This document shows positions 1-64,000 of a DNA stretch of 64,000 nt, piece by piece; positions within the stretch are counted from its first letter, which is position 1; every line of letters starts with the position of its first letter. This DNA comes from Puniceicoccales bacterium. Lineage in GTDB: Bacteria > Verrucomicrobiota > Verrucomicrobiia > Opitutales > LL51. Under the pieces are notes generated by a model. It made no database searches and had not been told where the DNA came from. It saw only the letters and a program-made list of their open reading frames with translations. The position numbers were made by a program, and so were the translations under genes. The stretch lies in contig JAISXO010000034.1 of the NCBI GenBank assembly GCA_031270475.1, positions 29,491-93,490 of the forward strand, given 5' to 3'.

Positions 1-1
1 A

Positions 2-700
2 AAAATTTTACATCTTGGCGAGCGGGATTGTTCGATCCAACGGCGCTACCAAAAAATTATCGAAGAGGCTCCCTCGGGATTTCTCGACGCAAGCCTGCGA
101 ACCAAAATGGGAGAAGCTGCCGTACGTCTCGCGAAACAATGCGCCTACGAAAATGCAGGAACAATTGAGTTCTTAGTCGATCGACAGGGCAATTTCTACT
201 TCATGGAAATGAATACGCGTATCCAAGTGGAACACGGCGTTACCGAAGAAGCGACCGGAATCGATTTGATCGATTTACAATTGCGCATCGCTGCCGGCGA
301 AAAAATTCCCTTTGATCAGAAAAATGTAAAATTCGTAAGGCATGCCATCGAATGTCGCATCAATGCCGAAGATCCAGAACATAACTTTACTCCTTCCCCA
401 GGAGAAATTACTCTCTATTGCGCACCGGGAGGTAATGGCATTCGCGTGGATAGTCACGTTTACGGCGGCTATCGAATCCCGCAGTATTACGATAGTATGA
501 TCGGAAAATTAATTACTACCGGGGGATCGCGGGAAATTGCAATCAATCGAATGAGTCGGGCCCTCGGAGAATATATTATTCGGGGCGTTTCAACTACTAT
601 ACCGTTCGCCAAAGCAATTATGTCCGATGTCAACTTTCGCGCCGGTAACGTGACAACAAAATTTATTGAAGAATTTATGAAACGTAGTAACCATGGGTAA
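2..700 (+). CDS. accC: acetyl-CoA carboxylase, biotin carboxylase subunit (C-terminal part; 5' end outside window)
   Basis: The frame of ORF 107..700 stays open back to base 2 and reads [25 protein letters not shown], then ...[16 protein letters not shown]. This is the classic biotin carboxylase ATP-grasp region. Confidence 0.9.
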
Positions 701-725
701 GGATTTCTTTGGGTTGCGTTTTTTT

Positions 726-839
726 GGGGCAAAAGCTGTGCGGTTCACCGCACAAGGCCTGGAGCGAAGCTCCAGGCCTTTCAAGGAGCCGTAGGCTCCT
801 TGAGCTTTTGCCCCAAGCGCGCTCCTTCGGGGCGCGCTT
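726..839 (+). repeat. GC-rich nested-hairpin 'cloverleaf' element, copy C1
   Basis: Outer stem GGGGCAAAAGC (726-736) pairs with GCTTTTGCCCC (804-814). It encloses three hairpins: TGTGCGG-ttca-CCGCACA, AAGGCCTGGAGC-gaa-GCTCCAGGCCTT and CAAGGAGCC-gta-GGCTCCTTG. A trailing hairpin AAGCGCGC...GCGCGCTT spans 815-839. The element lies directly downstream of the accC stop. Confidence 0.85.
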
Positions 840-884
840 CCGATTTAACATTGCAAAGTGCTCTGATCTCCCAATGATTAGTCT

Positions 885-2687
885 ATGAATTCACTGGAGA
901 GGATCCGCAATTTTTGCATCATCGCCCATATTGACCACGGCAAAACGACCTTATCCGATCGTTTACTAGAATATACCAATACGGTTCAGAAGCGGAAGAT
1001 GCAGGATCAGCTATTGGATTCGATGGATTTGGAGCGGGAGCGAGGGATTACGATCAAGTGTCATCCGGTTTCGATGAAATTGAAACGCCCCAATGGGGAA
1101 GAATTTTTACTCAATTTGATTGATACGCCGGGCCACGTTGATTTTTCCTACGAGGTTTCGCGGAGCATAGCCGCCTGCGAAGGCGCTTTATTATTGATCG
1201 ACGCCTCTCAGGGGGTTGAGGCGCAAACGGTAGCCAACGCGAATTTAGCCATCGGTCAAAGAATGGTCATTATTCCGGTACTCAACAAAATCGATTTACA
1301 GAGTGCTCAACCGGACGTGGTACTGACGCAGTTGGAGGACATTTTAGCCATACCGCGGGAGGAGGCGATTCGAGCGAGTGCGAAATCGGGTATAGGCACT
1401 GAAGAAATTTTAGAAGCGGTAGTGGAGCGCATTCCGGAGCCGCGTTGGGCGGATTATTCCCAGACTCGCTGTCTCGTTTTCGATTCCGTTTTCGATGCTT
1501 ACCAGGGGGTAATTTGTTATATCCGCGTATTTTCTGGTACGGTTAAGACTGGCGATGATCTACTCCTCATGGGGACGGGGCAGCGAATGCAGATTAAGGA
1601 TGTGGGTATTTTTTCGCCGCAGATGGTTTCGATGGGGGTACTTGGAGCGGGACAGGTTGGGTTTATCGTTACGAATATCAAAAATGTGGCGGAGATCAAA
1701 ATCGGCGATACGATTACCCACTTTGCCGATCCGGCGAAGGAGATGCTACCGGGGTACAAAGAAGTGCGTCCCATGGTTTTCAGTGGCATTTACCCCATCG
1801 ATACGCCGGATTACGAAAAATTAAAGGCGGCACTGGCACGTTTACAGCTGAATGATTCGGCCCTTGTGTACCAATCGGAGAACTCGACGGCATTAGGCTT
1901 TGGTTTTCGCTGTGGATTTTTGGGGTTACTGCACATGGAAATTGTACAGGAGCGCATTCGCCGGGAGTACGATTTGGATGTCATTTCGACCTATCCGAGT
2001 GTGGTATACAAGGTGATGAAGACCGATGGCGTCGAAATACTCATCGATAACCCGCTCCATTTGCCGGAGCCGTCGTCCATCGATTACATTCAGGAGCCGA
2101 TGATCCGCGCAATGATTCATATTCCCAACGACTCCATTGGCGACATGTTGATGCTCATTTCCGAGAAGCGGGGGACATGTTTGCGGACGGATACGGTAGA
2201 TCAGAGTCGGGTTATGCTTTGCTGCGAATTGCCATTGAATGAAGTTTTAGTGGATTTCAACGATCGCCTGAAGAGTATTACGAAGGGGTACGGCTCGATG
2301 GACTACGAAGTGGACGAATATAGGACAGCGAATTTGGTGCGAATGGATTTGTTGGTAAACGGAGAGGCGATCGATGCCTTTTCATCGATTGTCCACCGGG
2401 ACAAAGCGGTTGCGAAAGGGCGGGAATTATGTCAAAAATTGAAAGAAATTTTACCTCGCCAGCTCTTTGCCATAGCGATTCAAGCGGCGATTGGGAGTAC
2501 GATTATTGCTCGGGAGACGTTGAGTGCGTTGCGGAAGGATGTGACGGCGAAGTGTTACGGCGGGGATATTACGCGAAAGCGCAAACTCCTCGAGAAGCAG
2601 AAGGAGGGGAAGAAAAAGATGAAGCAGATCGGTAAAATTGCCATCCCACAGGACGCCTTTATTAAAATTTTAAAATCATCGACCTAG
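885..2687 (+). CDS. lepA: elongation factor 4 (LepA)
   Basis: 600 aa. N-terminal GTPase motif IIAHIDHGKTTLSDRLL plus DTPGHVDF and NKIDL. Length and C-terminal region are typical of LepA. Confidence 0.95.
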   Translation: MNSLERIRNFCIIAHIDHGKTTLSDRLLEYTNTVQKRKMQDQLLDSMDLERERGITIKCHPVSMKLKRPNGEEFLLNLIDTPGHVDFSYEVSRSIAACEGALLLIDASQGVEAQTVANANLAIGQRMVIIPVLNKIDLQSAQPDVVLTQLEDILAIPREEAIRASAKSGIGTEEILEAVVERIPEPRWADYSQTRCLVFDSVFDAYQGVICYIRVFSGTVKTGDDLLLMGTGQRMQIKDVGIFSPQMVSMGVLGAGQVGFIVTNIKNVAEIKIGDTITHFADPAKEMLPGYKEVRPMVFSGIYPIDTPDYEKLKAALARLQLNDSALVYQSENSTALGFGFRCGFLGLLHMEIVQERIRREYDLDVISTYPSVVYKVMKTDGVEILIDNPLHLPEPSSIDYIQEPMIRAMIHIPNDSIGDMLMLISEKRGTCLRTDTVDQSRVMLCCELPLNEVLVDFNDRLKSITKGYGSMDYEVDEYRTANLVRMDLLVNGEAIDAFSSIVHRDKAVAKGRELCQKLKEILPRQLFAIAIQAAIGSTIIARETLSALRKDVTAKCYGGDITRKRKLLEKQKEGKKKMKQIGKIAIPQDAFIKILKSST

Positions 2688-2695
2688 GCTCAAAA

Positions 2696-2725
2696 GGCCA
2701 GAAATAAGTTTTCTAGCCTTTTTTT
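2696..2725. terminator. hairpin plus T-run between convergent lepA and the hydrolase gene
   Basis: GGCCAGAAA-taagt-TTTCTAGCC (one mismatch), preceded by AAAA and followed by TTTTTTT. It could terminate both strands. Confidence 0.55.
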
Positions 2726-2741
2726 ATCGTTATTTTTGGTG

Positions 2742-4385
2742 TTATTCTCCTAGGATTTCTTTCCCGCAGTCGGTGTCTTTGAATTTTACTTTTCTTTTTT
2801 CGCCATTTTCGAATTGTAAGAAAATTAACTCCGGCGAATATTCTTTTACTTTTTTATCCTGATTAAAAATCTTTAAATTCTGGGTTCCTTCGTTGGGTTT
2901 ACCTTTTCCGATGGACAGCATATCGCTGAGCATACTTTCAAAGGCTTGCGATTGTTCAGGGGGAATATTTTCATTCGTTTTTATATTTTGTATGCGATGG
3001 GGACTATGGGCTGCTCCCGCGTAGGCGAAGGTCCGCCAATTGTCAAATCCGATCTCCTTCAACAGCCAAGCGACGGTTCCATTTTGGGTTGTTGGAGGCG
3101 TGTTATAGTCTTTTAGGCCGACGAATAAAAACACAGGAATTTTGAGTTGATCGAAGATTTTTTTCAATTTCTTTCGGCTCATCCCACTCGTAATGGAAAG
3201 AGGATGGGCGTATTTATAAACGTATTTTGCTTCTTTGCCTTGGAATTCTTTAATGGGCATGGAGCAATCAATATTTTTGGGCACATCGTTCGGCGCAGCG
3301 TGTTGAAAGGCGAAGTGATTAAATGAATCAAAATACATGGGGAGTTGACCGATTGAAGAACTTCCCCAGGATTCGTTGATATAGGGCGATGCTAATCCTA
3401 CGCCGAGTTTGAAATTTTCGTTAAGGAAAGCGTATTCATTGGCGATCATTTGGGTCATGATATGGCCGCCGTTGCTATGGCCGATGAGAGCCATTCTCGT
3501 TCCATCGATATAATCCAATTTTTTAATTTCCTCGATTTGGTCTTTAATTTGTTCCCTAATATTTCCGTTGCCATTTTTCCCGCGTATGGTGATAGTAGCG
3601 AAAGCGATATCGTTTTGCACGAGGTAGCGGGCTAGCGGTTGGAGGCCGTATGTAAAATTATATGGTGTCCCCAAGAAATCATCGAAGGAAATGTCGAGTT
3701 GATTGGGATCGGAGTAACGGCAATTATCTTTAATTCCGACGCTGCCTCCATGTAACCAAAAAATGCAGGGATAGGGAGGTGTTGCGCGATCGGATTTCGG
3801 AGCATACACATAGCACGTAATATTTTCATCATCCGTTGCCACTGTTACTTCTTCGAGTTTTATGGAATCGATATTTTTCAAATTAAATTTACTATAAACT
3901 TCCTGAAAAGCTTTCCATGGGTCTGATGTATTTAAAAAATTGTTTAATTCCTTCGTAAGGGTTTCAATTTGATTTTGGAAGTTCTGGATCCTATCATATG
4001 TAGCGGTTATGCCTTTGGAGAGTATTTTCAATCGTTTTTGTTCTTTTTCTTTATCTTCCGGTGCAATGGATTCCGACTCCAGTTCTTGGATGAGGGTATT
4101 CTGTTGGGCTTGGCGGTCAGCATAATCTTTTTTCGCGCGTTTCAGTGCGATCCATGGACTACAATATCTTCCCAGATTTTCAGTGCGATTTTCAATCAAT
4201 TGGCTAAATTTGGTCGCTTGAGCCAATGTTTGACATGCTTTTACCGCATCAACTTCGCTATCATCGCTGCAAATTTCAGAAAGTGATTGTTTTGGGGGAG
4301 GATCGCCGTATAGCTTTAGTGCACTGAATTGCAAAGCATTCAATAATAATAAACTTGTAACACATGTTTTAAATTTAATATTCAT
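2742..4385 (-). CDS. secreted coiled-coil / alpha-beta hydrolase (esterase-lipase like), paralog A
   Basis: 547 aa. Hydrophobic N-terminal signal-like MNIKFKTCVTSLLLLNALQFSALKLYG. WLHGG oxyanion-type motif and GHSNGG nucleophile elbow (GxSxG). C-terminal AHSPH. Confidence 0.7.
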   Translation of the reverse strand: MNIKFKTCVTSLLLLNALQFSALKLYGDPPPKQSLSEICSDDSEVDAVKACQTLAQATKFSQLIENRTENLGRYCSPWIALKRAKKDYADRQAQQNTLIQELESESIAPEDKEKEQKRLKILSKGITATYDRIQNFQNQIETLTKELNNFLNTSDPWKAFQEVYSKFNLKNIDSIKLEEVTVATDDENITCYVYAPKSDRATPPYPCIFWLHGGSVGIKDNCRYSDPNQLDISFDDFLGTPYNFTYGLQPLARYLVQNDIAFATITIRGKNGNGNIREQIKDQIEEIKKLDYIDGTRMALIGHSNGGHIMTQMIANEYAFLNENFKLGVGLASPYINESWGSSSIGQLPMYFDSFNHFAFQHAAPNDVPKNIDCSMPIKEFQGKEAKYVYKYAHPLSITSGMSRKKLKKIFDQLKIPVFLFVGLKDYNTPPTTQNGTVAWLLKEIGFDNWRTFAYAGAAHSPHRIQNIKTNENIPPEQSQAFESMLSDMLSIGKGKPNEGTQNLKIFNQDKKVKEYSPELIFLQFENGEKRKVKFKDTDCGKEILGE

Positions 4386-4474
4386 AACGAATATTATGCT
4401 ATAAATTATTAATTATATGTCAATAACATAAGAAATATATTTTAATAATTGATACAAATTTCCGCTATGAAATT

Positions 4475-4509
4475 AAAAAAGCCGCAAAGACGATCCTTTC
4501 GGCTTTTTT
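4475..4509. terminator. A-run/hairpin/T-run downstream of hydrolase paralog B
   Basis: AAAAAAGCCGcAAAG-acgatc-CTTTCGGCTTTTTT. Bulged 8-bp stem with symmetric A/T flanks. Confidence 0.5.
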
Positions 4510-4551
4510 CCATGAATCACATTATTTTTCACTGATGAGATGCATCTTTTC

Positions 4552-6405
4552 CTACATGATTGCTAAGATTTCTTGGCCACATTCCGTTTCTCCGAAGGGT
4601 ATAAGTTCTACATCATTGTTTGCATTTAACTTCATAAAAAAAGAACGTTCAGCGAAAAATTTCATGGGCTTTTGTTGTTGAAAAGAATCGTACGCCGTCG
4701 TTGCTCCATTTGATATTTCGCTTAGATCTTGAGTTCCGTTGGTGGGTTGTATACCCTGTGCAATTTGTAAAACATTGGGAAGCATTTGTCGAAACCCTTC
4801 CTCCGATGGGGGATTATTGAGATCAATCTTAAGTCGGTGAGGGCTATGTAATGCATTTTTGTAGGCTAATATTTTCCAATTGGTCAGTTCCATGTTGTGT
4901 AATCTCCAAGCTAATGTTGCGCCCTGTGTTGCGGGAAGGGTATTGCTATCGGCTGTTCCCATGAGAATAAATAACGGAGGGAGTGATGCTAGCTTGGGTT
5001 GTAGTTCGGCATCACTCATTCCGCAGGTTGGTGAAAATGGATAGGTACATTGAAGGATGTATTGCGCATGTTCAGCATTTTTTAATAGGTCATTTATTTT
5101 ATAGTTGCCTATTGATTGATTTTCAATCGAAATGGAACGATCATCGGGGGTTGCAAATTGAAAAGCGCAATCTCCAGATCGATTGTTGCCATATCCATCA
5201 AAATAAATAGCTCCTGACCATGCCTCATTCAATACGGGAGATACAAACGCTATCCCTGATTTGAAATTATCAATTAGGAATTGAGGGTCATTGGCGATCA
5301 ATAAAGACAAAATATATCCTCCAATGCTATGTCCCCAAAAGGTAATTTTATCGGTATCGATGTAAGCCAGTGTTTTAATCTTTTCTACTTGGTCTTTAAC
5401 CTGTTGTCGGAGATTACCTTTGCCGTTTTCAGAATCAAATTCAATGGTTGCACAGACTATACCGTTGGAGGCAAGAAATCGCGCTAATGGTTGGATGCCT
5501 ACGGAAACGTTGTTCGTGCGCCAATCTTGGTGAGAAGGAGGTGCCACTTGCTCAGACGCTTGTGTGTTTGGAAAAATTTGGGGGAGAGGCGGTGTCACTT
5601 GTTCTGGCGATTCGATATGTAAAGTCCCCTTCTCTTTTAACGCGCTTGCGATACTGCCTCCATGTAACCAAATGACACAAGGTAATTTTTCCCCTGAAGT
5701 TTTTTGGGTCGGAGAATAGACAACCATCGGAAGCTGCTTGTCATCCGTTTCCGTTATCAGCGTTTCGAATGTTATCACTGGGTCATGGCACTTGAGCGAA
5801 AGTGGTTCATATAGCAGAGGAGCTGCTATTTCCTGAATTAGTTTTAATTCGTTCCGTATTTTCCCTTCCCAATTATAAAATCTCCCCATTAGCGAAATCG
5901 ATTCTTGCGATTCTTGATGAGCTATAATGCGTTCAAGTTTTTCTTTTTCGGCCTCTGGAAGATTATTATTCCATGTTCCTATAATTGAATCGAGTTCTGT
6001 CTTGATTGAAGTTAAAGATGGGGCAACTAAGTTACAGAATTCATCTACGATCCCTTGAAAATTTTCAATTGCAGAACTCAATTGAACGGCTTGGTTCACA
6101 TTTTGACAATTTTTGCAGTTATTTAGATTATTGGCAGTTTTTTGCGAATATATTTGGGCGGAGCGTTTGATGTCCGTTTGGGAGGTATTTGCCTGTTCTC
6201 CTTGGATTTTCTGTTCTACTTGGCGCACTTTGTTCCGGAATGCTACGGTTTCCGGAGACAGATTTTCCATCATCAAAGCGGGATCTTGTTTAGCTTCAGA
6301 AGATGATTGTTCTGGAGGAGGATCGCCGTACAGCTTTAGTGCACTGAATTGCAAAGCATTCAATAATAATAAACTTGTAACACATGTTTTAAATTTAGTA
6401 TTCAT
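4552..6405 (-). CDS. secreted coiled-coil / alpha-beta hydrolase, paralog B
   Basis: 617 aa. The first ~30 residues are almost identical to paralog A. WLHGG and GHSIGG motifs, and a C-terminal ...ECGQEIL motif shared with paralog A (DCGKEIL). Confidence 0.7.
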   Translation of the reverse strand: MNTKFKTCVTSLLLLNALQFSALKLYGDPPPEQSSSEAKQDPALMMENLSPETVAFRNKVRQVEQKIQGEQANTSQTDIKRSAQIYSQKTANNLNNCKNCQNVNQAVQLSSAIENFQGIVDEFCNLVAPSLTSIKTELDSIIGTWNNNLPEAEKEKLERIIAHQESQESISLMGRFYNWEGKIRNELKLIQEIAAPLLYEPLSLKCHDPVITFETLITETDDKQLPMVVYSPTQKTSGEKLPCVIWLHGGSIASALKEKGTLHIESPEQVTPPLPQIFPNTQASEQVAPPSHQDWRTNNVSVGIQPLARFLASNGIVCATIEFDSENGKGNLRQQVKDQVEKIKTLAYIDTDKITFWGHSIGGYILSLLIANDPQFLIDNFKSGIAFVSPVLNEAWSGAIYFDGYGNNRSGDCAFQFATPDDRSISIENQSIGNYKINDLLKNAEHAQYILQCTYPFSPTCGMSDAELQPKLASLPPLFILMGTADSNTLPATQGATLAWRLHNMELTNWKILAYKNALHSPHRLKIDLNNPPSEEGFRQMLPNVLQIAQGIQPTNGTQDLSEISNGATTAYDSFQQQKPMKFFAERSFFMKLNANNDVELIPFGETECGQEILAIM

Positions 6406-6618
6406 AACGAATATTATGCTATAAATTATTAATTATATGTCAATAAAATAAAAAAATATATTCTCGCCGGTTGACATTAAACTTAAGATTTTTTCCCATT
6501 TCTTCCTATGACTACGATGCAATGGATATTTTTTGTGAATTACAATTATTGTTATGTCGGTAGGTATTTTTAAAATCAGATCTTGAGTTTTTCCCAGTTT
6601 CATGCATAGTGGATTGCA

Positions 6619-7404
6619 ATGAGAGTTCTCTTGACGAACGACGATGGCATCCATTCCGCCGCATTGCAGCGTTTGGTCCGCGCGTTGATAGAAAAAAAAT
6701 GGGAAGTCTATGTTTCCGCACCGGCAATGGAACAGAGCGGTGTTGGACGGGCGTGTGGTCTGACGCGTAGTATTTCCGTCGAGCCCTTCGAAGGGTTAGG
6801 ATGTATAGCCTGGGCGGTCAACGGTACGCCATTGGATTGCGTCAATTTAGCGATTTCGTATTGGTTAGAGGGGAAGCGGCCCGATCTCGTCATTTCCGGT
6901 ATCAATTGGGGCGTCAATACGTCTATTCCGATGATTTTTAGTTCCGGTACGGTGGGTGGAGCGATCGAGGGTGCTGCCTTTGGTATACCGTCCATTGCGG
7001 TTTCCCAGTGTTTGCCGGGGCAGGATAAGCAATATATTCAGAAAAAAATCGATTTTCTCGCCCACGAAGGCCTCATGAAGAGTATCGATGCGGCTGTCGA
7101 AAAAACGGTCCAATACGCGGAAACAATCGCTAAAACATCGGATAACGTGGTCCACAACATCAATTTCCCCTATCCGACAGCTGCGGAAACGGCGGAGGAA
7201 ATAACGGTATTGAGTAACATTATGCACGGGAAAGATGCGAATTATCCGGTATATTGCGCGCTCTACGAAAAACGAGGCGAAGAGTACTATTTTGCCATTG
7301 AGCAGGATTTATCAATTCCGCCGCCTCCTGGTTCCGATATTTACACACTTCTCCAGGGAAAAATTAGCCACAGCATCGTCGATTTGCGTCGCCTTTGTTC
7401 CTAG
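6619..7404 (+). CDS. surE: 5'/3'-nucleotidase SurE
   Basis: 261 aa. The N-terminus MRVLLTNDDGIHS is the SurE signature. GINWGVN motif present. Confidence 0.9.
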   Translation: MRVLLTNDDGIHSAALQRLVRALIEKKWEVYVSAPAMEQSGVGRACGLTRSISVEPFEGLGCIAWAVNGTPLDCVNLAISYWLEGKRPDLVISGINWGVNTSIPMIFSSGTVGGAIEGAAFGIPSIAVSQCLPGQDKQYIQKKIDFLAHEGLMKSIDAAVEKTVQYAETIAKTSDNVVHNINFPYPTAAETAEEITVLSNIMHGKDANYPVYCALYEKRGEEYYFAIEQDLSIPPPPGSDIYTLLQGKISHSIVDLRRLCS

Positions 7405-7432
7405 TTGTTTTTTTGTGGAGTTAAAAAAGCGC

Positions 7433-7492
7433 TTGACAAGTTTTGGAAGGGCGTTGATGCTAGGCAGTAGAGGGTGGGAGCAAGCGGCACGT
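7433..7492 (+). promoter_or_regulatory. promoter-like module with conserved downstream motif, copy M1
   Basis: aaaaaagcgcTTGACA (7433-7438), 17 nt, GATGCT, 5 nt, GTAGAGGGTGGGAGCAAGCGGCACGT (7467-7492). Lies 150 nt upstream of the MFS gene. Confidence 0.55.
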
Positions 7493-7642
7493 CTAAGGTC
7501 GGGGACATGAGAAATAGGGAAAAGAAACTTTACGCATTTATCTTTCTGTGTTTATCGGTTTAGAAAAAAATCAAAAAAAAGTATAATATAGCATTGGCTT
7601 TATAAACTTCTAATTAAAAAAACGTTAACATGTTTAACAGTC

Positions 7643-8835
7643 ATGGGGATGGTGGCTTCTCTTTTCTATGCCTATCAGCATATTCTGCGCGTCATGCCGA
7701 GTATTATGCTTGCTGACATCATGTTACGGTTTCGCATAGATGATAGTAGTACGGTGGGGCAATTTTCAGGTGTTTACCATATTGGCTACTCTTTGTTTCA
7801 TCTTCCCATTGGTATTTTACTCGATCGATGTGGGCCTCAAAAAGTAATTCCTGGGTGCATATTGCTTTCAATTGCGGGCATTTTACGATTATTTGTATGG
7901 AGCATTGGATATGGTCTATTTTAGGGCAATTTGCTACGGGTATTGGATCATCGGCCGCCATTCTCGGTGTATTCAAAATTATCCGGAAGGCTTACAGTGA
8001 GGAGCGTTTTGGAAGAATGCTTAATTTTTCGGTCATGATCGGGTTACTTGGCGCAATTTATGGCGGGATGCCCATTCGCTATTTGTGTAAAGTTTTAGAT
8101 TGCCAAATGGTGATTGCGATCCTCGCTTTATTGGGAATATTACTGGCGTTTGTAACGTATCGGATTGTTCCTCCCATGGGCGATGCGGGTGATAAAGGGA
8201 AGCAATCGTCTCCGTTTGTCGGGATTGGATCCGTTTTAAAGAACGCAAAGGTTATGATTATTTGTTTAACGGCGGGGCTCATGGTTGGGCCACTGGAGGG
8301 ATTTGCCGACATTTGGGGACCTAAATTTTTGAATCAAGTTTTTCACATTGAGGCATCGAAGGCCAGTTTCATCCCATCGATGGTTTTCATTGGCATATGT
8401 TTTGGTGTTCCCGTTCTCAATTTCATTGCGGAAAAATCGAAAAGCTATTTAGGAACCATTATATTTTCGGGCCTACTGATGTTTATTATCTTTACGCTAC
8501 TGAGAATAGGACTCCATCCCGATACTACGGTGCTCGCAATCGAATTATTTTTAGTCGGCATATGTTCAGCGTATCAGATATTAGCCATTTACAAAGCATC
8601 GACCTATGTGCCTGAAAATGTGGCGGGCATTACGACGGCCATGGCCAATATGATCATTGTGATTTTTGGCTACGTGTTACACAGCATGATTGGAAGTGCA
8701 ATCGAACTTTTTGGCGGGATAGAAGTGGAGTCGGCTTTTCGGAGGAGTATTGCGGTTATTTCGGGAGCCTTATTACTAGGAATCGTCGGGTTTGAGGTGG
8801 TAGCCCGTATGGCCCAAAAATATGTTAAAAAGTAG
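7643..8835 (+). pseudogene. MFS transporter interrupted by a frameshift near 7900-7921
   Basis: ORF 7643..7924 carries MFS motif A (GILLDRCGPQKV). It continues sensibly only in the frame of ORF 7828..8835 (...SILGQFATGIGSSAAILG...), a -1 shift. This is either a genuine pseudogene or a 1-nt sequence error. Confidence 0.55.
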
Positions 8836-9057
8836 CATTGCAGTTGCCTTAGAACGTCGCCACTGGGAATATTCTTATTCCATGGATAATCTTTGCGGAA
8901 AAAAATGTATTTACAGGTCGCCGATAATGATGAGTATGGATTCAGATTAGGGATAACAGAAAATATCCTTTACAAAATTAAAAAAGAAAAGCAATATGCC
9001 ACCCGTGTGGGAGGTGTTGGGTGTTGGGTGACGGATGGAGCCATCAAAAAATAAGAG

Positions 9058-10233
9058 ATGAACGAAAATTACAGCAAAAATAAAAGTGAAGATCGCTTGC
9101 CGATAGACCGCGAGCAGCTCATTTCCATTTCGGGCGTTTTAGAAATGGATCCGAATGGGAAATTTGCGCAAATTGCTGCGGTGAACAGCTTCGGTAAGGT
9201 CCAGCGGGAAGACCCTTATGTCACACGGGATATCTTGACGCGTTATCGGTTACGCCGCGGGATGTTTCTTGAAGCGAAAATGCTAAAGCGCAGCGATTAT
9301 CCCAATCCGCGGATTGTCGAAATTGAAAAAATCGATGGCTTCGTTCCACCGATGCGTATGGGGCTACCGAGATTCGAAGACCGGACGTCCTTGGCACCGG
9401 ATCAATTTCTATCCTTAGAAACCAAAGACGGCCGCCTATCGAACCGTATTATCGATCTTTTCGCCCCCATCGGTAAGGGCCAACGTGGACTCATTGTGGC
9501 GCCTCCGAAGGCCGGAAAAACAACTCTTCTCCACGATATCGCCGTCGGTATTAAGGAAAATCACCCCGATTGCCATCTCATGGTTTTACTCGTCGATGAG
9601 CGGCCGGAAGAGGTCACCGATTTTCAGCGCACCGTCGATGCGGAGCTCTTCGCCTCGTCCAACGATGAGGCCCGATTGACACAGATTCAGGTCGCCGAAT
9701 TAGCCATCGAACGCGCTAAACGCCTCGCAGAAACGGGGAAGGATGTGGTCCTTTTGCTCGACTCGATTACCCGTCTGGCAAGGGCCTATAATCGACAATT
9801 TTCCAGTGGGCGGACGATGACGGGCGGCGTCGATGTGAAGGCATTGGAGCGACCCCGAATGTTATTTTCTTCGGCGCGTAACTTGGAGGGCCACGGCAGT
9901 CTAACGATTTTAGCTACGGCACTGGTCGAAACGGGGAGCCGCATGGATGATCTCATTTTTCAGGAATTCAAGGGGACGGGCAATATGGAAATCGTCCTCA
10001 ATAAAAAGGCCGCGGATATGCGCATTTATCCGGCGATCGACGTACAAACTTCGGGAACGCGAAGGGAAGAACTACTTTTATCGTCCGATTTATTGAATAA
10101 AGTTCACTTTTTTAGGCGAGCATTGATGGGGTTAAAACCGGAGGAAGCGGTCGATACACTTGCCGCGCGCATAAAAAAAACAAAAAATAATAAAGAATTC
10201 TTGATTTTGTTGCAAACGACGTTAAGCCATTAG
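9058..10233 (+). CDS. rho: transcription termination factor Rho
   Basis: 391 aa. IDLFAPIGKGQRGLIVAPPKAGKTTLL Walker A, LLVDERPEEV and LLLDSITRLARAYN motifs. Confidence 0.95.
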   Translation: MNENYSKNKSEDRLPIDREQLISISGVLEMDPNGKFAQIAAVNSFGKVQREDPYVTRDILTRYRLRRGMFLEAKMLKRSDYPNPRIVEIEKIDGFVPPMRMGLPRFEDRTSLAPDQFLSLETKDGRLSNRIIDLFAPIGKGQRGLIVAPPKAGKTTLLHDIAVGIKENHPDCHLMVLLVDERPEEVTDFQRTVDAELFASSNDEARLTQIQVAELAIERAKRLAETGKDVVLLLDSITRLARAYNRQFSSGRTMTGGVDVKALERPRMLFSSARNLEGHGSLTILATALVETGSRMDDLIFQEFKGTGNMEIVLNKKAADMRIYPAIDVQTSGTRREELLLSSDLLNKVHFFRRALMGLKPEEAVDTLAARIKKTKNNKEFLILLQTTLSH

Positions 10234-10250
10234 GATACATTACTGAGAGG

Positions 10251-12008
10251 ATGCAGAATTTCGCGGAGCAGTGTGCGGATGTGGCTCGTTCGATCTTGAG
10301 TCACAATTTAAGTTATGTCAATGAAGATGGCGGTATTCGGTCCGTCGACTACGAAACGCTTATGGGTGATGAGGCAGCGCATATTGCGTTTGCGCTCGGC
10401 GAGTACTATCGCCTGACCCATGAGACGAGATTCTTGCAATATAATATCGTTGATCTTGCGGCGAAGATAATTGTTTTTCAGCTGGAAAATATACCGAAAA
10501 ATAACGATTGGAGCGGCTACATTGCCTTGGCTTTGTTATCTTTCGGGGTCGTCAAGGAGCGCAATCCTGTTTGGGAAAAATTTTCAGATGAGGTGCGGGT
10601 TCAATTGGACAATTTATTAATCCGCCGGGACAAGCTCAATGGCAACGGGTTTGCCTGTGCGATTGCGAAGGCCGTTGCGCGCCATGGATTACGCATCACG
10701 AAAAAGGACGAAACGGGTAAACTGGTCGATCGGTTACTAATTTATTGCGAAGAGAATTCAACGAGTGGATTTTTTGATAGTGATAATGGCAACGGTATCG
10801 GGGGGAATTTCGACGTCAAAGGGCTCTTTAATTTTTCATTTATTCGCCAGGCGCTCCACCTTCATACGGATAGTTTTTTCATTGAAAAAAAATTGCCCAG
10901 TCTGCGGACCCATGCGGAAAAATACATCGGTTTGATCCCCGATCTGATACGGGAAGATGGGACCTGTTGGGTGTATGGCGAAGGCGTCGGTGCCTATACG
11001 CAAATGTACTGTATTAGTACAATTTTGCAGGCTTTGCGGGACGGCTGGATTGCGCCGGATAAGCAGTCATTGTACGTCAACATAGTGCTCGACCTGTTCC
11101 AAAAATTTTTCTGTCACTACATCGACCAGGAAAATGGCTACATGATTATTCAGGATGGAGAGCGCTCTTCGGGGGCGGAACAAAGTACGATCCGGGCCAA
11201 TTTCGATGCGGTGCGCTATTTATGTCAGTGGTCACGGTTGGCGCGAAAGAGTTCGATTAACGCGAGTCGCATACGTCGTGCATCGGCGTTTAAACCGGGC
11301 AATCGCCTCGTCATTTTCAATAAGAATCTCAAGCGAGAGAATGGGCTATTTGTTTATCGCGATACTAAAACGGGTATGAATTTGCAATTGCCGCTCATTG
11401 GTGGTAATAGGCAATCGGACAGCGATTGCCTTGCCTTTCCGCATTGTCCTGGGGTATTTGATTGGCCGGCCGGTAAATATCTACCCATTTTGCAGCCGGA
11501 GCTGACCATAGAAGGCAAGCGCTACATTCCATCCTATTACGGCAAAAAATTGTCGACGGGGCTTGGCAATCGGAAGAGCATTGTTTTCGCCTACGAGCAG
11601 CCGGAGCTCATTACGGTGGAAGAGGAAATTGTTCCGGGGATAGCGAGTTGCAAAGTGGCGTGGATATTTTCCGAGGAGAAGATCACGTCGGAGTTCACCT
11701 ACGTTGTCAAAGATCGCGTACGCGTCGAATTCCTGCGGTATATGATTGCTCTGAGCGCGCCCCATTCGATTTACGGAGCCAATAATTTAGCTTTAGACGA
11801 GCGAAGTTTAGGGGCGATAGTGGAGCATGACGACATGCTATTGAGTTGGCAAGAGATTCGGGAGGTAGTCGACGACCCTGACTATCGGACGTGCTGCGGA
11901 AAAATCCATTATTTGCAGGAGTTATCGCGGAACTACCCTCTCATCATGCATCCGGGGCAGTCCTATAAATTGATCGTGAGTTTTACTCCGGGAGTGATTC
12001 GCATTTAA
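10251..12008 (+). CDS. hypothetical protein (585 aa), probably co-transcribed with rho
   Basis: Long uninterrupted ORF with SD-like GAGAGG 1 nt upstream of ATG. No family recognised by eye. Confidence 0.6.
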   Translation: MQNFAEQCADVARSILSHNLSYVNEDGGIRSVDYETLMGDEAAHIAFALGEYYRLTHETRFLQYNIVDLAAKIIVFQLENIPKNNDWSGYIALALLSFGVVKERNPVWEKFSDEVRVQLDNLLIRRDKLNGNGFACAIAKAVARHGLRITKKDETGKLVDRLLIYCEENSTSGFFDSDNGNGIGGNFDVKGLFNFSFIRQALHLHTDSFFIEKKLPSLRTHAEKYIGLIPDLIREDGTCWVYGEGVGAYTQMYCISTILQALRDGWIAPDKQSLYVNIVLDLFQKFFCHYIDQENGYMIIQDGERSSGAEQSTIRANFDAVRYLCQWSRLARKSSINASRIRRASAFKPGNRLVIFNKNLKRENGLFVYRDTKTGMNLQLPLIGGNRQSDSDCLAFPHCPGVFDWPAGKYLPILQPELTIEGKRYIPSYYGKKLSTGLGNRKSIVFAYEQPELITVEEEIVPGIASCKVAWIFSEEKITSEFTYVVKDRVRVEFLRYMIALSAPHSIYGANNLALDERSLGAIVEHDDMLLSWQEIREVVDDPDYRTCCGKIHYLQELSRNYPLIMHPGQSYKLIVSFTPGVIRI

Positions 12009-12169
12009 AGAGGAGTTTTATGACCGAAAATTTTTCTGAAAAATTTGACGAAAAAAATTGACAGAGAGCGTGGAAATTCAACGTTATTCCGTTGTCTTCC
12101 AATGCAAGGGAAGATAAATCAAAAAAGTTTCATTTCATGATGGAAATAAAACCAGAAAGATAAGATTGA

Positions 12170-12197
12170 GGGGAGCTGAAAAGGCTCCCTTTTTTTG
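12170..12197 (+). terminator. rho-independent terminator
   Basis: GGGGAGC-tgaaaag-GCTCCCT followed by TTTTTTT (12190-12196). Confidence 0.65.
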
Positions 12198-12342
12198 TGG
12201 AACAATTGAAATTGGACTAAAAAACGAGTTTTTAAGCGGTTGGAAAATAAAAAAATAAAAAAATGCACTAAGCTGTAAAAAAAACTTGTTTTTTAAAAAA
12301 AATGGAATATCATAGGAAAACAATTCGACAAAGGAAATATTT

Positions 12343-12804
12343 ATGGATATAAGTAAAAAAAATGGGAGGAGTGGTATGACGTTGATCGAGATATTGGTTG
12401 TTGTCGCACTGCTAGGTGTTTTAGCGGGCGTTTTAGTTCGTTCGCTGGGTAGTTCAAGTGAGAATGGAAAGCGAGCTGCGGCGCAATTATTTTTCAAAAC
12501 AACGCTCAAATCACTTTTAATGGGCTATAAAGTGACTTATGGTCATTATCCAAAGGATCAAGATGAGATTGATAAGACCAAAATAACCGATAAGGATTTT
12601 TGGACAAATCCTTGGGGGCAGACCGGGAAAGATGGGTATATGATCAAGGATGGTGCTAGCCCTAGCGACCCAATCGAGATGTGGACTTTATATGATAACC
12701 AAAAAGCTGGTGCTGCTGCGCCAAAAGATCCAAATCTCGGATGTTTCTTTAATCTATCACCTGATGGGAAACTGACAGATGGGTTTACAGGTGCAGTTGT
12801 CTAA
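12343..12804 (+). CDS. prepilin-type N-terminal cleavage/methylation protein (GspG-like pseudopilin)
   Basis: 153 aa. G/MTLIEILVVVALLGVLAGVLV class-III signal, and later TNPWGQ resembling the GspG DPWG region. Confidence 0.8.
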   Translation: MDISKKNGRSGMTLIEILVVVALLGVLAGVLVRSLGSSSENGKRAAAQLFFKTTLKSLLMGYKVTYGHYPKDQDEIDKTKITDKDFWTNPWGQTGKDGYMIKDGASPSDPIEMWTLYDNQKAGAAAPKDPNLGCFFNLSPDGKLTDGFTGAVV

Positions 12805-12835
12805 AACGCTTTCTAGTCGCTATGGTTACTTTCGG

Positions 12836-12857
12836 GCGCACTTCGGTGCGCTTTTTT
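12836..12857. terminator. hairpin terminator between convergent genes
   Basis: GCGCAC-ttcg-GTGCGC followed by TTTTTT. Confidence 0.7.
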
Positions 12858-12869
12858 ATTTTCAAAATT

Positions 12870-13583
12870 TTAAACGGAAATATCTAGCAAAAAACAAATG
12901 TCCTCGATCTGAAAGTGCTCAATGAAATTTTGTAGCAGTAACGCCGTGGCCAATGCATCGTAGGGCGCTCGATGAAAGGTCAGCTCCCGCGAAAGACGCT
13001 GCTTCGCAACCTGCTCTTCTAGCTTCTTTTCCAACCCAAAATGACGGATGAGCTCCGCCACCTCGTAGCGCTGCGCCGTCGGATAATATTTTCGGTAAAT
13101 CTTATAGGTGTCAATCCACGGTCCCCACGTAACAACCGATGCCGTCGCTGTCGCTAATTCCGCGTTTTTTTGAGAAACTTTTTGCGTATTTTTTAAATGA
13201 TCATCGATCGCTCCGGGCGTCAAACAATACCGCCGCAAAAGACGATCTTCTCCGGACGCTCCGTGAGCACAAAAAATGCCTTCTGCCCGCTTTTTTATGA
13301 AAAATGGCAAATGCTCCTCGAAACCTTTATCGCCCCCATTCCCGGTGAAACGTGAATGCTCCGTAAAATGAGCCACTTGCGTACTAAATTTTTCACAACA
13401 ACTCGCCGTCGAAAATTCCACAATTGTGTTGTTTTTTAGCGTTACTAGGCCGTATTCTAAAATTCCGTAAATGCGGTTGCCCTCAAAATCAATGACGTGT
13501 ATCGTATCTAGCATAGACTTCACGAAGACTTTGAATGATTTTTTTCGGAAAAGCAATATTTTTTTGAGAAAATAATTTTTCAC
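12870..13583 (-). CDS. DEDDh 3'-5' exonuclease (DnaQ/epsilon-like)
   Basis: 237 aa. IHVIDFEGN (ExoI-like) and FHRAPYDALATALL (H-x4-D ExoIII). The start may instead be the ATG at 13514. Confidence 0.7.
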   Translation of the reverse strand: MKNYFLKKILLFRKKSFKVFVKSMLDTIHVIDFEGNRIYGILEYGLVTLKNNTIVEFSTASCCEKFSTQVAHFTEHSRFTGNGGDKGFEEHLPFFIKKRAEGIFCAHGASGEDRLLRRYCLTPGAIDDHLKNTQKVSQKNAELATATASVVTWGPWIDTYKIYRKYYPTAQRYEVAELIRHFGLEKKLEEQVAKQRLSRELTFHRAPYDALATALLLQNFIEHFQIEDICFLLDISV

Positions 13584-13597
13584 CGGAAATCATCTTC

Positions 13598-15001
13598 TCA
13601 TCCCATTGCGGGAGAATCGACCTGCTGGGATGTCTCATTTCTCTCCCCAGATATAAGCTTTTTGACGTAGAGAAGTCCCTCTCCAACGGTCGAAAATTTA
13701 TCGTTTAACTGAGCAAAATAAGTTTTTAAAAGAATTTTAGAAAAATCCTTGGAGGGACGTAGGCCGAGTTCGACGAGGTGCCGCCCCTGAATAATTGCTT
13801 TCGGCGGAGCATACAAAATGCCGAGGGCTTTGGCGTGATCGATTGCCCAATCGTGTATTTCCCTATTGTGTTTTACTCGGCCAAAACAGTCGCAATACCC
13901 TAGGAGAAAGAGCAAATCCAGGCGTTTTACGTTGTACGAAAGGCGCCGCAATTCCTTATCGGAGGCCTTACGTTTAAAAAAACGTCGCGGTTCCATGTGG
14001 TATTGCACCAGTGTCAGTACCTGCAAAACGATGTGTTTCGGAACGCGTAGCTGCTCCATGAAATTTCTTGCCGGTAGAATTCCTGCAATTTCGTGCCAAT
14101 AGGAATGAATGCCCTTACTATCTTTTACGGTGGTCGCCGGTTTACCGAAATCGTGGCATAGGAGCGCGAATCCAAGCACCAAATCGTCCATAAATTTTCT
14201 CGTCCTATTTTCAGCAAATGCGTCTAGAGTACAGCAGGTATGCACAAATACGTCGCCTTCGGGATGGCGCAAGGGATTCTGTTCGACGCCGACCAATCGA
14301 TTAATTTCTGGAAAAAATTTCAACCAATCGGTTTGCTGGAGGAATTTTAATCCGAGAGATGGTTGTGTTCCCTGGGTGAGTAACTTAACAAATTCTTGAT
14401 AAATGCGTTCTGGAGAGAGGGTATTTATGGAAAGGGTTTTGCAAAGCTCGGTTGTTTCAGGAGCCGGGAGCAGTTGGAAGCGCGCGCAAAACTGCATACC
14501 TCGTAGGACGCGCAGGGGATCCTCCGAAAAATGTTCGCTCGTATGGCGCAAAATTTTCCGTTGCAGGTCTTCAATGCCGTGGAATGGGTCGATAATCTGC
14601 TGATTTTTTATATCGAAATAAATGGAATTGAGCGTGAAGTCTCGACGTTTGATGGCTTGTTCTATGGGAAGAAAGGGGTCTTCTTGGATTGCGAAATCGG
14701 TATGGCGTTGGCCTATTTTTTGTTCTTGACGGGGAACGCCAATATCAATGTTAGCGTTACGGATCTTTAAAATGCCGTAAGATTTTCCGACCCGATCGAT
14801 TTCATAGGATGAGGTTAAAATTCCGATAATTTTTTCGGAAGTTAGGCCAAAGACTTCGAGATCAAAATTGTAACTCTTGAGGCCCAAAAGGTGATCGCGG
14901 ACGCATCCGCCGACGAGGTAACAATGTCCTCCATTTTTGTGTAGTGAGTCCGTGATTATGCGTAAATCGCGATGACTTTCGATGACCGAAAGCAGCTTCA
15001 T
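13598..15001 (-). CDS. cca: CCA tRNA nucleotidyltransferase / poly(A) polymerase family protein with HD domain
   Basis: 467 aa. GGCVRDHLLG, DFTLNS and RVLRGMQFCARF head-domain motifs. LCHDFGKP HD motif. Confidence 0.8.
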   Translation of the reverse strand: MKLLSVIESHRDLRIITDSLHKNGGHCYLVGGCVRDHLLGLKSYNFDLEVFGLTSEKIIGILTSSYEIDRVGKSYGILKIRNANIDIGVPRQEQKIGQRHTDFAIQEDPFLPIEQAIKRRDFTLNSIYFDIKNQQIIDPFHGIEDLQRKILRHTSEHFSEDPLRVLRGMQFCARFQLLPAPETTELCKTLSINTLSPERIYQEFVKLLTQGTQPSLGLKFLQQTDWLKFFPEINRLVGVEQNPLRHPEGDVFVHTCCTLDAFAENRTRKFMDDLVLGFALLCHDFGKPATTVKDSKGIHSYWHEIAGILPARNFMEQLRVPKHIVLQVLTLVQYHMEPRRFFKRKASDKELRRLSYNVKRLDLLFLLGYCDCFGRVKHNREIHDWAIDHAKALGILYAPPKAIIQGRHLVELGLRPSKDFSKILLKTYFAQLNDKFSTVGEGLLYVKKLISGERNETSQQVDSPAMG

Positions 15002-15133
15002 GGGAGAGAGTGAAATAAAAATAAAAACATTGCAAGACTACATCCCATCTTTCTCTACCCAGTGCCCAAAGCCCGTTGGTGGAGTTGAAATTCTGAGGAT
15101 ATATATTTTTTTGAGAGTTTTTCAAAAAAATGC

Positions 15134-15197
15134 TTGACAATATTGAAAGATGCAGGCAAACTTGGGCGGGATGATAGGAAAGGGTGGGAACAAAGGA
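15134..15197 (+). promoter_or_regulatory. promoter-like module, degenerate copy
   Basis: aaaaaaatgcTTGACA (15134-15139), 17 nt, CAAACT, then ...AAAGGGTGGGAACAAAGGAC. Lies 100 nt upstream of gmk. Confidence 0.45.
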
Positions 15198-15296
15198 CTT
15201 TCGTTTCCACAATTTTCATCCGACAGAAAATTTTTGTGGCAAGACTTCAAAAATAATCTTGAATTAGGAAAAATTCCTCGCAGAAGGATATAGATT

Positions 15297-15926
15297 ATGG
15301 GCTTCGGTAAGATTTTTATTATTTCGGGACCTGCTGGGGTCGGGAAGTCGACGGTTTGTAATCGTTTAGTGGAGAACTATAGCGGTAATCTTAAAAGAAT
15401 TGTTACAGTTACAACGCGCAATCCTCGTCCCAATGAAGTCGATGGTGTCGACTATTGTTTCATCGACGAGGCGACTTTTTTGAAGTACATTGCCGAGGAA
15501 AAATTTTTGGAATACGCCAATGTTCATCGGAAATATTTTTATGGAACGCCCCTTGCGCAAGTGTCTTCCAACATGCGTCACGGCATTGATTCTTTACTCA
15601 TCATCGACGTCCATGGGGTGAGGAACATACGCAAAAATTTTCGTCAAATTGCGAATTATGTGGTGACTATTTTTCTAATGCCGGAACGATTAGAAGTTCT
15701 CACTGAGCGGCTTTCATTGCGAGGTTCAGAAAAAAAAGATGACCTAGTTCAGCGTTTGCAATCGGCGCAGAATGAGATCAAACACGCCAAAAATTACGAT
15801 TATATCGTCATCAGCGGTTCGAAGGACGAAGATTTTATTTCGATGCGGACAATTTACGAGAGTTTTCGGTCGGGATGTTGTATTAAGCCTTGGAATTGGA
15901 TATGCCAGGAAAAACAGTTGGCATAA
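15297..15926 (+). CDS. gmk: guanylate kinase
   Basis: 209 aa. GPAGVGKST P-loop, TTRNPRPNEVDGVDYCF. Confidence 0.9.
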   Translation: MGFGKIFIISGPAGVGKSTVCNRLVENYSGNLKRIVTVTTRNPRPNEVDGVDYCFIDEATFLKYIAEEKFLEYANVHRKYFYGTPLAQVSSNMRHGIDSLLIIDVHGVRNIRKNFRQIANYVVTIFLMPERLEVLTERLSLRGSEKKDDLVQRLQSAQNEIKHAKNYDYIVISGSKDEDFISMRTIYESFRSGCCIKPWNWICQEKQLA

Positions 15927-15948
15927 ATCCGAAGGAATAGTTTTTTCT

Positions 15949-16509
15949 ATGCGAATTACGGGAGGTTTGGCGCGAGGAATTATGCTCAAGAGTGTCGATG
16001 AGGCTGTTTTACGACCGGCGACGGACTATTTGCGCCAGGCAGTATTTTCTTCGCTGGGAGATATAATTATTGGAGCGAATTTTTTAGATATTTTTGCTGG
16101 GATTGGCAGCTATGGCCTAGAGGCTTTAAGTCGCGGTGCCCATTGGGGGGTATTTGTTGAAAATGGCCACAAAATTGCCGATGCGTTGCGAAAAAATTTG
16201 GAAGCCATTTGTAAAAGTAGTGGCATAAAAAATGAGAGCCGCATTTGGATCATCGATGCGTTTAAAATAAATATGAGTGAACAATTCGATTTGATTTTTA
16301 TTGATCCGCCCTACGATTTTGTTCGCATGCATGGCAATGAAATTTTGACGCGAAATGTACAATTTTTACGAAAAAGTGAACGCTCTCGACTCATTTTTGA
16401 AATACCGATCGATGTGCATTTAACTCCTCCAAACGGTTGCCGCGAATTACGTCGCATCGAAAAAAGAGGCAAAAATAGTCCCGCTGCCGTGATTTATTCC
16501 GTAGCGTAG
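15949..16509 (+). CDS. rsmD: 16S rRNA (guanine966-N2)-methyltransferase RsmD family
   Basis: Within ORF 15772..16509, the internal ATG at 15949 gives MRITGGLARG..., the usual RsmD N-terminus. DPPY motif (FIDPPYDF). Confidence 0.8.
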   Translation: MRITGGLARGIMLKSVDEAVLRPATDYLRQAVFSSLGDIIIGANFLDIFAGIGSYGLEALSRGAHWGVFVENGHKIADALRKNLEAICKSSGIKNESRIWIIDAFKINMSEQFDLIFIDPPYDFVRMHGNEILTRNVQFLRKSERSRLIFEIPIDVHLTPPNGCRELRRIEKRGKNSPAAVIYSVA

Positions 16510-16552
16510 TTCTTTACTTTGGGGTTTGTATTAATAAATAAATATAATATTA

Positions 16553-17056
16553 ATAAATTTCTAAAAGAACCTAAAAATATTGTCTGCATTTTTTATTAGT
16601 TCCTCTTTTTTCTCAAAGGTAAAAACATCGAAGAATAAAAGGTTATACATTTGTTCCCTAATGGTTTCTTTTCGATTTTACGGAAAAGGTTTGTTTCTCT
16701 CGATATCCAAATATTCCCGAAACCCACTAGCGAACATAGCAATCATCCTCTAAAACATTTCTAATTTCATTTTTCATTTTAGGGGAGATATTTGGCGACT
16801 CATAAATTTCTAAAAGGACCTAAAAGCATTGTCTGTATTTTTTATTAGTTCCTCTTTTTTCTCAAAGGTAAAAACATCGAAGAATAAAAGGTTATACATT
16901 TGTTCCCTAATGGTTTCTTTTTGATTTTACGGAAAAGGTTTGTTTCCCTCGATATCCAAATATTCCCGAAACCCACTAGCGAACATAGCAATCATCCTCT
17001 AAAACATTTCTAATTTCATTTTTCATTTTAGGGAAAATATTTGGCGACTCATAAAA
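16553..17056. repeat. tandem duplication, 2 x ~249 bp
   Basis: 16553-16801 and 16802-~17056 are near-identical by eye, with a few substitutions or indels. Each unit contains the 3' end of a minus-strand open frame (...PKMKNEIRNVLEDDCYVR*) plus ~170 bp downstream. Confidence 0.9.
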
Positions 17057-17263
17057 TTCTTCTAGTTGGTACATAGCGTTTGCTCTTTCCTTAGGCGGGA
17101 GAACATAGTTTTTTACATTTCCCAGGCATTTGCGACACTTGTTGTCTGCCGCTTGAATTACGAAGTTGTTTAACTTAAATCTTGCTGTTACATGAACTTT
17201 TCTAGATCCAAAGGCTTTCCTTCCTAAAACTTCCCCAGTATCCCCATCCAGAGCAGATGTCCT
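16976..17263 (-). pseudogene. start-less 95-codon open frame (gene remnant?)
   Basis: The frame is open from the TAA at 17264-17266 to the TAG at 16976-16978: RTSALDGDTGEVLGRKAF...NKCRKCLGNVKNYVLPPKERANAMYQLEEFYESPNIFPKMKNEIRNVLEDDCYVR. The first ATG is at codon 64. No family recognised. Confidence 0.3.
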
Positions 17264-17351
17264 TTAATATTAGCAAGTATGTTCGTAGTACCAGTAGGAT
17301 ATAAAAATAAACAAATACATCAAATTTGTTTTATATATTAAATTTTTTTCT

Positions 17352-18476
17352 TTATTCCAAGGCATTAAAAATTTCTTTAGCGATGGCATCGCAGAGAAGG
17401 CGTCCTCGCTGCGTTAGTCGAACCCGTGAATCCTCTCGAATGAGTAATGCTTCGTTGTAAAGGTCATGAAAAAATTCAGCAAGCCGTTCGTGATGAGGAT
17501 TTTTCTCGAGATCTACGCCATCGTTCATCCGGAGACCGAAAATAATTTCATCAATGGCTAACATTTGCTTATTTAATTTCACAACATCCGTCCGCTCTGG
17601 AATGCCATTTTCGATTCCCGTAGCCCAGCGATCGAGGGAGGCAACATTGGTGTAACGCAGCTCGCCATATTGGCTGCTCGCCGATGGCCCGATTCCAATC
17701 CACTCGTGCATAAGCCAGGTGTTGCGATTGTGCACGGACGCATAGCCATTTTTGCAAAAGTTGGAAATTTCGTATTGTTGGTAGCCGTGGGTTTCGAGGA
17801 ATTCGCAAACTATTTCGTAAAAATCATGGTCGCGATTTTCTTCGGCTCCGTCGCCAAGCCGATTTTTTAATACTGTCCCGTCTTCGTAGGAGAGGCAGTA
17901 GGTTGAAATGTGTTCTGGAGAAAGGGCGATCGCTGTGGATAAATCATCAAGCAATTGGTTGTTAGTTTGGCCCGGTGCGGAAAAAATGAGATCAATGCCA
18001 ACGTTGGTAAAACCCGTTGAGCGGACAAGTTCATAGGCGTGAAAAATTTGTTGAAGCGTCTGTTTGCGGCCAAGTGTGCGGAGCATTACCCCGTTAAAAC
18101 TTTGTATGCCCATCGAAATGCGATTGACACCGGCGGCTTTCCAATGCTGTAATTTTTCCATATTGACCGTACTGGGCGCGATTTCCAGAGTCCACTCCAG
18201 AGGCATTTTATGTATTTTAGAATGCAATGTTGTAGCAATTTGATCGATGACTTTGGGCGATAAAATTCCCGGAGTTCCGCCTCCAAAATAAATCGTATCA
18301 AAGGCGCGTTCGTCGTGAATGAATTGTATTTCCAGGAGAAGTGCATGCAAATAACATTCGAGATTTTGTCGGGATGGTGGTTCCTTATAGAAGGCGCAAT
18401 AGTCACATTTTGCCGCGCAAAACGGAACGTGTACGTATAAACCCAGCGGTATATAAACTTTTTCTTGCCTATTCAT
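17352..18476 (-). CDS. hemW: radical SAM HemN-family protein (heme chaperone HemW-like)
   Basis: 374 aa. CxxxCxxC cluster motif in VPFCAAKCDYCAF and GGGTP motif. Length fits HemW rather than HemN. Confidence 0.8.
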   Translation of the reverse strand: MNRQEKVYIPLGLYVHVPFCAAKCDYCAFYKEPPSRQNLECYLHALLLEIQFIHDERAFDTIYFGGGTPGILSPKVIDQIATTLHSKIHKMPLEWTLEIAPSTVNMEKLQHWKAAGVNRISMGIQSFNGVMLRTLGRKQTLQQIFHAYELVRSTGFTNVGIDLIFSAPGQTNNQLLDDLSTAIALSPEHISTYCLSYEDGTVLKNRLGDGAEENRDHDFYEIVCEFLETHGYQQYEISNFCKNGYASVHNRNTWLMHEWIGIGPSASSQYGELRYTNVASLDRWATGIENGIPERTDVVKLNKQMLAIDEIIFGLRMNDGVDLEKNPHHERLAEFFHDLYNEALLIREDSRVRLTQRGRLLCDAIAKEIFNALE

Positions 18477-18502
18477 CGGTCCATAATTATGTTACCCACA
18501 AC

Positions 18503-19474
18503 ATGAATTGGTTATTGCGCATCGGTAAAGTTTTTTTCATAACGGGTTTACTTTTTTTGGTCGGTTGCGACGGTAATAATATTTGTAATATGACGCCGAA
18601 TGTTATCACTCAAAATCAGTCAAATATCTATACCCTTACTGTGGCTGTCCGCGGTCTGAACAATGGCATCGTGCGGAAAAATATCAAGCCCTACGTGGTC
18701 GTCAACGGCGAAAAACATGAGATGAAAAAACATCCCGATGGCAATAATATGTTCGTTTATGACTATCATTTCAATGGCATCGGAACAATTCCATACTATT
18801 TTGAAGTGGTTTATGTCGGTACTCGCAATGGTATTCCTCGGGAGAAAATTGCGAAATCTGATCTGTTTAGTACGGCGGTGACGGATAAATATATTTTTGC
18901 TTTGAATGCTAATCGCGGACCGGTCGGTGCAACGGTGAATATCGTCGGCTATGGTTTGACTCGGGCGGATAAGGTGCGCTTTGGAGGACGTACCCTATCC
19001 GCAAATTGGCTGTCCTCCGGTGCCATTGAATTTGTCGTCCCTTCCGTGGAATGCGATAGTGAGTACGAAGTATATCTGCTTACGAACCGAAAGGAACTTT
19101 TGGCAGGAACATTCTTTGTGGATGAATCGGTCTTGCATTGCAGTACGGACTTTATTCGCCTCGCCAATGGCGAAAGTCAACGCCTTGTGTTTATGATCGA
19201 TCACCCTGCCCAGGAAGATGGCGTCGAAGTCGAAATTACAACCGATATTCCTGATAATATTGTTATGCCGGAAGTACATTTTATGCCCGGTGAACGCACG
19301 GTGAGCGTGAATATTACCGGCGGTGAAGATGCGGCTAAGGGGACACTGTTTGTTCGGGCTAAAGGCTATTCATCGTTGGAAATTCCTTTGGAAATCGGCG
19401 ATGTGGACGCGGAAACTGTCTCTTCCGATTTTCAGTCCGCTCCCGAAGAAAGTGATGATGTCGTCGTCTTGTAA
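18503..19474 (+). CDS. lipoprotein with IPT/TIG-like repeats
   Basis: The internal ATG of ORF 18341..19474 gives MNWLLRIGKVFFITGLLFLVGC (lipobox LVGC). GPVGATVNIVGYGL...VRFGG resembles IPT/TIG. Confidence 0.6.
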   Translation: MNWLLRIGKVFFITGLLFLVGCDGNNICNMTPNVITQNQSNIYTLTVAVRGLNNGIVRKNIKPYVVVNGEKHEMKKHPDGNNMFVYDYHFNGIGTIPYYFEVVYVGTRNGIPREKIAKSDLFSTAVTDKYIFALNANRGPVGATVNIVGYGLTRADKVRFGGRTLSANWLSSGAIEFVVPSVECDSEYEVYLLTNRKELLAGTFFVDESVLHCSTDFIRLANGESQRLVFMIDHPAQEDGVEVEITTDIPDNIVMPEVHFMPGERTVSVNITGGEDAAKGTLFVRAKGYSSLEIPLEIGDVDAETVSSDFQSAPEESDDVVVL

Positions 19475-19517
19475 AATGTGAAATGTTTTTGATTGAGTTC
19501 TTCTTGATGTGTTTTTT

Positions 19518-19588
19518 GTGCACCCGTGGAGGCTTCGCCTCCTAACCTTTTTTCAAAAGGTTTTGCGGCTTTGCCGCAACGGGTGCAC
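19518..19588. repeat. nested-hairpin element with the same architecture and a different sequence
   Basis: Outer stem GTGCACCCGT / ACGGGTGCAC encloses GGAGGC-ttc-GCCTCC, AACCTTTT-ttca-AAAAGGTT and TTGCGGC-ttt-GCCGCAA. Lies between convergent genes. Confidence 0.8.
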
Positions 19589-19596
19589 AAGTAAAT

Positions 19597-19977
19597 TCAG
19601 ACGAGCAATGCGATGGCGGAGGCGATGGATTGGGTATGGGTGAGTGTGATAAGGATTTCGGAGCCCTGGAATTGTTTTAACAGAGATAGGCCATATTGGT
19701 CGAGAAGAATGGTAGGGCGGCCATTATTTTGGTGATGAACTTCGGCACTTTTCCAAAGGAATTGTTGACCGACGCCGCAATGAAATGCTTTAGCGACGGC
19801 TTCTTTAGCTGCGAAGCAAGAAGCGAGGGAATGGAATGGATTTTTTTTAGAGAAGCAGTATTGAATTTCGCCAGGGGTATAAATTTTTCGCAAGAAGCTA
19901 TTGTTATATTTTTGGTAAGCGGATTGAATGCGGGCAATTTCGATGATATCGTGACCGATGGAAAGAATAGAATTCAT
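19597..19977 (-). CDS. acpS: holo-[acyl-carrier-protein] synthase
   Basis: The internal ATG (19977) of ORF 19597..20052 gives MNSILSIGHDIIEIARI, the AcpS N-terminal signature. 126 aa. Confidence 0.85.
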   Translation of the reverse strand: MNSILSIGHDIIEIARIQSAYQKYNNSFLRKIYTPGEIQYCFSKKNPFHSLASCFAAKEAVAKAFHCGVGQQFLWKSAEVHHQNNGRPTILLDQYGLSLLKQFQGSEILITLTHTQSIASAIALLV

Positions 19978-20065
19978 ATAACGGATCAGCGTATAGTTTT
20001 TTCTAAAAGGATACATAAAAAAAGGCGGATTATTCCGCCCTTTTACTTTCAAGTTTTATAAATGA

Positions 20066-23000
20066 TTAGAATGCATAGGAAGCCGTGATAGAACCTGCAA
20101 GATCTCGGAAATGGTCACCGATTTGAGTATGGCCACCGAGTGACAGCCCGAAGTTACCGAATTTCATATTCCAGGAAGCCCTTGCTACGAAGGAATTTTT
20201 AGCAGTATCGACATTGAAAGCGTCGAACTCAAAGGATTCGGCAACTTGGCTTCCATTAGCAACCGTTGCCCCTTTGTAACTACCTGTATTATATATTTCT
20301 TTGAGAGATACTTCACCGTTTCTTCGATTACGGAACTCATGTTTGTAACCCAGAGCCAACTCGAGCATACCCGACGAGAAATCGTAATCCGCAGCTATAC
20401 CAATTGCTGCTTCGACGGGATAATGATCCGCTGCAGCGACTTTGCGTTCGAAATGCGCGTTAGGAACGTCATCGAGGTGTACGCTATCAGCTTTTTGATG
20501 GATTGTCGAGGCCGATAGGGATACCCACGGACCAACATTAAAGCCGAAAAGATTCCAATGTTTATAGGTACAATCGATATTGCCGCTGATCCAGTGCCCT
20601 TTATGGTCGGGATGTACAGTTGGAGTAGCAATTGCAGTCAATGACGGTAGAGCATAGTGTTCCTTATATTTCCCGTGCCCTGCCATGATGGAGAATTTAA
20701 CACAGATATCCTGGATAAATTCATCCCACATACCATAGATACCGCCGAAGTAGGAATCCAAGTTGCCTTTGCTGGCATCGGCATTAACTAGATGTACATC
20801 TCCCTTGTATTTAGCCTTCGCCTTACCGCCTCCACCGAGTGCGCCAATGAGCAGATTATTATTTGCGCGCCAATCGATACCAGCAGTAAATCCATAGATA
20901 TCGCAATCCATCTTATAGGAGCTCGATGTACCATTTTTTGTGGTATCACCGAAGCCGGAGGCCCACACACTATAATGTTTGTCGCCGAAGAACTCTCCGC
21001 CCATTTTGGAATAGGCAGTTTCGCGTGCGCTATTGATTAATGCCAATGTCATGCGATTCTTTTCTTCGGTTGTGGTTTTTGAGAATGCGGGAAGAGCACC
21101 AGCTTCGCCTGCCTGGACATAATTCAAAATACCTGCTTCAATTGAGGTATTAACCCCATTCTCATATGCATTATTGACGATTTTTTGGAATTTACCTGAA
21201 AGGTAGGAAGTGTCCAACTTACCGCCAAGCAATTCTTGAATGGTGGCCGCCACCTTCGCATTCGAGAGATCCAATACAACATTGCCCGATGCAGGGTCCA
21301 TTTCAAATGTTACACCTTTAGGTAATCCTTCCGGAGAAAAAAGTTTTACAATGTCGTCTTTACTGGTATTACCCGTGAGGGCTATGAATTGAAGTTGAGG
21401 ATTTTTGGCTTTATAAGCATCCAAGAGTGCTTGGAATGCTTTGCTTCCCATCTGTGTAGCATCTTTCCCTTCAATACCGAGGACGATATGCACTTTTTCG
21501 TTTGCAGGGATATCAAACGTTCCGCTTGCCCAGTTTAATATTGTTGCAGGTTTCGCAGCATCTGGATCGCCTAACAAGAAAGTGAGTCGCAAATCACGGC
21601 CTGCGCTGATATCACCTTTCAAGCTAACCTCATGAGAATCTAGGAACCGAATTTCGCCATCTTCATCGGCCTTAATTGCAGTATAAAGTCCCGCGTCTAA
21701 GGTGATAGGATCGAAGAGTACGCTGGCACCCTTTTCGAGTTTGACCAAAACGATGCGTTTTGCATTATCACCGTGGAGATCTAATTTTAACGTTCCGGTT
21801 CCGCTGGGATCATCGGAGCCGATGACTTTCGCATGGCTTCCTGCCTTAACGAGAATGAATTGGGAGCTGTCTTTGGTATTGATTTTATCCAATACAGAAT
21901 CGGCAGCAGTATCGTGCAGCCGTACGGTCTTACCATTGAGTCGGATTTCGCGAGGCTGGACCATCGAACCGCCTGTGACCACAATGTAATTGTGATAGGA
22001 AATACCGTCAACATTCTCTATGGAGAAATCGACCTTCGAATCTGGGGCATGAGCACCAGCAACCCCTTCAGGTTCACGGACTAGAGAACCCTCGAAAGAC
22101 AAATTACCAGCGACTGAGAATACACCCACATTACCATCACCGCTACCGTTAAGCGCCGGCTTCAAATCAGGGTCTAGTGGTCGGATCGCTCTTCCAGCAA
22201 TTGTCAATGTTACGCCCGGGAGAATTCTAACATCACCGCCCAAGTAATAATCGCCGTTCTCACTAACATCTGCAGGGTCCACAGAGCCTGTTACGGTATC
22301 GGGATGGTTGTCATCACCATATACTGGCAATTTCTGCATGACATATCTTAGGGAGAAATTCTCTAAAACATCGATACCGTCATGGAGATACAGCGAGCCG
22401 TTCTCCATTTCCAATTGGCCTATAATTGTGCTGTCGGTATTGCCTATAAATGAGACTTCTTCCCGTTTATCTCCTCGTATCAAATTTGCTGTTATGGGAT
22501 TTTCAGGGGACGCACCCAGGATCAATTTTTTGAGATATAGTGTTTTGGTTATAGCGAGATCTCCTTCAGAGATTTTTGCAATTTGGAGTGTTAAATGGTC
22601 ATATCCTTGGGTTGGGTTTTCAACGGATGAGATTCCCCAAACGGATCCCCGCGCCTTTGTTTCATTGAGCAATGCTAGGCTGAGATCTTTGTCTAGTTTA
22701 TCATAGGAGATTTCTCCCAATTTCGTAGGCTTGCGATTTTCTCCGTTCGCATCGAAAACGACAACGGATTTCTCATTTTCCCGCATATTTTCGGTCTTGA
22801 TAAATATGCTTCTCTTGTTCTCCTTTATTCCTATTTTGAGGAGCTTAGCAAGTTGGTTTTGGGTGATCTGCAATATAAATGTGCGCAATGGTGCATTAGA
22901 GTCAGCCGCTTCCGGTGCAATCACAAATGGCGCCTTAATCTCATAGTTATTTACGAGATCAGCCAAAGTGTTGTCGAAGACACCAGCCCATGTCCCCCCC

Positions 23001-24208
23001 GCTTGAAAATTCCGAACCCAGTTAAAAAGCTCATTGCCAAGGAAATCTTCATCTAATATCCAATCCATTTGAGAGATAAAGTTACTCCAACTGCCTTTAT
23101 ACTCTTTAAGGGCATCTCGGATATCCTCAAATCGACAAGCTGCGCCATGAATACTAAGCTGCCCTGTGCAATTCGTAACGGCATTGAGTGTGTTGTCCAG
23201 GAAGTTGTTGAGAGCATCCTTGGCCGTTTTCACAGTAAGATGCGTTCCCGAGGTAGTTTTTTCTCTCTCAATAGCATCCTGAATGGCTTTTATTGCATCA
23301 TTCATTTGTTGGTTGGTAATGCCGCCAGTGACTTTGGTATTAAAAAGCACAGCCAATGCGGGGCCACCTGCGTCGGATGTCCCATCAGTCCAGGGGACCG
23401 TGGTGGCACCATCAGCGAGTGTCAGGCCACCAAAATTGGTTTGGCCAATAGCGCTACCCTTGGCACTAGCTGCCGCTGCGGCAACATTCTCAAGGGCCTT
23501 TTTCATATCATCTACGCTGACGATATCCCCTGAGAGGCCTGCATTAGCAGTATACGTTGATAGTTTCAGGGTGTCCAAAACCGCTAAAATGGCATCATAG
23601 GCCGCGTCATTTGTAGTACTAGGCTTAACATTGGTATCCGCACTAGCCTTTACATCCGTGCAAGCTGCCTTATATACATTGATGAGCTTTTGAGCACTAG
23701 CAACCTGAGCAGCTTGATACAAAGCGTAAAACGCTCCACCAACAGTATTTTTTCCCAGATCGTCATCATAATGACCAACCTTTGTATTATGCACGATTAT
23801 ACCATTTGCAACAGCAGCCGGAACCCCGTCCTTGATATGGACATCGAAATCTGTTCCCGGTTCATTGGCACGGTCAAAAACGACCTGAACCGTATTACCT
23901 GCCTTGCCCGTTCCAAGGATCTTAATCGAATCTTCCTGTTTGTCCCTGAAAACATTCCCTTGCCTTGATCCTTCTGACAAATTGCCATTCTGATCGAAGA
24001 TCCACGCATCATTACCTGTTGCCTTATTAGCGAACAAGCGGGTATCCGGTCTAATCCCTTGGAGATCAAAATCTCCTGGGAAAGCCGTTGGCGCCGTCGA
24101 GTCCGACCCATATGCGTTCGTCCCCATAAGTGAATAACCCAAACCTAAAATTGCCAATAAACCATAACGATTTACCAGCAAACCTACCTTTTTACTTTCT
24201 TCCTTCAT
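20066..24208 (-). CDS. large autotransporter / outer-membrane adhesin-like protein
   Basis: 1380 aa. N-terminal signal-like segment. Long Gly/Asn/Thr-rich passenger. C-terminal ~280 aa with alternating beta-strand pattern ending ...ITASYAF (terminal aromatic). Confidence 0.75.
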   Translation of the reverse strand: MKEESKKVGLLVNRYGLLAILGLGYSLMGTNAYGSDSTAPTAFPGDFDLQGIRPDTRLFANKATGNDAWIFDQNGNLSEGSRQGNVFRDKQEDSIKILGTGKAGNTVQVVFDRANEPGTDFDVHIKDGVPAAVANGIIVHNTKVGHYDDDLGKNTVGGAFYALYQAAQVASAQKLINVYKAACTDVKASADTNVKPSTTNDAAYDAILAVLDTLKLSTYTANAGLSGDIVSVDDMKKALENVAAAAASAKGSAIGQTNFGGLTLADGATTVPWTDGTSDAGGPALAVLFNTKVTGGITNQQMNDAIKAIQDAIEREKTTSGTHLTVKTAKDALNNFLDNTLNAVTNCTGQLSIHGAACRFEDIRDALKEYKGSWSNFISQMDWILDEDFLGNELFNWVRNFQAGGTWAGVFDNTLADLVNNYEIKAPFVIAPEAADSNAPLRTFILQITQNQLAKLLKIGIKENKRSIFIKTENMRENEKSVVVFDANGENRKPTKLGEISYDKLDKDLSLALLNETKARGSVWGISSVENPTQGYDHLTLQIAKISEGDLAITKTLYLKKLILGASPENPITANLIRGDKREEVSFIGNTDSTIIGQLEMENGSLYLHDGIDVLENFSLRYVMQKLPVYGDDNHPDTVTGSVDPADVSENGDYYLGGDVRILPGVTLTIAGRAIRPLDPDLKPALNGSGDGNVGVFSVAGNLSFEGSLVREPEGVAGAHAPDSKVDFSIENVDGISYHNYIVVTGGSMVQPREIRLNGKTVRLHDTAADSVLDKINTKDSSQFILVKAGSHAKVIGSDDPSGTGTLKLDLHGDNAKRIVLVKLEKGASVLFDPITLDAGLYTAIKADEDGEIRFLDSHEVSLKGDISAGRDLRLTFLLGDPDAAKPATILNWASGTFDIPANEKVHIVLGIEGKDATQMGSKAFQALLDAYKAKNPQLQFIALTGNTSKDDIVKLFSPEGLPKGVTFEMDPASGNVVLDLSNAKVAATIQELLGGKLDTSYLSGKFQKIVNNAYENGVNTSIEAGILNYVQAGEAGALPAFSKTTTEEKNRMTLALINSARETAYSKMGGEFFGDKHYSVWASGFGDTTKNGTSSSYKMDCDIYGFTAGIDWRANNNLLIGALGGGGKAKAKYKGDVHLVNADASKGNLDSYFGGIYGMWDEFIQDICVKFSIMAGHGKYKEHYALPSLTAIATPTVHPDHKGHWISGNIDCTYKHWNLFGFNVGPWVSLSASTIHQKADSVHLDDVPNAHFERKVAAADHYPVEAAIGIAADYDFSSGMLELALGYKHEFRNRRNGEVSLKEIYNTGSYKGATVANGSQVAESFEFDAFNVDTAKNSFVARASWNMKFGNFGLSLGGHTQIGDHFRDLAGSITASYAF

Positions 24209-24253
24209 AACCTTCTTTCTGAATCAAAAGTATGGATATACTTTATCACCGAC

Positions 24254-24282
24254 CAATTTGTCTTTTAGGAGAGATTTGTCAA
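24254..24282 (-). promoter_or_regulatory. candidate sigma70-type promoter of the autotransporter gene
   Basis: The minus strand reads A9/A7 tracts, TTGACA (24282-24277), 17 nt, AAATTG (24259-24254). Lies ~45 nt upstream of ATG 24208. Confidence 0.35.
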
Positions 24283-24327
24283 TATCTTTATTGCATTTTT
24301 TTATTTTTTTTTGCCCATGTTTTTTGC

Positions 24328-25821
24328 CTATTCGAAACGGCCATTTTCCACGTGTACGAGCTCCCAGAGGCGGTAGCGTTGACTACCTTTGATAAAAATA
24401 TTTCCCTGAATTTTCCTTTGAAAGATTGCCTTTATTCGTTCTATTTCTTCGCCATAGAAAATTGTTAACGTTCCGGCGATTGCCTTTAATCGATTACAAA
24501 AAATTTTCATTTCTTCTCCGACGGCGAAAATTATTACGTTTTTTTTATTAAAAAAATATTCCGCCAGAACTTCATGATAATTTTGTGAGAATTCTCCCAA
24601 CTCGCGCATTCCGCCCAGGACGTAGGTATTATCGCCGGGGTATTTTTGATCAAAAAATTGCAGTGCGTCCATCATGGCAACTGGATTTGCGTTGTAGCAG
24701 TCGAGGTAAACTTCACGGCCTTGGAAATAGATTGTTTCGCCCCGCAATTTCCCGGGATTCCACAACAAAATACGTTTTTGGATGGTATCGTCGGAGAGTC
24801 CTAAAATTTTTACTGCCGTTGCTGCTTTGGCGAAGTTTTCTTTTTGCCCGGCGCTCATTTCCGGAAATCTGAAGGTGGTGCCATCGAAATAGGTTCCATG
24901 TAGCGTGATTTTATTTTCTTCCGTGGATTTCTTTTCTTTTGGGAATTGGAAGTGGGACCAGTTTTGGTGACTTTCTTTTTGATCGCTACTCATTTCCGGT
25001 GCCGTAAAAGTAGCTCCCGCGGAATAAGTTTCCTGCAAAGTGAATTTCTTTTCTTCCGTAGATTGATTTTTTTTGCCGCATTGGAAGTGAGTAAAGCGAG
25101 GGAAATGCGAAATGTTTTTCCCTTGACCAATGACGATACATTGAGCGGCGAGTCGGCGGAACGGCATATACCCAAGGCAACTTTCCGGAATGATCCCAAT
25201 TTTTTTGCGTGCGATAGTATTTTCTAAAATTTTGCATTTTTCATTGACAAGCTGTTCAAAATTCGTAAAATTCGCGATATGTGTGAGTGTGATCCCAATT
25301 GTAATAGAGATTTCTGGTTCGACTAAATCGATGATGCGATCCATTTCGCCAGGGTGGTCGATTCCGCCCTCGATAACGCCGAAACGCTGGGATTTCATGT
25401 GACTGAGCGTGAGTGTAACGCCGAGTTCATTGTTGAGATTTTCGCGTGTTCCGTAGGCGTCGTCGGCGAGCAGGAGTTTGAGCATATCTTTTGTGGAAGT
25501 TTTGCCGTAGCTGCCGGTGATAGCGATGATGGTATAACTTTTCCGGTGAATTTTTGCGAGTGTTCTAGCGGCTTCGAGAACGTCAGGGACGCGGAGTTGA
25601 GGCAGGGTGAGATTTTTATTGATCCGGTTAACGAGAGCGCAGCTTGCTCCATTTTGTTGGGCGTGAGCGAGAAAATCGTGACCATTCCGTTGGGCGGTGA
25701 GGGCAAGGAAACAATCGCCGGGTTGGAGGGTTCGCGTATCGTTCCAGAAGCCGTTAATTTCGTTCGGAAGCTGGCCATAAAACTCTATTTCTGGCAACCG
25801 TTGAAAGAGGGTTGTCTCCAT
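24328..25821 (-). CDS. murF: UDP-N-acetylmuramoyl-tripeptide--D-alanyl-D-alanine ligase, with an internal 45-aa duplication
   Basis: 497 aa. ITGSYGKTSTKDML Mur-ligase P-loop. Order of N-terminal, central and C-terminal domains is typical of MurF. Confidence 0.85.
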   Translation of the reverse strand: METTLFQRLPEIEFYGQLPNEINGFWNDTRTLQPGDCFLALTAQRNGHDFLAHAQQNGASCALVNRINKNLTLPQLRVPDVLEAARTLAKIHRKSYTIIAITGSYGKTSTKDMLKLLLADDAYGTRENLNNELGVTLTLSHMKSQRFGVIEGGIDHPGEMDRIIDLVEPEISITIGITLTHIANFTNFEQLVNEKCKILENTIARKKIGIIPESCLGYMPFRRLAAQCIVIGQGKNISHFPRFTHFQCGKKNQSTEEKKFTLQETYSAGATFTAPEMSSDQKESHQNWSHFQFPKEKKSTEENKITLHGTYFDGTTFRFPEMSAGQKENFAKAATAVKILGLSDDTIQKRILLWNPGKLRGETIYFQGREVYLDCYNANPVAMMDALQFFDQKYPGDNTYVLGGMRELGEFSQNYHEVLAEYFFNKKNVIIFAVGEEMKIFCNRLKAIAGTLTIFYGEEIERIKAIFQRKIQGNIFIKGSQRYRLWELVHVENGRFE

Positions 25822-25964
25822 AATGGTGGTAGTATAAATTAACGGAAAAAGGGAAGCGATAAAATTTTTTTCGAGTTAATCATTGATTCGGTTAGCGAGA
25901 GCGCAGTTTGCGTCATTTCGTTGTGCATGAGCAAGAAAAATTATAATTCGAGAATAAAAAGCAC

Positions 25965-26023
25965 TTGACAGAGTAAAAAATCGTCCAAGGCTAGGGAGCA
26001 GGGGAGAGAGTAAGCGAAGCGTC
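25965..26023 (+). promoter_or_regulatory. promoter-like module, degenerate orphan copy
   Basis: aataaaaagcaCTTGACA (25965-25970), 17 nt, AGGCTA, 5 nt, CAGGGGAGAGAGTAAGCGAAGCGTC. It points at the 3' end of the convergent rpoN. Confidence 0.4.
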
Positions 26024-26081
26024 TGGAGGTGGTCTTGATTGTAAAGTCATCGTCAATTTTCGTTAATTATTTATTTATTTT

Positions 26082-27458
26082 TTATATATATCGCCGCACG
26101 TTTGCCGACGGAATCGCAAGGAACGTACGATATTTAGTCACGGTTCGTCGAGCAATCCAAATGCCTTCATTTTGAAGTATTTGGGCGATTTTTTCATCGC
26201 TGAGCGGTTTGTTTTTGTTTTCATTTTTGATAATATTTTTAATACTCTCTCGGAGCGTGTTTTGTGCGATGAGGGAGCCATGATTACCGTGGGAAAAAAA
26301 GAAATCCAGCGGAATAATTCGATGTGGAATTTGAACATATTTATTTTTGACAGCCCGGGAAAGTGTTGTGGAGTGGATTTCGAGGCATTCCGCCACTTGT
26401 TTTTGACTCTGCGGACGAAGAAAATCACTGCCATTTTCTAGGAAGTCGCTTTGAAATTTCAAAATATATTCGGCAATTTTTTGTAAAGTTTCCCGGCGCT
26501 TGTGCAGCATCTTAACCAAAAATTGGGCTTGTTGTTTGTTCTCGGTAAAAAAATTACGGTCTTCGCGCTTTGATGAATGGGTAAACATCCTTAGGTAAAG
26601 GTCATTTATACGAATTTCCGGTGCACCGCGAACTTCGCAGCTCCAATGGCCGTCAATTTTTTGGAAAATAATTTCTGGAACAATCGCCGGATTGGCGTTG
26701 GGCATAATCGTTTTGAGCGGTGCAAAATTTAGCAATTTCAAGGGCACCAAAAGTGTACGCAATTCGGATGCCGTCTTACATAATTTTCTCCGCAATTTAG
26801 CGAATCGGCGATGCTCGAGGTCATCGAAATAGTGTGCAACGAGGTCATGGAGCGGCGTATTTTCCGGAATTTGCAACCGAAAGCAATCCTGCAAATCATG
26901 GGCACCAATCCCCTTCGGCGAAAGCGATCGCAATATCGCATAGGCTGTTTCAAAAACATTTTGCCGCGCATCGTCGGTCCGCGCATCGCAATTTTCCTCG
27001 CCATCCGGCCAAGAAATCCCGTACTGCTGAGCCGCATCCTCTGGCAAAAATCCGCGATCATCGAGGCTATTAATTAGCGTCGTCAGTGCCGTTTTTGTCG
27101 CCTCGTCCAAATCGGGAACCTGGGCGAGGAGGTAATCCTCAGGTGAATCTTCGGCACTAATATTTTCTAAAAAATTTGGATTGCTTTCTTCGTTATTTGG
27201 TATATCGCTCGTGCGCGCGCGCGCGCTCATATTAATAGTACTTTCCTTACTTGCACTCGCTGGAAAGCCGTAGGGAGCCGTGTCGGCGATGTCGAGAAGG
27301 GGGTTGCGCTGAATTTCCGCAGCAATGAGCCGGTAAAGTTCCTCGGTCGGCAATTGCAAAATGTCCAGAGAACGGAGCATGGACGGAGATAGTCGTTGGC
27401 TTTGAATTTGTAGGCGATCGTTCCTTAGGTCCACGGCGTAAGCATGGAGAGATACCAA
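26082..27458 (-). CDS. rpoN: RNA polymerase sigma-54 factor
   Basis: 458 aa. Gln/Leu-rich region I, HTH region, and RpoN box ARRTVTKYR near the C-terminus. Confidence 0.95.
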   Translation of the reverse strand: MVSLHAYAVDLRNDRLQIQSQRLSPSMLRSLDILQLPTEELYRLIAAEIQRNPLLDIADTAPYGFPASASKESTINMSARARTSDIPNNEESNPNFLENISAEDSPEDYLLAQVPDLDEATKTALTTLINSLDDRGFLPEDAAQQYGISWPDGEENCDARTDDARQNVFETAYAILRSLSPKGIGAHDLQDCFRLQIPENTPLHDLVAHYFDDLEHRRFAKLRRKLCKTASELRTLLVPLKLLNFAPLKTIMPNANPAIVPEIIFQKIDGHWSCEVRGAPEIRINDLYLRMFTHSSKREDRNFFTENKQQAQFLVKMLHKRRETLQKIAEYILKFQSDFLENGSDFLRPQSQKQVAECLEIHSTTLSRAVKNKYVQIPHRIIPLDFFFSHGNHGSLIAQNTLRESIKNIIKNENKNKPLSDEKIAQILQNEGIWIARRTVTKYRTFLAIPSANVRRYI

Positions 27459-27708
27459 CTTTTTTCAAGAAATGAAGTTAATTTTTGAGGGAATCAATCT
27501 GTGCCAAAAGAATTTCCGCAGCAATGAGCCGGTAAAGTTTCTCGGTCGGCAATTGCAAAATGTCCAGAGAACGGAGCATGGACGGAGATAGTCGTTGGCT
27601 TTGAATTTGTAGGCGATCGTTTCTTAGGTCCACGGCGTAAGCATGGAGAGATACCAACTTTTTTCAAGAAATGAAGTTAATTTTTGAGGGAATCAATCTG
27701 TACCAAAA
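27311..27708. repeat. tandem duplication, 2 x 199 bp, covering the rpoN 5' end and upstream region
   Basis: 27311-27509 and 27510-27708 differ at only a few positions by eye. The distal copy holds an rpoN start codon at 27657 and 49 identical or near-identical codons. Confidence 0.9.
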
Positions 27709-27809
27709 AAAAGCCTGAAGACTATTTCTAGGATAAAAAATATATACGTGACATAATAGACAGTGAGAAAATGCATTTGTCAAGATTTTTCTCAAAAAAT
27801 AAAGAATTT

Positions 27810-29081
27810 TTACGAAGAAAACCCTATTTTTTTCGAACCGACAAATTCTTGTAAAACTTCCGGTAAAAGTACGTTGCCATCCGCTTGGAGATTATTTTCT
27901 AAAATCGCTGCCAGAACGCGCGGTACGGCCAATCCCGAACCGTTGAGCGTGTGAACAAAGGTCGATTTCCCTGTTTTTTCGCGAAATTTAATCCCAGCGC
28001 GCCGTGCTTGAAAGTCCGTAAAATTACTGCAGCTGGAGACCTCGAGCCAGCGTTTCTGCCCTCCGGACCAGACCTCCAAATCGTACTGTTTGCTGTGTGA
28101 AAACCCGATGTCGCCGGTGCAAATGGAGAGCACGCGGTAAGGGAGATTCAATTTTTGGAGCAATTTTTCCGCATCGCGACGCAACTTTTCGAGTTCGGCG
28201 AAACTCTGATCGGGATGGGTCCACTTGACGAGCTCCACTTTATCGAACTGATGCAGGCGATTCAATCCGCGGACATCCTTGCCCCAACTCCCCGCTTCTC
28301 GGCGGAAACAGGGTGTGTAGCCGCAGCGATAAACGGGCAGCTCCGATTCCTCGAAAATTTCATCGCGGAAAAAATTCGTTACGGGGACTTCCGCCGTCGG
28401 AATCATGTAAAAATCGTCCGCTGCGTCGTGGTACATTTGGCCCTCCTTGTCGGGAAGTTGGCCGGTTGCGGTCGCGCTTTCGGCATTGACCATGATCGGC
28501 GCCATAAACTCGGTGTAGCCGTTGGCCTTGGCTTCATTGAGGAAAAATGTCACCAGGGCGCGTACGATGCGGGCGCCATCGCCGATGTAAAACGGGAAGC
28601 CGGCGCCGGTCACTTTGACGCCCCGCGGAAAATCGATCAGCCGGTTGAACCATGGAATATCGTAGTGCGGAACGGCGTTTTTGGAAATTTTTTCGATATC
28701 GCTCCAGGTTGTGACCGTCTGGTTATCATCCGCGTTTTTGCCGATTGGCACAGATTCGTGGGGCACATTGGGGATACTGAGGTAAAGCGCCTTCCATTTT
28801 TCTTCGATGGTTGCGAGTTGGCCATCGAGCGCCTTCGCTTCATCGGCGAACGTTCGCAGTTCAGCGATTTTCGTTTGAAATTCGGGCGATTTTTTATCGA
28901 GATTTTTGACGGTATCGTTGGCATTATTTTGTCGAGATTTCATTGATTCCAAGCGAGTAATGAGGTCGCGTCGTTCGCCATCGACAGCGAGGAAGGCATC
29001 GAGGTCGCAAGTGAATTTCTTTTTAGCGATTCCGGTTCGCACCTCGTCGCTATGTTCGCGGATAAATTTCAGATCTAACAT
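27810..29081 (-). CDS. serS: seryl-tRNA synthetase
   Basis: 423 aa. MLDLKFIREH start, coiled-coil arm, and class II motifs (...FRREAGS..., GSGLAVPR). Confidence 0.95.
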   Translation of the reverse strand: MLDLKFIREHSDEVRTGIAKKKFTCDLDAFLAVDGERRDLITRLESMKSRQNNANDTVKNLDKKSPEFQTKIAELRTFADEAKALDGQLATIEEKWKALYLSIPNVPHESVPIGKNADDNQTVTTWSDIEKISKNAVPHYDIPWFNRLIDFPRGVKVTGAGFPFYIGDGARIVRALVTFFLNEAKANGYTEFMAPIMVNAESATATGQLPDKEGQMYHDAADDFYMIPTAEVPVTNFFRDEIFEESELPVYRCGYTPCFRREAGSWGKDVRGLNRLHQFDKVELVKWTHPDQSFAELEKLRRDAEKLLQKLNLPYRVLSICTGDIGFSHSKQYDLEVWSGGQKRWLEVSSCSNFTDFQARRAGIKFREKTGKSTFVHTLNGSGLAVPRVLAAILENNLQADGNVLLPEVLQEFVGSKKIGFSS

Positions 29082-29087
29082 AATTTT

Positions 29088-29505
29088 AACTTTCCATTAA
29101 ATTTATTTATTTATTTTGTTTTTGGCGCCGAGTTTTTGGAGATCGTCGCATTGGGAGAAAAGGCCGCCGCGGCCGTTAATTTTCGGAATAATTTTATCAT
29201 CAAACTGCTCGTGCACCTTGCCAAAGAGCTTGTACAGTTCGCGCAATTCGTCAAGCAATCCACAAAATTTATCGTACAATTTTCCACTGAGGCCGGGTCA
29301 ACTTTCCATTAAATTTTCTTTTTTAATTGATTTTTTATTTTTGGCGCCGAGTTTTTGGAGATCGTCGCATTGGGAGAGAAGGCCGCCGCGGCCGTTGATT
29401 TTCGGAATAATTTTATCATCAAACTGCTCGTGCACCTTGCCAAAGAGCTTGTACAGTTCGCGCAATTCGTCAAGCAATCCACAAAATTTATCGTACAATT
29501 TTCCG
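29088..29505. repeat. tandem duplication, 2 x ~212-219 bp, covering the rmuC 3' end and the rmuC-serS junction
   Basis: 29088-29299 and 29300-~29505 are near-identical apart from an AT-rich indel patch. Both copies end (minus strand) with ...TTAATGGAAAGTT(A/G)A, encoding LMES-stop. Confidence 0.9.
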
Positions 29506-30608
29506 CCGCGATCGGCAATTTCCTGTGCATTGAGGTTTTGTTTTTCGACCTGCCAAATCGCTTGAATCAGTCTCAGTGTCAAAAATAGCGTGGAAGGATA
29601 AACAATAATTACATTTTTCTGACGAGCGTATTCACAGATATCTTTTTTATGGGCCGAGGGATTGGAGACGACGCTCGCGTAGGCCGATTCGATGGGTAAA
29701 AACATCAGTAAAAATGGGCAAATATCGATGGCATTTTTAATTTGGTGGTATTTGGCTACTTCGTCGATGTGTTTTTGAATGGAGGCAATATGTTGCTGGA
29801 AAAACCGTTCCCGTTCCTGGGGGTCGGGGGTATTGACCATGCGTTCGTAGGCGGAAAGGGAGACCTTTGCATCGATCAAAATCCACTGATTGCGCGGGAG
29901 TTTGATGAGGAAATCCGGTCGAGCGGCTCCGTCATCGATCTTCAATTCGAGCCCCCTCCCTTGCTTGACATAGTCGCCATTTTCTTCAGATAGCCCGGCC
30001 TGCTCGAGGAGATTTTCCAGTTGAACCTCGCCCCAATCTCCCTGAATCTTCGCGTTATTGCGCAGGGCATTGGTCAAATTTTCGGCTTCGTTATGCATTT
30101 TTTCCACGCTGTCGAGGAGCGATTTGAGGTGGATCGACAGTTCCGTGCGCGATTTTGTTTCCGGAGAGAAAATTTCGGTTTTGAAGGTAGAGAATTCTTT
30201 TTGGAGATCGACGATAAGGTGGCCGATTTCCTTTTGTGTCTCCTCGGAAAATTTTTGTTTTTTGGCTTCTAGAATTTCCTGGGAGAGGCTGGAGAGCTCG
30301 AGTTTGAGTTGCTCTCGATGTTTGAGGATTTCGCTACGAGCGGTTTCGATAGCAATTTTTTCACCGGAGAGCCGTTGAAAATTTTCAAAAAGCTGATTGA
30401 ATTCCTGAGTTTTCTGTAAAAACTGCGCTTCAATGGCGGATAATCTCCCTTGTAATTCGGCCTTTTGCGTGGCGATTTCGGTGAAGCGCTCTTGGATATC
30501 CTTGAGTTGTGCAGCCAATGCGTTACATTCACTGCGATATTTATTAGCAAAATAGCAGATAATTCCTAGGAAAAACCCACAAGAAATAAGACACAGCGCA
30601 ATGATCAT
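29298..30608 (-). CDS. rmuC: DNA recombination protein RmuC
   Basis: 436 aa. N-terminal TM helix, long coiled coil, and RmuC nuclease-like C-domain (RPDFLIKLP..., IDAKVSL). Confidence 0.9.
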   Translation of the reverse strand: MIIALCLISCGFFLGIICYFANKYRSECNALAAQLKDIQERFTEIATQKAELQGRLSAIEAQFLQKTQEFNQLFENFQRLSGEKIAIETARSEILKHREQLKLELSSLSQEILEAKKQKFSEETQKEIGHLIVDLQKEFSTFKTEIFSPETKSRTELSIHLKSLLDSVEKMHNEAENLTNALRNNAKIQGDWGEVQLENLLEQAGLSEENGDYVKQGRGLELKIDDGAARPDFLIKLPRNQWILIDAKVSLSAYERMVNTPDPQERERFFQQHIASIQKHIDEVAKYHQIKNAIDICPFLLMFLPIESAYASVVSNPSAHKKDICEYARQKNVIIVYPSTLFLTLRLIQAIWQVEKQNLNAQEIADRGGKLYDKFCGLLDELRELYKLFGKVHEQFDDKIIPKINGRGGLLSQCDDLQKLGAKNKKSIKKENLMES

Positions 30609-30935
30609 GACAAAATATTATCTAAACCGCCAAAGAAATTTATTCAAATCCAAAAAATTTCCCCCAAAAAAGCTTGACATTAATTAAAAGCGCTGAAATA
30701 CTTGCTGCCAAGCGCTCTTGGATATCCTTGAGTTGTGCAGCCAATGCGTTACATTCACTGCGATATTTATTAGCAAAATAGCAGATAATTCCTAGGAAAA
30801 ACCCACAAAAAATAAGACACAGCACAATGATCATGACAAAATATTATCTAAACCGCCAAAGAAAATTATTCAAATCTAAAAAAAAATCCCAAAAAAGCTT
30901 GACATTAATTAAAAGCGCTGAAATACTCGCTACCA
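30484..30935. repeat. tandem duplication, 2 x 226 bp, covering the rmuC 5' end and the divergent promoter region
   Basis: 30484-30709 and 30710-30935 are near-identical. ORF 30640..30834(-) is the decoy rmuC 5' fragment; its first 41 aa match RmuC closely. Confidence 0.9.
30899..30927 (+). promoter_or_regulatory. candidate sigma70-type promoter (a duplicate sits at ~30673-30701)
   Basis: aaaaaagcTTGACA (30899-30904), 17 nt, AATACT (30922-30927). Lies 11 nt upstream of ATG 30938. Confidence 0.5.
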
Positions 30936-30937
30936 TT

Positions 30938-32344
30938 ATGTTAAATAATAGATTAGTAAAATTGAGAGTGTTCGCCCTGAGTTTATTAGCGGGAGCGAGT
31001 TGTAATGGGGCGATGGCTTCTGAAAAAAGCTTGTTGACACAAGTGCAGGAGAACATTGAAATTTGGCAATCGCCAGAGGCTCTTCCCGAGGATAAAGCGC
31101 AGGCTAAAGATTTTTTGGCATCGCATGAAATCGAGGCCGACGATATTTATAGACCAGAAGATGTAAGGCGTGCTTGGGAGCCCAAATTCACATCGCTAAC
31201 GCGGAATGTCGTTCGCACGAATTCACTTAAATTAGAAAATGGATATCACTTGCCCATGATTGGAACGGGAACTTTGGTTGACGTAGGCATTTCAGGATTG
31301 GAGGGAAGAACTGTCATAACCTGTGCCCATTGTTGTGGATTTGATGATACCGTAGATAGCTTAGCTGCAATGACTAGGATCGATAACAATGGAGATGGCG
31401 CCGGTGTAATCCGCACGTACTATCTTGAGGGTGGCCCGTTTTCCCGTATGAGATCCAATAAATATGTTTCCATAACGTCGGAAATTGAGCAGACGTCCGC
31501 GCCGCTTCCCATATGCAATACACTAGATGATTTTAAGGCAGCGTTGACCAATGGATCGGCCTATGCCATCGAAGGTGCGTACTTTTTTGCGACCACGTCG
31601 AGTAAAATGAAAATAATACAAGCAGATGCAGATGGAAATCCATTATATGAACGCGATGCAGATGGGAACATAATATATGAACTAGATGTGCGATTTTTGG
31701 ACATTGCCATAGCCATATTGAGAAAGCCGATAACACGTAATGGTAAGATTGTTTCCGGATTTCCGTTTGCGCAACTGAATGTTGCTAACACTGAGATACT
31801 CAAGGAAATTACGATACTATGTAAACATGAGGACGGTAAGCCGGACACGTTCGAACGACAAGAGGTACAAGGGCATATTTTAGGTATAAACCCAGCTAAT
31901 CCAGCGCTTATCGTAGGATATGGCTTAACGGGATGTGTGAGTTTAATGCTTGATTACGCCATTAATCAAAATTTGGAGCAAGCTGTAGAACAAAATAGAT
32001 TGCCAGAAAGACAACGGTTGCTCAATTTATTGGGATGGAATACAAAAAAAGCAATTTGTTTGAATGGTGTGGATACAACTTACAGGAATTGCCTAGGATG
32101 TTGTTGCCGGCCTAATGATAGGCCTGGTGTGAAAGCATACTTTCCTGCCGAATTGAAATTAGAAGAATGCTATTCTGTTTACAAGGCCAATGGTGGGTTC
32201 AGCGGAAGTTTAATCTTGGATCAAAAAATGAACACTGACGGCAGTTGGAATGTAATCGGGATATTTGGTGGTTCTACATGGACCGATCAATTGCGAAATG
32301 CAGTTTATCAAGCAGCGGAGCATTATGCTAGGATTGCGCAATAA
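30938..32344 (+). CDS. secreted trypsin-like (chymotrypsin-fold) serine protease candidate
   Basis: The internal ATG of ORF 30827..32344 gives MLNNRLVKLRVFALSLLAGASCNGAMA (signal peptide). TCAHC (His region) and NGGFSGS (Ser region) fit an S1-type fold. The upstream part of the ORF lies in the duplicated rmuC/promoter repeat. Confidence 0.5.
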   Translation: MLNNRLVKLRVFALSLLAGASCNGAMASEKSLLTQVQENIEIWQSPEALPEDKAQAKDFLASHEIEADDIYRPEDVRRAWEPKFTSLTRNVVRTNSLKLENGYHLPMIGTGTLVDVGISGLEGRTVITCAHCCGFDDTVDSLAAMTRIDNNGDGAGVIRTYYLEGGPFSRMRSNKYVSITSEIEQTSAPLPICNTLDDFKAALTNGSAYAIEGAYFFATTSSKMKIIQADADGNPLYERDADGNIIYELDVRFLDIAIAILRKPITRNGKIVSGFPFAQLNVANTEILKEITILCKHEDGKPDTFERQEVQGHILGINPANPALIVGYGLTGCVSLMLDYAINQNLEQAVEQNRLPERQRLLNLLGWNTKKAICLNGVDTTYRNCLGCCCRPNDRPGVKAYFPAELKLEECYSVYKANGGFSGSLILDQKMNTDGSWNVIGIFGGSTWTDQLRNAVYQAAEHYARIAQ

Positions 32345-32417
32345 TGTACTGCTAAATGAAATTAATGTTGACCTATGGCAATGGCAGTATTTTGTTAAGT
32401 TATATATACTTTTTTTA

Positions 32418-33455
32418 TTATTCCTTAAAGTCTTTTGGCAATAATTTGCCAAGTTTTTTCAGAATTTCTGGAAGTTTGGCGAGGCTGGCGAGCCGTCGAG
32501 CGGCATCCTTGTAGAGTGCCGCCGGCGATCCCAGTAGAAAGGAATTGGGGTCCGTATTTTTGGTTACGCCTGATTGGGCGCCGATTTTGGTACCGTCGCC
32601 GATGTGTAGATGGCCGACAATGCCTACCTGGCCGCCGATCGTAACATTGTCGCCCACGGTTACACTTCCCGCGATACCAACTTGTGCAACAATAATACAA
32701 TTTTTACCAATTTTAACATTGTGGCCGATCTGAACGAGGTTATCGATCTTCGTTCCCCGGCCGATAATCGTCGAAGCAAAGCGGGCGCGATCGACGGTGG
32801 TATTGGCGCCGATATCGACATAATCCTCGAGAATCACATTGCCGATTTGGGGAATTTTTTCGTAGTGGCCGTCAACCGCTCCAAAACCGAAGCCGTCGGA
32901 CCCAATAATGACGCCGGAATGTAAAACGACATGATGCCCAATTTCCGAAAAGGACATGATCGATACGTTAGGAAAAATTTTTACATCGTGGCCGAGCGAT
33001 GCGTATCTTTCGATGACCGTTCCGGCACCAATCACCGTATTTTTACCGATCGAAACGTGCTCCTCGATAACAACATGGGCGCCAATGGAGACGTTTGGCG
33101 CCAGTTTAGCCGTGGAGTGAATGACAGCCGAAGGATGAATTTCGCGGTGAATTTCCTGGACGTTGCGTTTTTCGATATGTTGACAAATTTTTGCCAAAGA
33201 GATTGATGGATTTTCGCAGAAAAAAATAACCTGATTGGCTACCGGAGTGTAATCAAAATTTTCCGGAAGAAGTAGGAGCGAGGCCTCCGAAGTGGCGACA
33301 TCGCGCGCATATTTAGGGTTGGCAAGAAAGGAAAGCGCACCAATTTTGGCTTCCCGAAGTGAAGCAATTTGTGTAATATCCCCCGTAAAAATTCCGTGAA
33401 TATGTTTGGGGATAACGATGGATTGAAGCTCTTCGATCGAAAATTGAAACTGCAC
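32418..33455 (-). CDS. lpxD: UDP-3-O-acylglucosamine N-acyltransferase
   Basis: Left-handed beta-helix hexapeptide repeats. FLANPKYARD N-domain. ORF 32418..33683 overlaps ispG; the in-frame GTG at 33455 gives a typical 346-aa LpxD. Confidence 0.85.
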   Translation of the reverse strand: MQFQFSIEELQSIVIPKHIHGIFTGDITQIASLREAKIGALSFLANPKYARDVATSEASLLLLPENFDYTPVANQVIFFCENPSISLAKICQHIEKRNVQEIHREIHPSAVIHSTAKLAPNVSIGAHVVIEEHVSIGKNTVIGAGTVIERYASLGHDVKIFPNVSIMSFSEIGHHVVLHSGVIIGSDGFGFGAVDGHYEKIPQIGNVILEDYVDIGANTTVDRARFASTIIGRGTKIDNLVQIGHNVKIGKNCIIVAQVGIAGSVTVGDNVTIGGQVGIVGHLHIGDGTKIGAQSGVTKNTDPNSFLLGSPAALYKDAARRLASLAKLPEILKKLGKLLPKDFKE

Positions 33456-33525
33456 AGTAGAATTATTTTTTTTCCGAAAACGACTGTCAAATAAAAAAGG
33501 ATTAATATTTTCGCGAGGGAAAATT

Positions 33526-34611
33526 TTATTCCTTACAACTTTCGATGAGTTCAAGCAATTCTGCAACAGCAGTTTGCTCGGAAATATTGGTTTTAACGCA
33601 CAGGCCCCGGCGATATAAATTGACCTTCCCAGGGCCGGCTCCCACATAGCCGAAATCGGCGTCGCCCATTTCGCCAATGCCATTTACAATGCAGCCCATG
33701 ACCGCAATTTTTATGCCATTCAAATGCGCTGTTTTTATTTTAATTTCATTGAAAATTCGCTGAATATCGAATTGGGTACGGCTGCAGGAGGGACAGGCGA
33801 CGTACTCAACATGGCTAAACCGTCGACCGCAGGCCTGCAAAATGTCGTAGGCAACCGCGATTTCATGGGCTGGATCCTCCGTCAGCGACACGCGAATCGT
33901 ATCGCCGATGCCGTCAAGTAACAGGCTGCCGATGCCGATGGCGCCCTTTACGCGGCCATAATTTTCATTTCCCGCCTCCGTTACGCCCAGGTGCAGCGGA
34001 AAATTAAAGCCCAATTGGTCAAGTTTTGGTAAAATATCGCGATGGGCCTTGACCATTTTATTGACATCGCTCGATTTAAACGAAAGGACGATATAGGTAA
34101 AATTTTCTTCGGCGGCGATTTGAAGGAAAGGAAGGACGCTCCGATACATACTTTCGGCGGTGTCGCCGTATTGCGTCAAAATATTTTTCCTCAAAGATCC
34201 GCGATTGACACCAATACGCATTGCTTTGCCTTCTTTTTTTACGGATTTGACAAATTGGCGAAAAAGGTCGAAATTTTCGCTAAAATTGCCGGGATTGATG
34301 CGAATTTTGTCAGCGTAAGGGACGCACGCCATCGCAATCAACGGGGAAAAGTGGGTATCGGCGACAAGCGGAATGTCAATTTTATCATTTTTTAGCTGTA
34401 TTTTAATATGGTGGAGCGCATCAACGGCTTCGAAATTGGAGACTGCGACGCGAACAATTTCGCAGTGTGCCTCATGAAGTCGGCGAATTTGATTAACCGT
34501 TGCCGCAATGTTGTCGGTCGGCGTATTGGTCATCGACTGCACGCGAATAGGATAACCGCCGCCAATCGATAGATTGCCGATGGGAACAACACGCGCTGGC
34601 CGTCGAAGCAT
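33526..34611 (-). CDS. ispG: 4-hydroxy-3-methylbut-2-en-1-yl diphosphate synthase
   Basis: 361 aa. IGGGYPIRVQSMTNT signature and C-terminal CPSCSRT / GCIVNGIGE cluster motifs. Confidence 0.95.
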   Translation of the reverse strand: MLRRPARVVPIGNLSIGGGYPIRVQSMTNTPTDNIAATVNQIRRLHEAHCEIVRVAVSNFEAVDALHHIKIQLKNDKIDIPLVADTHFSPLIAMACVPYADKIRINPGNFSENFDLFRQFVKSVKKEGKAMRIGVNRGSLRKNILTQYGDTAESMYRSVLPFLQIAAEENFTYIVLSFKSSDVNKMVKAHRDILPKLDQLGFNFPLHLGVTEAGNENYGRVKGAIGIGSLLLDGIGDTIRVSLTEDPAHEIAVAYDILQACGRRFSHVEYVACPSCSRTQFDIQRIFNEIKIKTAHLNGIKIAVMGCIVNGIGEMGDADFGYVGAGPGKVNLYRRGLCVKTNISEQTAVAELLELIESCKE

Positions 34612-34820
34612 TTTTTCTCAGATCAATAAATTATATCCGCAAAATTTATCAAGAAAGATAGGCCGTCGATTTGCAATTTTCTATGACATTCATATTTATT
34701 TTATATTTTTAGGCGAAATTTACGAACAATTTTTCCAAAATGCTTCCAAGGGTATTGTCATTTAATATTTCGTCTTTAGAAAAGCGTTATTTTCTCTGGT
34801 ATAATCCCTAGCCACCTAAC

Positions 34821-34915
34821 TTCTTTCAATGTATTGTAAAGCGCCAGAGATAGACGAATCGTTCCGCCAATGCCGAGCGCATGCATCAACGAATTACGCA
34901 TAGTGATATCCGGTG
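34821..34915 (-). pseudogene. displaced partial copy of the sufS 3' region
   Basis: 34821-34915 matches sufS 35077-35172 with an offset of 256 bp. The first ~80 bp are highly similar by eye and the rest is weaker. It lies beyond the sufS stop codon. Confidence 0.75.
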
Positions 34916-35010
34916 TTTTCGGTCACTCAAAGTTTTTTAAATGGAATTCACGGAGAATAAAATTGCTAGAAAATTAAATCGAACGTGGGCGATAGGCGGG
35001 CGGTGCATTG

Positions 35011-36234
35011 TTATCGATGGGAATTTTTCTTAAAAATATGGATAATTTTGTCCATGGCAGTGACCAGTTGCTCAATTTCTTCCAATGTGTTGTAAGGCGC
35101 CAGAGATAGACGAACCGTTCCGCCAATGCCGAGCGCATGCATCAACGGTTGCGCACAGTGATGCCCGGCTCGTACCGCAATTCCCTCGCTATCAAATATA
35201 CTGGCCACATCGTGGGGATGCGCGGATCGATGAATGAATGAAATAATTCCCGTTCGCTGATTGTTCGGCTTGAGAACCTCAATGGACGAATTTTGTCCCA
35301 AAATTTCCAAAACATGCCCCTTGAGTCCCTCGCCATATCTTTGTGCCTCAATCCAATCTATCTTCCCGAGAAATCGAATCGCTTCCCGTAGCCCCGTAAC
35401 TCCAACAACATTCGGCGTACCTGCTTCAAAACGAGTAGGAATCTCGCGGAATAAGGCCGGTTGATCGAAGGCTACGCGATCGACAATCCCTCCGCCTAAG
35501 TGGTACGGCTGAAAATGCTCCAGGTGTTCGGCGCGGCCATAGAGAAATCCAATTCCCATCGGCCCAAAAGCCTTGTGCGCGGAAGTTGCAAAGAAATCAC
35601 ACTCCATCTCCCGTACATCAATCGGTCCGTGTCCCAATGATTGCGCGCCATCGACGATGCAAAGCGCTCCAACCCTATGCGCCATCTGGGCAATTTTTTT
35701 TATCGGATTAATCGTCCCTAAAACGTTTCCAATGTGCGCAATGGAAACAATCCGCGTGCGCTCCGAAAGCTTGTGCCCAAAATCATTCCCGTCGAAATCG
35801 CCCGCTTCCGTCATCGATACAATGCGAATCGTCGCCCTAAGCCGCTGCCATGGAAGAATATTAGCGTGGTGTTCCTGGACAAATAAAATAATTTCATCTT
35901 CCGTTGTGAGAGATGCGAATTGGGATGCTAGAAAATTGATGCCTTCCGTCGTCCCCGAATTGAGAATGATTTCCCGTGGCTCGCGAGCGTTGATCCAATG
36001 GGCGATTTCTCGGCGTGTAGACTCGTAAATTTCCTCGGCCTTCGCACTGAGATCATATATCCCGCGGTGGACGTTAGCGTTAGTTGTGCGCAGATGGTAG
36101 GCCATTGCTCCGATGACACGCTCCGGTAATTGAGTTGTGGCCGCGTTATCGAAGTAAATCAGAGGCTTTTCAAAACGATTGTGACCACTTAAGATCGGGA
36201 ATTCCTGGCGAAAGGCGTGAACATCGAAACTCAT
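35011..36234 (-). CDS. sufS: cysteine desulfurase (SufS/CsdA class V aminotransferase)
   Basis: 407 aa. HHANILPWQ, SAHKAFGPMGIG (PLP lysine) and RAGHHCAQP motifs. Confidence 0.9.
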   Translation of the reverse strand: MSFDVHAFRQEFPILSGHNRFEKPLIYFDNAATTQLPERVIGAMAYHLRTTNANVHRGIYDLSAKAEEIYESTRREIAHWINAREPREIILNSGTTEGINFLASQFASLTTEDEIILFVQEHHANILPWQRLRATIRIVSMTEAGDFDGNDFGHKLSERTRIVSIAHIGNVLGTINPIKKIAQMAHRVGALCIVDGAQSLGHGPIDVREMECDFFATSAHKAFGPMGIGFLYGRAEHLEHFQPYHLGGGIVDRVAFDQPALFREIPTRFEAGTPNVVGVTGLREAIRFLGKIDWIEAQRYGEGLKGHVLEILGQNSSIEVLKPNNQRTGIISFIHRSAHPHDVASIFDSEGIAVRAGHHCAQPLMHALGIGGTVRLSLAPYNTLEEIEQLVTAMDKIIHIFKKNSHR

Positions 36235-36366
36235 AGCGAGATTTGTCTAGCCCTTTAGAATTTTTTACCGTTGTCAAGCTTTTTTATTTTTTAGTGTTAT
36301 TCCCGTGGATGAATTCCCATCCCGAAGATATGATAAATAACAGTTCAGTGTGTGGCGGAAAATTTT

Positions 36367-36426
36367 ACGCGCCGCTTGCTCCCACCCTCTACCTTCCAGT
36401 CTTGAAAGAATTTCAGGACCTATCAA
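36367..36426 (-). promoter_or_regulatory. promoter-like module with conserved motif (faces sufS)
   Basis: The minus strand reads CTTGATA (36426-36421), 17 nt, AAGACT, 5 nt, GTAGAGGGTGGGAGCAAGCGGCGCGT. Lies 133 nt upstream of the sufS ATG. Confidence 0.55.
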
Positions 36427-36478
36427 GTCGTTTCTGAAAAGATAATTTTCAAAAATAAAAATATTTTGTATTTTCTTC

Positions 36479-36506
36479 TTGACATAATTCATAAAATCGC
36501 GACAAT
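36479..36506 (+). promoter_or_regulatory. candidate promoter of the pilin-like gene
   Basis: TTGACA (36479-36484), 16 nt, GACAAT (36501-36506). Divergent from the module at 36367-36426. Confidence 0.45.
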
Positions 36507-36628
36507 CGCTTCATGATTGATTTGCAAAGCAACAAAGCGTAAAAAGTAAAAGTAAATCTTTTACGTTAGTTGAGATTGTTTTTACTATTGCCATCATCGG
36601 CATTTTACTAGCCATTCTTCCGCCGGCA

Positions 36629-37330
36629 ATGAGTGCCATCAAACTCGGCGCACAAAAGGCAAAGGATCAATCCAACTTGCAAAAAATTGCCGAAGCTTGG
36701 CGCGGAGCCGTGATCGATCGCGGCTGGATAATCGATGGTGAAAGTGGCGGAAATATAAAATCTACCGATTTTGCAGAGCAATTGGCCGGACGAGATAATG
36801 GGAAAAGTATCTCGGATATGATTTTGAATGATCCCTATGTTTGGATTTCTCCAGGCGATAAATATGCCTCAAGAATTCAAAAAGAATCACTTTGTATTTT
36901 AGTGGATGATTCTGTCCGATTCGCTGACGCTTTTATGGAAGTTAATGGCAATTTTATGGTCTCGGGAAAATACCTACTTAGTTATTGCATCGTATGTAGG
37001 TTGCCCGGGAATGTTCCTCTCGATACGACGCCGCTCGGTTTTACGCGTGGACTTAACAAAAATGGAAAGTGGGATGAAAAAGCTAGCCTATATGGCTCGA
37101 AGGGCGGCTATGTCGTTTTCTGCGATGGTCACGTCGCGTGGTTTGACGGCAGTAAGCCAGCACGATTCTTGAAATGGGGTGGGTCGGGTGTTACACGACT
37201 GATATTTGTGAAGCAGTTCCTGGTGGCACTTGGATTACATGTGCCCACGATTATGATAGAATTCAAGCAGCTTACTGGGGCGAAGATGCTAAAGCCATCC
37301 TCAGTTCCGCCGGTATCGGTTGATGATTGA
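36629..37330 (+). CDS. prepilin-type / H-X9-DG family protein (N-terminus apparently frameshifted)
   Basis: C-terminal DGHVAWFDG fits H-X9-DG. In-frame upstream sequence (36560-36628) encodes SFTLVEIVFTIAIIGILLAILPPA but has no in-frame start. The ATG at 36513 is in another frame and stops at 36540. Confidence 0.6.
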   Translation: MSAIKLGAQKAKDQSNLQKIAEAWRGAVIDRGWIIDGESGGNIKSTDFAEQLAGRDNGKSISDMILNDPYVWISPGDKYASRIQKESLCILVDDSVRFADAFMEVNGNFMVSGKYLLSYCIVCRLPGNVPLDTTPLGFTRGLNKNGKWDEKASLYGSKGGYVVFCDGHVAWFDGSKPARFLKWGGSGVTRLIFVKQFLVALGLHVPTIMIEFKQLTGAKMLKPSSVPPVSVDD

Positions 37331-37335
37331 AAATT

Positions 37336-37613
37336 TTCACGTGCCGCTTGCTCCCACCCTTGAAAGAATTTCAGGGCCTGTCAAGTCGTTTCTGAAAAGA
37401 TAATTTTCAAAAATAAAAATATTTTGTATTTTCTTTTTGACATAATTCATAAAATCGCGACAATCACTTTATGGTCGATTTGCAACGCAACAAAGCGTAA
37501 GGAGCAAAAGTAAATCTTTTACATTGATTGGAATCGTTTTTATTATTGCCATCACCGGCATTTTACATGCCGCTTGCTCCCACCCTTGAAAGAATTTCAG
37601 TGCCTGTCAAGTG
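37336..37613. repeat. second copy of the divergent-promoter / pilin 5' segment, flanked by two short-form modules
   Basis: 37336-37567 matches 36365-36608. Short modules at 37339-37384 and 37565-37610 (minus) read TTGACA, 17 nt, AAGGGTGGGAGCAAGCGGCA(C/T)GT, which is a 13-nt deletion relative to the long form. Confidence 0.85.
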
Positions 37614-37854
37614 ATTTTTTTGGAATTATTAATACTAGCTTCGTCATTTGGATTTCTAGTATCGGTGAAAGTTGAAATAAATCGCCAGGAATACCTTGAA
37701 AAACTGATATCTACTTTCCCTCTTTGAAAAAACCGGACCTCTGCCAAGTGATTTTTTGAAAATAAATCAATAAAAAATAACAAAACATTGATAGATTGCG
37801 TTTCCAGTTTCCAAAAAGTAATTCCCGGAATTTTTATTTATACTTTGACAATAA

Positions 37855-39054
37855 TTGCCGAAAAATACGTTTATTCCCATGGACGCGCTCGTCAAACTCG
37901 TCGACGGTATCGATACAATTGTTGGACAGGAGTCCCTATCGGAACGCCTATCGCAAAAAAAAATCCTGAAAGTGAAACTTGGTGTCGATCCAACTCGCCC
38001 CGATTTGACCTTTGGCCATATGGTCGTTTTCAATAAATTGCGCCAGTTTCAGGATCTCGGCCACGAAGCAATTTTGCTGATCGGCGACCATACTGCTACC
38101 ATTGGCGATCCTTCCGGTCGTTCTTCGACGCGCCCGGTGTTGACTACCCAAGAGGTCGACCAAAATGCCAAAACTTACCTCGAGCAGGCCTTCAAAATTA
38201 TCGATCCCGAGAGGACGACGATTCGGCGCAATAGCGAGTGGTTTCGAAGGATGACGTTCGACGATATGCTCATTATTGCCCGTAAAATGACGGTTGCGCG
38301 GATGCTTGAGCGGGACGATTTTGCGAAACGCTACCGCGAAAATGAGCCCATTTCCATTGTCGAGTTTTTATATCCTTTGATGCAGGGGTATGATTCGGTC
38401 ATGCTCGAAGCCGACGTCGAGCTTGGCGGAACGGATCAATTTTTCAATTTATTGGTTGGCCGCGCGCTCCAAAGGGATTATGGCCAGCGGGAGCAGATTG
38501 TCATCACGATGCCGCTCATCGTCGGTCTTGATGGGAAGCGTAAAATGTCAAAAAGTTACGATAATTACATTTCATTTAACCATTCTTCAAAGGATATGTT
38601 TGGGCGGATCATGTCGATTCCGGACGAAGTGATGTGGACCTATTTCAAGTTATTATTGGAGTATTCTGACGGGGCGATCGAGGCGTTGAAGGGGGGGCAT
38701 CCCATGGATGCGAAAAAATTTTTGGCTCGATCGTTGGTGGCGCGATTTTACGGTCCAGAAGTCGGGGAGCAAGAGTTAGCGGATTTTGAGGCGGTATTTT
38801 CGCATGGAGAAATCCCGGAAGCGATGCCGGAATTTTCGTTACAAGCGATGGCAAAGGATCCGGTTACTTTAGCCGACGCGATGGCATATTCGCAATTTTT
38901 TGAAAGCAATCGAGAGATTCGCCGACTCATTGAGCAAGGAGCTGTCAAAGTTAATGGGAAGAGTGAAAAGAATTTTAAGTTTCCTTTACGATCCGACCGC
39001 TGTCCCCATGTCATTCAGTCTGGCAAGCGCATATTTTTAAAAGTTATTCCGTAG
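37855..39054 (+). CDS. tyrS: tyrosyl-tRNA synthetase
   Basis: 399 aa. Class I motifs (TFGHMV HIGH-like, KMSKS). C-terminal S4-like domain (IRRLIEQGAVKVNG). Alternative start at 37879. Confidence 0.9.
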   Translation: MPKNTFIPMDALVKLVDGIDTIVGQESLSERLSQKKILKVKLGVDPTRPDLTFGHMVVFNKLRQFQDLGHEAILLIGDHTATIGDPSGRSSTRPVLTTQEVDQNAKTYLEQAFKIIDPERTTIRRNSEWFRRMTFDDMLIIARKMTVARMLERDDFAKRYRENEPISIVEFLYPLMQGYDSVMLEADVELGGTDQFFNLLVGRALQRDYGQREQIVITMPLIVGLDGKRKMSKSYDNYISFNHSSKDMFGRIMSIPDEVMWTYFKLLLEYSDGAIEALKGGHPMDAKKFLARSLVARFYGPEVGEQELADFEAVFSHGEIPEAMPEFSLQAMAKDPVTLADAMAYSQFFESNREIRRLIEQGAVKVNGKSEKNFKFPLRSDRCPHVIQSGKRIFLKVIP

Positions 39055-39505
39055 AAAATAATTAGTGCGTTTATGGCTAATTATTTTTTGCATTATCGCA
39101 GTCGAAAAATTATTTTTTTGTAACGGCGATATATCTTTAAATAGATTTTGAGGCGGTATTGCACACAGAGAAATTGAAAAAAAACAAAAAGGATTTTAAG
39201 ATTCCTTTATAATTCGACCGCTGTCCCCATATTATTCAGTCCGGCAAGCGCATATTTTTAAAAGTTATTCCGTAGGAAATAATTAATGTGTTTACGGTTA
39301 ATTATTTTTTGCATTATCGCAATCGAAAAATTATTTTTTTGTAACGGCGATATATCTTTAAATAGATTTTGAGGCGGTATTGCACACAGAGAAATTGAAA
39401 AAAACAAAAAGAATTTTAAGATCCTTTTACGATTCGACCGCTGTCCCCATGTCATTCGGTCTGGCAAGCGCATACTTTTAAAAGTTATTCCGTAGGAAAA
39501 TGATT
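38972..39505. repeat. tandem repeat, ~2.4 x ~221 bp, reiterating the tyrS 3' end
   Basis: ATTTTAAG...CGACCGCTGTCCCCAT...GGCAAGCGCATA..TTTTAAAAGTTATTCCGTAG recurs at 38972, 39193 and 39413. The units also carry AGATTTTGAGGCGGTATT, which matches tyrS at ~38785. Confidence 0.85.
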
Positions 39506-39545
39506 AATTTATTTACAATTGAATCTTTTTTTTTACACTAATGCA

Positions 39546-40316
39546 ATGAGAGTGCATATATTATTATCGGAGATCGTGGTCGGATTTTTTCTGATCATCA
39601 TTTCGTCATGGGGCAGCGGAGCGATTCCGATTTTTCCACTACGTAAAATGGGACAGCGGCTACCATGGGGGCATATTTCAACGCTAAATGAAATGCAGGA
39701 ACAGTCCAAAAGTAAGGGTATTTTTGCGCATACTTTAGATCATATTGAAGAATTTTACGGGATAACGGTGGATGAATTTCGCCAACTACCGCTAGCTTTT
39801 CGGAGGCGAATTGTGAATTTTAAAAAATCATGTAATTTACATACGATGCGGGAAATTAATAAATTTTTGCATGAATTTTTGCGAACGATGCCATTCTATC
39901 GGCATTACGTCGTCGAGCGAACATTTTTCAAGGCGATTTGTTTTATCATCCAAAGTTCCGACATTCAGCATAATAGTAAAATTTGTGAGCTTTTAGAGGC
40001 CATTGAGCGCGAATTTCGAGAGGTCGAAGAGTTTATTTGTCCGCTTCCCCGCTATCCATTATTTTCCGAAGTGATGCCTTGGCACGATGATCCTTTGGGC
40101 GGCGCCATTGAGAAAGGGGATCCGGATGCGTTCAAGGAGGACTTGACGCGTTGTCTTGCAGCCGATTCCATCCACAATGTTTCTTCCGGCGATACGGCGG
40201 GGTTATTCGCAATTTACCAACGAGTGGCCGAAAATGAAGGCGTGTGGGACGACGAAATTGCTGATTTATTTCAAGAACTTGCGAAAAAATATCCCCCAAA
40301 GAATCGGAGTTATTAA
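39546..40316 (+). CDS. hypothetical membrane-anchored protein
   Basis: The ATG inside ORF 39519..40316 gives MRVHILLSEIVVGFFLIIISSWG (TM helix). No family recognised. Confidence 0.5.
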   Translation: MRVHILLSEIVVGFFLIIISSWGSGAIPIFPLRKMGQRLPWGHISTLNEMQEQSKSKGIFAHTLDHIEEFYGITVDEFRQLPLAFRRRIVNFKKSCNLHTMREINKFLHEFLRTMPFYRHYVVERTFFKAICFIIQSSDIQHNSKICELLEAIEREFREVEEFICPLPRYPLFSEVMPWHDDPLGGAIEKGDPDAFKEDLTRCLAADSIHNVSSGDTAGLFAIYQRVAENEGVWDDEIADLFQELAKKYPPKNRSY

Positions 40317-40332
40317 AATTTTGTTATAGATT

Positions 40333-41070
40333 TTACAGATTGATTGATTGTAAAAAAAACAAATCGCGCGGGACAGTAATTTTTAAATTTAAATCTCTGT
40401 TTTCAAGAAATTTAATAGTCCCAGAAAAAACGCCAGAATCATCGGTTAAATGACGCCCCAAACGAATCGCGGCTTTGTAATCTTTGAAAATTGCCGGGAA
40501 ATAAAATGCCTGAGGAGTCTCTAATGCCCAAAGCGTCTCGCGAATCGGATAACTTCGCTGTGCCATTTCGGTCACTTCAACGTTTGATAATGAATTTTTT
40601 GTTATATCGTTACTACTTTTTGATGTGACTATAACCGTCGTGTCGGTCGGACGATGTCCCAATACAACGCCGCAATCCTCGGAAAGAAGCGCGTCAATGC
40701 TCAAAATATGCTCCACCGTCACCAGTGGCCGCGCCCCATCGTGAATGTAAACAAAAGCCTCAACAGAAAATTGTTTGTAAATTACTTCGAGTGCGCCGTA
40801 GACGGAAAGTGCCCGCTCTTGACCCCCAGAAATCCACGCGACCTGCGATAAGACCTCCGCTGAATAACGGTTTTTTAAAAAAATTTCCAACTTTTCTCGC
40901 TGGACAATATCGCGGTAAACAAAAAAATAACGATCGAAAATCCCCGCGCTGCGAAAAGCTTCAAAGGAGTAAGCTACAATCGGCCTGCCATCTATGATCG
41001 CAAGACACTTGTCCTCGCCCCCAAAACGACGGGATTGGCCCGCCATTAGTATGATCGCATAGCGCTCCAT
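40333..41070 (-). CDS. ispD: 2-C-methyl-D-erythritol 4-phosphate cytidylyltransferase
   Basis: 245 aa. AIILMAGQSRRFG N-terminal nucleotide-binding motif, VYIHDGARP, ETPQAF. Confidence 0.85.
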   Translation of the reverse strand: MERYAIILMAGQSRRFGGEDKCLAIIDGRPIVAYSFEAFRSAGIFDRYFFVYRDIVQREKLEIFLKNRYSAEVLSQVAWISGGQERALSVYGALEVIYKQFSVEAFVYIHDGARPLVTVEHILSIDALLSEDCGVVLGHRPTDTTVIVTSKSSNDITKNSLSNVEVTEMAQRSYPIRETLWALETPQAFYFPAIFKDYKAAIRLGRHLTDDSGVFSGTIKFLENRDLNLKITVPRDLFFLQSINL

Positions 41071-41073
41071 GGG

Positions 41074-42684
<1,611 letters not shown>

Positions 42685-42740
42685 TTAGAGATAAACGAAC
42701 TTTTGCCGGATACAAGGTAAATGTTTGAATGGAGGTTGTT

Positions 42741-42842
42741 GGGGGCAAAAGCTGCGCGGTTCCCGCGCAAGGATAGAGGATTCTCCCCTATCCTTCAAGG
42801 GGCGTAGCCCCTTGAGCTTTTGCCCCCGCGCCCGCAGGGCGC
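42741..42842 (+). repeat. cloverleaf element, copy C3
   Basis: Outer stem GGGGGCAAAAGCT / AGCTTTTGCCCCC. Inner hairpins GCGCGG-ttc-CCGCGC, AAGGATAGAGGA-ttc-TCCCCTATCCTT (one mismatch) and CAAGGGGC-gta-GCCCCTTG. Trailing hairpin GCGCCC-gca-GGGCGC. Confidence 0.85.
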
Positions 42843-42947
42843 CCTCTAGGATACGAATTTTCCATTTCTCCGTGAGAGCATCCAATCGAAATAAGCAAAA
42901 AAGGCTAAATATCTATTTAAAACAATCAAGTTTTAATAAAAAATTGA

Positions 42948-43598
42948 TTAGTCCATTTTCCAGCTAACGACGTCAATGGAGGTATTGTTATTACCGACGG
43001 TAAAAATCGCGACCTTTTCGCGCAATCCGGTGGAGGGAACTTTTTCCTTGATAGTTGTGTAAGCCGTATCGTTAAAGGCAGATTGGGGGATTACCGCATT
43101 GTCATCGGAATCATCTTCGACGATGAGGTGGATGTCACGGTTATTGAAGCGATCGGCCAATATGCTATAATCGATGGTACCGTCGGATTTTTTTAAAAAG
43201 TCGTCATCGGAGAATTCGACGAATTGTGTTCCATTAGGGTTGAGGTATTCATGGGCCGAAGAGAGGGCATCGCCATCGATATCCTTACCGGAGAGCGCGC
43301 GAATGAGATTTTCCGAGGATGTTGTGGAGAGTGTAATGATTTGGTCGGCATTGAGGGCTGTTCCTTGCGTTACAATCTGAGGAAAATAGCCGTACTCGCG
43401 GTAGTAGGCATTGAGGCCGAAAACGTAGCGACTGAAGTGGATTTTCGATTGGTTAGCATACATCGAGCGCTTAACTTTACCAAATGTTGGCAGAATAAGA
43501 GAGGCTAAAACTGCGATTGTTGCGATAACAACGATGAGTTCCAGCGTTGTAAAGGCACGATTTTTTTTACTATATTTCGAAGAAAAACGGGGATACAT
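42948..43598 (-). CDS. prepilin-type N-terminal cleavage/methylation protein
   Basis: The internal ATG of ORF 42948..43661 gives MYPRFSSKYSKKNRAFTTLELIVVIATIAVLASLILP. Confidence 0.75.
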   Translation of the reverse strand: MYPRFSSKYSKKNRAFTTLELIVVIATIAVLASLILPTFGKVKRSMYANQSKIHFSRYVFGLNAYYREYGYFPQIVTQGTALNADQIITLSTTSSENLIRALSGKDIDGDALSSAHEYLNPNGTQFVEFSDDDFLKKSDGTIDYSILADRFNNRDIHLIVEDDSDDNAVIPQSAFNDTAYTTIKEKVPSTGLREKVAIFTVGNNNTSIDVVSWKMD

Positions 43599-43644
43599 TG
43601 ACAAAGAAAATATAATTAAAAAAGAAAATATAAGCAATGAAAAA

Positions 43645-44223
43645 TTACAAAAAGCCCCCATTGGTCAAAATGATATCACCGTTGAATTGACCGCTGACCT
43701 TACCTTCACCGCTGATGGCTACGCCTTTGGAAATCGTCGATTGGCGCTGTGGATCTTGCTGACCTTTGGGGCCTTTGGAAAGCAAAATATAGGAAGGGTT
43801 TTGCCACGTGCCATCGTCGGAGCGCAGTTTATGGTAGTAGATATAATCGCTGAGAAAGGGGTCGACAAATTTGCCGTCAATTTCTTCGAGCGAGGTCACA
43901 ACGAGGTCAATTTTTTTTATTGCGGCGGGTACATTGCCATCGGGATCAATATTGCCGTGGAGTGCGGAACAGAGGATATCGCCTTGGTCATCGTTATGGC
44001 TTATAATTTTCGGGTAATCGCCATGGAGCTCGTAGTATTCTTCGAGCCAGTTGGCGATTTGCATCATTTCGGTACGGGTACGGATTTGTTTTTCCCTTCC
44101 TTGGAGGGTTTGCCGGATTTTTAAAATGCCGGCGATGACAATGAGAAAGATCGAAATCGTACAAATGGTTTCAATGACGGTAAAGGCCATGCGGCTGGAT
44201 ATCCTAGTTTTTCCAGTATTCAT
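43645..44223 (-). CDS. prepilin-type N-terminal cleavage/methylation protein (pseudopilin-like)
   Basis: 192 aa. MAFTVIETICTISIFLIVIAGIL hydrophobic pilin-like N-terminus after a basic leader. Confidence 0.65.
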   Translation of the reverse strand: MNTGKTRISSRMAFTVIETICTISIFLIVIAGILKIRQTLQGREKQIRTRTEMMQIANWLEEYYELHGDYPKIISHNDDQGDILCSALHGNIDPDGNVPAAIKKIDLVVTSLEEIDGKFVDPFLSDYIYYHKLRSDDGTWQNPSYILLSKGPKGQQDPQRQSTISKGVAISGEGKVSGQFNGDIILTNGGFL

Positions 44224-44231
44224 TATTTATG

Positions 44232-45200
44232 CTAGAAAATTTTATTCAAAGTGAGGCCGATGCTTGAACTCTTGTCATTTTTACCATAGCGACCGGAGAA
44301 ATGGAGGTTAAGAAAACAAGATTGTGTGCAGTGGAAATGGATGCCCGCCGTGACGAGTAATTGTTTCTTGGCGAGGGCAGATCGGGTAAAGTTTTCCGCG
44401 GTATTATTTATTTCAATTTCTCCGCCTGACCAGCGTTTACGTAGATCACAGTTCGCGCCGATGAAGCAATGGGCGTAGAATGGTTGGCTATCTTTTTCGC
44501 ATTTGATGCCGACAATGCCGTCGAATGATTTTAAACGTAGGGCGTTTTGCGACCACTCTTTAGCTCCGTTTTGTTTGAGATGATCGCTGCGTAGGGCCAC
44601 GTTGGGACCGATCTTAAATCCGTGCCATTTCCATGGATAGTAGACGTCGATTTTGCTATGAAAGATGCGATGATGGTGGGTCAAGCGATCGAAGGCGAGT
44701 CCCTGGAGGGTGAGATTTTTGCAATCCGTGTGCGATGTGCCGAATCCCAGAATCGATGTCGTCGAAACATCGAAGCCCCAGATATGAAAATTGCAGTAGT
44801 AGCCGGCGAATCCCGTATCCAAATGGCTTTTTGAAAGATGGTCATAGCTGTAATCGATATGTGTTCGGGTCGTACCGCCAAAAAATCCCACGGCGCAGGT
44901 CCGTTTAAGGATGAAGTTGTCATAGGAAAAATCGAACCCTACGAGCGCAGCACCACCATCGGAGTCATAATATTTTCCATCGCCGTTGGTATAAGCGATG
45001 GTTCCACAGATTTCGAATGGGCGTGTATTTTCCTGGGGAAAGATTTTTTTGGCTTCCAACGAGTGTTGGGTGATGATACTATCAAGGGTGGACACGCCAT
45101 GTTTCAACAATGAAGCGAGTTCCGTGTAAGGACTTTCGAATCCACAGGCCACACCTTTTAGCAATAAACAGCTCCCGAATATGATTTTTTTATGCAACAT
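44232..45200 (-). CDS. outer-membrane beta-barrel protein (autotransporter beta-domain-like)
   Basis: 322 aa. Signal peptide, alternating beta-strand pattern, C-terminal ...GLTLNKIF. Similar in character to the C-terminus of the 1380-aa protein. Confidence 0.6.
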   Translation of the reverse strand: MLHKKIIFGSCLLLKGVACGFESPYTELASLLKHGVSTLDSIITQHSLEAKKIFPQENTRPFEICGTIAYTNGDGKYYDSDGGAALVGFDFSYDNFILKRTCAVGFFGGTTRTHIDYSYDHLSKSHLDTGFAGYYCNFHIWGFDVSTTSILGFGTSHTDCKNLTLQGLAFDRLTHHHRIFHSKIDVYYPWKWHGFKIGPNVALRSDHLKQNGAKEWSQNALRLKSFDGIVGIKCEKDSQPFYAHCFIGANCDLRKRWSGGEIEINNTAENFTRSALAKKQLLVTAGIHFHCTQSCFLNLHFSGRYGKNDKSSSIGLTLNKIF

Positions 45201-45311
45201 CCCTCAAGGAGAAATATTTAATCCGCGAGAATAATCAATGAAGAAAAATCTTTTTCATTGATTAATTGTTTAGAATTGTATATTCCACCATTGGTTTGTG
45301 TGGTAGTATTT

Positions 45312-46055
45312 GTGAGTGTGGCATTAACAATTAATCACCTATCCATGGCCTACGGTGAACGTATCGTCATGCGCGATCTCAACTTCGAGGTTCAGAGTGG
45401 AGAAATTTTTTTAATTATTGGTGGTAGTGGTTGCGGCAAGAGTACGCTTTTAAAACACCTCGTGGGAATCATACCCGTTGCCGATGGTACGATTTTCTAT
45501 GGCGATACGGATGCCAATCGCGTCTTGGAGTCGAAAAATATTGCCCAAAAATTTGGCATTCTCTACCAGAGTGGAGCCCTTTGGAGTGACCTCACCATTG
45601 GAGAAAACGTCGCCTTACCGTTGGAGTACTACACCCATTTGTCGTCAAAAGAAATCAAGGATCTCGTTTCATTCAAGCTTTCCTTAGTTGGATTGCAGGG
45701 GTGCGAGGACCACTATCCCTTCGAGCTTTCCGGTGGGATGAAGAAGCGGGCCGGATTAGCGCGGGCGATGGTTTTAGATCCGGAGTTTTTATTTTTCGAC
45801 GAGCCTTCTGCGGGGCTAGATCCCCTAACATCGAAGCGTTTGGACGATTTAATTTTGGAGATTCGCAATTGCTTTGGTACGACGATTGTGATTGTCACGC
45901 ACGAATTGGCAAGTATATTTGCGATTGGCGATCGTGCGATCTACCTCGATGGAGAGACCAAAACGGCGTTGGATATTGGGACGCCGGAGTGGTTGTTGCA
46001 CCACGGCGATCGACAGGTTCGCCAATTTTTATCGCGCGGAGAGAGTGATGACTAA
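45312..46055 (+). CDS. ABC transporter ATP-binding protein (MlaF-like)
   Basis: GGSGCGKSTLL Walker A, LSGGMKKRAGLARA signature, FFDEPSAGLD Walker B. The ORF-track start 45258 is a TTG inside a hairpin; the GTG at 45312 gives a normal N-terminus. The start is uncertain. Confidence 0.8.
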   Translation: MSVALTINHLSMAYGERIVMRDLNFEVQSGEIFLIIGGSGCGKSTLLKHLVGIIPVADGTIFYGDTDANRVLESKNIAQKFGILYQSGALWSDLTIGENVALPLEYYTHLSSKEIKDLVSFKLSLVGLQGCEDHYPFELSGGMKKRAGLARAMVLDPEFLFFDEPSAGLDPLTSKRLDDLILEIRNCFGTTIVIVTHELASIFAIGDRAIYLDGETKTALDIGTPEWLLHHGDRQVRQFLSRGESDD

Positions 46056-47043
46056 GAAAGTGAATTTATTTGCGATCGGCGTATTTGTTATGGGGGCGTT
46101 GAGTCTTTTTGCTATTGCGATTGCCATTCTTTTTCGCGGGAGTTTTTTTAGTCACACGACCTCCATTGTTTTGTATTTCAATGGTTCGCTCAATGGTCTC
46201 GATATTGGTTCGGCGGTAAAATTCAAGGGAGTACGCATTGGCAATGTGAAGGCGATCGATATCGTTTATGATGCTGATATCGGGGTTGCGACGCCTGTTA
46301 TTGCGGAGATTGATACCTCTGTTTTTTCTCCTTCGGCCCAATTACTTTCCAAACTCGAGCGCGATCAATTCTATCAAAATCAGGCCATGAATGGTCTTGC
46401 GGCGAAGTTAAGCATGGAGAGTTTTGTGACGGGAAAACTTTTCGTTGAACTCGATTACTATCGGCCGAACAAGTTGCGTTTTTATGGGAAAAATAAGACA
46501 AATTTCCCTCAAATCCCTACGATTGCATCGGAGATTGAGAAATTTATTTCCAATGCGGATCACATGCTCAAGCAGTTTGGCCAGATTGATTTCAAGAATA
46601 TTTCGACGCGCTTGGTTTCGATTTTAACGAACTTTGATAATCAGCTTCAGGGCATTGATTTTCGCGAATTGGTTCACAATATTTCCAATGGAGCGATCGC
46701 AATAGAGACGTTTTTTAATTCGGATAGTATGCAAATGCTCATCGAACGTCTTTCGGCGACACTCAGCGATGTGCAAAAATTTTTAACCGACGCATCTGGG
46801 GTTGTGGATCAATTTGGCGTAGACTTTGGCATGGCAGCGGAGGGGCTATGTCAAGCTTCCGGTCAATTTCGGGACACGTGCGGGCATATTTCGGAATTGA
46901 TTGGTCCCCAATCGGATTTTCGTGGGAGTGCCAAAGATTTCCTTTTGCAGGCGAATAAGACCTTACAATCGCTGCGCTATCTCCTGAATTTGTTGAATAA
47001 GACGCCGAATGCACTTTTGGCTGGAATTGATTATGAAGACTAG
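46048..47043 (+). CDS. MCE / MlaD-PqiB family protein
   Basis: ATG 46048 overlaps the upstream stop. MTKKVNLFAIGVFVMGALSLFAIA anchor. GLDIGSAVKFKGVRIGNVKAI MCE domain. Confidence 0.8.
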   Translation: MTKKVNLFAIGVFVMGALSLFAIAIAILFRGSFFSHTTSIVLYFNGSLNGLDIGSAVKFKGVRIGNVKAIDIVYDADIGVATPVIAEIDTSVFSPSAQLLSKLERDQFYQNQAMNGLAAKLSMESFVTGKLFVELDYYRPNKLRFYGKNKTNFPQIPTIASEIEKFISNADHMLKQFGQIDFKNISTRLVSILTNFDNQLQGIDFRELVHNISNGAIAIETFFNSDSMQMLIERLSATLSDVQKFLTDASGVVDQFGVDFGMAAEGLCQASGQFRDTCGHISELIGPQSDFRGSAKDFLLQANKTLQSLRYLLNLLNKTPNALLAGIDYED

Positions 47044-47668
47044 ATTTTTTTTGTATTACGAATTGTTGATGTTTTTTTTATTCTGTTCGGGGTGTACACT
47101 TTTCAAGACGACTCCCGATCGGACGCGTCTATTTGACATTGGATTTCGGGGGACGCAATCGGCGATGTCTTCGGTAGACAGTGCAAAAATTTGTCTTATT
47201 TTGGGGAGTTTTCCGGATTATCTCGATGGATCACCGATCATCACGAAGATTGGTGAGCATGAATTGAAAAATAATCCGCGCTATCGTTGGGCCAAACCGC
47301 TTTCGGAAACGATTCTTTACATTGTAAAACGCAGTATTTTGCAAAGTTTTTCGAAAGTTTACGTCTATGAATTCCCCAAAGATACCATGGATAAGATTGA
47401 TTTTACGCTATGTTTAGACGTCGATGGGCTGGAGATTTGCGAAGTGACGCAGCGGATTATCTTTAAAGGGACGTGGACTTTTTTAGATGCGAAGCAACGG
47501 AATATAACCCATGCTCCATTTGAATTTTGCGAGTCATTTGATGATTTTTCGGATCGTTACGGAGAAATAGTGGCCAAGGTGGAGCAGGTTATCCATCATT
47601 TAGGCGACGCGATTGTAAAGGAAATGGATCTTATTTTTCTAAAAAGAATAACGGGAAATAATCCCTAG
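47033..47668 (+). CDS. ABC-transport auxiliary lipoprotein (PqiC/YmbA-like)
   Basis: MKTRFFLYYELLMFFLFCSGC lipobox. Its position directly after an MCE gene is typical. Confidence 0.6.
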   Translation: MKTRFFLYYELLMFFLFCSGCTLFKTTPDRTRLFDIGFRGTQSAMSSVDSAKICLILGSFPDYLDGSPIITKIGEHELKNNPRYRWAKPLSETILYIVKRSILQSFSKVYVYEFPKDTMDKIDFTLCLDVDGLEICEVTQRIIFKGTWTFLDAKQRNITHAPFEFCESFDDFSDRYGEIVAKVEQVIHHLGDAIVKEMDLIFLKRITGNNP

Positions 47669-47958
47669 CAAGCCGTTTGGGATGCGTTTAAAAGAAGAAG
47701 AGAATATTAGTGGAGAGAGGCGTCGCATTTCTTTTTTTGATATGAATGATAGAAATAAGAAGAAATAGTGGCCAAGGAGGAGCAGGTTATCCATCATTTA
47801 GGCGACGCGATTGTAAAGGAAATGGATCTTATTTTTCTAAAAAAAATAACGGGAAATAATCCCTAGCAAGCCGTTTTGGATGCGTTTAAAAGAAGAAAAG
47901 AATATTAGGGGAGAGGCGTCGCATTTCTTTTTTTGATATGAATGATGGAAATAAGAAG
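47563..47958. repeat. tandem duplication, 2 x 198 bp, spanning both 3' ends of a convergent gene pair
   Basis: 47563-47760 and 47761-47958 are near-identical. The junction reads gatAGAAATAagaAGAAATAgtgg, with AGAAATA microhomology. Confidence 0.9.
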
Positions 47959-49224
47959 ACTGATTGCGGAACCTAAAAGAAGAATACGCGTCAAAATAAA
48001 ATATGAACCAAAACTCTTTTGAGAATAACTGAACGCCGATGGCGCAATGGCGGCAAAAAGAGAGACGATCAGTGCCACGCTAGACATGATGTGCCCAAGG
48101 TGTTTCCGGCCAAAAAGTTTGGGCCAAGGCGCCGCAGAGGCGATTCCGTAAAGCGACCAGTTAAATCCACACAAGCAAATAAAAGGCCATAATCCCCACG
48201 ATTGGCAAACGTTTTCTAAAAAAAACATCAGAGCCGCATTGGTCGAAAAAATTGCGAGTAAACAGCAGCGAATTGAAGATCGATCCTGAAGAATACTGAA
48301 TAGAACTCCCGCAATCGCGCTGACTACGGCGGCAAATGGAAAAATGTTCAGTGGATTGGCAGTGCAGGCGTGGGCCTCGCGAAAAATATCGACGATGTGA
48401 ATCTCTAAACCCGTTGAAGTAAAAGTCGACGTCGAAACCGCTAGAACAAAAATCCAAAAATCAAAGGTACCAAGTGCCTGACGCAACGTGTAGTCGCGCG
48501 CAACAATTGGATGATCACTGTTGTTTTTTAATCCATCTCGATTGCTGCCAACCGACTGAGGATTGTCGCGACATAGGGCCCAAATAAAAGGAAGCATTAC
48601 CAAAAGAATAATGAGGCCTTGCGCCATCCAAGCCGTGAGGTAGCCCAATTCTTCGATTAAACGGTGAATAATCTTCGGCGCACAACCAAAGGTAATGGAA
48701 ACAAAAATACCGGAAATGCCAATCATGGTGCAACTTCTTTTATCGTACCACTGGAGAAGCATCATGCGACTGGCGAGCGGGATGAGGTTTTGTCCGCATA
48801 GTTTTAGTAAAAAAAGTCCCGGGAAAAGTATGCAAGTAACGGCGACAAAGTGCGAGGTACAGCCTTCCACCGAGGCGATGGCAGAAGCGATGTGGCCCAT
48901 GAAAAGCAGTGTTAATCCCAGCATTAATGTGGCATAGGTAACGGCTCGACGAATTCCGATGCGGTCAAAAAGTGTGCCTAAAAGTGGCAGTAACAGGGCA
49001 CTGAGCAGGGTCGCGAAGAAAAAAATATTACTGAAATGATTGCGAGAAATGTGTAAATTTTGAATGAGTTCTTCCGTAAAGGGGCAAAGGCCGACGCTAT
49101 GGCCAGGAATACTAATCATTCGCGCGCAAAGAGAGGTAAAAAAGATGACCAAACCGTAAAAAAATGGTACACGCTTTGGAGCAAAGGGAAAATTTGGGGC
49201 AAAAATTTTCGATTTTTTCGACAT
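47905..49224 (-). CDS. MFS transporter
   Basis: 439 aa, ~12 predicted hydrophobic helices, and an MFS motif-A-like LGTLFDRIGIRR. Confidence 0.75.
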   Translation of the reverse strand: MSKKSKIFAPNFPFAPKRVPFFYGLVIFFTSLCARMISIPGHSVGLCPFTEELIQNLHISRNHFSNIFFFATLLSALLLPLLGTLFDRIGIRRAVTYATLMLGLTLLFMGHIASAIASVEGCTSHFVAVTCILFPGLFLLKLCGQNLIPLASRMMLLQWYDKRSCTMIGISGIFVSITFGCAPKIIHRLIEELGYLTAWMAQGLIILLVMLPFIWALCRDNPQSVGSNRDGLKNNSDHPIVARDYTLRQALGTFDFWIFVLAVSTSTFTSTGLEIHIVDIFREAHACTANPLNIFPFAAVVSAIAGVLFSILQDRSSIRCCLLAIFSTNAALMFFLENVCQSWGLWPFICLCGFNWSLYGIASAAPWPKLFGRKHLGHIMSSVALIVSLFAAIAPSAFSYSQKSFGSYFILTRILLLGSAISLLISIIHIKKRNATPLP

Positions 49225-49269
49225 ATGATTTTTCTGGTCCGTATCAATTCTAATGGTTTTGCAAGGATT

Positions 49270-50160
49270 TTATTCAAATTGGTGTTTAAATGTAGCCATT
49301 GCCAGGAGTTGAGGGGCAGGTAGATACTCGAGAATGATAGAGCGAACGGATTCGAGAAAATTTTTGTCGCGGTGGATGATAAAACAGCCGCTTCCGGAAC
49401 CCGTCAGGCAGGGGGTATGGCCGCGATTTTGCAATTCCGAAAACAGCGCCTTCATTTTTGGATAATGTTTCAAAACTAGGTCCTGGAAGGAATTATAGAC
49501 GAATTTTTTATATTCCGACGCGGCAAGTAGGCGTTGAATGGCCGTTTTCGCATCGGGGTAGAAGGTAGGATTTTGTCGGAATTGGTCGTAGGCCCATTGG
49601 GTCGAAATGGAAAAATCGGGACAGAAAAGGAGCACGGAATAGTTTGTTATATTTTGGCCAAAATCTATGGGGAGTGGCGATAAAATTTCTCCGCGACCGC
49701 TCGCCAATTGTGGTGAATTTTTAATAAAAAACGAACAGTCGGCACCAATTTTTTTAGCAAGAGAAGTCAAATATTCCTCCGAAAGAGGGAAATTATAAAA
49801 TTGGTTTAGGGCTTTCAGCGTACAGATTGCGTTGCTACTTCCGCCGCCAAATCCGCTCCCGATGGGAATTTTTTTCCCCACATCCACTCGGAGCGAAAAA
49901 TTACGAATTCCCGTTTGTTCGCAAAACAGTTCAACGGCCCGAATAATGGTATTATTTTTTTGAGGGAATTTTAGTGGAGAGTGTTGGAAAATTTCGAGAC
50001 CTTTGGGCGACGTATTTTTTTGCAGAGAAAATGTCATGGAATCGCCGAAATCGACGGGCAATAGGATGCTCGAAACAGCACAAAAGCCGTCCGAATGAAT
50101 CCCATTGATGGCGAAAAATAGATTAATTTTAGCATTCGACAGTACCGAAATCGATTCCAT
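49270..50160 (-). CDS. ispE: 4-diphosphocytidyl-2-C-methyl-D-erythritol kinase
   Basis: The internal ATG (50160) of ORF 49270..50265 gives MESISVLSNAKINLFFAING. GHMP motif PIGSGFGGGSSNA. Confidence 0.85.
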   Translation of the reverse strand: MESISVLSNAKINLFFAINGIHSDGFCAVSSILLPVDFGDSMTFSLQKNTSPKGLEIFQHSPLKFPQKNNTIIRAVELFCEQTGIRNFSLRVDVGKKIPIGSGFGGGSSNAICTLKALNQFYNFPLSEEYLTSLAKKIGADCSFFIKNSPQLASGRGEILSPLPIDFGQNITNYSVLLFCPDFSISTQWAYDQFRQNPTFYPDAKTAIQRLLAASEYKKFVYNSFQDLVLKHYPKMKALFSELQNRGHTPCLTGSGSGCFIIHRDKNFLESVRSIILEYLPAPQLLAMATFKHQFE

Positions 50161-50182
50161 ATTACGTGCGATATTGGTATTA

Positions 50183-51478
50183 ATGGTAGGATTTTGTACA
50201 TTTAAAAAAGGACTTATCGAGCAAATTTTATTGAAAAAGAATAAACCCATAGCCATTTTTGGCAACGGTACGAGTGGACATGGCCTTCAGAAATTGTTAA
50301 AAAAAATCGCATTCAAATATATTGTTTACGATGAAGATCCCGAAAAAGGGGAGGCATTTACGGAAAAAAATGTAAAAAATCACGAAATAATCATTTGTAG
50401 TCCCAGTTTTTTACCGGATCATCCATGGGTTACCTTGGCCCGCCAGAGTCAGCTGTGGTGCCTATCGGAGCTGGATTTCGCGAGTTTATGGTGCGATGCG
50501 TCGATTGTAGCCATTACGGGAACGAACGGGAAGACAACAATTACAACTTTTTTATCGGAAGTATTCAATTGCGCTGGATTTCGAGTGTTCTGTGCGGGGA
50601 ACATTGGCCGATCATTGGCGGATTTGGTCGCCGCGGAAGCGCTCGCCGCGGACGATCTCATTTTTTGTGAAACGAGTTCTTTTCAGGCAGCGAGCTCACA
50701 ATTCATCCGTTTTTCCCATCTAATTTGGTCCAATTTTGCTCCGAATCATCTGAATATGCATAAAACAACTTGTAAATATTTTTCAGCGAAATACAATTTA
50801 TTGACTCGTTTAGATGAATTTTCACAGATCTTTTTGGGGCAGAGCGTGATTCAATGGGCACGTAAATTTCGAGTTAAAATTCCCGGTAAAGCATCGATCG
50901 TTGCAGCCGAATGCGACGCCACGGGAACGGCCTTTGAAGACTATCCGCAGCGGGAAAATTTCGCGCTCATTGGAAAGTTTTGTTCCTCCTATAATATTCC
51001 TTCGGAGACGGTTTTAGCGGTGGGCAAAAGTTTTCAAAAACCCAAATACCGCCTCGAAAATATGGGTATAATCAAAGGAAATACCTACTGGAATGATTCA
51101 AAATGTACCAACTTCGCGGCCCTCGATGGTGCTCTGAAAAATTTTCCGTGGGAAAAGGTAATTTGGATCGGCGGTGGCCAGTCGAAGGGCGAAAAATTGA
51201 CAGATATTATATCTATTTTGAAAGGGAAAATCGAAATCGCGCTGCTGATCGGTGAAACGGGCATTCCGCTTCTCAATTTGTTGCAAAAACATAAAATAAA
51301 TGCTATTTATGTGGAAAATATCGAAAACGCAATAAAATGGATAAAAAATGCTTGCTTTTTTGAAAAAAATATCGTATTCAGTCCGGCGTTTTCAAGCTTT
51401 GACCAATTTTTAAATTACGTTGAGCGTGGAAAATTTTTTGAAAAATGTATTTTCGATTTGAAATTTCTACATCGTTGA
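50183..51478 (+). CDS. murD: UDP-N-acetylmuramoylalanine--D-glutamate ligase
   Basis: IAIFGNGTSGHG Rossmann-like N-terminus and ITGTNGKTT Mur-ligase P-loop, upstream of ftsW. Start is uncertain: ORF-track 50105, ATG 50183 or TTG 50231. Confidence 0.75.
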   Translation: MVGFCTFKKGLIEQILLKKNKPIAIFGNGTSGHGLQKLLKKIAFKYIVYDEDPEKGEAFTEKNVKNHEIIICSPSFLPDHPWVTLARQSQLWCLSELDFASLWCDASIVAITGTNGKTTITTFLSEVFNCAGFRVFCAGNIGRSLADLVAAEALAADDLIFCETSSFQAASSQFIRFSHLIWSNFAPNHLNMHKTTCKYFSAKYNLLTRLDEFSQIFLGQSVIQWARKFRVKIPGKASIVAAECDATGTAFEDYPQRENFALIGKFCSSYNIPSETVLAVGKSFQKPKYRLENMGIIKGNTYWNDSKCTNFAALDGALKNFPWEKVIWIGGGQSKGEKLTDIISILKGKIEIALLIGETGIPLLNLLQKHKINAIYVENIENAIKWIKNACFFEKNIVFSPAFSSFDQFLNYVERGKFFEKCIFDLKFLHR

Positions 51479-51545
51479 ACATGCTCTCACTGTAGGTGAT
51501 AGAGTTTATATCGATGCATAGGGGGAATAGGGCGTGAGGAATGTT

Positions 51546-52499
51546 ATGAAAAGAGTTTTAGCAAGTATGGCGAAAAAGGGATTGTTGCTGGCTGTTTTGG
51601 GCCTGGCTGGCTGTGTGACTCCATTCGGGAGTAGGACCGTTCGAGAACCGTCTCCCGAAGATACGATTATTATTCACAAGGAACTGCCGCAGCCGGTTGC
51701 AGCGTCCGTTCAGCGCGTCGTTGCAGCGCCGCGACGGCCAGAGCCAGAACCGGAAGAAGTCCTCATCGTGGCTCAGGAAATGGTTGCGCTTCCCACATCA
51801 AAGCCTGTCGGCGCAGAATACACGGTGCGCAAAGGAGATTGTTTGATCTGGATTACTAAAAAATTTCAAATTTCATTGAAAGATCTTTTGGATGCCAATG
51901 GGTTGGACCGGAGTGCGAAGTTATCTATTGGTCAAAAACTTGTATTGCCGGGCGTTACGCAGGATCGGGTTGATGCCATGAATTCGGCGCCTTCTGAATA
52001 TATTGTGAAAAAAGGAGACTGTTTATCTCTCATCGCCCATAAATATGGGGTGAGTGTCCGCGAGCTTCGTTTGGCCAATAATTTGCAAAGTGACCGCATT
52101 ATTGCTGGAAAGAAGCTCATTATTCCCGAGTGCGGACGCTATGCGGGTCGCGGAATAAAAGAAAATGATAAATCAAAGGTAGCAAAGGAAAAGAAAATTT
52201 TTGAGGTCGATGGAGATGGCTATTATACGATTCGCAAGGGCGATTCTCTCTCGACCATTGCTTCCCGGGCAAAGGTAAGTATCCGCGATTTGCAAAATTG
52301 GAATAATATTTCTGACCCCGCTAGAATAAGAGTCGGCGAAAGAATTCTTGTGAAGAATAAGACCGTTATACCAGAAAATATGATTAAAAAGGAGCCGACC
52401 ATTTTACCATCGGCCTATTCGACGCCTCAACCGATCATGCGCGAAACTGATTTTTTTGGAGTGATCGATGAAATTCCTGTGGTGCAAGTTCAGGATTAA
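51546..52499 (+). CDS. LysM-repeat lipoprotein
   Basis: ATG 51546 is preceded by GAGGA. LLAVLGLAGC lipobox. Four LysM-like repeats (YTVRKGDCLIWITKKF..., YIVKKGDCLSLIAHKY..., YTIRKGDSLSTIASRA...). Confidence 0.8.
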   Translation: MKRVLASMAKKGLLLAVLGLAGCVTPFGSRTVREPSPEDTIIIHKELPQPVAASVQRVVAAPRRPEPEPEEVLIVAQEMVALPTSKPVGAEYTVRKGDCLIWITKKFQISLKDLLDANGLDRSAKLSIGQKLVLPGVTQDRVDAMNSAPSEYIVKKGDCLSLIAHKYGVSVRELRLANNLQSDRIIAGKKLIIPECGRYAGRGIKENDKSKVAKEKKIFEVDGDGYYTIRKGDSLSTIASRAKVSIRDLQNWNNISDPARIRVGERILVKNKTVIPENMIKKEPTILPSAYSTPQPIMRETDFFGVIDEIPVVQVQD

Positions 52500-53617
52500 T
52501 GGAAGCTAAAGGACGGGTTTTTTATTTATTGTTACCGATTTTTTTCCTCAACGGCGTGGGATTGTTAGCCCTGTCGAGTGCGAGTTTAATGTTTGTCAAT
52601 GGGGTTTATTTGAAAAAACAAATTTTTTCGGTGGTATTAGCGTTAATAACTTGTGCTTTTTTTGTCAAAGTACCGCTGCTATGGCTCTTTAAACATCGAA
52701 ATACCTTGCTAATGTTGGCCTTTGTTGGCGTATTTCTCGTGCTTATTCCCGGAATTGGCCATGTAACCAATGGTGCCCGCCGTTGGATCCATATTTCCGG
52801 TTTCAGCATCCAGTTGTCAGAATTTGCTAAAATCGCACTTATTATTTGGTTGGCGGGCTATGTTTGTGAAAATGATAGCTATTGTATTAATTTTTTTAAG
52901 GGATTTTTGAAGCCAGTTGCAATTTGTGGCGGTTTAGCTTTTTTGGTTTTATGCGAACCGGATTATGGAACAGCGTTTTTGATGATGAGTATCGTTCTCA
53001 CCATCCTTTTTTTATTCGGAACTTCCCTGCGCCATCTGCTATTTTTTCTGGTGACGGGAGGAATTTCGTTCGGAATATTGATTCTACTCAGTCCTGTGCG
53101 TTTGCGGCGCATTACCTCTTTTTTTGACGTGGAAGAACATCGCTTTGATGCGACTTACCAGCTCTGGCAAGGAATTTTGTGCTTTGCTTCGGGCGGACTC
53201 TGGGGAAATGGTATCGGACTCGGTCGGCAAAAATTAGCCTACCTGCCAGAAGCCCATACCGATTTTATCTTCCCTATCATCGGCGAAGAACTCGGAGGTG
53301 TATTCGCTATCGCTGTTATTATGTTTTTTTTACTTTTTGTTTCCGTCGCATCGATCGCGCTTTGGCAAAAAAAAGATGCCTTTGTTCGAGCGCTTGGATT
53401 GGGCGCAGTACTGATTATTGCGTTTCAAGTCATTATTAATATCGCTGTTGTGACGGGATGCTTCCCGACAAAGGGAATTGCTCTGCCGTTTATTAGCTAT
53501 GGAGGATCGAATTTGGTGGCTATGTACGCGCTGGTCGGTCTCATTATCAATTGTTTGCGGTCGAACGGTCTTTGCAATGGGACGAAATCTATGCGTCCAG
53601 TGGGATGGTTAAAGTAA
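52499..53617 (+). CDS. ftsW: SEDS-family peptidoglycan glycosyltransferase (FtsW/RodA)
   Basis: 372 aa, 10 TM-like segments, and PEAHTDFIF, GLGRQK, LPFISYGGS motifs. The murD context favours FtsW. Confidence 0.8.
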   Translation: MEAKGRVFYLLLPIFFLNGVGLLALSSASLMFVNGVYLKKQIFSVVLALITCAFFVKVPLLWLFKHRNTLLMLAFVGVFLVLIPGIGHVTNGARRWIHISGFSIQLSEFAKIALIIWLAGYVCENDSYCINFFKGFLKPVAICGGLAFLVLCEPDYGTAFLMMSIVLTILFLFGTSLRHLLFFLVTGGISFGILILLSPVRLRRITSFFDVEEHRFDATYQLWQGILCFASGGLWGNGIGLGRQKLAYLPEAHTDFIFPIIGEELGGVFAIAVIMFFLLFVSVASIALWQKKDAFVRALGLGAVLIIAFQVIINIAVVTGCFPTKGIALPFISYGGSNLVAMYALVGLIINCLRSNGLCNGTKSMRPVGWLK

Positions 53618-53618
53618 T

Positions 53619-53739
53619 CCCCCCGGCCCCCCTTTCGGGGGGCCGGGGACTGGGGCAAAAGCCCAAGGCGTCGAAGACGCCTTAGGAAGATGGGGCGAAG
53701 CCCCATCTTCTGCGCGCTTCGCGCGCGGGCTTTTGCCCT
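53619..53739 (-). repeat. cloverleaf element, copy C4 (inverted inner order) with an extra leading hairpin
   Basis: Leading hairpin CCCCGGCCCCCC-tttc-GGGGGGCCGGGG. Outer stem GGGGCAAAAGCCC / GGGCTTTTGCCC encloses AAGGCGTC-gaa-GACGCCTT, GAAGATGGGGC-gaa-GCCCCATCTTC and GCGCGC-ttc-GCGCGC. Lies between convergent ftsW and recD2. Confidence 0.85.
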
Positions 53740-53744
53740 AAAAA

Positions 53745-55928
53745 TCACAAAGCGTCAACTATCGATGAAAAAATTTTCCCAAAATAGTGAGCAAGTCCGG
53801 TGGTACGCGTGATACTTTTTTTATTACTGACGGCGAGGTTATAGGCTTTAGGGTCGCCCACGATGAAGACTTTATTACGTCCGCGGGTGATGGCGGTATA
53901 GAGCAAATTTCGTTGAAGCATGACGTAATGTTGTGTAAGGAGGGGGATTACGACGATGGGAAATTCGCTACCTTGTGATTTATGGATACTGATGGCATAG
54001 GCGAGGGCGATATCGCCGAGGTCTGATCGGCTTAGTTCCACCGATTCGCTATTAAATTTGACGGAGATTGTTCCTGAATTAGGATCGAAGTGGTAAATTA
54101 TTCCGAGGTCGCCATTGAAGATATTTTTTTCGTAATCGTTGCGCAATTGGATGACCTTATCGCCGAGGCGGAGATGAGACCATGGGATTTGTTTAACGGG
54201 GCTAGTCAAGGCTTGTTGGAGTTTTTCGTTAAGGGCGTCGATGCCGGCGTTACCCCGATGGAGGGGGGCGAGGACTTGGATATCGTTAATTGGGTCAATT
54301 TTATAGAGTTTTGGCAAAAGAACGGTACAGAGTTGTTGAATAGTTTGGGTACATTCTTCGGGGGAATTGGTAACGATGAAATGGAAGTCATGTTTAGGCG
54401 AGATATGGTCGAGGTCGGTCATTTCGGGGGGGGGCTTTGCATTGCCGGCGATAATGGTATGGGCGAGCTGGACGATTTCGCTATGCTGACCTTGGCGAAA
54501 AATTTGTTTCAGATAAGTTACGGAGAAGCGTTGGGAGGCGATGAAATCTGCCAAAACATTACCGGCGCCGACGGAGGGCAACTGGTCGATATCGCCGACG
54601 AGGAGAAGGTGAGCGCGATTGGGGATAGCATTAAGGAGGGAGACGGCGAGGCGAGTATCGATCATACTGGCCTCATCGACGATAATAAAATCGGTTGGGA
54701 GCTGATTTTCTTGATTAAAGTAAAACTGGCCTGTTTTTGGATTAAATTGTAGAAATCGGTGGATTGTTTTAGCTTCCACGCCCACCATTTCCGTTAATTT
54801 TTGTGCAGCCCGACCCGTTGGAGCAGCGAGACCAATTTTTATATTTTTAGCGGATAATATGGCGACGAGGGAGCGTAGAATGGTTGTTTTTCCGGTACCT
54901 GGGCCACCGGTGATGATGGATAATTTTTCCGTTAATGCGTAGCGAAGGGCGGCGATTTGTTCATCGGCGAATGTAAAGCCTTCGCGTTTTTGGGCCCAAA
55001 TGATAGCATTGTCGCAGTGGATGGGTGGCAGTTCGGACTGTGCCGTATAGAGGCGATGGACCTGTTTGACCAGGGTTGCTTCGAGGCTACTCATCGGACT
55101 TGTTTGGAGCAAATCGTCGGCGATGACGTTAATCTTTTGAAATTTGATCAGTGTTTCGAGGCGATCGGCAATTTTTTCTTGGCCGATTTCGAGTAATTGT
55201 TGAGTGGAAGAAAGGAATTCTTCCCGGGCGCAAGCCGTATGACCGGAAAGTTCGCGGTTGGAAAATGTAAATAAAATCCCCGCATCGATTCTTGCGATAT
55301 GATTGCTTGGAATGCCCATATTTTTGGCAATTTTATCGGCCGTTTTAAATCCGATTCCATCGATTTCCCGAGCAACGCGGTAGGGATCGGATTGGAGAAT
55401 TTGTTTTGCCTCTTGGCCGTAGACCTTATGTAAACGTAGGCATAGGGCGTTTGAAATGTTGTAGCTTTGTAAAAAAATAAGCATATCGCGCAGGGCATAC
55501 TGCTCATCCCAGGCGGCCTTAATACTTCGAGCGCGTCCGATACCAATTCCTGGAACTTCCCGCAAACGGGCAGATTCGGTGGAGATGACATCGAAGGTAT
55601 CGGCGCCAAAATAGTCGACAATTTTATCGGCATACACCTTTCCGATGCCGTGAATAAGTCCGCTACCGAGGTACCGACGAATGCCATTGACGTCCGTCGG
55701 CAGGGTCGACGAAAAGGATTCGACAATAAATTGACGGCCAAATTTTGGGTGTTGCGTCCAGTTGCCCGTGAGGAGGAGCGTTTCGCCGCAGTTGACGCCG
55801 GGGACCTTACCGCACGCTGTAAAGGTTTGCCGTGTGTTGTTTTCTTCGTGCATTTCCATGATGGAAAAAAACGTTTCCTCATTGCGAAAAATGATGCGTT
55901 CCAAAATACCTTTTACACTTTCAGCCAA
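53745..55928 (-). CDS. recD2: RecD2-type ATP-dependent DNA helicase (RecD/TraA family)
   Basis: GGPGTGKTT Walker A, IIVDEASMI Walker B and a C-terminal SH3-like/2B region. The TTG at 55928 is preceded by AAGGAGG and gives MAESVKGILERIIFRNEE. ORF-track start 56051 would translate the conserved promoter module. Confidence 0.85.
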   Translation of the reverse strand: MAESVKGILERIIFRNEETFFSIMEMHEENNTRQTFTACGKVPGVNCGETLLLTGNWTQHPKFGRQFIVESFSSTLPTDVNGIRRYLGSGLIHGIGKVYADKIVDYFGADTFDVISTESARLREVPGIGIGRARSIKAAWDEQYALRDMLIFLQSYNISNALCLRLHKVYGQEAKQILQSDPYRVAREIDGIGFKTADKIAKNMGIPSNHIARIDAGILFTFSNRELSGHTACAREEFLSSTQQLLEIGQEKIADRLETLIKFQKINVIADDLLQTSPMSSLEATLVKQVHRLYTAQSELPPIHCDNAIIWAQKREGFTFADEQIAALRYALTEKLSIITGGPGTGKTTILRSLVAILSAKNIKIGLAAPTGRAAQKLTEMVGVEAKTIHRFLQFNPKTGQFYFNQENQLPTDFIIVDEASMIDTRLAVSLLNAIPNRAHLLLVGDIDQLPSVGAGNVLADFIASQRFSVTYLKQIFRQGQHSEIVQLAHTIIAGNAKPPPEMTDLDHISPKHDFHFIVTNSPEECTQTIQQLCTVLLPKLYKIDPINDIQVLAPLHRGNAGIDALNEKLQQALTSPVKQIPWSHLRLGDKVIQLRNDYEKNIFNGDLGIIYHFDPNSGTISVKFNSESVELSRSDLGDIALAYAISIHKSQGSEFPIVVIPLLTQHYVMLQRNLLYTAITRGRNKVFIVGDPKAYNLAVSNKKSITRTTGLAHYFGKIFSSIVDAL

Positions 55929-56007
55929 AGATTCCTCCTTTACCCATATTGGGAAGTTTTGAAGAAATTCAAGTTTTTGAAAAAACTTATTGGCGAAGGG
56001 ATTTTTT

Positions 56008-56067
56008 ACATGCCGCTTGCTCCCACCCTCTACTCTCCAGCCTTGCCGCACTTTTTATTGTTGTCAA
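56008..56067 (-). promoter_or_regulatory. promoter-like module with conserved motif (faces recD2)
   Basis: The minus strand reads aaaaaaaCTTGACA (56067-56062), 17 nt, AAGGCT, 5 nt, GTAGAGGGTGGGAGCAAGCGGCATGTAAAAAA. Confidence 0.55.
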
Positions 56068-56096
56068 GTTTTTTTAATATTTTTTTAAGTGATGAC

Positions 56097-56179
56097 GGTG
56101 CTCGAGGAGGGACTCGAACCCTCATGCCTTGCGGCACCAGATCCTAAGTCTGGCGTGTCTACCATTCCACCACCCGAGC
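56097..56179 (-). tRNA. tRNA-Leu (anticodon UAG)
   Basis: The reverse complement folds as a cloverleaf: acceptor GCTCGGG/CTCGAGC, anticodon stem CCAGA/TCTGG with loop CTTAGGA, long variable arm TGCC-gcaa-GGCA, and T arm GAGGG-TTCGAGT-CCCTC. CC of CCA is encoded. Confidence 0.9.
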
Positions 56180-56411
56180 TTATTTTCGCAGTGTAGGAGC
56201 GCTTTCATCGATGTCGACCAAATTTTTTGAAAAATCGGCCAATGGCATCACATTTTATAATTCGAAATTAAAGGTCAACTTTTTTGGGAAAATTTCTTTC
56301 ATTTATAAATAATATTTCACTTTTCCATAAGAAAAACTTCTACTTATGATTTTTTCATTTTATTTCTTGAATTGGGTATTGTTTTTTTTATATAATAGGG
56401 GAGCAAAAATT

Positions 56412-57311
56412 ATGGAGATGTTAATCATTTTAGTAGTAGGGCTTGGTATTTTACTATTTTCGAGTATATTTACCGTTGAGCAACAAACCTGTGCCATCAT
56501 TGAGCGTTTTGGAAAATTTCATCGCATTGCCGGGCCGGGACTGAGTATTCTCATTCCGATTATCGATCAAATTCGGCTCCGTTTATCGCTAAAAATTTGC
56601 CAGCTCGATGTAAGTATTGAGACTAAGACCCAGGACAATGTATTTATCAATCTGATGGTCTCGGTACAATATCGCATTTTACCGACAAAAATTTACGAAG
56701 CGTTTTACATGTTACAGAATCCGACGAAGCAGATTGAGGCATTTGTTTTCGATGTTGTTCGGGCGCAAGTTCCGAAGATTTTGCTTGACGATGTTTTTGA
56801 GAAGAAGGACGACATTGCGAATGCGGTCAAGTCGGAATTGTCCGATGTGATGGCGGAGTTTGGCTATGAAATCGTCAAAGCTCTTGTGACGGACATTTCG
56901 CCGGCAAACAATGTCAAAGCGGCGATGAATGAGATTAATGCGGCGCAGCGGGTACGAGTTGCGGCTACGGAGAAGGGTGAGGCGGAAAAGATACTCAAGG
57001 TGAAGCAGGCGGAGGCGGAGGCGGAGGCGAGTATTTTGCATGGAAAGGGTCTTGCGGGGCAGCGGCACGCGATTGTTTCGGGCTTGAAGGATTCTGTCGA
57101 AGAGTTTGTGCGCCAAGTTCCTGGACTTTCGCAGAAGGATGTCATGGAGATGGTCCTTTTGATTCAGTACATTGACACGCTGAAGGAGATTGCCGGTTCG
57201 TCGAAGTCGAATGTCATTTTTGTTCCCAATTCTCCCGGAAATGTTGCTGATTTAGCCAATCAGTTCCGCGAATCGATTATCATTGGCCAGCAGATGAGTA
57301 AAATGGAATGA
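56412..57311 (+). CDS. SPFH/band-7 (stomatin/prohibitin-like) membrane protein
   Basis: ATG 56412 gives MEMLIILVVGLGILLF as TM anchor. Then TVEQQTCAIIERFGKF...GPGL and a coiled EAEAEA region typical of the SPFH domain. Confidence 0.85.
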   Translation: MEMLIILVVGLGILLFSSIFTVEQQTCAIIERFGKFHRIAGPGLSILIPIIDQIRLRLSLKICQLDVSIETKTQDNVFINLMVSVQYRILPTKIYEAFYMLQNPTKQIEAFVFDVVRAQVPKILLDDVFEKKDDIANAVKSELSDVMAEFGYEIVKALVTDISPANNVKAAMNEINAAQRVRVAATEKGEAEKILKVKQAEAEAEASILHGKGLAGQRHAIVSGLKDSVEEFVRQVPGLSQKDVMEMVLLIQYIDTLKEIAGSSKSNVIFVPNSPGNVADLANQFRESIIIGQQMSKME

Positions 57312-57504
57312 GAAAAATTTATAAATTTCCCGAAAAAACCATCCATCCAAAGGGAGGGTCCGAGAGGCTCTCCCAATTTTTGTTTGTACTAAATTATTTT
57401 GAAATTTTATTATTTTTTTAAGATATTCTCGCTGATTTATTTCAATTTCCTCCGGTACTGGAAACTTAAATGACAAGGCTACCATTAATATTTAAAAAAA
57501 CAAC

Positions 57505-57564
57505 TTGACAGGTATTGAAATTCTTCCAAGTTTGAAGGGTAGAGGGTAGGAGCAAGCGGCATGT
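57505..57564 (+). promoter_or_regulatory. promoter-like module with conserved motif, orphan copy
   Basis: aaaaaaacaaCTTGACA (57505-57510), 17 nt, AAGTTT, 5 nt, GTAGAGGGTAGGAGCAAGCGGCATGTGAAAAA. The next gene (mnmE) is convergent. Confidence 0.5.
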
Positions 57565-57607
57565 GAAAAATAGAGCGTAAATTTTTTAGAATTAATTAAT
57601 AGTTTAC

Positions 57608-58954
57608 TTATTTCCCGACGCAAAATTGATTAAAAATTTTCCCGAGCATTTCTTCGGTACTGTATTGACCCGTGATCTGGCCCAACATTTCCAAAGCCAA
57701 TCGCAAATCACTGGCGCATAGTTCGTAGGATTGTTGATTATCGAGAACATTTTTTGCGGAAGCGATCAAGTCATGAGCCGTTTGAAAAATTTCCCGGTGG
57801 CGCTCGTTAATGGCAATTGTTGTCGCCGTGGGGACGAATTTATTTTCCCGAATTTTTCCTGCAATGGTCGCTTTTAAAACATCAATTCCCATACCGTGTT
57901 TAGCAGAAATGGATATTTGCGAAAAATCTTTCAGTGTCTCCAAAAAGTTTGGTGGTAAATTTTTAGTGAGGTCCATTTTGTTAAAAACAAGAATGCATAC
58001 TTTTTTTTGAAGTTCATTTACGATTATTTCTCCAATAGGAAGGGGCACATTCTGATCCACAATGATGAGGCAAAGATCCGCGGAACGAATGTGCTCGATT
58101 GTTTTTTGAATACCGAGTTGTTCGATAGCGTCATCCGTGGCCCGCAACCCGGCCGTGTCGACAATTTTTATCAAAAAACCTTCAATTGTAATCGTTTCGC
58201 AAATAAAATCGCGGGTCGTTCCCGGAATGTCACTCACCAATGCCCGTTCTTCGTTAAGTAGCGCATTGAGTAAACTACTTTTTCCCGCATTTGGATGCCC
58301 AACAATCACTACCGAAATACCGTGGAGAAGCGTTTTTCGGAATTTGTGACTGTCGATAATTTTTTTAATCTCATTTAATATTTTGTCAAATTTATCTAAA
58401 ATTCCACTGTCAAATTCGAGGTTTTCGTCGACAAAATCAATGCGTGCTTCGATCTCCGCAAGCAACGAAAGTAATCCATCGCTAAAATTAAAAATCTTTT
58501 CACTGAGTGTGCCTTGCAACTGTTTTTGAGAAACTTCAAGCGCACTCTCATGGGTCGCGTGAATGATGTCCAATACCGCTTCCGCTTGGCAAAGATCGAT
58601 TTTGTGGTTTAAATAGGCGCGCTTCGTAAATTCTCCCGGTTCGGCCATGCGGCATCCCGAAAGCTGTAAATCCTCAATAATTAAACGAATAATCAATGGA
58701 TTGCCGTGACAGTCGATTTCCATGGAATCCTCGCCCGTGTAAGAGCGTTCGCCAGAAAAAAATAATAAAATAACTTGATCGAAAACTTTTCCGGAAGTGG
58801 ATCGGTAATTCGCTAAAAATACGGAATGAGTAGCCAGATTCTCTTTCCCAAAATGCCTTCCCATCAGTGTCCGCGTTAAAGGACCACTCACGCGAATCTT
58901 AGCAATGGCCGATACCCCAAACGGCGTGCCTAGGGCGACAATGGTGTCAACCAT
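57608..58954 (-). CDS. mnmE: tRNA modification GTPase MnmE
   Basis: 448 aa. N-terminal DTIVALGTP, G-domain GHPNAGKSSLLN / DTAG, and C-terminal ...CVGK. Confidence 0.95.
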   Translation of the reverse strand: MVDTIVALGTPFGVSAIAKIRVSGPLTRTLMGRHFGKENLATHSVFLANYRSTSGKVFDQVILLFFSGERSYTGEDSMEIDCHGNPLIIRLIIEDLQLSGCRMAEPGEFTKRAYLNHKIDLCQAEAVLDIIHATHESALEVSQKQLQGTLSEKIFNFSDGLLSLLAEIEARIDFVDENLEFDSGILDKFDKILNEIKKIIDSHKFRKTLLHGISVVIVGHPNAGKSSLLNALLNEERALVSDIPGTTRDFICETITIEGFLIKIVDTAGLRATDDAIEQLGIQKTIEHIRSADLCLIIVDQNVPLPIGEIIVNELQKKVCILVFNKMDLTKNLPPNFLETLKDFSQISISAKHGMGIDVLKATIAGKIRENKFVPTATTIAINERHREIFQTAHDLIASAKNVLDNQQSYELCASDLRLALEMLGQITGQYSTEEMLGKIFNQFCVGK

Positions 58955-58960
58955 AGATAA

Positions 58961-59236
58961 TTAACGGGCGGAACGACGCGGTCCAAAACTGTGTATTGGC
59001 GTGTTCTTGTGAACAACCGCGTTCTTTAGCCGAAAGGTAATGCGCGCCCTCTCAAGATCGTGGGGACTCATTTCCATCCGTACGCGATCCCCTACCGCTA
59101 GACGAATGAAATTTTTGCGCAGCTTTCCTGAGATGTGGGCCAATACATGGTGCCCATTTTCAAGCTCCACACGAAACATCGTTCCGGGAAGCACGGCAAA
59201 TACTTTTCCTGTTACTTCATTGCAATCATCGGCCAT
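58961..59236 (-). CDS. infA: translation initiation factor IF-1 with a ~18-aa basic C-terminal extension
   Basis: The internal ATG (59236) gives [46 protein letters not shown]..., the S1-like IF-1 core. Confidence 0.9.
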
Positions 59237-59343
59237 AAATAAAAAAACAATACTTGAATAATATTCCATAGTCTCTAAAAATTTCGTCCCCTTGTCAACA
59301 TTATTCGTAAATTTTTCCGAAAATTGCCAAAGAACTGTTGTTT

Positions 59344-59521
59344 AAAGGCTGCGCGTCCTTAGGATCCGTGAGAGGGAAGCTATTCCCGGAGCTGCCCCGC
59401 GGCGAAGCCGCGGGGGCAGCCAGCCTTCGGCCGAGCCCGGCCCTTCGGGCCGGGCTCGGCCGTCCAATGAGGTCAAGAAGTTGAGACTCCTTGCGGAGGT
59501 CTGGTCTGGGCGGAGCCCTTT
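59344..59521. repeat. GC-rich multi-hairpin element, variant copy C5
   Basis: Hairpins GGGAA-gcta-TTCCC, GCTGCCCCGCGGC-gaa-GCCGCGGGGCAGC (59391-59420), GGCCGAGCCCGGCCC-ttc-GGGCCGGGCTCGGCC (59429-59461) and GACTCC-ttgc-GGAGGTC. Flanked by AAAGGCT...AGCCCTTT. Confidence 0.75.
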
Positions 59522-59600
59522 GGCAACATAAATTCTATCGACTGCCGCAATATTTTCTCGTATTTGGTGGAGGGATTCTAAAAATGCGTCCCTCACAAGG

Positions 59601-60698
59601 GTGAAATTTCTCCATCGGTACATATTGCGGCAATATTTGTTTTATTTAGCGGGATCGGTGTTATTTTTTGACATTGTACTCGTAGTGGGAAACGTCATGA
59701 AAAGCATGATTGATTTTCTAGTGGGCGGAAAATTATCGGTTAGCAATTGTTTTTTTTTAGTAGTGACGCTGATACCTTCGATGATTTCCTATGCACTGCC
59801 CTTTGGTTTTGTAGTAGCGACGCTATTGACATTGGGAGAAATATCTGCGAACAATGAATTAGTTGCGCTCCGGGGTTCAGGAATAGGTCCGTTGAGGATA
59901 TTTTCGTCGATTTTATTTTTGGCGAGTTGTGGTGTTTGGGTATCGCTTGTGATGAATTTTCACTATGCTCCGCTGGCCATTTCCCGTGTTAAAAGTAAGC
60001 TTCAAAACATCATTCGCGAGGAGCCTTTACGTTTTATAACGCCGCAGAAATTCATTCGAGATTTCCCTGGATATATTATTTTTGTGAAAAATTTAAATCA
60101 AAAGTGCCTCAATCATTTTCACATTTGGGAACTCGATGAGCAGGAACATGTTGCGACATATATGCAGGCGAAAACGGGAACATTGGGATACGATGCGCAG
60201 AAAAATGCTCTCGTTTTGACCCTATTGGACGGGACCGTTGAAAAGCAATTGGAGGGGGAAAAGGTCTCACCATTGGTTTATTTTGAAAAGTTTGCGCTCG
60301 ATTTACCATTGGATAATATTTTTAAAGAAGCGCGAATGCAAAAAAAAATTCGCCACATGACATTGCAAGAGATGCTGACATTGCGTCGACAAAGTTTGAA
60401 AGAATCTGAAAAATATATGGATATTCAGGTGGAAATGCAGATGAAAAGTGCCATGGCCTTTGCGATTTTGACGCTCGTATTGGTAACAATTCCACTGGCG
60501 GTGCAACTGGGACGCCGGGAATTGTCGATGAATGTTGCCATTGCCCTATTGCTTTGTTTGGGATATTATTTGGCAATGATGGTGCTATCATTCTTGAAAA
60601 CGCGACCACATCTTCATCCGGATCTCTTGCTTTGGATTCCTAATATTTTACTGCAAATTTTAGGGCTAAAAATGTGTTGGAAGTTGTGTCGCCGTTGA
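59601..60698 (+). CDS. LptF/LptG family LPS export permease
   Basis: 365 aa. N-terminal (M)KFLHRYILRQYL typical of YjgP/YjgQ; the start codon at 59601 is GTG. Three TM segments, a periplasmic domain, then three TM segments. Confidence 0.8.
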   Translation: MKFLHRYILRQYLFYLAGSVLFFDIVLVVGNVMKSMIDFLVGGKLSVSNCFFLVVTLIPSMISYALPFGFVVATLLTLGEISANNELVALRGSGIGPLRIFSSILFLASCGVWVSLVMNFHYAPLAISRVKSKLQNIIREEPLRFITPQKFIRDFPGYIIFVKNLNQKCLNHFHIWELDEQEHVATYMQAKTGTLGYDAQKNALVLTLLDGTVEKQLEGEKVSPLVYFEKFALDLPLDNIFKEARMQKKIRHMTLQEMLTLRRQSLKESEKYMDIQVEMQMKSAMAFAILTLVLVTIPLAVQLGRRELSMNVAIALLLCLGYYLAMMVLSFLKTRPHLHPDLLLWIPNILLQILGLKMCWKLCRR

Positions 60699-60802
60699 AT
60701 GTAATCGAAATTGTAATCCTGTTTTGAAAAGGAAATTATTCTTCGAAAATGTTTTGCAATGGAAATTATTTTTTTATAAATAGCTGTCCATAGTGTGCTA
60801 TT

Positions 60803-61102
60803 ATGGATGATTTGAAGATTTTTTTGGTGACCATTTTTCACAATTCGGAAGAAAATAATGGGAAAGTACATCATGCGCTGAAAATGTTGGGATATAAACG
60901 TTCCTTCGTCCGCGATGGAGAATCCTACGATTTGCCAGATAATATGTTTATTCGTAAAGTTAAGGGCGATAATCCCAGGGAAGTTCAAAACGAAGAAATG
61001 CAGTCGGTTACACTGTTGCTTAAAGAAAAATCCATCGAACATGGCGAGTTGGGGTTCTTCGTCGGCGATGATTGGACCGAAATCGTAAGCGTCGAAGGTT
61101 AA
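60803..61102 (+). CDS. small hypothetical protein (99 aa)
   Basis: Preceded by TTGCAA, 17 nt, TAAATA. Composition looks protein-like, unlike the overlapping antisense ORF. No family recognised. Confidence 0.4.
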   Translation: MDDLKIFLVTIFHNSEENNGKVHHALKMLGYKRSFVRDGESYDLPDNMFIRKVKGDNPREVQNEEMQSVTLLLKEKSIEHGELGFFVGDDWTEIVSVEG

Positions 61103-61126
61103 ATTTATATCGCTGTTCGGCGGGCT

Positions 61127-61214
61127 GGGGCAAAAGCCGCGCGCAAAGCGCGCAAGGCCTGGGGCGAAGCCCCAGGCCTTTCAAGGAGCCTTCGGCTCCT
61201 TGGGCTTTTGCCCC
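61127..61214 (+). repeat. cloverleaf element, copy C6
   Basis: Outer stem GGGGCAAAAGCC / GGCTTTTGCCCC encloses GCGCGC-aaa-GCGCGC, AAGGCCTGGGGC-gaa-GCCCCAGGCCTT and CAAGGAGCC-ttc-GGCTCCTTG. Confidence 0.9.
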
Positions 61215-61272
61215 AAGGTCCATCGCCCGATAAATTCTTGCGAAAATCCGAGGACTTCTTTTACCCTTAGTC

Positions 61273-62364
61273 ATGTTACGGGCAGGAATTGTAGGATTAC
61301 CGAATGTGGGAAAGAGCACATTATTCAACGCATTGACGCGCACTCGCAAGGCTCAGGCGGAGAATTATCCCTTTTGCACCATCGATCCGAACATTGGCGT
61401 TGTCGAAGTCCCCGATGAGCGCCTAGCCATTTTAAAGCCCATTGCCAAGACGGAAAAACTCGTACCGGCGGCGATAGAAATAGTGGACATAGCGGGTCTC
61501 GTAGCGGGGGCGAATCGGGGCGAGGGATTGGGTAATAAATTTCTTGGAAACATTCGAGAGGTCGATGCAATTATACATGTAGTACGCTGTTTTGAGGACG
61601 GCGATATTATTCACAGTTCTGGGGGAATTGATCCGATACGCGACATTGAAATTGTCAATACGGAGCTCATTTTAGCGGACCTACAATCCATAGAAAATCA
61701 GCTCAATAAAAACATCAAAAAATCTCGGGCAAATGATGCGGAAGCGATTCGAGCCGTCGAGTTATTGCAGCATTTGGAGGAGCATCTCAACGGAGGAAAT
61801 CCGGCCAATACCTTGGAAATGGGCGATGAGGAAAAACTTTTATTAAAGTCGTTCAATTTGCTTTCTTCCAAGCCGGTGATTTACGCCTGTAACGTGGCGG
61901 AGGGGGAAATTAGTAATATATTTACGGAGCGGGTCGCAGTCCATGTGCGGTCCATGCATCATGCGGAATGTTGCATCATTTGTGCCCAATTGGAATCGGA
62001 TTTGGTTGATTTTTCCGCGGAGGAAGCGCGGACGTATCTCCTCGATTTGGGGGTTAAAGACAGCGGTGTATCGGATTTAATAGGGGCGACTTACCGTTTA
62101 CTAGGGCTTGCTTCCTATTTTACGGCCGGGGAGATGGAAGTTCACGCGTGGACGTTCAAAGTGGGCATGAAGGCACCCCAATGTGCTGGTATTATCCACG
62201 GCGATTTTGAGCGTGGATTTATTAAGGCGGAGGTGGTGAGCTATGAAGATTTGGTTGCGGCGGGATCGTTTGTTGCGGCAAAGGAAGCGGGTAAATATCG
62301 CCTCGAGGGAAAAGAATATGAAGTTAGGGATGGCGATGTGATTATTTTTCGTTTTAATGGGTAG
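61273..62364 (+). CDS. ychF: redox-regulated ATPase YchF
   Basis: 363 aa. [18 protein letters not shown] and a C-terminal TGS-like domain ending ...[11 protein letters not shown]. Confidence 0.95.
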
Positions 62365-62370
62365 TTGATT

Positions 62371-62457
62371 GGGGCGAAAGCCCAAGGAGCCGAAGGCTCC
62401 TTGAAGGCCTGGGGCTTTGCCCCAGGCCTTGCGCGCTTCGCGCGCGGCTTTTGCCCC
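62371..62457 (-). repeat. cloverleaf element, copy C7 (inverted copy of C6)
   Basis: It is the reverse complement of C6 apart from about 3 differences. Outer stem GGGGCGAAAGCC / GGCTTTTGCCCC (one G-T pair). Starts 7 nt after the ychF stop. Confidence 0.9.
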
Positions 62458-62560
62458 ATTCCGCCCGCACCGCGGCATAATTCAGGGTTCGGATTTGTTT
62501 GTGCCTGGGGTTATTGTGAAAGCAATCAGAGATTTAGTTAGGGCGGGATTATTTGTTAGA

Positions 62561-62663
62561 GCGAGGGAGGCGAACAAATATTGCCTCAAAGGAATATTGC
62601 CTCAGAGGAAAAGAATATGAAGTTAAGGATGGCGATGTAATTATTTTTCCTTTTAATAGATAA
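62561..62663 (+). pseudogene. decayed duplicate of the ychF 3' end abutting the lpxB start
   Basis: 62561-62663 aligns with ychF 62277-62364: ...AAATAT(T/C)GCCTC...GAAAAGAATATGAAGTTA(A/G)GGATGGCGATGT(A/G)ATTATTTTTC(C/G)TTTTAAT... It carries an internal 16-bp duplication and ends 2 nt before the lpxB ATG. Confidence 0.8.
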
Positions 62664-62665
62664 TC

Positions 62666-63817
62666 ATGCAGAAAATCGCATTCAATGAAATCAAGGCAGA
62701 ATACCCCGATTTATTGGTAATTGCCGGTGAATATTCCGGTGATGAACATGGCGCGACGTTTGTGAGAAAATTAAAAGTGCAATGTCCCCGGTATAATATT
62801 TGTGCGATCGGTGGCGATAATTTAGAGGGGACAGGTATCGATTTTTTATTCAATTTGGTAGAATTTTCCGTCGTCGGTATGGCCGAAGTTTTACGCAGCA
62901 TCCAATTTTTTTCGAAATTTTTAAAAAAAACTTGCGACTGGATCGAAAAATATCGCCCAAAAGTCGTTTGCTTTATCGATTTTCCCGGACTCAATTTGCG
63001 CATTGCAAAGGAATTATTTCGTCGAGGTATCAGTTGTAAAGCCGGTGGAAATGTAAAACTTTATCACTATATCAGTCCGCAAATTTGGGCCTGGAAAGCC
63101 AAACGCCGCTTTTTTATTGCAAAATATATCGATGCGCTCGGCACAATTTTCCCTTTCGAAAAAGCATGCTACCACGATACCGACCTCGATGTGCAGTTCC
63201 TAGGCCATCCACTCCTGGATTCTCCGTTGCCCGTTCGCCATTCTTCCCATGGCCCCATTCTCCTTCTGCCCGGTAGTCGAAAAATCGCCGTAAAAAAAAT
63301 CTTCCCCATTATGCTCAACACCGTCAATCAACTTAAAAAAATTGGCGAAATTTGTGAATTGGTCGTTCTTTATCCCGATGAGGATATTTTGGAAGTCTTG
63401 CAAAATATTTACAAGAAATATAAGAATATTTCCCTCTCCTTTGTGCGCAGCGGTTCCTGTACGATTTCGGCGCGTGCGGCGCTGATGAGCTCGGGGACTA
63501 TGGCTCTCAATTGTGCTCTCGCCGGCATTCCCAGCGTCGTCGTTTATAAGGCCAGTACCTTGACCTACGGATTGGCGAAATTGTTGGTTAAGGTGAAATT
63601 TTTACATATCGCCAATATTCTCCTCAATCGGGAGTCGGCGCGGGAATTTTTACAATTTTCGGCAAAACCGAAGTTAATCTGTCATGCGCTGCGCGATTGC
63701 TTGAATGATCCGGAAGTTTTGTCTCAGGCGCAGAAGGATGGGGAAGAATTGAGGCGGTTACTATCGGTTGAATCCCAAAATGATGTGGTATCTTGGATTC
63801 GCGACGCTTTGGTCTAA
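62666..63817 (+). CDS. lpxB: lipid-A-disaccharide synthase
   Basis: 383 aa. LLVIAGEYSGDEHGA N-terminus, ISPQIWAWK, LLPGSR motifs. Confidence 0.9.
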   Translation: MQKIAFNEIKAEYPDLLVIAGEYSGDEHGATFVRKLKVQCPRYNICAIGGDNLEGTGIDFLFNLVEFSVVGMAEVLRSIQFFSKFLKKTCDWIEKYRPKVVCFIDFPGLNLRIAKELFRRGISCKAGGNVKLYHYISPQIWAWKAKRRFFIAKYIDALGTIFPFEKACYHDTDLDVQFLGHPLLDSPLPVRHSSHGPILLLPGSRKIAVKKIFPIMLNTVNQLKKIGEICELVVLYPDEDILEVLQNIYKKYKNISLSFVRSGSCTISARAALMSSGTMALNCALAGIPSVVVYKASTLTYGLAKLLVKVKFLHIANILLNRESAREFLQFSAKPKLICHALRDCLNDPEVLSQAQKDGEELRRLLSVESQNDVVSWIRDALV

Positions 63818-63818
63818 G

Positions 63819-64000
63819 GGGCGGCCTAAGGGCTGTGCGCCATTAGGAATCCGCGCCAGGAGATCCATCTCCTGGACCTGGATAGAGCCCGGCGCGAAGC
63901 GCCGGGCTAAAATAGAAAGAGTCCCCGCGGCTACGCCGCGGGGACTCTTAAAAAGGGGACTCTTGAAAGGAGGTCAAGGAGTCTGGAGTCCTTGTGGGGG
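63819..64000. repeat. GC-rich multi-hairpin element, variant copy C8 (runs to the window edge)
   Basis: Hairpins CCAGGAGAT-cc-ATCTCCTGG (63856-63875), AGCCCGGCGC-gaa-GCGCCGGGCT (63886-63908) and GAGTCCCCGCGG-cta-CGCCGCGGGGACTC (63919-63947). Confidence 0.7.

Follow-up and report, generated by a model that had tools for sequence, protein, structure and literature searches.

A GC-rich repeat family of about 88 bases, apparently not previously described and predicted to fold as a four-armed junction, in a termite-gut Verrucomicrobia (Puniceicoccales) genome

Sites and architecture of the elements

The window, the whole 64-kb stretch of Puniceicoccales DNA that was analysed, carries GC-rich palindromic elements at eight sites in the spacers of its genes, among them accC, lepA, acpS, pyrG, ftsW/rodA, recD2, infA, ychF and lpxB. 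Five of these sites (726-814, 42742-42826, 53652-53739, 61127-61214 and 62371-62457) hold one family, the core cloverleaf, in which an outer stem of 11-13 bp, GGGGCAAAAGC/GCTTTTGCCCC, encloses three perfect hairpins (a, b and c) in a closed four-way junction of 80-90 nt. Judged from sequence, this appears to be a repeat family of about 88 bases that has not been described before. The elements and the features that accompany them are as follows.

726-814, + strand: core cloverleaf C1, in the accC-lepA spacer (accC stop at 700, lepA start at 885); its hairpins run a-b-c along the + strand; 99 bits with the covariance model
726-736/804-814: outer stem of C1, enclosing hairpin a (738-753), hairpin b (754-780) and hairpin c (781-803)
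815-839, unstranded: a further GC-rich hairpin, AAGCGCGCTCC-TTCG-GGGCGCGCTT, adjoining C1 on its c side and varying among orthologues
19516-19590, unstranded: separate cloverleaf C2, with outer stem TTGTGCACCCG/CGGGTGCACAA and hairpins GGAGGC, AACCTTTT and GCGGC; its neighbours are a convergent TIG-domain gene and acpS
42742-42826, + strand: core cloverleaf C3, upstream of pyrG, between two minus-strand genes; 83 bits
42828-42842, unstranded: extra hairpin GCGCCC-GCA-GGGCGC on the c side of C3
53621-53648, unstranded: extra hairpin CCCCGGCCCCCC-TTTC-GGGGGGCCGGGG on the c side of C4, missing in the C4 orthologues
53652-53739, - strand: core cloverleaf C4 in reverse orientation, in the 127-nt spacer of convergent ftsW/rodA and recD2; 81 bits on the - strand
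59344-59521, unstranded: family-2 composite C5, larger and multi-branched, in which GC-rich hairpins with triloops are arrayed on a conserved scaffold
61127-61214, + strand: core cloverleaf C6, upstream of ychF; 108 bits
62371-62457, - strand: core cloverleaf C7 in reverse orientation, 6 nt past the ychF stop; 98 bits on the - strand
62474-62662, + strand: degenerate second copy of the final ~177 nt of ychF (62188-62364), between C7 and the lpxB start, retaining the sequence directly upstream of lpxB
63819-64000, unstranded: family-2 composite C8, downstream of lpxB and clipped by the end of the window

A covariance-model search of the window returns exactly the five core sites, at 81-108 bits and each with a clear orientation, the copies at 53652 and 62371 running in reverse relative to the other three. 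The original prediction had listed the hairpins of these two copies as reordered, and did not recognise that the whole element is inverted. Its sequences lie at the coordinates it gave, and the stems it quoted are correct. Its assignment of all eight sites to one family survives for the core five. The element at 19516-19590 has the four-way architecture, with an outer stem unrelated to that of the core family and a score of only 29 bits on either strand, and is a separate element. C5 and C8 belong to a larger composite family (family 2) of about 190-320 nt, multi-branched and built on its own conserved scaffold, CCAGGRGATCCATCYCCTGGACCTGGAT ... GAGGTCAAGGAGTC-nnn-GACTCCTTG. The eight sites are three distinct things.

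Folded as single-stranded DNA, the five core sites reach -46 to -63 kcal/mol; measured against dinucleotide shuffles, their z-scores are -8 to -11.6. The outer-stem word occurs 11 times in the window against 1.65 expected, a count reached by none of 100 shuffles, and all 17 of the GC-rich perfect hairpins in the window with a stem of at least 7 lie inside the eight sites. Across copies, GGCAAAAGC, GCGCG and CAAGG are conserved, and hairpin b and the flanking spacers are scrambled; C3 has a hairpin b unlike the rest, GGATAGAGGA/TCCCCTATCC, in which one position is an A·C mismatch. The apparent invariance of the outer stem is partly circular, because most copies were found by the exact outer-stem pattern; the C4 orthologues, which were found by orthology and not by that pattern, have the outer stem TGGCAAAAGC/GCTTTTGCCA. 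The heptamer GCGAAGC, singled out earlier as a stable mini-hairpin, does fall in hairpins of the cloverleaf sites in 8 of its 13 occurrences, and is not enriched window-wide (13 found, 10 expected).

Paired changes, strand symmetry and position at gene ends

Pairing in the stems is upheld by double changes, and the pattern of evolution is strand-symmetric. In an alignment of 25 copies, which like all copy, loop and pair counts given here includes orthologous and hence non-independent copies, 919 stem cells are Watson-Crick (97.8%), 8 are G·T, 8 are A·C and 5 are other combinations; 98.6% of cells are paired, against 30-54% in slid-register controls. Double changes occur at 23 of the 39 pairs. 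On four of five measures of covariation, the observed value was never reached in 500 shuffles, and on the fifth (further pair types) it was reached in 7 of 500. The compensatory stem changes reported in the original prediction are therefore genuine, and they are also seen between orthologous copies.

Neither the pairs nor the loops distinguish one strand. Relative to the mRNA strand there are 8 G·U and 5 A·C cells, a difference that is not significant in this small and partly non-independent sample. Triloops make up 66 of the 72 loops, and loops are split evenly between complements (GAA 12 and TTC 13; AAA 11 and TTT 8; GTA 3 and TAC 4), with GNA loops on the sense strand in 18 cases and on the antisense strand in 16. 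About 5 independent loci have the element in the same orientation as transcription and about 8 in the opposite one, without bias, and the predicted fold energies favour sense in 5-7 copies and antisense in 4, a split that does not tell the strands apart. The excess over A·C pairs expected of G·U in a strand-specific RNA, and loops belonging to one strand, are thus both lacking in the alignment. Since the covariation is strand-symmetric, it gives no pointer to an RNA, and its use as evidence for one fails on equal G·T and A·C counts (8 each) and on unbiased loops and orientation. The missing G·U excess would be compatible with an RNA-level function if arm-to-arm correction were fast. With regard to a function at the level of single-stranded DNA, also proposed at the outset, GNA/TNC sequences account for 34 of 63 triloops (12.5% expected) on both strands equally, which is consistent with such a function.

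The position of the elements bears on a different reading, which we regard as unlikely: carried in the upstream mRNA, the element would block 3′-to-5′ exonucleases and/or read-through, as an orientation-independent compound terminator or stabiliser like REP in E. coli mRNAs. Placement at gene ends holds for seven of the eight window sites, which lie 3′ of at least one gene, and fails for C5 (59344-59521), between the divergent infA and lptF/G. Among the 25 copies, 24 lie 3′ of at least one gene, often 5-60 nt from the stop, the exception being L030:4024-4110, between divergent genes. The element nonetheless stands at only about 8 of roughly 53 window genes. Like intrinsic (Rho-independent) terminators, the cloverleaf places a stable GC-rich hairpin right after a stop codon; unlike them it is multi-branched and orientation-independent and has no downstream T-tract in any of 27 copies, which counts against the compound terminator of the original prediction. 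The 3′ flanks of the copies are A-rich or of mixed composition; in the accC-lepA group and at C2, a T-run lies ahead of the element and an A-run behind it. Canonical hairpin-plus-T terminators stand elsewhere in the window, separate from the elements (12834-12853, 12168-12192 and 57352-57374). A scan for canonical terminators gave no enrichment over shuffles and flagged no core cloverleaf; among the elements, it flagged only an inner hairpin of C2, the extra hairpin adjacent to C4 and a hairpin of the C8 composite.

Other features speak for a role at mRNA 3′ ends. Folded as RNA, the copies are very stable (-50 to -75 kcal/mol), the structure is kept at orthologous loci, and ahead of lepA, ychF and pyrG the element is followed by a conserved block that resembles a promoter or leader. 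C4 and C2 lie between convergent genes, where folding would be needed on both strands. Set against these are the lack of an orientation preference and of a sense-strand G·U excess, the equal frequency of complementary loops, and the dominance of triloops over the tetraloops favoured in RNA; moreover, a generic structural block leaves the conservation of GGCAAAAGC, GCGCG and CAAGG without a reason. An RNA 3′-end role is possible but unsupported.

Several further candidates were rejected. A tRNA-like gene has no Rfam or fold support, and the element is strand-symmetric; a riboswitch would call for a 5′ leader position, which the elements do not have; no CRISPR array is present; and an invertible promoter switch is contradicted by how little inversion alters the sequence. 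Recurrence at orthologous sites in independent assemblies rules out an assembly artefact.

Distribution and history of the copies

The 25 copies come from the window and from 18 loci of seven termite-gut Puniceicoccales MAGs, and from nowhere else among the collections scanned; three further copies were then found in relatives' loci. Copies in relatives had been anticipated, as had the lack of a match to any described family. At the gathering threshold, Rfam returns one tRNA for the window and no family matching the elements, and permissive E-values give only sub-threshold chance matches in the element regions. Literature searches by organism, architecture and exact 11-mer retrieved nothing but primers for eukaryotes and papers of a general kind on REP/MITE or organellar subjects. 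One of the metagenome pattern scans had no matches, and the other gave 22 stretches with no cloverleaf; viral contigs gave a single, unrelated match, and plasmid BLAST gave nothing matching. About half of the genome-contig matches, in Prevotella, Bacteroidales, Subdoligranulum and others, are inverted repeats of no relation to the family in which the 11-mer occurs by chance. In the sequences examined, the exact outer-stem pattern is confined to cloverleaf elements. One metagenome pattern match, L044, is an unrelated perfect palindrome of 170 nt.

The cloverleaf is multi-copy, occurs in both orientations, has been gained at some loci and is retained at other orthologous loci. At accC-lepA it is present in seven genomes (orthologues of C1 in L003, L015, L019, L021/L036 and L035), 83-90% identical to C1, with coding flanks of 76-86% identity and surrounding spacer that cannot be aligned. 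C3 has an orthologue at L007:3739-3819, and C4 has orthologues at L071:6187-6274 and L073:5987-6068 and is missing where recD2 is co-directional with ftsW (L069, L070 and L072). C2 is kept at the same spacer in four relatives (L074-L077), with compensatory changes and inverted relative to acpS. In L066, the C5 spacer holds an AT-rich version of the scaffold without GC hairpins, and the location of C8 a degenerate AT-rich scaffold. Hairpin b is specific to each orthologous group, and therefore the copies have not been homogenised within genomes.

A history can be reconstructed for one gain only, that of C7. C6 is missing from its spacer in L066, L067 and L068, and the ychF-lpxB junction of three relatives is empty, with a 2-nt gap and no C7. 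C7 is an inverted copy of C6, 95.5% identical once oriented, lying 1.2 kb away beside the duplicated 3′ end of ychF. C7 alone shows flank duplication, which is thus no general signature of insertion.

The density of the elements is very uneven among close relatives. Core copies number 5 in 64 kb of the window, against 1 in 63 kb and 2 in 86 kb of relatives; counting all sites, the window has 8 in 64 kb, and L066-L068 have 1 core cloverleaf in 63 kb. This unevenness counts against a host-kept chromosome-architecture site, that is, a duplex or cruciform target of a nucleoid or topology protein (gyrase, HU/IHF-like or junction-binding) of the kind proposed for BIMEs. Strand symmetry, orientation independence and the conserved stem would fit a duplex-DNA site, as would the long persistence of copies at orthologous sites. 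Such a site would leave the recent gains and the turnover of hairpins without explanation, and GC-rich perfect palindromes extrude poorly as cruciforms. By analogy with BIMEs it may be entertained, and we give it the least weight of the readings considered.

Inversion in place recurs in three orthologous groups, each retaining its own hairpin b: L003 against the other accC-lepA copies, L066 against L002/L005 at gidA-gap, and the window C2 against L074-L077. Loops also flip between close orthologues or paralogues (L013 GTA and L037 TAC; L015a GAA and L015b TTC; L036 TTT and L021 AAA), and in L066 the palindrome has grown outward by 11 bp. Larger rearrangements involve pairs of copies. In L015, a 2.27-kb insertion (an ankyrin gene and two ORFs) lies between two direct cloverleaf copies, whose differences from the single L035 copy partition as expected for a crossover within hairpin b; L036/L021 have a similar arrangement. 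Inverted pairs flank ychF (C6/C7) and leuS-lgt (L030).

These rearrangements could reflect a folded-DNA recombination site, in which a four-way single-strand or cruciform junction would be recognised through the conserved GGCAAAAGC stem by a hypothetical structure-specific recombinase or HUH nuclease. Such an enzyme would flip the element where it stands, place copies of it at further gene ends and insert or remove cassettes (e.g. ankyrin effector genes), in parallel with attC/IntI or REP/RAYT though with another architecture. The bounded insertions, the in-place inversions and the inverted pairs would follow, as would the correlation of cloverleaf presence with recD2 orientation and the attC-like combination of a conserved stem sequence with a variable interior. 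The L015 case is, however, equally explained by homologous recombination between repeats of ~90-125 bp, and no integrase, recombinase or HUH gene occurs in the sequences examined. Copies are scattered among core genes in both orientations, with no cassette arrays, and carry no extrahelical bases or other asymmetric marks for strand choice. We judge a dedicated site of this kind improbable.

Relation to known repeats and a proposed mechanism

Classical transposition leaves no signature here, because target-site duplications are absent from all 27 copies; the lone 8-nt case, in L066, is the self-complementary extension of the palindrome. By Pfam, no RAYT (Y1 transposase, PF01797), transposase or integrase is present among about 50 window ORFs and the other loci scanned, and precomputed Pfam listings for the loci of twelve relatives, each a small fraction of its genome, hold no RAYT, transposase, integrase, recombinase or HUH gene.

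Among known systems, REP/BIME/REPIN elements (RAYT-associated, in Enterobacteria and Pseudomonas) are similar in many respects. They too are GC-rich, palindromic and intergenic, lie mostly 3′ of genes in both orientations, cluster with other hairpins, persist at orthologous loci with occasional new copies, and lack target-site duplications. They are thought to act as folded single-stranded DNA and can double as mRNA 3′ structures. The architecture differs: REPs are single imperfect hairpins of 20-40 nt with a GTAG/CGTC tag at the 5′ foot and strand-defining bulges, run to hundreds of copies per genome and usually flank their RAYT gene, whereas the cloverleaf is a closed four-way junction of 88 nt (80-90 nt among copies) made of three perfect hairpins, with no tag, no strand marks and no RAYT in the sequence examined. 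No conserved GTAG/CGTC tag flanks any stem of the 25-copy alignment, in which GTAG appears sporadically across variable loops (C1, C3 and L013). Among the options offered originally, a REP/BIME-like DNA element and/or a recombination site fits best, and membership of the REP/RAYT class itself is not borne out.

Bacterial MITEs (Correia/NEMIS, RPE, ERIC/IRU, BOX and Nezha) are likewise short and non-coding, with terminal inverted repeats and presence/absence polymorphism between relatives, and the 11-13-bp outer stem GGGGCAAAAGC/GCTTTTGCCCC resembles an 11-bp terminal inverted repeat. The cloverleaf departs from them in having no target-site duplication in 27 copies, no related insertion sequence in the sequences examined, an interior made wholly of nested perfect palindromes and no sequence similarity in Rfam or the literature. 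Integron attC sites (e.g. Vibrio cholerae repeats) share a conserved structure with outer paired boxes and a variable centre, a position just after ORFs, the possibility of an inserted gene between two copies, and recombination as folded single strands. Each attC is, in contrast, one imperfectly paired hairpin that carries extrahelical bases and R/L boxes (GTTRRRY), and attC sites stand in one-orientation arrays beside intI. The cloverleaf is perfectly paired, with no conserved bulges and with termini GGGGCAAAAGC/GCTTTTGCCCC in place of the R''/R' boxes (RYYYAAC ... GTTRRRY); its copies lie scattered between housekeeping genes, in either orientation and not in same-orientation cassette arrays, with no integrase at the loci scanned.

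Two analogies come from further afield. Organellar GC-rich hairpins (yeast mitochondrial GC clusters, fungal double-hairpin elements and sponge repetitive hairpin-forming elements) are perfect-hairpin modules that invade AT-richer spacers, accumulate beside or inside one another and vary between close relatives, as do the extra hairpins of the cloverleaf and the family-2 arrays; they belong to eukaryotic organelles, have no conserved closing stem or four-way junction, and serve as an analogy only. The flip and flop forms of the parvovirus (AAV) ITR are nested palindromes, each an outer stem around small internal palindromes, and only internal-arm order and loop sequence distinguish the two orientations. 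The ITR is a linear ssDNA telomere that contains a site for Rep nicking and forms a T-shaped, three-way junction, whereas the cloverleaf is internal to a bacterial chromosome, and the analogy is for the inversion pattern only.

At roughly even odds (about 0.5), we interpret the cloverleaf as a lineage-specific, non-coding, nested-palindrome DNA repeat with a REP/BIME/REPIN-like lifestyle, though not architecture, that settles in intergenic spacers, next to the 3′ ends of housekeeping genes, and is kept up by fold-back or template switching. While DNA is single-stranded during replication or repair, either strand would fold into the four-way junction. Fold-back or template-switch synthesis, which we infer from the patterns above, would then copy one stem arm from the other, removing mismatches and leaving Watson-Crick-only 'compensation' with no wobble excess. 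The same process could invert stem-enclosed DNA, flipping triloops at the level of the hairpin and the whole a-b-c interior at the level of the outer stem, and might occasionally lengthen the palindrome. Rare new copies may arise when a nearby copy serves as template, or through a putative enzyme that recognises the conserved GGCAAAAGC stem. Once dispersed, copies of ~90 bp would be recombination substrates, which would yield insertions with a copy on either side and altered gene order. The conservation of GGCAAAAGC, GCGCG and CAAGG while hairpin b and the spacers are scrambled suggests a sequence-specific partner and selective retention, and strong 3′ structure in RNA in either orientation may explain why elements at gene ends are tolerated or kept by the host. 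That copies are long retained and conserved in sequence implies some function beyond what the DNA-repeat reading specifies.

Textbook-like 'compensatory covariation' is not indicative of RNA in these elements, which calls for caution in covariation-based RNA discovery in metagenomes. If a dedicated enzyme does recognise the four-way junction, this would be a structure-specific DNA recognition system of a new kind. The copies provide a natural record of palindrome dynamics in a verrucomicrobial lineage that is uncultured and host-associated: arm-to-arm correction, flip/flop of loops and of whole elements, outward growth, and copying beside a tandem duplication. By Pfam, the genes in the window and the relatives' loci are housekeeping, secretion or effector-like only, and the elements mark spots at which close relatives differ in the order of their genes and in effector-gene content.

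Architecture of the cloverleaf elements

The window is gene-dense and rich in housekeeping genes, with a G+C content of 0.44 overall and 39-49% across 2-kb windows. Five sites carry an 85-89-nt element of the form GGGGCAAAAGC-[hairpin a]-[hairpin b]-[hairpin c]-GCTTTTGCCCC, and there are 11 occurrences of the outer-stem 11-mer (at most one mismatch) where 1.65 are expected. For each of the five, the single-stranded DNA fold is a closed four-way junction with an energy of -46 to -63 kcal/mol (z of -8 to -11.6 versus dinucleotide shuffles); the RNA folds reach -59 to -75 kcal/mol. A covariance model trained on 24 oriented copies matches exactly these five sites in the window at 81-108 bits. Because the reverse strand scores lower (51-59 bits), each copy has a definable orientation, and by this measure C4 and C7 are inverted copies of the a-b-c element and not a reordered variant.

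Elements at the eight intergenic sites of the window
C1, 726-814: core cloverleaf, a-b-c on the + strand
C2, 19516-19590: separate four-way junction, 29 bits on either strand
C3, 42742-42826: core cloverleaf, a-b-c on the + strand
C4, 53652-53739: core cloverleaf, c-b-a on the + strand (inverted copy)
C5, 59344-59521: composite element of family 2
C6, 61127-61214: core cloverleaf, a-b-c on the + strand
C7, 62371-62457: core cloverleaf, c-b-a on the + strand (inverted copy)
C8, 63819-64000: composite element of family 2

The window's 17 GC-rich perfect hairpins with a stem of at least 7 all lie inside the eight sites that had been grouped as one family. The sites themselves are three different things. 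The outer stem of C2, TTGTGCACCCG, is unrelated to that of the core elements, while C5 and C8 belong to a larger composite family (family 2, ~190-320 nt) with the scaffold CCAGGRGATCCATCYCCTGGACCTGGAT ... GAGGTCAAGGAGTC-nnn-GACTCCTTG, packed with variable GC-rich triloop hairpins. Family 2, which forms tandem units in relatives, has only a CAAGGAG-type hairpin in common with the cloverleaf. An extra, unrelated GC-rich hairpin stands beside three of the five core elements, on the c side every time. The one next to C4 is missing from the orthologues of C4, and the family-2 scaffolds of one relative (L066; at infA/lptF and after lpxB) are AT-rich and lack GC hairpins, so the GC-rich triloop hairpins are modules that are gained and lost, a turnover analogous to that of organellar GC-rich mobile hairpins. 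Spurious ORFs of 80-93 aa cross the GC-rich elements at 42725-42967 (+) and 59342-59623 (-), which automatic annotation could label as hypothetical proteins.

Paired stem changes and strand symmetry

Compensatory changes between copies, part of the original prediction, are borne out by a model-based alignment of 25 copies (39 pairs, 940 stem cells). Standard pairs fill 98.6% of the stem cells, and 23 of the 39 pairs have changed on both sides (120 cells). None of 500 shuffles matches the observed values on four of five measures, and 7 of 500 do so on the fifth (further pair types); slid controls are 30-54% paired. Covariation is also found inside orthologous groups, as in the accC-lepA copies, which carry GGCCTGG/CCAGGCC versus GGCATGG/CCATGCC and GTGCGG/CCGCAC versus GCGCGG/CCGCGC.

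If the cloverleaf worked as a strand-specific RNA, G·U would be expected to be tolerated far more than A·C and the loops to stay on one strand; the 25-copy alignment reveals neither. In a strand-symmetry test of small numbers and partly orthologous copies, the non-Watson-Crick cells divide into 8 G·T, 8 A·C and 5 others, or, relative to the mRNA strand, 8 G·U versus 5 A·C (not significant). Fast arm-to-arm correction would, however, erase G·U regardless of function. Triloops make up 66 of 72 loops and use either complement equally in the element's own frame (GAA 12/TTC 13, AAA 11/TTT 8, GTA 3/TAC 4); in the mRNA-strand frame, there are 18 GNA loops and 16 of the complementary type. Together, GNA/TNC account for 34 of 63 triloops where 12.5% would be expected, and triloops of the d(C-GNA-G) type have unusual stability in DNA.

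The neighbours are ordinary core genes: accC/lepA, pyrG/hypothetical, ftsW/recD2, 99-aa ORF/ychF and ychF/lpxB, and at further loci gidA/gap, flhB/marC, ABC transporter/epimerase, leuS, alaS and lgt/metG. Apart from one relative's copy between divergent genes, the spacers lie 3′ of at least one gene, with the stop codon sometimes only 5-6 nt away. A role at RNA 3′ ends, as stabiliser or insulator, is plausible as a side effect or as the reason the elements are tolerated, but it finds no strand-specific signal, and orientation relative to transcription is unbiased (~5 independent loci 'same', ~8 'opposite'). Nor does a T-tract follow any of the 27 copies, and the cloverleaf is not an intrinsic terminator. 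The T-run before and A-run after the accC-lepA group and C2 merely lengthen the outer stem. Canonical hairpin-plus-T terminators occur elsewhere in the window (e.g., 12834-12853 and 57352-57374), not enriched over shuffles.

Retention, gain and inversion of copies

Each of the seven lineages compared has a cloverleaf at accC-lepA, 83-90% identical to C1 and set in a spacer that is itself unalignable. C3 has an orthologue in L007 and C4 in L071 and L073, and the gidA-gap cloverleaf is found in L002, L005 and L066 (all L-numbers here denote loci of relatives). C2 recurs in L074-L077 with compensatory changes (GCGGC/GCCGC to GCGGT/ACCGC; GTGCAC to ATGCAC/GTGCAT). Since each orthologous group has its own hairpin b, with no homogenisation within a genome, GGCAAAAGC, GCGCG and CAAGG are conserved through constraint and not concerted evolution. 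Copies were discovered through the exact outer stem, which bears on its apparent conservation; the C4 relatives, found by orthology, carry TGGCAAAAGC/GCTTTTGCCA, limiting robust conservation to the inner 9 bp.

New copies also arise. Three relatives have a 2-nt ychF-lpxB gap, whereas in the window C7 stands 6 nt after the ychF stop and is followed, 16 nt further on, by a decayed duplicate of the final ~177 nt of that gene (62474-62662) and then by lpxB. C6, upstream of ychF, is missing from the same three relatives. C7 is 95.5% identical to C6, inverted and 1.2 kb away; other within-genome pairs share 60-85%. No copy besides C7 has duplicated flanks, and none of the 27 has a target-site duplication.

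In-place inversion with the group-specific hairpin b kept is seen in L003 versus other accC-lepA copies, in L066 versus L002/L005, and in C2 versus L074-L077. Triloops are exchanged for their complements in pairs of close relatives or paralogues (L013 GTA/L037 TAC, L015a GAA/L015b TTC, L036 TTT/L021 AAA), and the outer stem of L066 is longer by 11 bp. In L015, two direct copies of the cloverleaf plus extra hairpin flank a 2.27-kb low-GC insertion with an ankyrin-repeat gene and two ORFs. Set against the single copy in L035, the closest relative, the copy nearer lepA differs on the a side only and the one nearer accC only from the b loop onward, as expected from a crossover inside the element (chance ~3% by our own estimate, with one position that does not fit). 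L036 and L021 have the same layout, accC-cloverleaf-[ankyrin-like gene]-cloverleaf-lepA. The ftsW/recD2 spacer holds a cloverleaf where the two genes converge (window, L071, L073) and none where recD2 is co-directional (L069, L070, L072). Gene order past recD2 (window 53745-56051) differs in every relative, indicating frequent rearrangement in the lineage.

Tandem duplications of 198-249 bp (91-98% identity) lie at gene boundaries at 16553-17060, 27311-27708, 38966-39516, 47563-47959, 29114-29515 and 30484-30896; the start of rpoN (5′ end) falls in one and the 3′ end of tyrS in a second. They resemble the ychF duplication beside C7, and may be real, separating adjacent genes, or assembly artefacts of collapsed strain variants. 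A 228-nt direct repeat (36386-36613 and 37344-37571, 88% identity) surrounds a 233-aa ORF (36629-37330) with no Pfam match. Adjacent paralogous S9/S33-type hydrolase genes (2742-4385, 4552-6405) have in common a 161-nt stretch of 5′ ends and upstream regions (4275-4435/6295-6455, 95% identity).

A lineage-restricted DNA repeat

Of the 42 stretches that an exact-pattern scan picked out of 185,579 species genomes, the true cloverleaves all fall within seven termite-gut Puniceicoccales MAGs, whose coding DNA is 75-88% identical to that of the window, and the remaining matches are unrelated inverted repeats. Metagenome pattern scans, a viral sequence scan and plasmid BLAST revealed no related element. 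Rfam gave no related family, and paper searches that included the exact outer-stem 11-mer turned up no related repeat, in agreement with the earlier failure to recognise the consensus. The cloverleaf is a real, undescribed, lineage-restricted repeat family. A termite-gut metagenome contig (L044, 940-1110) has a ~170-nt near-perfect palindrome organised around GGGGCAAAAGCCCCTGGGGCCCCGGG; the palindrome has the 11-mer in common with the cloverleaf and is otherwise unrelated to it.

The family is best explained as a nested-palindrome repeat acting at the DNA level: it occurs in both orientations with strand-symmetric stems and loops and a DNA-type triloop preference on either strand, it flips at all nesting levels and grows outward, and the new inverted copy adjoins a tandem duplication, with recombination at copies. 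Fold-back or template-switch mutation at quasi-palindromes is an established mechanism, and such events in single-stranded DNA would keep the arms complementary. That DNA can drive covariation is the main lesson of this family. The inversion pattern is analogous to the flip/flop of parvoviral ITRs. Partial stem conservation and long retention point to a factor that recognises the element, a benefit to the host, or both. With low probability, a dedicated recombination system may work on the folded junction.

The proposed kinship with REP/BIME/REPIN elements extends to lifestyle but not to membership, as the cloverleaf lacks the single imperfect hairpin and the GTAG/CGTC tag, and no RAYT, transposase or integrase is found among the window genes or among the Pfam domains listed for twelve loci of relatives, which were obtained through protein look-up. 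Its ends are TIR-like, yet with no target-site duplication, and no parent insertion sequence in the sequences examined, it cannot be shown to be a MITE. Nor is it an attC site.

RmuC limits inversions at short inverted repeats, and the rmuC gene at 29298-30608 may be relevant in a palindrome-filled genome; recD2 is in the window too. In relatives (L015 1908-2807; L036 7801-8000; L067 7756-9765; L069 16856-21113), spacers hold inserted effector-like genes (ankyrin-repeat proteins, an IpgD-family phosphatase), and type III secretion genes are present as well; judged by gene content, this suggests a host-cell-associated lifestyle. A ~42-nt motif, TTTTACRYGCCGCTTGCTCCCACCC, lies upstream of several genes (36363-36404, 37335-37391, 37561-37617, 56004-56045), with its reverse complement upstream of recD2 in a relative (L072 10430-10460), and resembles a leader or promoter-type element that the genes share.

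What the first reader, a model, noticed from the sequence alone, without database searches (positions are those of the whole stretch)
7433..7492. Recurrent promoter-like module with a conserved ~30-nt initial transcribed sequence (8 copies in 64 kb)
Shared layout: A-tract, CTTGACA, 17 nt, an A2/T6-type hexamer (GATGCT, AAGACT, AAGGCT, AAGTTT, CAAACT), exactly 5 nt, then GTAGAGGGTGGGAGCAAGCGGCA(Y)GT(R)AAAA.

Copies:
- 7433-7492 (+)
- 36367-36426 (-)
- 56008-56067 (-)
- 57505-57564 (+)
- 15134-15197 (+), degenerate
- 25965-26023 (+), degenerate
- 37339-37384 (-), short form with 13 nt deleted
- 37565-37610 (-), short form with 13 nt deleted

The fixed -35/-10/motif spacing places the predicted start at the beginning of the conserved block. 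Every such transcript would therefore begin with the same leader.

Four copies lie 80-150 nt upstream of unrelated genes in the right orientation: the MFS gene, gmk, sufS and recD2. Ordinary promoters in the window (30899, 36272-36277(-), 36479) share the A-tract and CTTGACA but lack the block, so the block is a separate add-on. It could be an operator for a global regulator, a shared 5'-leader RNA element, or the end of a promoter-carrying mobile repeat. I do not recognise it.
Basis: partly seen in the sequence, partly recalled or inferred. Interest (0 to 1): 0.75.

Follow-up and report, generated by a model that had tools for sequence, protein, structure and literature searches.

The report
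Promoter-like repeat family with shared leader
This is a real, lineage-specific family of about 75-base intergenic repeats in termite-gut Verrucomicrobia that look like promoters fused to an invariant 26-base start-of-transcript block; they occur singly and in tandem arrays in any orientation relative to genes, so they behave like propagating promoter cassettes, not a gene regulon.

Summary
Four full copies and two 13-nt-deleted copies have the layout A-tract, CTTGACA, 17 nt, hexamer, 5 nt, GTAGAGGGTGGGAGCAAGCGGCA(Y)GT. One degenerate copy (25965) is weakly supported and one (15134) is doubtful.

The window comes from a Puniceicoccales MAG. The full module was found only in related termite-gut Puniceicoccales MAGs: 59 copies in the window plus 13 loci. 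They often form tandem arrays of up to 11 units with no ORFs and no terminators.

Conservation is position-specific. The A-tract, -35, hexamer and block are kept, while the 17-nt spacer is free. No RNA structure, Rfam family, ORF, terminal inverted repeat or target duplication was found.

Orientation to neighbouring genes looks random: about 12 sites co-oriented, 6 antisense and 6 in convergent gaps. MFS and sufS have their own proximal promoters, and an orthologous pilin-sufS gap in a relative lacks the module.

Best reading: a self-contained promoter cassette that spreads by segmental and tandem duplication and is sometimes co-opted by housekeeping genes. The block's role is unresolved; my guess is a 5' RNA leader. 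It is a new variant of "mobile promoters" and of moderate interest.

The parts
7428..7495 (+). Module copy 1. A-tract 7423-7428, -35 TTGACA 7433-7438, hexamer GATGCT 7456-7461, block 7467-7492. Lies between surE and a frameshifted MFS gene.
   Evidence: nhmmer E=1e-13. About 90 nt are shared with L031, including the GATGCT hexamer, with the block 26/26 identical. L031's flanking genes are not homologous to the window's.
36364..36431 (-). Module copy 2. -35 TTGATA 36426-36421, hexamer AAGACT 36403-36398, block 36392-36367. Upstream of sufS and divergent from a pilin-like gene.
   Evidence: A module is also present in L087, but the downstream gene there is greA-like. It is absent from the orthologous gap in L120.
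56006..56070 (-). Module copy 3. -35 56067-56062, hexamer AAGGCT 56044-56039, block 56033-56008. Starts 30 nt after tRNA-Leu and lies upstream of recD2.
   Evidence: The position behind tRNA-Leu is the same in L013, but L013 has an 11-unit array and different genes downstream.
57500..57567 (+). Module copy 4. -35 57505-57510, hexamer AAGTTT 57528-57533, block 57539-57564 (GGGTAGG variant). Lies in the convergent gap between the Band7 gene and mnmE and points into the 3' end of mnmE.
   Evidence: No module was found in the syntenic gap of L013.
37336..37389 (-). Short-form copy 7, with 13 nt deleted between the hexamer and the block. It ends 9 nt after the stop codon of the pilin-like gene and is antisense to it.
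   Evidence: It is part of a 228-nt repeat, 36386-36613 ~ 37344-37571, at 88% identity.
37562..37615 (-). Short-form copy 8, the tandem partner of copy 7 at 226-nt spacing. Its upstream 93 nt (37617-37709) are homologous to the region upstream of copy 4 (57408-57500).
   Evidence: (D10, I1).
25961..26023 (+). Degenerate copy, pointing into the 3' end of rpoN.
   Evidence: nhmmer E=9e-4; rpoN.
15134..15197 (+). Doubtful relic. It has TTGACA, 17 nt, CAAACT, and then a block-like AAGGGTGGGAACAAAGG displaced by about 12 nt. It lies upstream of gmk.
   Evidence: It was not detected by the module profile.

Best explanation
The module is a self-contained, lineage-specific promoter cassette of about 75 nt. 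It consists of an A-rich UP-like tract, a consensus -35 (C-TTGACA), a 17-nt spacer, a -10-like hexamer (consensus AAGGCT) and, 5 nt later, a 26-nt G-rich block that would form the first 26 nt of the transcript.

Inferred behaviour. Most copies probably bind the housekeeping RNA polymerase holoenzyme and start an RNA at the G/A of GTAGAGGG. Every such RNA would then carry the same leader.

How it multiplies. The cassette spreads at the DNA level, by tandem duplication (arrays of 110-310-nt units) and by dispersed segmental duplication or gene conversion with variable boundaries. I found no sign of a recognisable transposase. As a result it lands in every kind of intergenic gap.

Consequences for genes. 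Where a cassette faces a gene it adds an upstream promoter. Examples are aspS, rpsA, a lysS-like gene, tmRNA, sufS, recD2, dprA and ftsK. Elsewhere it would make orphan or antisense RNA.

Role of the block. This is inference only. I think it most likely acts as a 5'-terminal, Shine-Dalgarno-like RNA leader that favours promoter escape and/or protects the 5' end, for example by binding a 30S subunit or a protein. Recombination among copies may help keep it uniform.

Shown: the anatomy, the position-specific conservation, the distribution, the arrays and the lack of orientation bias. Inferred: promoter activity, the transcription start, the mode of spread and the role of the block.
For: Anatomy and conservation.
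- The register is exact in all full copies.
- Across 53 in-register copies the AAAA tract is 92-98% conserved and the C before TTGACA 91%.
- Hexamer positions 1, 2 and 6 are A49, A47 and T49 of 53. Spacer positions are only 34-55% conserved over most of their length. Most block positions are 66-96% conserved (7 of 26 at 83% or more) in that set, which includes the two block variants. In the 36 tightly in-register copies the block has the highest information content of the module.

The hexamer type is used by real promoters here. The sufS proximal promoter is conserved between the window and L120 as TTGACA-17-AGGGCT / AATGCT.

Conservation versus flanks. In three between-species comparisons the block is 24-26 of 26 identical, while the spacer and flanks are diverged, mostly beyond recognition.

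Specificity. The full module occurs only in Puniceicoccales MAG loci. In 106 control loci only the searched 17-mer matches. Viral hits are chance matches.

Arrays. L013 has 11 units over 2.4 kb without ORFs. L016 has 4 units before aspS and 6 more elsewhere. L094 has 6 units before rpsA. L036 and L085 each have 3 or more.

Variable repeat boundaries. 228 nt are shared by copies 2 and 7, about 160 nt by copies 4 and 8, and about 90 nt by copy 1 and L031.

Presence/absence. The orthologous pilin-sufS gap in L120 lacks the module.

Block properties. It is purine-rich and pairs with the anti-SD at -9 kcal/mol.

Precedent. Propagated promoters of 50-100 nt upstream of unrelated genes are a described phenomenon (PMC3488235).
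Against: - No transcript data exist, so promoter activity and the start site are untested.
- The hexamer matches TATAAT at only 2 of 6 positions, and the sigma-70 scan never flags a module.
- The conserved tRNA-Leu promoter uses a canonical TACACT / TATATT -10.
- All six hexamer positions are fairly conserved, not only A2 and T6. This fits shared ancestry or another reader of that sequence as well as it fits -10 function.
- About half of the sites cannot serve a gene.
- A leader that only aids escape or stability would not need 26 near-invariant bases.
- Five relatives show no copy in 86.5 kb, so the element is dispensable.
- The loci were fetched because they contain the block, so copy density outside the window is biased.
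Confidence: 0.5

Rival explanations
1. Operator model. The block is the DNA site of a lineage-specific regulator that sits at +1 to +26 of a set of promoters and represses or activates them together, forming a global regulon. Arrays would act as extra sites or a sink.
For: - The distance from the hexamer is fixed, and primary-sequence conservation is near-invariant with no RNA structure.
- Co-oriented targets are mostly housekeeping and translation genes: aspS, rpsA, a lysS-like gene, tmRNA, gmk and sufS.
- The 3' half of the block can be reiterated with a 19-nt period in L048.
Against: - The block has neither dyad nor direct-repeat symmetry (sequence).
- Half of the sites have no gene to regulate.
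- Real operators are degenerate, whereas this block is almost invariant.
- The module is present or absent at orthologous gaps and absent from 86.5 kb of relatives.
Confidence: 0.15
2. Small-RNA gene family. Each module plus its tail is an independent non-coding RNA gene. The conserved 26 nt is the functional 5' domain (a seed or a protein-binding handle), and tandem arrays are multi-copy sRNA clusters.
For: - There is no orientation bias with respect to neighbours, copies occur in convergent gaps, and arrays lack ORFs.
- Promoter features are kept even where no gene follows.
- One unit subfamily carries an inverted copy of the block about 35 nt downstream, giving a long hairpin (z = -2.5 to -3.3).
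- Tandem sRNA arrays in which each unit has its own promoter exist elsewhere, for example NsiR1 in Nostoc. That example is from my own knowledge and was not checked here.
Against: - No intrinsic terminators occur in the arrays.
- Tails are unrelated between subfamilies, and most show no stable fold (mean z = -0.64).
- There is no consensus structure and no Rfam hit.
- Roughly one copy per 10 kb in the window would be far more than any known sRNA family.
- A G-rich seed would not target ribosome-binding sites.
Confidence: 0.15
3. Not a promoter at all. The module is a recombination or transposition substrate, or a decaying relic, whose ends (the A-tract/TTGACA side and the block side) are kept for mobility or by gene conversion. 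On this view the resemblance to a promoter is incidental. REP/RAYT-like or 3'-anchored copy mechanisms belong here.
For: - The block starts with GTAG, as REP sequences do.
- About a third of copies can form a 6-7-bp hairpin around the hexamer. Within-copy complementarity exceeds between-copy complementarity (permutation p = 0.003, though copies are not independent).
- Copies share the block side but have upstream homology of variable length.
- Synteny breaks at modules.
- The block length of about 26 nt is close to the minimal length for RecA-type homologous recombination. That figure is from my own knowledge.
Against: - The block is not a palindrome, and the module has no terminal inverted repeats or target duplications.
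- No transposase or RAYT was seen among the 29 of the 48 large window ORFs that were scanned, or next to the arrays.
- The exact 17-nt spacing, the consensus -35 and the upstream A-tract are hard to explain other than as a promoter.
- The hairpin is absent from most copies.
Confidence: 0.12

Closest known systems
Putative mobile promoters (PMPs; Matus-Garcia, Nijveen & van Passel 2012, PMC3488235)
   Same: Both are short (50-100 nt) promoter-containing sequences repeated upstream of non-homologous genes within a genome and shared between related genomes. In both cases there is no IS or MITE signature.
   Different: - PMPs were defined only upstream of genes and at 80% identity or more. Window copies are 74-79% identical over 68-81 nt.
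- Half of these copies are orphan or antisense.
- Many copies are tandemly arrayed.
- Conservation is concentrated in a 26-nt initial-transcribed block at a fixed register, which has not been described for PMPs.
REP / BIME / REPIN extragenic repeats with RAYT transposases
   Same: Both are high-copy, strictly intergenic repeats found singly and in clusters. The block has a leading GTAG, and one subfamily has an inverted partner that forms a hairpin.
   Different: The block is not an imperfect palindrome. No RAYT was seen. REPs do not carry a -35 / 17 nt / -10 architecture.
Correia (CREE) and similar MITEs that carry outward promoters
   Same: Both are small intergenic repeats that can supply promoters to neighbouring genes and alter transcripts.
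   Different: This family has no terminal inverted repeats, no target-site duplication and no fixed element length.
Tandem sRNA or promoter arrays (for example NsiR1 in Nostoc) and tandem intergenic repeats of Ehrlichia ruminantium (PMC10710844)
   Same: Both involve head-to-tail intergenic units of 100-300 nt, each with its own promoter-like sequence. In both, repeats in non-coding DNA actively expand and contract.
   Different: Here there are no terminators and no conserved RNA fold. The same unit is also dispersed as single copies in front of unrelated genes.

Membership tests
Sigma-70-type (housekeeping) promoter | -35 hexamer close to TTGACA and a 17 +/- 1 nt spacer | tested here: met
   55 of 59 copies have TTGA[CT][AG]. 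The spacer is 17 nt in essentially all in-register copies.
Sigma-70-type (housekeeping) promoter | -10 hexamer resembling TATAAT, with A at position 2 and T at position 6 | tested here: inconclusive
   A2 is present in 47/53 and T6 in 49/53 copies, but the consensus AAGGCT matches TATAAT at only 2 of 6 positions and the scan tool never flags a module. A similar hexamer (AGGGCT / AATGCT) serves the conserved sufS proximal promoter.
Sigma-70-type (housekeeping) promoter | Transcription starts about 7 nt after the -10 element | not testable with these tools
   No transcript data are available.
Sigma-70-type (housekeeping) promoter | Lies upstream of, and co-oriented with, a transcription unit | tested here: not met
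   About 12 of 24 sites are co-oriented, about 6 are antisense and about 6 lie in convergent gaps.
Putative mobile promoter (PMC3488235) | 50-100 nt, at least 80% identical, upstream of non-homologous genes | tested here: inconclusive
   The module lies upstream of unrelated genes (MFS, sufS, recD2, aspS, rpsA and others). Pairwise identity of window copies is 74-79% over 68-81 nt (I2, I4, I5), just under the published cut-off.
REP / REPIN | Imperfect palindrome of 20-40 nt that forms a hairpin | tested here: not met
   RNAalifold on 24 modules gives -2.7 kcal/mol with a covariation term of -0.08.
REP / REPIN | Associated RAYT (Y1 transposase) gene | not tested
   None was found among the ORFs scanned, which covered 29 of the 48 large window ORFs. 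The full genomes could not be searched.
MITE / IS end | Terminal inverted repeats and target-site duplication | tested here: not met
   Neither is visible at the copy 1 / L031 boundaries or elsewhere. Repeat boundaries vary between copies.
Known RNA family (Rfam 15) | Match to a covariance model | tested here: not met
   Only tRNA and tmRNA were found, in the window at the gathering threshold and in six array loci at E <= 1.
sRNA gene | Own promoter plus a defined 3' end (intrinsic terminator) and a conserved fold | tested here: not met
   The only terminator-like site in L013 3300-6000 is the tRNA itself, against 4.3 expected by chance. No conserved fold was found.

The most novel reading that the evidence does not exclude
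The 26-nt block is a genuine 'common leader'. On this reading, hundreds of transcripts in these symbiotic Verrucomicrobia, both mRNAs and orphan RNAs, begin with the same RNA tag. One trans-acting factor (the 30S subunit through the SD-like GGGUGGGAG, an RNA-binding protein or an RNase) reads that tag. This would give a genome with few regulators a single post-transcriptional handle on housekeeping expression. The orphan arrays would act as a titrating sponge.
Probability: 0.12. Interest if true: 0.8.

Novelty: new variant of a known kind. Interest (0 to 1): 0.45.

Why it matters
If the cassettes fire, this would be an unusually clear case of promoters multiplying inside bacterial genomes. There is roughly one copy per 10 kb in the window, with arrays of up to 11 units, and the family is kept across at least six species-level genomes.

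It shows how expression signals can be copied to unrelated genes: aspS, rpsA, tmRNA, sufS and recD2. It would also generate antisense transcription into other genes, such as pilin-like genes, mnmE, mutS and rpoN.

The fixed, near-invariant initial-transcribed block is the unusual part. It offers a defined 26-nt sequence whose role in promoter escape, RNA stability or factor binding can be tested directly. The module is also a practical marker for this termite-gut lineage and a likely cause of breaks in MAG assemblies.

Tried and rejected
- **Rfam.** The window was scanned at the gathering threshold and six array loci at E <= 1. Only tRNA and tmRNA were found.
- **Conserved RNA structure in the module.** None was found.
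- **5' hairpin between block and tail.** It is significant only in the var2 and L036/L085 subfamilies. Mean z is -0.64.
- **Hairpin centred on the hexamer.** It is present in about 12 of 36 copies and is not general.
- **Hairpin around the -35.** Inconsistent, judged by eye from the listing.
- **Coding reading from the TTG of TTGACA.** It is broken by TAG in the GGGTAGG variants (copy 4 and L013_3427; sequences).
- **Mini-ORF ATG-TAA after an SD-like GGGAG.** The 'ATG' varies among ACG, GCG and ATG.
- **Small ORFs in array tails.** Start codons and frames are not conserved.
- **Array tails as decayed pilin-like genes.** There is no tblastn signal.
- **Sigma-54 -24/-12, ECF-type, parS, dif, Chi and KOPS-like readings of the block.** Each shows only partial resemblance by eye, and block orientation in the window is mixed.
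- **Phage origin.** The five viral hits are chance 17-mers without the promoter part.
- **JGI metagenome scan for the 20-mer.** 0 hits.
- **Exact-protein look-ups of the window's SufS.** Not on record.
- **Empty-site analysis at copy 4 against L013.** The gap is too diverged to define boundaries.
- **The window's 200-250-nt tandem duplications.** These mostly do not contain TTGACA promoters, so they are a separate phenomenon.

Full report

The 23-nt block with up to 3 mismatches occurs six times in the window, against zero in 100 shuffles.

Four sites have the complete layout: 7433-7492(+), 36367-36426(-), 56008-56067(-) and 57505-57564(+). Each has an A-tract, C-TTGACA (TTGATA in copy 2), exactly 17 nt, a hexamer (GATGCT, AAGACT, AAGGCT or AAGTTT), exactly 5 nt, and then GTAGAGGGTGGGAGCAAGCGGC(A/G)(C/T)GT.

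The two short forms at 37339-37384(-) and 37565-37610(-) share one 13-nt deletion. They are the two units of a 226-nt tandem duplication, so they count as one event.

The degenerate copy at 25965 is weakly supported (nhmmer E=9e-4). The one at 15134 was not detected by the profile. It has a displaced, block-like AAGGGTGGGAACAAAGG.

**2. Where does it come from, and how far does it extend?**

The window's SufS is 100% identical to a protein of an NCBI 'Puniceicoccales bacterium' MAG on a 99.9-kb contig. Puniceicoccales is an order of Verrucomicrobiota, class Opitutia.

- 13 of these loci belong to five termite-gut Puniceicoccales MAGs: Gsp477_bin70, Pcl387_bin18, Cc175_bin33, Ncb351_bin30 and Ct408_bin149. 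These carry the whole module in the same register.
- In the other loci, and in five viral contigs, only the searched 17-mer matches and never the promoter part.

A profile built from the copies finds 59 modules (E <= 1e-3) in the window plus those 13 loci. The JGI metagenome scan for a 20-mer found nothing.

Around SufS homologues of five relatives (60-80% amino-acid identity) there are no copies in 86.5 kb. The family is therefore clade-restricted or patchy, and dispensable.

**3. Anatomy and conservation**

Across 53 in-register copies:
- the upstream AAAA is 92-98% conserved;
- the C before TTGACA is 91% conserved;
- the hexamer is AAGGCT in 28 copies, with A1 in 49, A2 in 47 and T6 in 49 of 53;
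- most spacer positions are only 34-55% conserved;
- most block positions are 66-96% conserved (7 of 26 at 83% or more), the set including the two block variants. In the 36 tightly in-register copies the block has the highest information content of the module.

Between species the block stays 24-26 of 26 identical while the spacer and flanks diverge, mostly beyond recognition. The comparisons were window versus L013, L031 and L087.

Two block variants exist. One is AAGGATAGGAGTAGGCGGCACGT, found in L013 and L055. The other is AAGGGTGGGAACAACCGGCRCGT, found in an L016 array.

The module has no conserved secondary structure: RNAalifold gives -2.7 kcal/mol with a covariation term of -0.08. It matches no Rfam family.

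A 6-7-bp hairpin centred on the hexamer exists in about a third of copies but not in the rest. Folding of the predicted 5' 76 nt is not unusually stable overall (mean z = -0.64). The exceptions are subfamilies whose tail carries an inverted copy of the block (z down to -3.3 in the var2 units, and -5.6 in one L036 unit).

**4. Is it a promoter?**

For:
- It has a consensus -35, an exact 17-nt spacing and an UP-like A-tract.
- A2 and T6 of the hexamer are kept.
- The sufS proximal promoter, conserved between the window and L120, uses the same type of hexamer (TTGACA-17-AGGGCT / AATGCT).

Against:
- AAGGCT matches TATAAT at only 2 of 6 positions.
- The sigma-70 scan never flags a module.
- The conserved tRNA-Leu promoter has a canonical TACACT / TATATT -10.

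Promoter activity is therefore plausible but unproven.

**5. Relation to genes**

I classified about 24 independent sites, counting each array once.
- About 12 are co-oriented with a downstream gene: MFS, sufS, recD2, gmk, aspS, rpsA, a lysS-like aaRS, tmRNA, dprA, a xerC-like recombinase, a greA-like gene and ftsK.
- About 6 are antisense in co-directional gaps. Four of these lie 7-27 nt behind the stop codon of pilin-like (N-terminal methylation motif) genes.
- About 6 lie in convergent gaps, facing mnmE, mutS, a T2SS-F gene and others.

The orientation of the upstream neighbour is also unbiased.

Several co-oriented genes have their own promoters. MFS has a proximal TTTAGA-17-TATAAT. sufS has a proximal TTGACA promoter. 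The pilin-like gene has TTGACA-16-GACAAT.

The orthologous pilin-sufS gap in L120 lacks the module. At the tRNA-Leu locus, synteny with L013 holds upstream of the module but not downstream. Copy 1 and the L031 module share about 90 nt, but their flanking genes are not homologous.

The module is therefore not tied to particular downstream genes.

**6. Arrays and mode of spread**

- In L013 the module behind tRNA-Leu heads an array of 11 units (175-310 nt each, 2.4 kb in total). The array has no ORFs of 60 aa or more on that strand, and the only terminator-like site in the region is the tRNA gene itself.
- L016 has 4 units before aspS and 6 at the other end of the locus. L094 has 6 before rpsA. 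L036 and L085 each have 3 or more.
- Many MAG contigs begin or end in an array, as expected for a high-copy repeat.
- Within the window, repeat boundaries differ between copies. 228 nt are shared by copies 2 and 7, and about 160 nt by copies 4 and 8, which lie 20 kb apart in inverted orientation.
- There are no terminal inverted repeats or target duplications. No transposase appeared among the 29 of the 48 large window ORFs scanned, or next to the arrays.
- The 3' half of the block can itself be reiterated with a 19-nt period in L048.

Together this points to duplication, slippage and gene conversion as the mode of spread, not transposition.

**7. Interpretation**

The best-supported reading is a self-contained promoter cassette that propagates within this lineage and is sometimes co-opted as an extra upstream promoter. 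The closest precedent is the 'putative mobile promoter' concept (PMC3488235).

It differs from that concept in three ways: tandem amplification, the many orphan and antisense copies, and the invariant initial-transcribed block at a fixed register.

The function of the block is not resolved. It is conserved as primary sequence, is purine-rich and SD-like (-9 kcal/mol with the anti-SD), and has no symmetry. I favour an RNA-level 5' leader role in promoter escape or 5'-end protection, with homogenisation by recombination contributing to its uniformity. Three alternatives remain open: a DNA operator, an sRNA 5' domain and a recombination substrate.

**8. Limits**

- No expression data were available.
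- The MAG loci were selected because they contain the block.
- Gene calls in the loci are ORF-based.
- Copies within arrays are not independent, so the statistics are indicative only.

Noticed in passing
window 16553-17050, 27311-27708, 29114-29515, 30484-30896, 38957-39499, 47558-47915: There are six tandem duplications of 198-249 nt at 93-98% identity. Several span gene ends: the rpoN 5' end, both ends of rmuC and the tyrS 3' end. Only one (30484-30896) contains a TTGACA promoter. The pattern resembles the actively expanding intergenic tandem repeats of Ehrlichia ruminantium (PMC10710844).
   Followed up: partly
window 749-817, 19516-19590, 53651-53683, 61119-61217, 62369-62465: A separate GC-rich family of double-hairpin repeats (AAGGCCTGGAGCGAAGCTCCAGGCCTT...CAAGGAGCC...GGCTCCTTG) lies in intergenic gaps. 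They look like REP-like elements or terminators.
   Followed up: no
window 7643-7924 / 7828-8835; 36519-36628: The MFS gene is split into two overlapping frames. In the pilin-like gene, the N-terminal methylation-motif segment (KSFTLVEIVFTIAIIGILLAIL) is out of frame with the only upstream ATG. These are either pseudogenes or homopolymer sequencing errors.
   Followed up: partly
window 34818-34891 vs 35074-35147; 62294-62363 vs 62593-62662: Partial copies of the 3' ends of sufS and of the gene at 61273-62364 are repeated 256-299 nt downstream of the originals.
   Followed up: no
window ~55945-55985 (-); L120 ~270-305: A second propagated promoter-like segment, CAAAAACTTGAATTTCTTCAAAACTTCCCAATATG, lies between copy 3 and recD2 in the window. 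It lies upstream of the sufS promoter in the relative L120. A similar string forms the spacer of copies 2, 4, 7 and 8.
   Followed up: partly
window 4275-4435 vs 6295-6455: Two adjacent S9-peptidase-like paralogues share a 161-nt 5' region at 95% identity, which suggests recent duplication or gene conversion.
   Followed up: no
L048 1779-3926; L087 5003-5728; L094 156-1052; window 36629-37330: Pilin-like genes recur next to modules in four genomes. The junction 'GAT TGA AAAATTTT(C/G)AC(G/A)TGC...' places the reverse-complemented block directly after the stop codon in the window and in L048. Any transcript from the module would be antisense to the whole gene.
   Followed up: partly
L013 3774-3803, 4154-4183, 5699-5728 (- strand): The array tails contain near-consensus sigma-70 promoters (TTGAAA-18-TAAAAT, 10 of 12 matches) on the opposite strand, pointing back through the block. 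Convergent transcription within the arrays is therefore possible.
   Followed up: no

Follow-up and report, generated by a model that had tools for sequence, protein, structure and literature searches.

Short tandem duplications of similar length that largely spare gene interiors in a termite-gut Puniceicoccales bacterium

About a dozen short tandem duplications lie within 64 kb of a Puniceicoccales genome; they are genuine rather than chance resemblances, they are specific to this lineage, and their units show a real preference for lengths of ~200-260 bp. Such a density combined with so narrow a size range is unusual for a bacterium. We propose that they probably arose by recurrent illegitimate tandem duplication, through template switching or end joining, that selection filtered them, and that the redundant copies then decayed neutrally. 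The window, that is, the whole stretch analysed, comprises 64,000 nt of a single contig (Puniceicoccales bacterium GCA_031270475.1, contig JAISXO010000034.1, positions 29,491-93,490, forward strand), and its source is a short-read metagenome-assembled genome (MAG) of Verrucomicrobia from termite gut.

Number, length and lineage specificity

TRF, self-BLAST and an unbiased scan along the diagonals (offsets 40-600, 42 or more matches per 60 positions) agreed on the repeats. The diagonal scan of the window returned near-tandem direct repeats at 11 loci, representing 12 events per 64 kb, with periods of 135-264 bp (mean 217, sd 35, 11 loci) and none at 40-134 or 300-600 bp, both of which are ranges that it can detect. 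The narrow unit length claimed in a preliminary description of this DNA is therefore borne out, and every instance listed there was recovered, at the same coordinates or a few bases away. As that description had suggested, periods and placement relative to CDS ends were obtained for the window: the periods are clustered and gene interiors are avoided. Identity between copies forms an age series from 98.5% to ~66%. The tandem loci are as follows.

16553-17060, no strand: tandem duplication, 2 x 249 bp (copies 16553-16801 and 16802-17050), 96.5% identical
24838-25107, minus: in-frame duplication inside murF, 2 x 135 bp (45 codons), ~68-70% nucleotide identity
25609-25939, minus: decayed duplication of the murF 5' end, offset 264 bp, 81%
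27311-27708, minus: rpoN 5' tandem duplication, 2 x 199 bp, 98.5% identical
29088-29504, minus: rmuC 3' duplication, offset 212/219 bp, 93.7%
30484-30935, minus: rmuC 5' tandem duplication, 2 x 226 bp, 95%
34767-35168, minus: decayed sufS 3' duplication, offset 256 bp, 77%
37335-37617, plus: 226-bp promoter and pilin-like 5' unit with a 57-nt restart at 37561, of ambiguous origin (below)
38966-39516, plus: tyrS 3' array, ~2.5 copies, 221-bp period, ~91%
47563-47959, no strand: tandem duplication at a convergent gene pair, 2 x 198 bp, 96.5%
62188-62662, plus: decayed ychF 3' duplication, 66%

The pattern sets this genome apart from its relatives. In the same diagonal scan, 160 kb from close relatives (termite-gut Puniceicoccales/Opitutales MAGs) contained one comparable event against 11 loci in 64 kb here, and 972 kb from distant relatives contained 10 arrays, chiefly multi-copy protein-repeat arrays. 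The excess over background is significant (Poisson P <= 6e-8), and a density ~30-fold higher than in sister lineages from the same assembly pipeline agrees with the abnormal frequency first remarked upon. Comparison with related genomes, also suggested at the outset, polarised seven events at six loci, and all seven are derived: rpoN 5', rmuC 3', rmuC 5', tyrS 3', the murF interior and the murF 5' echo are single-copy in relatives (the polarised set leaves out the 16553, sufS, 47563 and ychF duplications). The genes flanking the duplications have the same lengths as in relatives. A density this high implies, as its presumed cause, a raised rate of formation, inefficient removal, or a combination of the two. 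The organism studied here belongs to a termite-gut clade of Opitutales/Puniceicoccales with small, low-GC genomes that is regarded as one of flagellate endosymbionts (PMC11257099), and it is itself putatively such an endosymbiont.

Placement and decay of the copies

What determines where the duplications lie? Coding density in the window is ~86%, and only one of the 11 loci lies within a gene (murF, in frame) against ~70% expected at random (P = 4.7e-5), which upholds selection against gene disruption as the cause of the location bias. The earlier statement that almost all of the events straddle a gene boundary holds in that nearly all break no gene, but the 16553 event is wholly intergenic. 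It lies in an 842-nt non-coding spacer whose convergent neighbours are an rsmD-like gene, ending at 16509, and hemW, ending at 17352; in relative L096 the spacer is only 18 nt, and no similarity was found between the 842-nt spacer and the flanking genes. Its junction carries an imperfect microhomology of ~10 nt, ATAAATTTCT / ATAAAATTCT. The murF event, a 45-aa protein repeat that adds 51 aa between the middle and C-terminal domains of the Mur ligase, leaves an intact ORF of 497 aa; the MurF proteins of L009 and L005 have 443-461 aa and that of L096 has 448 aa, and alignment shows the 51-aa insertion to be absent from the L009 and L005 proteins. The repeat is real, as had been described, but old.

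At several loci the intact gene and the redundant copy can be told apart. For example, the rpoN unit takes in 148 coding nt and the 51 nt upstream of them, and the junction between its copies is blunt; the intact gene includes copy 27311-27509, and copy 27510-27708 is redundant. The unit is single-copy in L001, L008 and L096, and at each of the three sites where the copies differ the derived state is in the redundant copy. Similarly, the rmuC 3' duplication consists of the gene copy (29300-29504), a 12-nt filler, CCCGGCCTCAGT (29286-29297), and a redundant copy (29088-29285) that has a 7-nt deletion and retains the ancestral TAAAATTATG junction with serS. The rmuC stop is 4 nt from the serS ATG in eight relatives versus 216 nt here, and every polarisable change is in the redundant copy. 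At the other end of the gene, the rmuC 5' unit takes in the entire divergent-promoter spacer and 123 nt from the start of rmuC; its outer edge falls 2-3 nt from the start codon (~30938) of a divergent secreted-protein gene, its junction has 1 nt of microhomology, and the duplicated promoter matches TTGACA-N17-AATACT at 30674 and 30899. Six relatives have this region in single copy.

The tyrS array holds three copies from two events, the unit being the last 89 nt of tyrS and the downstream spacer. Copy 1 supplies the end of the intact gene and copy 2 has an internal stop; tyrS 3' is single-copy in L091-L094, with a spacer of 155 nt in L091. The 47563 unit covers both 3' ends of an ABC_trans_aux lipoprotein gene (ends 47668, plus) and an MFS transporter gene (ends 47905, minus), and both genes are intact despite the duplication. 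The microhomology AGAAATA, first placed at 47754-47767, does not mark its junction: the actual microhomology is AGA, 3 nt, at 47761, and the AGAAATA copies are 188 nt apart rather than 198.

The displaced echoes of murF, sufS and ychF are likewise present, and they are decayed tandem duplications (81, 77 and 66% identity). The 67-nt murF echo (25873-25939), upstream of the start codon, copies codons ~49-71 (25609-25675) with an alignment score of 82 versus a shuffle maximum of 33, and it was not detected in L009 or L005. In sufS the redundant copy 34767-34913 corresponds to gene segment 35023-35168, and the 97 nt between the stop and the redundant copy (34914-35010) are unrelated DNA; relatives do not carry sufS at this position, so the event is not polarisable. 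The ychF gene segment (62188-62363) is followed by a REP-like hairpin cluster inserted directly 3' of the stop (62369-62465) and a redundant copy (62474-62662) that still adjoins the lpxB start and holds a secondary 16-bp tandem duplication. Comparison with outgroups assigned 25 derived substitutions to redundant copies and 12 to gene copies, and polarisable indel positions are mostly in redundant copies, some of which bear frameshifts.

Two further shared segments noted at the outset are paralogue 5'-end patches, a phenomenon distinct from the tandem events.

36363-36613, plus: promoter and pilin-like 5' unit, matching 37335-37571 at 88-91%, offset 958-972
4275-6462, minus: 168-nt 5' patch of two tandem hydrolase paralogues (4275-4441 versus 6295-6462), 95%

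The pilin unit exists as described, and a pair of pilin-like genes with common upstream units is found in relatives too (in L092, 2529-2930 matches 3668-4085). The suspected junction at 37561 does fall on a 7-nt repeat, ATTTTAC, but its tandem origin is ambiguous: the restart may instead represent a dispersed element that recurs at 57571-57414 on the minus strand, and 37585-37703 is 79% identical to minus-strand positions 57530-57414. The hydrolase module exists too, although it measures 168 nt at 95% rather than 146. It comprises the signal-peptide codons plus 57 nt upstream, between proteins only 32% identical outside it, and is not a tandem duplication but a conversion-like patch.

Origin of the duplications

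Junction inspection, as proposed in the preliminary description, gave microhomologies of ~10, 7, 3, 1 and 0 nt at five junctions, the 12-nt filler at one and ~100 nt of extra DNA at two others. The 0-10 nt of microhomology fits the slippage or template switching suggested there, and fits end joining as well. Homology of so few bases points to non-homologous joining and not to recombination between pre-existing repeats. Simple slippage predicts more short than long events, a misfit with a peak at ~217 bp and none below 135, and it produces neither fillers nor ~100-nt extra segments; a mechanism acting over a fixed distance is plausible. We propose that, first, illegitimate joining between sister DNA strands or molecules would form the duplications, either by a replication template switch back ~200 bp or by an end-joining-like repair, via 0-10 nt of microhomology and occasionally with added filler. 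Second, neutral events alone persist, as the placement shows: those whose unit spans a gene start or stop and leaves one complete gene, those in non-coding DNA, and one in frame in a tolerant linker. Third, the redundant copy decays, as seen here in substitutions, indels that shift the frame, a small secondary duplication and the insertion of a REP-like element, and the older echoes are the products of this decay. The original interpretation thus stands as regards local duplication, selection, frequency and length, but not as regards an insertion process.

Could the duplications instead have been retained for uncoupling packed genes, as extra promoters or terminator-like spacers? Several 2-4 nt gene junctions are now spacers of >200 nt (rmuC-serS, ychF-lpxB), promoters were duplicated in several events (rmuC 5', rpoN 5'), and outer breakpoints are frequently 0-3 nt from a neighbouring start or stop codon. 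Breakpoints so placed are, however, also what would remain if purifying selection kept genes and promoters intact, and frameshifts, deletions and insertions accumulate freely in the redundant copies. One event is entirely intergenic, the affected genes are unrelated housekeeping genes, and sister lineages keep the compact arrangement. We consider an adaptive origin unlikely.

It is very unlikely that an assembler set strain variants or overlapping contig ends of one region head to tail. The short-read source, copy divergence of 1.5-9% (similar to that between strains), periods of ~200-260 bp near 2k-1 = 237 at k = 119, and an excess confined to this contig and absent from relatives would all suit such an artefact. 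No assembler, however, can know to avoid gene interiors, and frameshifts, stop codons and a nested duplication mark the redundant copies; nor can the old events, with copies 66-81% identical, or the in-frame protein repeat, 68% identical, be strain alleles. Mismatches are scattered along the units, without flanking 118-nt identical anchors, and a de Bruijn path requires real junction k-mers, whereas the junctions have just 0-10 nt in common. The MAG data set was assembled by MEGAHIT with k up to 119 (PMC11257099), and since the longest exact run between any copy pair is <=107 nt, assembly at k=119 is able to resolve the copies. Sister MAGs with 'k119_' contig names from the same MEGAHIT data set lack the pattern.

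Least probable by our estimate, and very unlikely, is a mobile or non-autonomous element inserting at staggered cuts, with ~200-bp target duplications, and then excising: a fixed stagger would account for the narrow sizes, and the filler at rmuC 3', the unrelated ~97 nt at sufS and the REP-like cluster exactly between the two ychF copies could be its remnants, but five young junctions are seamless, and other REP-like copies (725, 53691, 61119) lie just 3' of stop codons without flanking duplications, so that a family preference for such sites explains the ychF cluster. The units are unique local sequence from the adjacent gene; Pfam scans found no transposase or integrase domains in the ORFs covered, self-BLAST of the window found no terminal inverted repeats or dispersed copies of the units, and target duplications of 200 bp are not known to us from any element.

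Comparison with known systems

Illegitimate tandem duplication, the reading that we favour, has several counterparts. Flap-endonuclease defects (yeast rad27/FEN1; E. coli Pol I 5'-nuclease mutants) confer a duplication-mutator phenotype in which the duplications are, as here, de novo, tandem and bounded by short direct repeats. They are ascribed to unprocessed 5' flaps in lagging-strand maturation, which itself has an intrinsic length scale, and are mostly ~5-100 bp, versus ~135-265 bp here. Tandem duplication and random loss in animal mitochondria can also be likened to the events described above, although mitochondria have different replication and repair systems. Microhomology-associated tandem duplications occur in plant mitochondrial genomes as well (abstract of PMC7643612); that abstract does not mention a narrow 200-bp size class or a gene-end pattern. 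Organelle-like and endosymbiont genomes have in common relaxed repair and a build-up of tandem duplications at microhomologies, one copy of which then decays.

In E. coli, template switching at microhomologies during replication (Slack et al. 2006, PMC1428787) also yields de novo head-to-tail direct repeats with a few bases of junction homology. Those units are 7-32 kb, stress-selected and amplified to many copies, whereas ours are ~135-265 bp, mostly in two copies, length-clustered, fixed over evolutionary time and apparently unselected. Finally, Portiera, the whitefly endosymbiont of Bemisia tabaci, shows lineage-specific genome instability that coincides with the loss of replication and repair genes (Sloan and Moran 2013, PMC3673631). 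Portiera has microsatellites of 7 bp, repeat-mediated rearrangements on a kilobase scale and a coding density of 69%, versus ~200-bp units, mostly in two copies (tyrS ~2.5), and ~86% coding density here; in both cases one endosymbiont lineage, unlike its sisters, gains repeats, larger intergenic regions and a characteristic indel length.

Gene-end duplications in the window

The repeats listed in the preliminary description are real: they were recovered in the window by Tandem Repeats Finder (TRF), a repeat search, self-BLAST and an unbiased diagonal scan of all offsets from 40 to 600 with a threshold of at least 42 of 60 matches. The displaced echoes described there, which are diverged copies of gene segments lying beyond a gene end, are real as well and proved on sensitive alignment to be decayed tandem duplications.

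Direct duplications in the window (those with coordinates found by TRF, repeat search and self-BLAST; echoes by sensitive alignment)
16553-17060, tandem duplication, 2 x 249 bp, 96.5% identity
27311-27708, tandem duplication, rpoN 5', 2 x 199 bp, 98.5% identity
29088-29504, duplication, rmuC 3', offset 212/219 bp, 93.7% identity
30484-30935, tandem duplication, rmuC 5', 2 x 226 bp, 95% identity
38966-39516, tandem array, tyrS 3', 2.5 x 221 bp
47563-47959, tandem duplication, convergent gene pair, 2 x 198 bp, 96.5% identity
murF internal repeat, 2 x 135 bp, old, ~68-70% identity, clear in protein comparison
sufS echo, decayed tandem duplication, 147 nt, 77% identity
ychF echo, decayed tandem duplication, ~190 nt, 66% identity, with a nested 16-bp duplication
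murF 5' echo, decayed tandem duplication, 67 nt, 81% identity, alignment score 82 (shuffle maximum 33)

The diagonal scan of the window gave 11 loci with offsets of 135, 198, 199, 219, 221, 226, 226, 249, 256, 264 and 283/299, and no loci with offsets of 40-134 or 300-600. The duplicated units are direct and head-to-tail, they derive from the adjoining gene end or spacer, and the copies lie adjacent, 0-110 nt apart; self-BLAST of the window found no local inverted duplications. An Rfam scan of the window matched one tRNA only, so known RNA genes do not account for the repeats. Inside the gene for a 468-aa secreted protein divergent from rmuC, an in-frame 30-bp tandem repeat (31625-31682, 1.9 copies) is a small duplication tolerated within a gene.

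Where do the duplications fall? Coding sequence occupies ~86% of the window, and a random unit of 200-250 bp would lie wholly within one gene ~70% of the time, yet this is the case at only one of the 11 loci (murF, in frame; P = 4.7e-5). Selection thus filters events by location. The description of the units as straddling a gene end holds for nine loci, the exceptions being the intragenic murF repeat and the 16553 event, which is purely intergenic. The 47563 event takes in the 3' ends of two convergent genes without damaging either. The spacer that holds the 16553 event (16510-17351; AT-rich, non-coding, between a convergent rsmD-like gene and hemW) measures 842 nt, as against 18 nt at the syntenic locus L096 of a close relative; ~590 nt extra remain once the 249-bp duplication is collapsed, and nucleotide and translated comparisons revealed no similarity of the spacer to its flanking genes. 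Of the 32 2-kb bins, 28 have positive GC skew, and the cumulative value climbs from 0.10 to 2.71 over the window; the whole stretch thus belongs to a single replichore, in which the plus strand is the leading one, and offers no comparison of events between replichores.

Two further shared segments, the pilin unit (36363-36613 and 37335-37571) and the hydrolase patch (4275-4441 and 6295-6462), are 5'-end patches of paralogues and a phenomenon apart from the tandem events. The tandem, secreted, Peptidase_S9-like hydrolase paralogues (2742-6462) are 32% identical overall and share a 168-nt patch at 95% identity, comprising the signal peptide and 57 nt upstream; the patch is conversion-like, and its flanks lack homology. 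In the pilin-like gene region 36540-36640, the first canonical ATG (36629) comes after a prepilin N-terminal motif (KSFTLVEIVFTIAIIG), which is itself preceded by an in-frame stop. Both pilin-like copies (36540-36640 and 37500-37570) keep a short overlapping uORF, M(I/V)DLQ(S/R)NKA*, and the gene may have a non-canonical true start or require a frameshift. The MFS transporter at 7643-8835 looks split or N-terminally truncated (overlapping ORFs 7643-7924 and 7828-8835; Pfam match beginning at profile position 78), perhaps as a pseudogene with a frameshift.

A conserved intergenic motif, (TTTTACAT)GCCGCTTGCTCCCACCC(TCTACCTTCCAGCCT...CTGTCAAGT), occurs 6 times in the window, with 0 occurrences expected, and is conserved in two loci of relatives.

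Sites of the conserved intergenic motif
7472-7488, minus strand, window
36371-36387, window
37343-37359, window
37569-37585, window
56012-56028, window
57544-57560, minus strand, window
1322-1338, relative locus L094
2478-2494, relative locus L096

The sites lie upstream of pilin-like genes, beside tRNA-Leu and in convergent spacers, and longer ~160-nt copies match each other (37561-37703 and 57571-57414). The motif, which has no Rfam match, may serve as a regulatory site, encode a small RNA or belong to a dispersed element.

Derived state, decay and lineage

Are the duplications derived? The comparison with relatives proposed in the preliminary description covers seven of the events, at six loci (rpoN 5', rmuC 3', rmuC 5', tyrS twice, murF internal and murF echo); all seven are derived, the relatives being single-copy. 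In eight relatives, for example, only 4 nt lie between the rmuC stop and the ATG of serS. In the window the distance is 216 nt, made up of a 12-nt filler and a second rmuC 3' copy that has a 7-nt deletion and retains the ancestral serS junction. The rmuC 5' unit, which comprises the entire divergent-promoter spacer and 123 nt of rmuC, is missing in six relatives. Likewise, rpoN 5' is present in one copy each in the relative loci L001, L008 and L096, and the tyrS array is missing in L091-L094. Finally, MurF has 497 aa in the window and 443-461 aa in L009, L005 and L096; when aligned with L009 and L005, the window protein carries an insertion of 51 aa.

The redundant copy, meaning the duplicate outside the intact gene, decays neutrally. 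Polarised with outgroups, the derived substitutions number 25 in redundant copies against 12 in the copies that complete the intact genes, and the majority of polarisable indel positions are also in redundant copies. Redundant copies hold the 7-nt deletion, stop codons and a nested duplication, and in old events identity has fallen to 66-81%.

The burst is limited to one lineage relative to its sisters. The same diagonal scan was applied to 160 kb of close relatives (L001-L010 and L091-L096, loci from termite-gut MAGs) and to 972 kb of distant Verrucomicrobia loci. The close relatives gave one comparable event, against 11 loci in the 64-kb window, and the distant loci gave 10 arrays, for the most part multi-copy protein repeats; the Poisson probability of at least 11 loci is 6e-8 to 7e-13. 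The one event in a close relative is an acpS 3' echo in L009 (20055-20139 and 20183-20267, offset 128), where a sub-terminal 45-nt segment is repeated past the stop; the duplication process is thus not wholly missing in sister lineages. Other repeat signals in L003, L009 (5535), L091, L092, L094, L095 and L096 do not qualify as gene-end duplications, being tRNA paralogues, a dispersed conserved motif, REP-like arrays or protein repeats. A metagenome search with TyrS, used solely as background, found relatives at 65% identity or less only. The closest relatives via RmuC, TyrS and HemW are contigs of termite-gut Puniceicoccales MAGs, named k119_.... The termite Opitutales families LL51 and UBA9783 have small, low-GC genomes and are established or putative endosymbionts of gut flagellates (PMC11257099). 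In the literature we found no account of dense, size-restricted gene-end tandem duplications in bacteria, and no description of this duplication pattern for these bacteria.

Formation and alternative explanations

What process could produce these repeats? The preliminary description had also called for junctions to be inspected. Microhomology at five junctions amounts to ~10 (imperfect), 7, 3, 1 and 0 nt, and one junction has a filler of 12 nt; junction homology is therefore short or absent. At the sufS junction, 97 nt show no significant similarity to sufS, the downstream spacer or the rest of the window. No extra DNA separates the copies at five young junctions, which are seamless, and a REP-like insert, a GC-rich hairpin cluster, is present at ychF alone.

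REP-like GC-rich clusters with tetraloop hairpins in the window
725-817
53691-53738
59424-59462
61119-61217
62369-62465, between both ychF 3' copies

These clusters, with hairpins such as GGCCTGGGGC-TTTG-CCCCAGGCC and GCGCGC-TTCG-CGCGCG, lie in AT-rich spacers, usually a few to tens of bases past stop codons. Because other copies of the element also lie directly after stop codons, the ychF cluster is attributed to a later insertion. These other copies lack flanking duplications, and a link between REP-like elements and junctions was rejected. Hairpin-stalled switching is likewise unsupported, the breakpoints being less structured and more AT-rich than average.

The duplications are tandem, derived and locally templated, and combine three features of de novo tandem duplication by illegitimate recombination or template switching: head-to-tail local copies, a derived state, and junction homology of at most ~15 nt or a filler. 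They probably arose between sister molecules, either by template switching during replication or by a process akin to end joining, and the lineage may form such duplications often, clear them poorly, or both. Period lengths average 217 bp (sd 35, CV 0.16), and if periods were spread evenly over 40-600 bp, the chance of finding all 11 between 135 and 264 bp would be ~1e-7. This clustering is unexplained, since simple slippage would favour shorter and selection alone longer units; an intrinsic length scale, set by flap or Okazaki-fragment size or by staggered nicks, is offered purely as a hypothesis. We think it rather doubtful that a distinct mutational process with an intrinsic length of ~200-260 bp writes duplications genome-wide at ~1 per 6 kb. 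Under such a process, unprocessed lagging-strand (Okazaki-size) flaps could be re-incorporated, with a lost flap/5'-nuclease or ssDNA-exonuclease function as the trigger; alternatively, nicks staggered by a fixed distance could be filled in and joined. The window retains rmuC and a recD2-like helicase.

An assembly artefact, through haplotype or overlap duplication, is unlikely, the case against it comprising k-mer consistency, placement, decay, old divergent events and the sister MAGs. The MAGs of the closest relatives belong to the termite-gut data set of Mies et al. 2024 (NovaSeq 2x150 reads; MEGAHIT, k 21 to 119; PMC11257099), and the window contig presumably does too. De Bruijn assemblers emit only junctions with existing k-mers, and junctions sharing at most ~10 nt cannot be graph short-cuts. 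The longest exact run common to any copy pair, 107 nt, satisfies resolution at k = 119. An artefact predicts gene-independent placement, whereas these duplications avoid gene interiors; the redundant copies are decayed and do not differ merely as functional alleles; strain alleles are ruled out for old events by their divergence; and sister MAGs with the same MEGAHIT 'k119_' contig names are without the pattern. By the same resolution limit, contigs would be interrupted at younger duplications whose copies are nearly identical, and such cases would be missed. Repeats with periods below 118 bp would assemble in every case, as would older large duplications (at most 95% identity), which makes both the lack of short periods and the upper length bound real. 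The verdict on the pattern depends on read-level validation and genome-wide analysis.

The earlier interpretation stands in its local tandem copies, microhomology and selective filtering, and is unsupported in its suggestion of a small insertion process, as no dispersed units or inverted termini were found. By self-BLAST each unit is unique to its locus and without terminal inverted repeats, contrary to a mobile element or MITE with target-site duplication; the seamless young junctions speak against an element between direct repeats; and att duplication by an integrative element is rejected because the adjacent copies have no intervening element, no integrase domain being found in the ORFs scanned against Pfam.

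Significance and known systems

Bacterial genomes are usually kept compact by deletion bias, and tandem duplications are mostly transient. Against this usual compactness, the window lineage has fixed duplications of ~200 bp at a density of about one every 6 kb. Visible in the series are a length-specific insertion process in action, selection confining structural mutations to gene boundaries, and the way in which a symbiont genome that is itself reduced gains in-frame protein insertions, spare promoters and new intergenic DNA. Should the pattern prove genome-wide, comparing the repair-gene inventory with that of duplication-poor sisters could tie gene loss to a structural-mutation signature. 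Young ~200-bp duplications break short-read assemblies, affecting MAG contiguity and annotation, and truncated 'extra' ORFs can turn up beside intact genes.

Template-switch amplification in E. coli yields tandem repeats with 4-15 bp of junction homology and units of 7-32 kb (PMC1428787). The window resembles it in its tandem repeats with short junction homology and departs from it in scale, its periods being 135-264 bp. In Portiera of Bemisia, a lineage-specific shift of the indel spectrum, with 7-bp microsatellites, coincides with documented loss of repair genes (PMC3673631). Unlike Portiera, the window has no proliferation of short spacer microsatellites, TRF yielding only four short arrays (periods 15-30 bp); like Portiera, its burst is restricted to a single lineage, here of a putative endosymbiont. 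Finally, a distinct mutational process, if one were at work, would leave a 'duplicator' signature of a kind new for bacterial genomes, akin to the tandem-duplicator phenotypes seen in some cancers.
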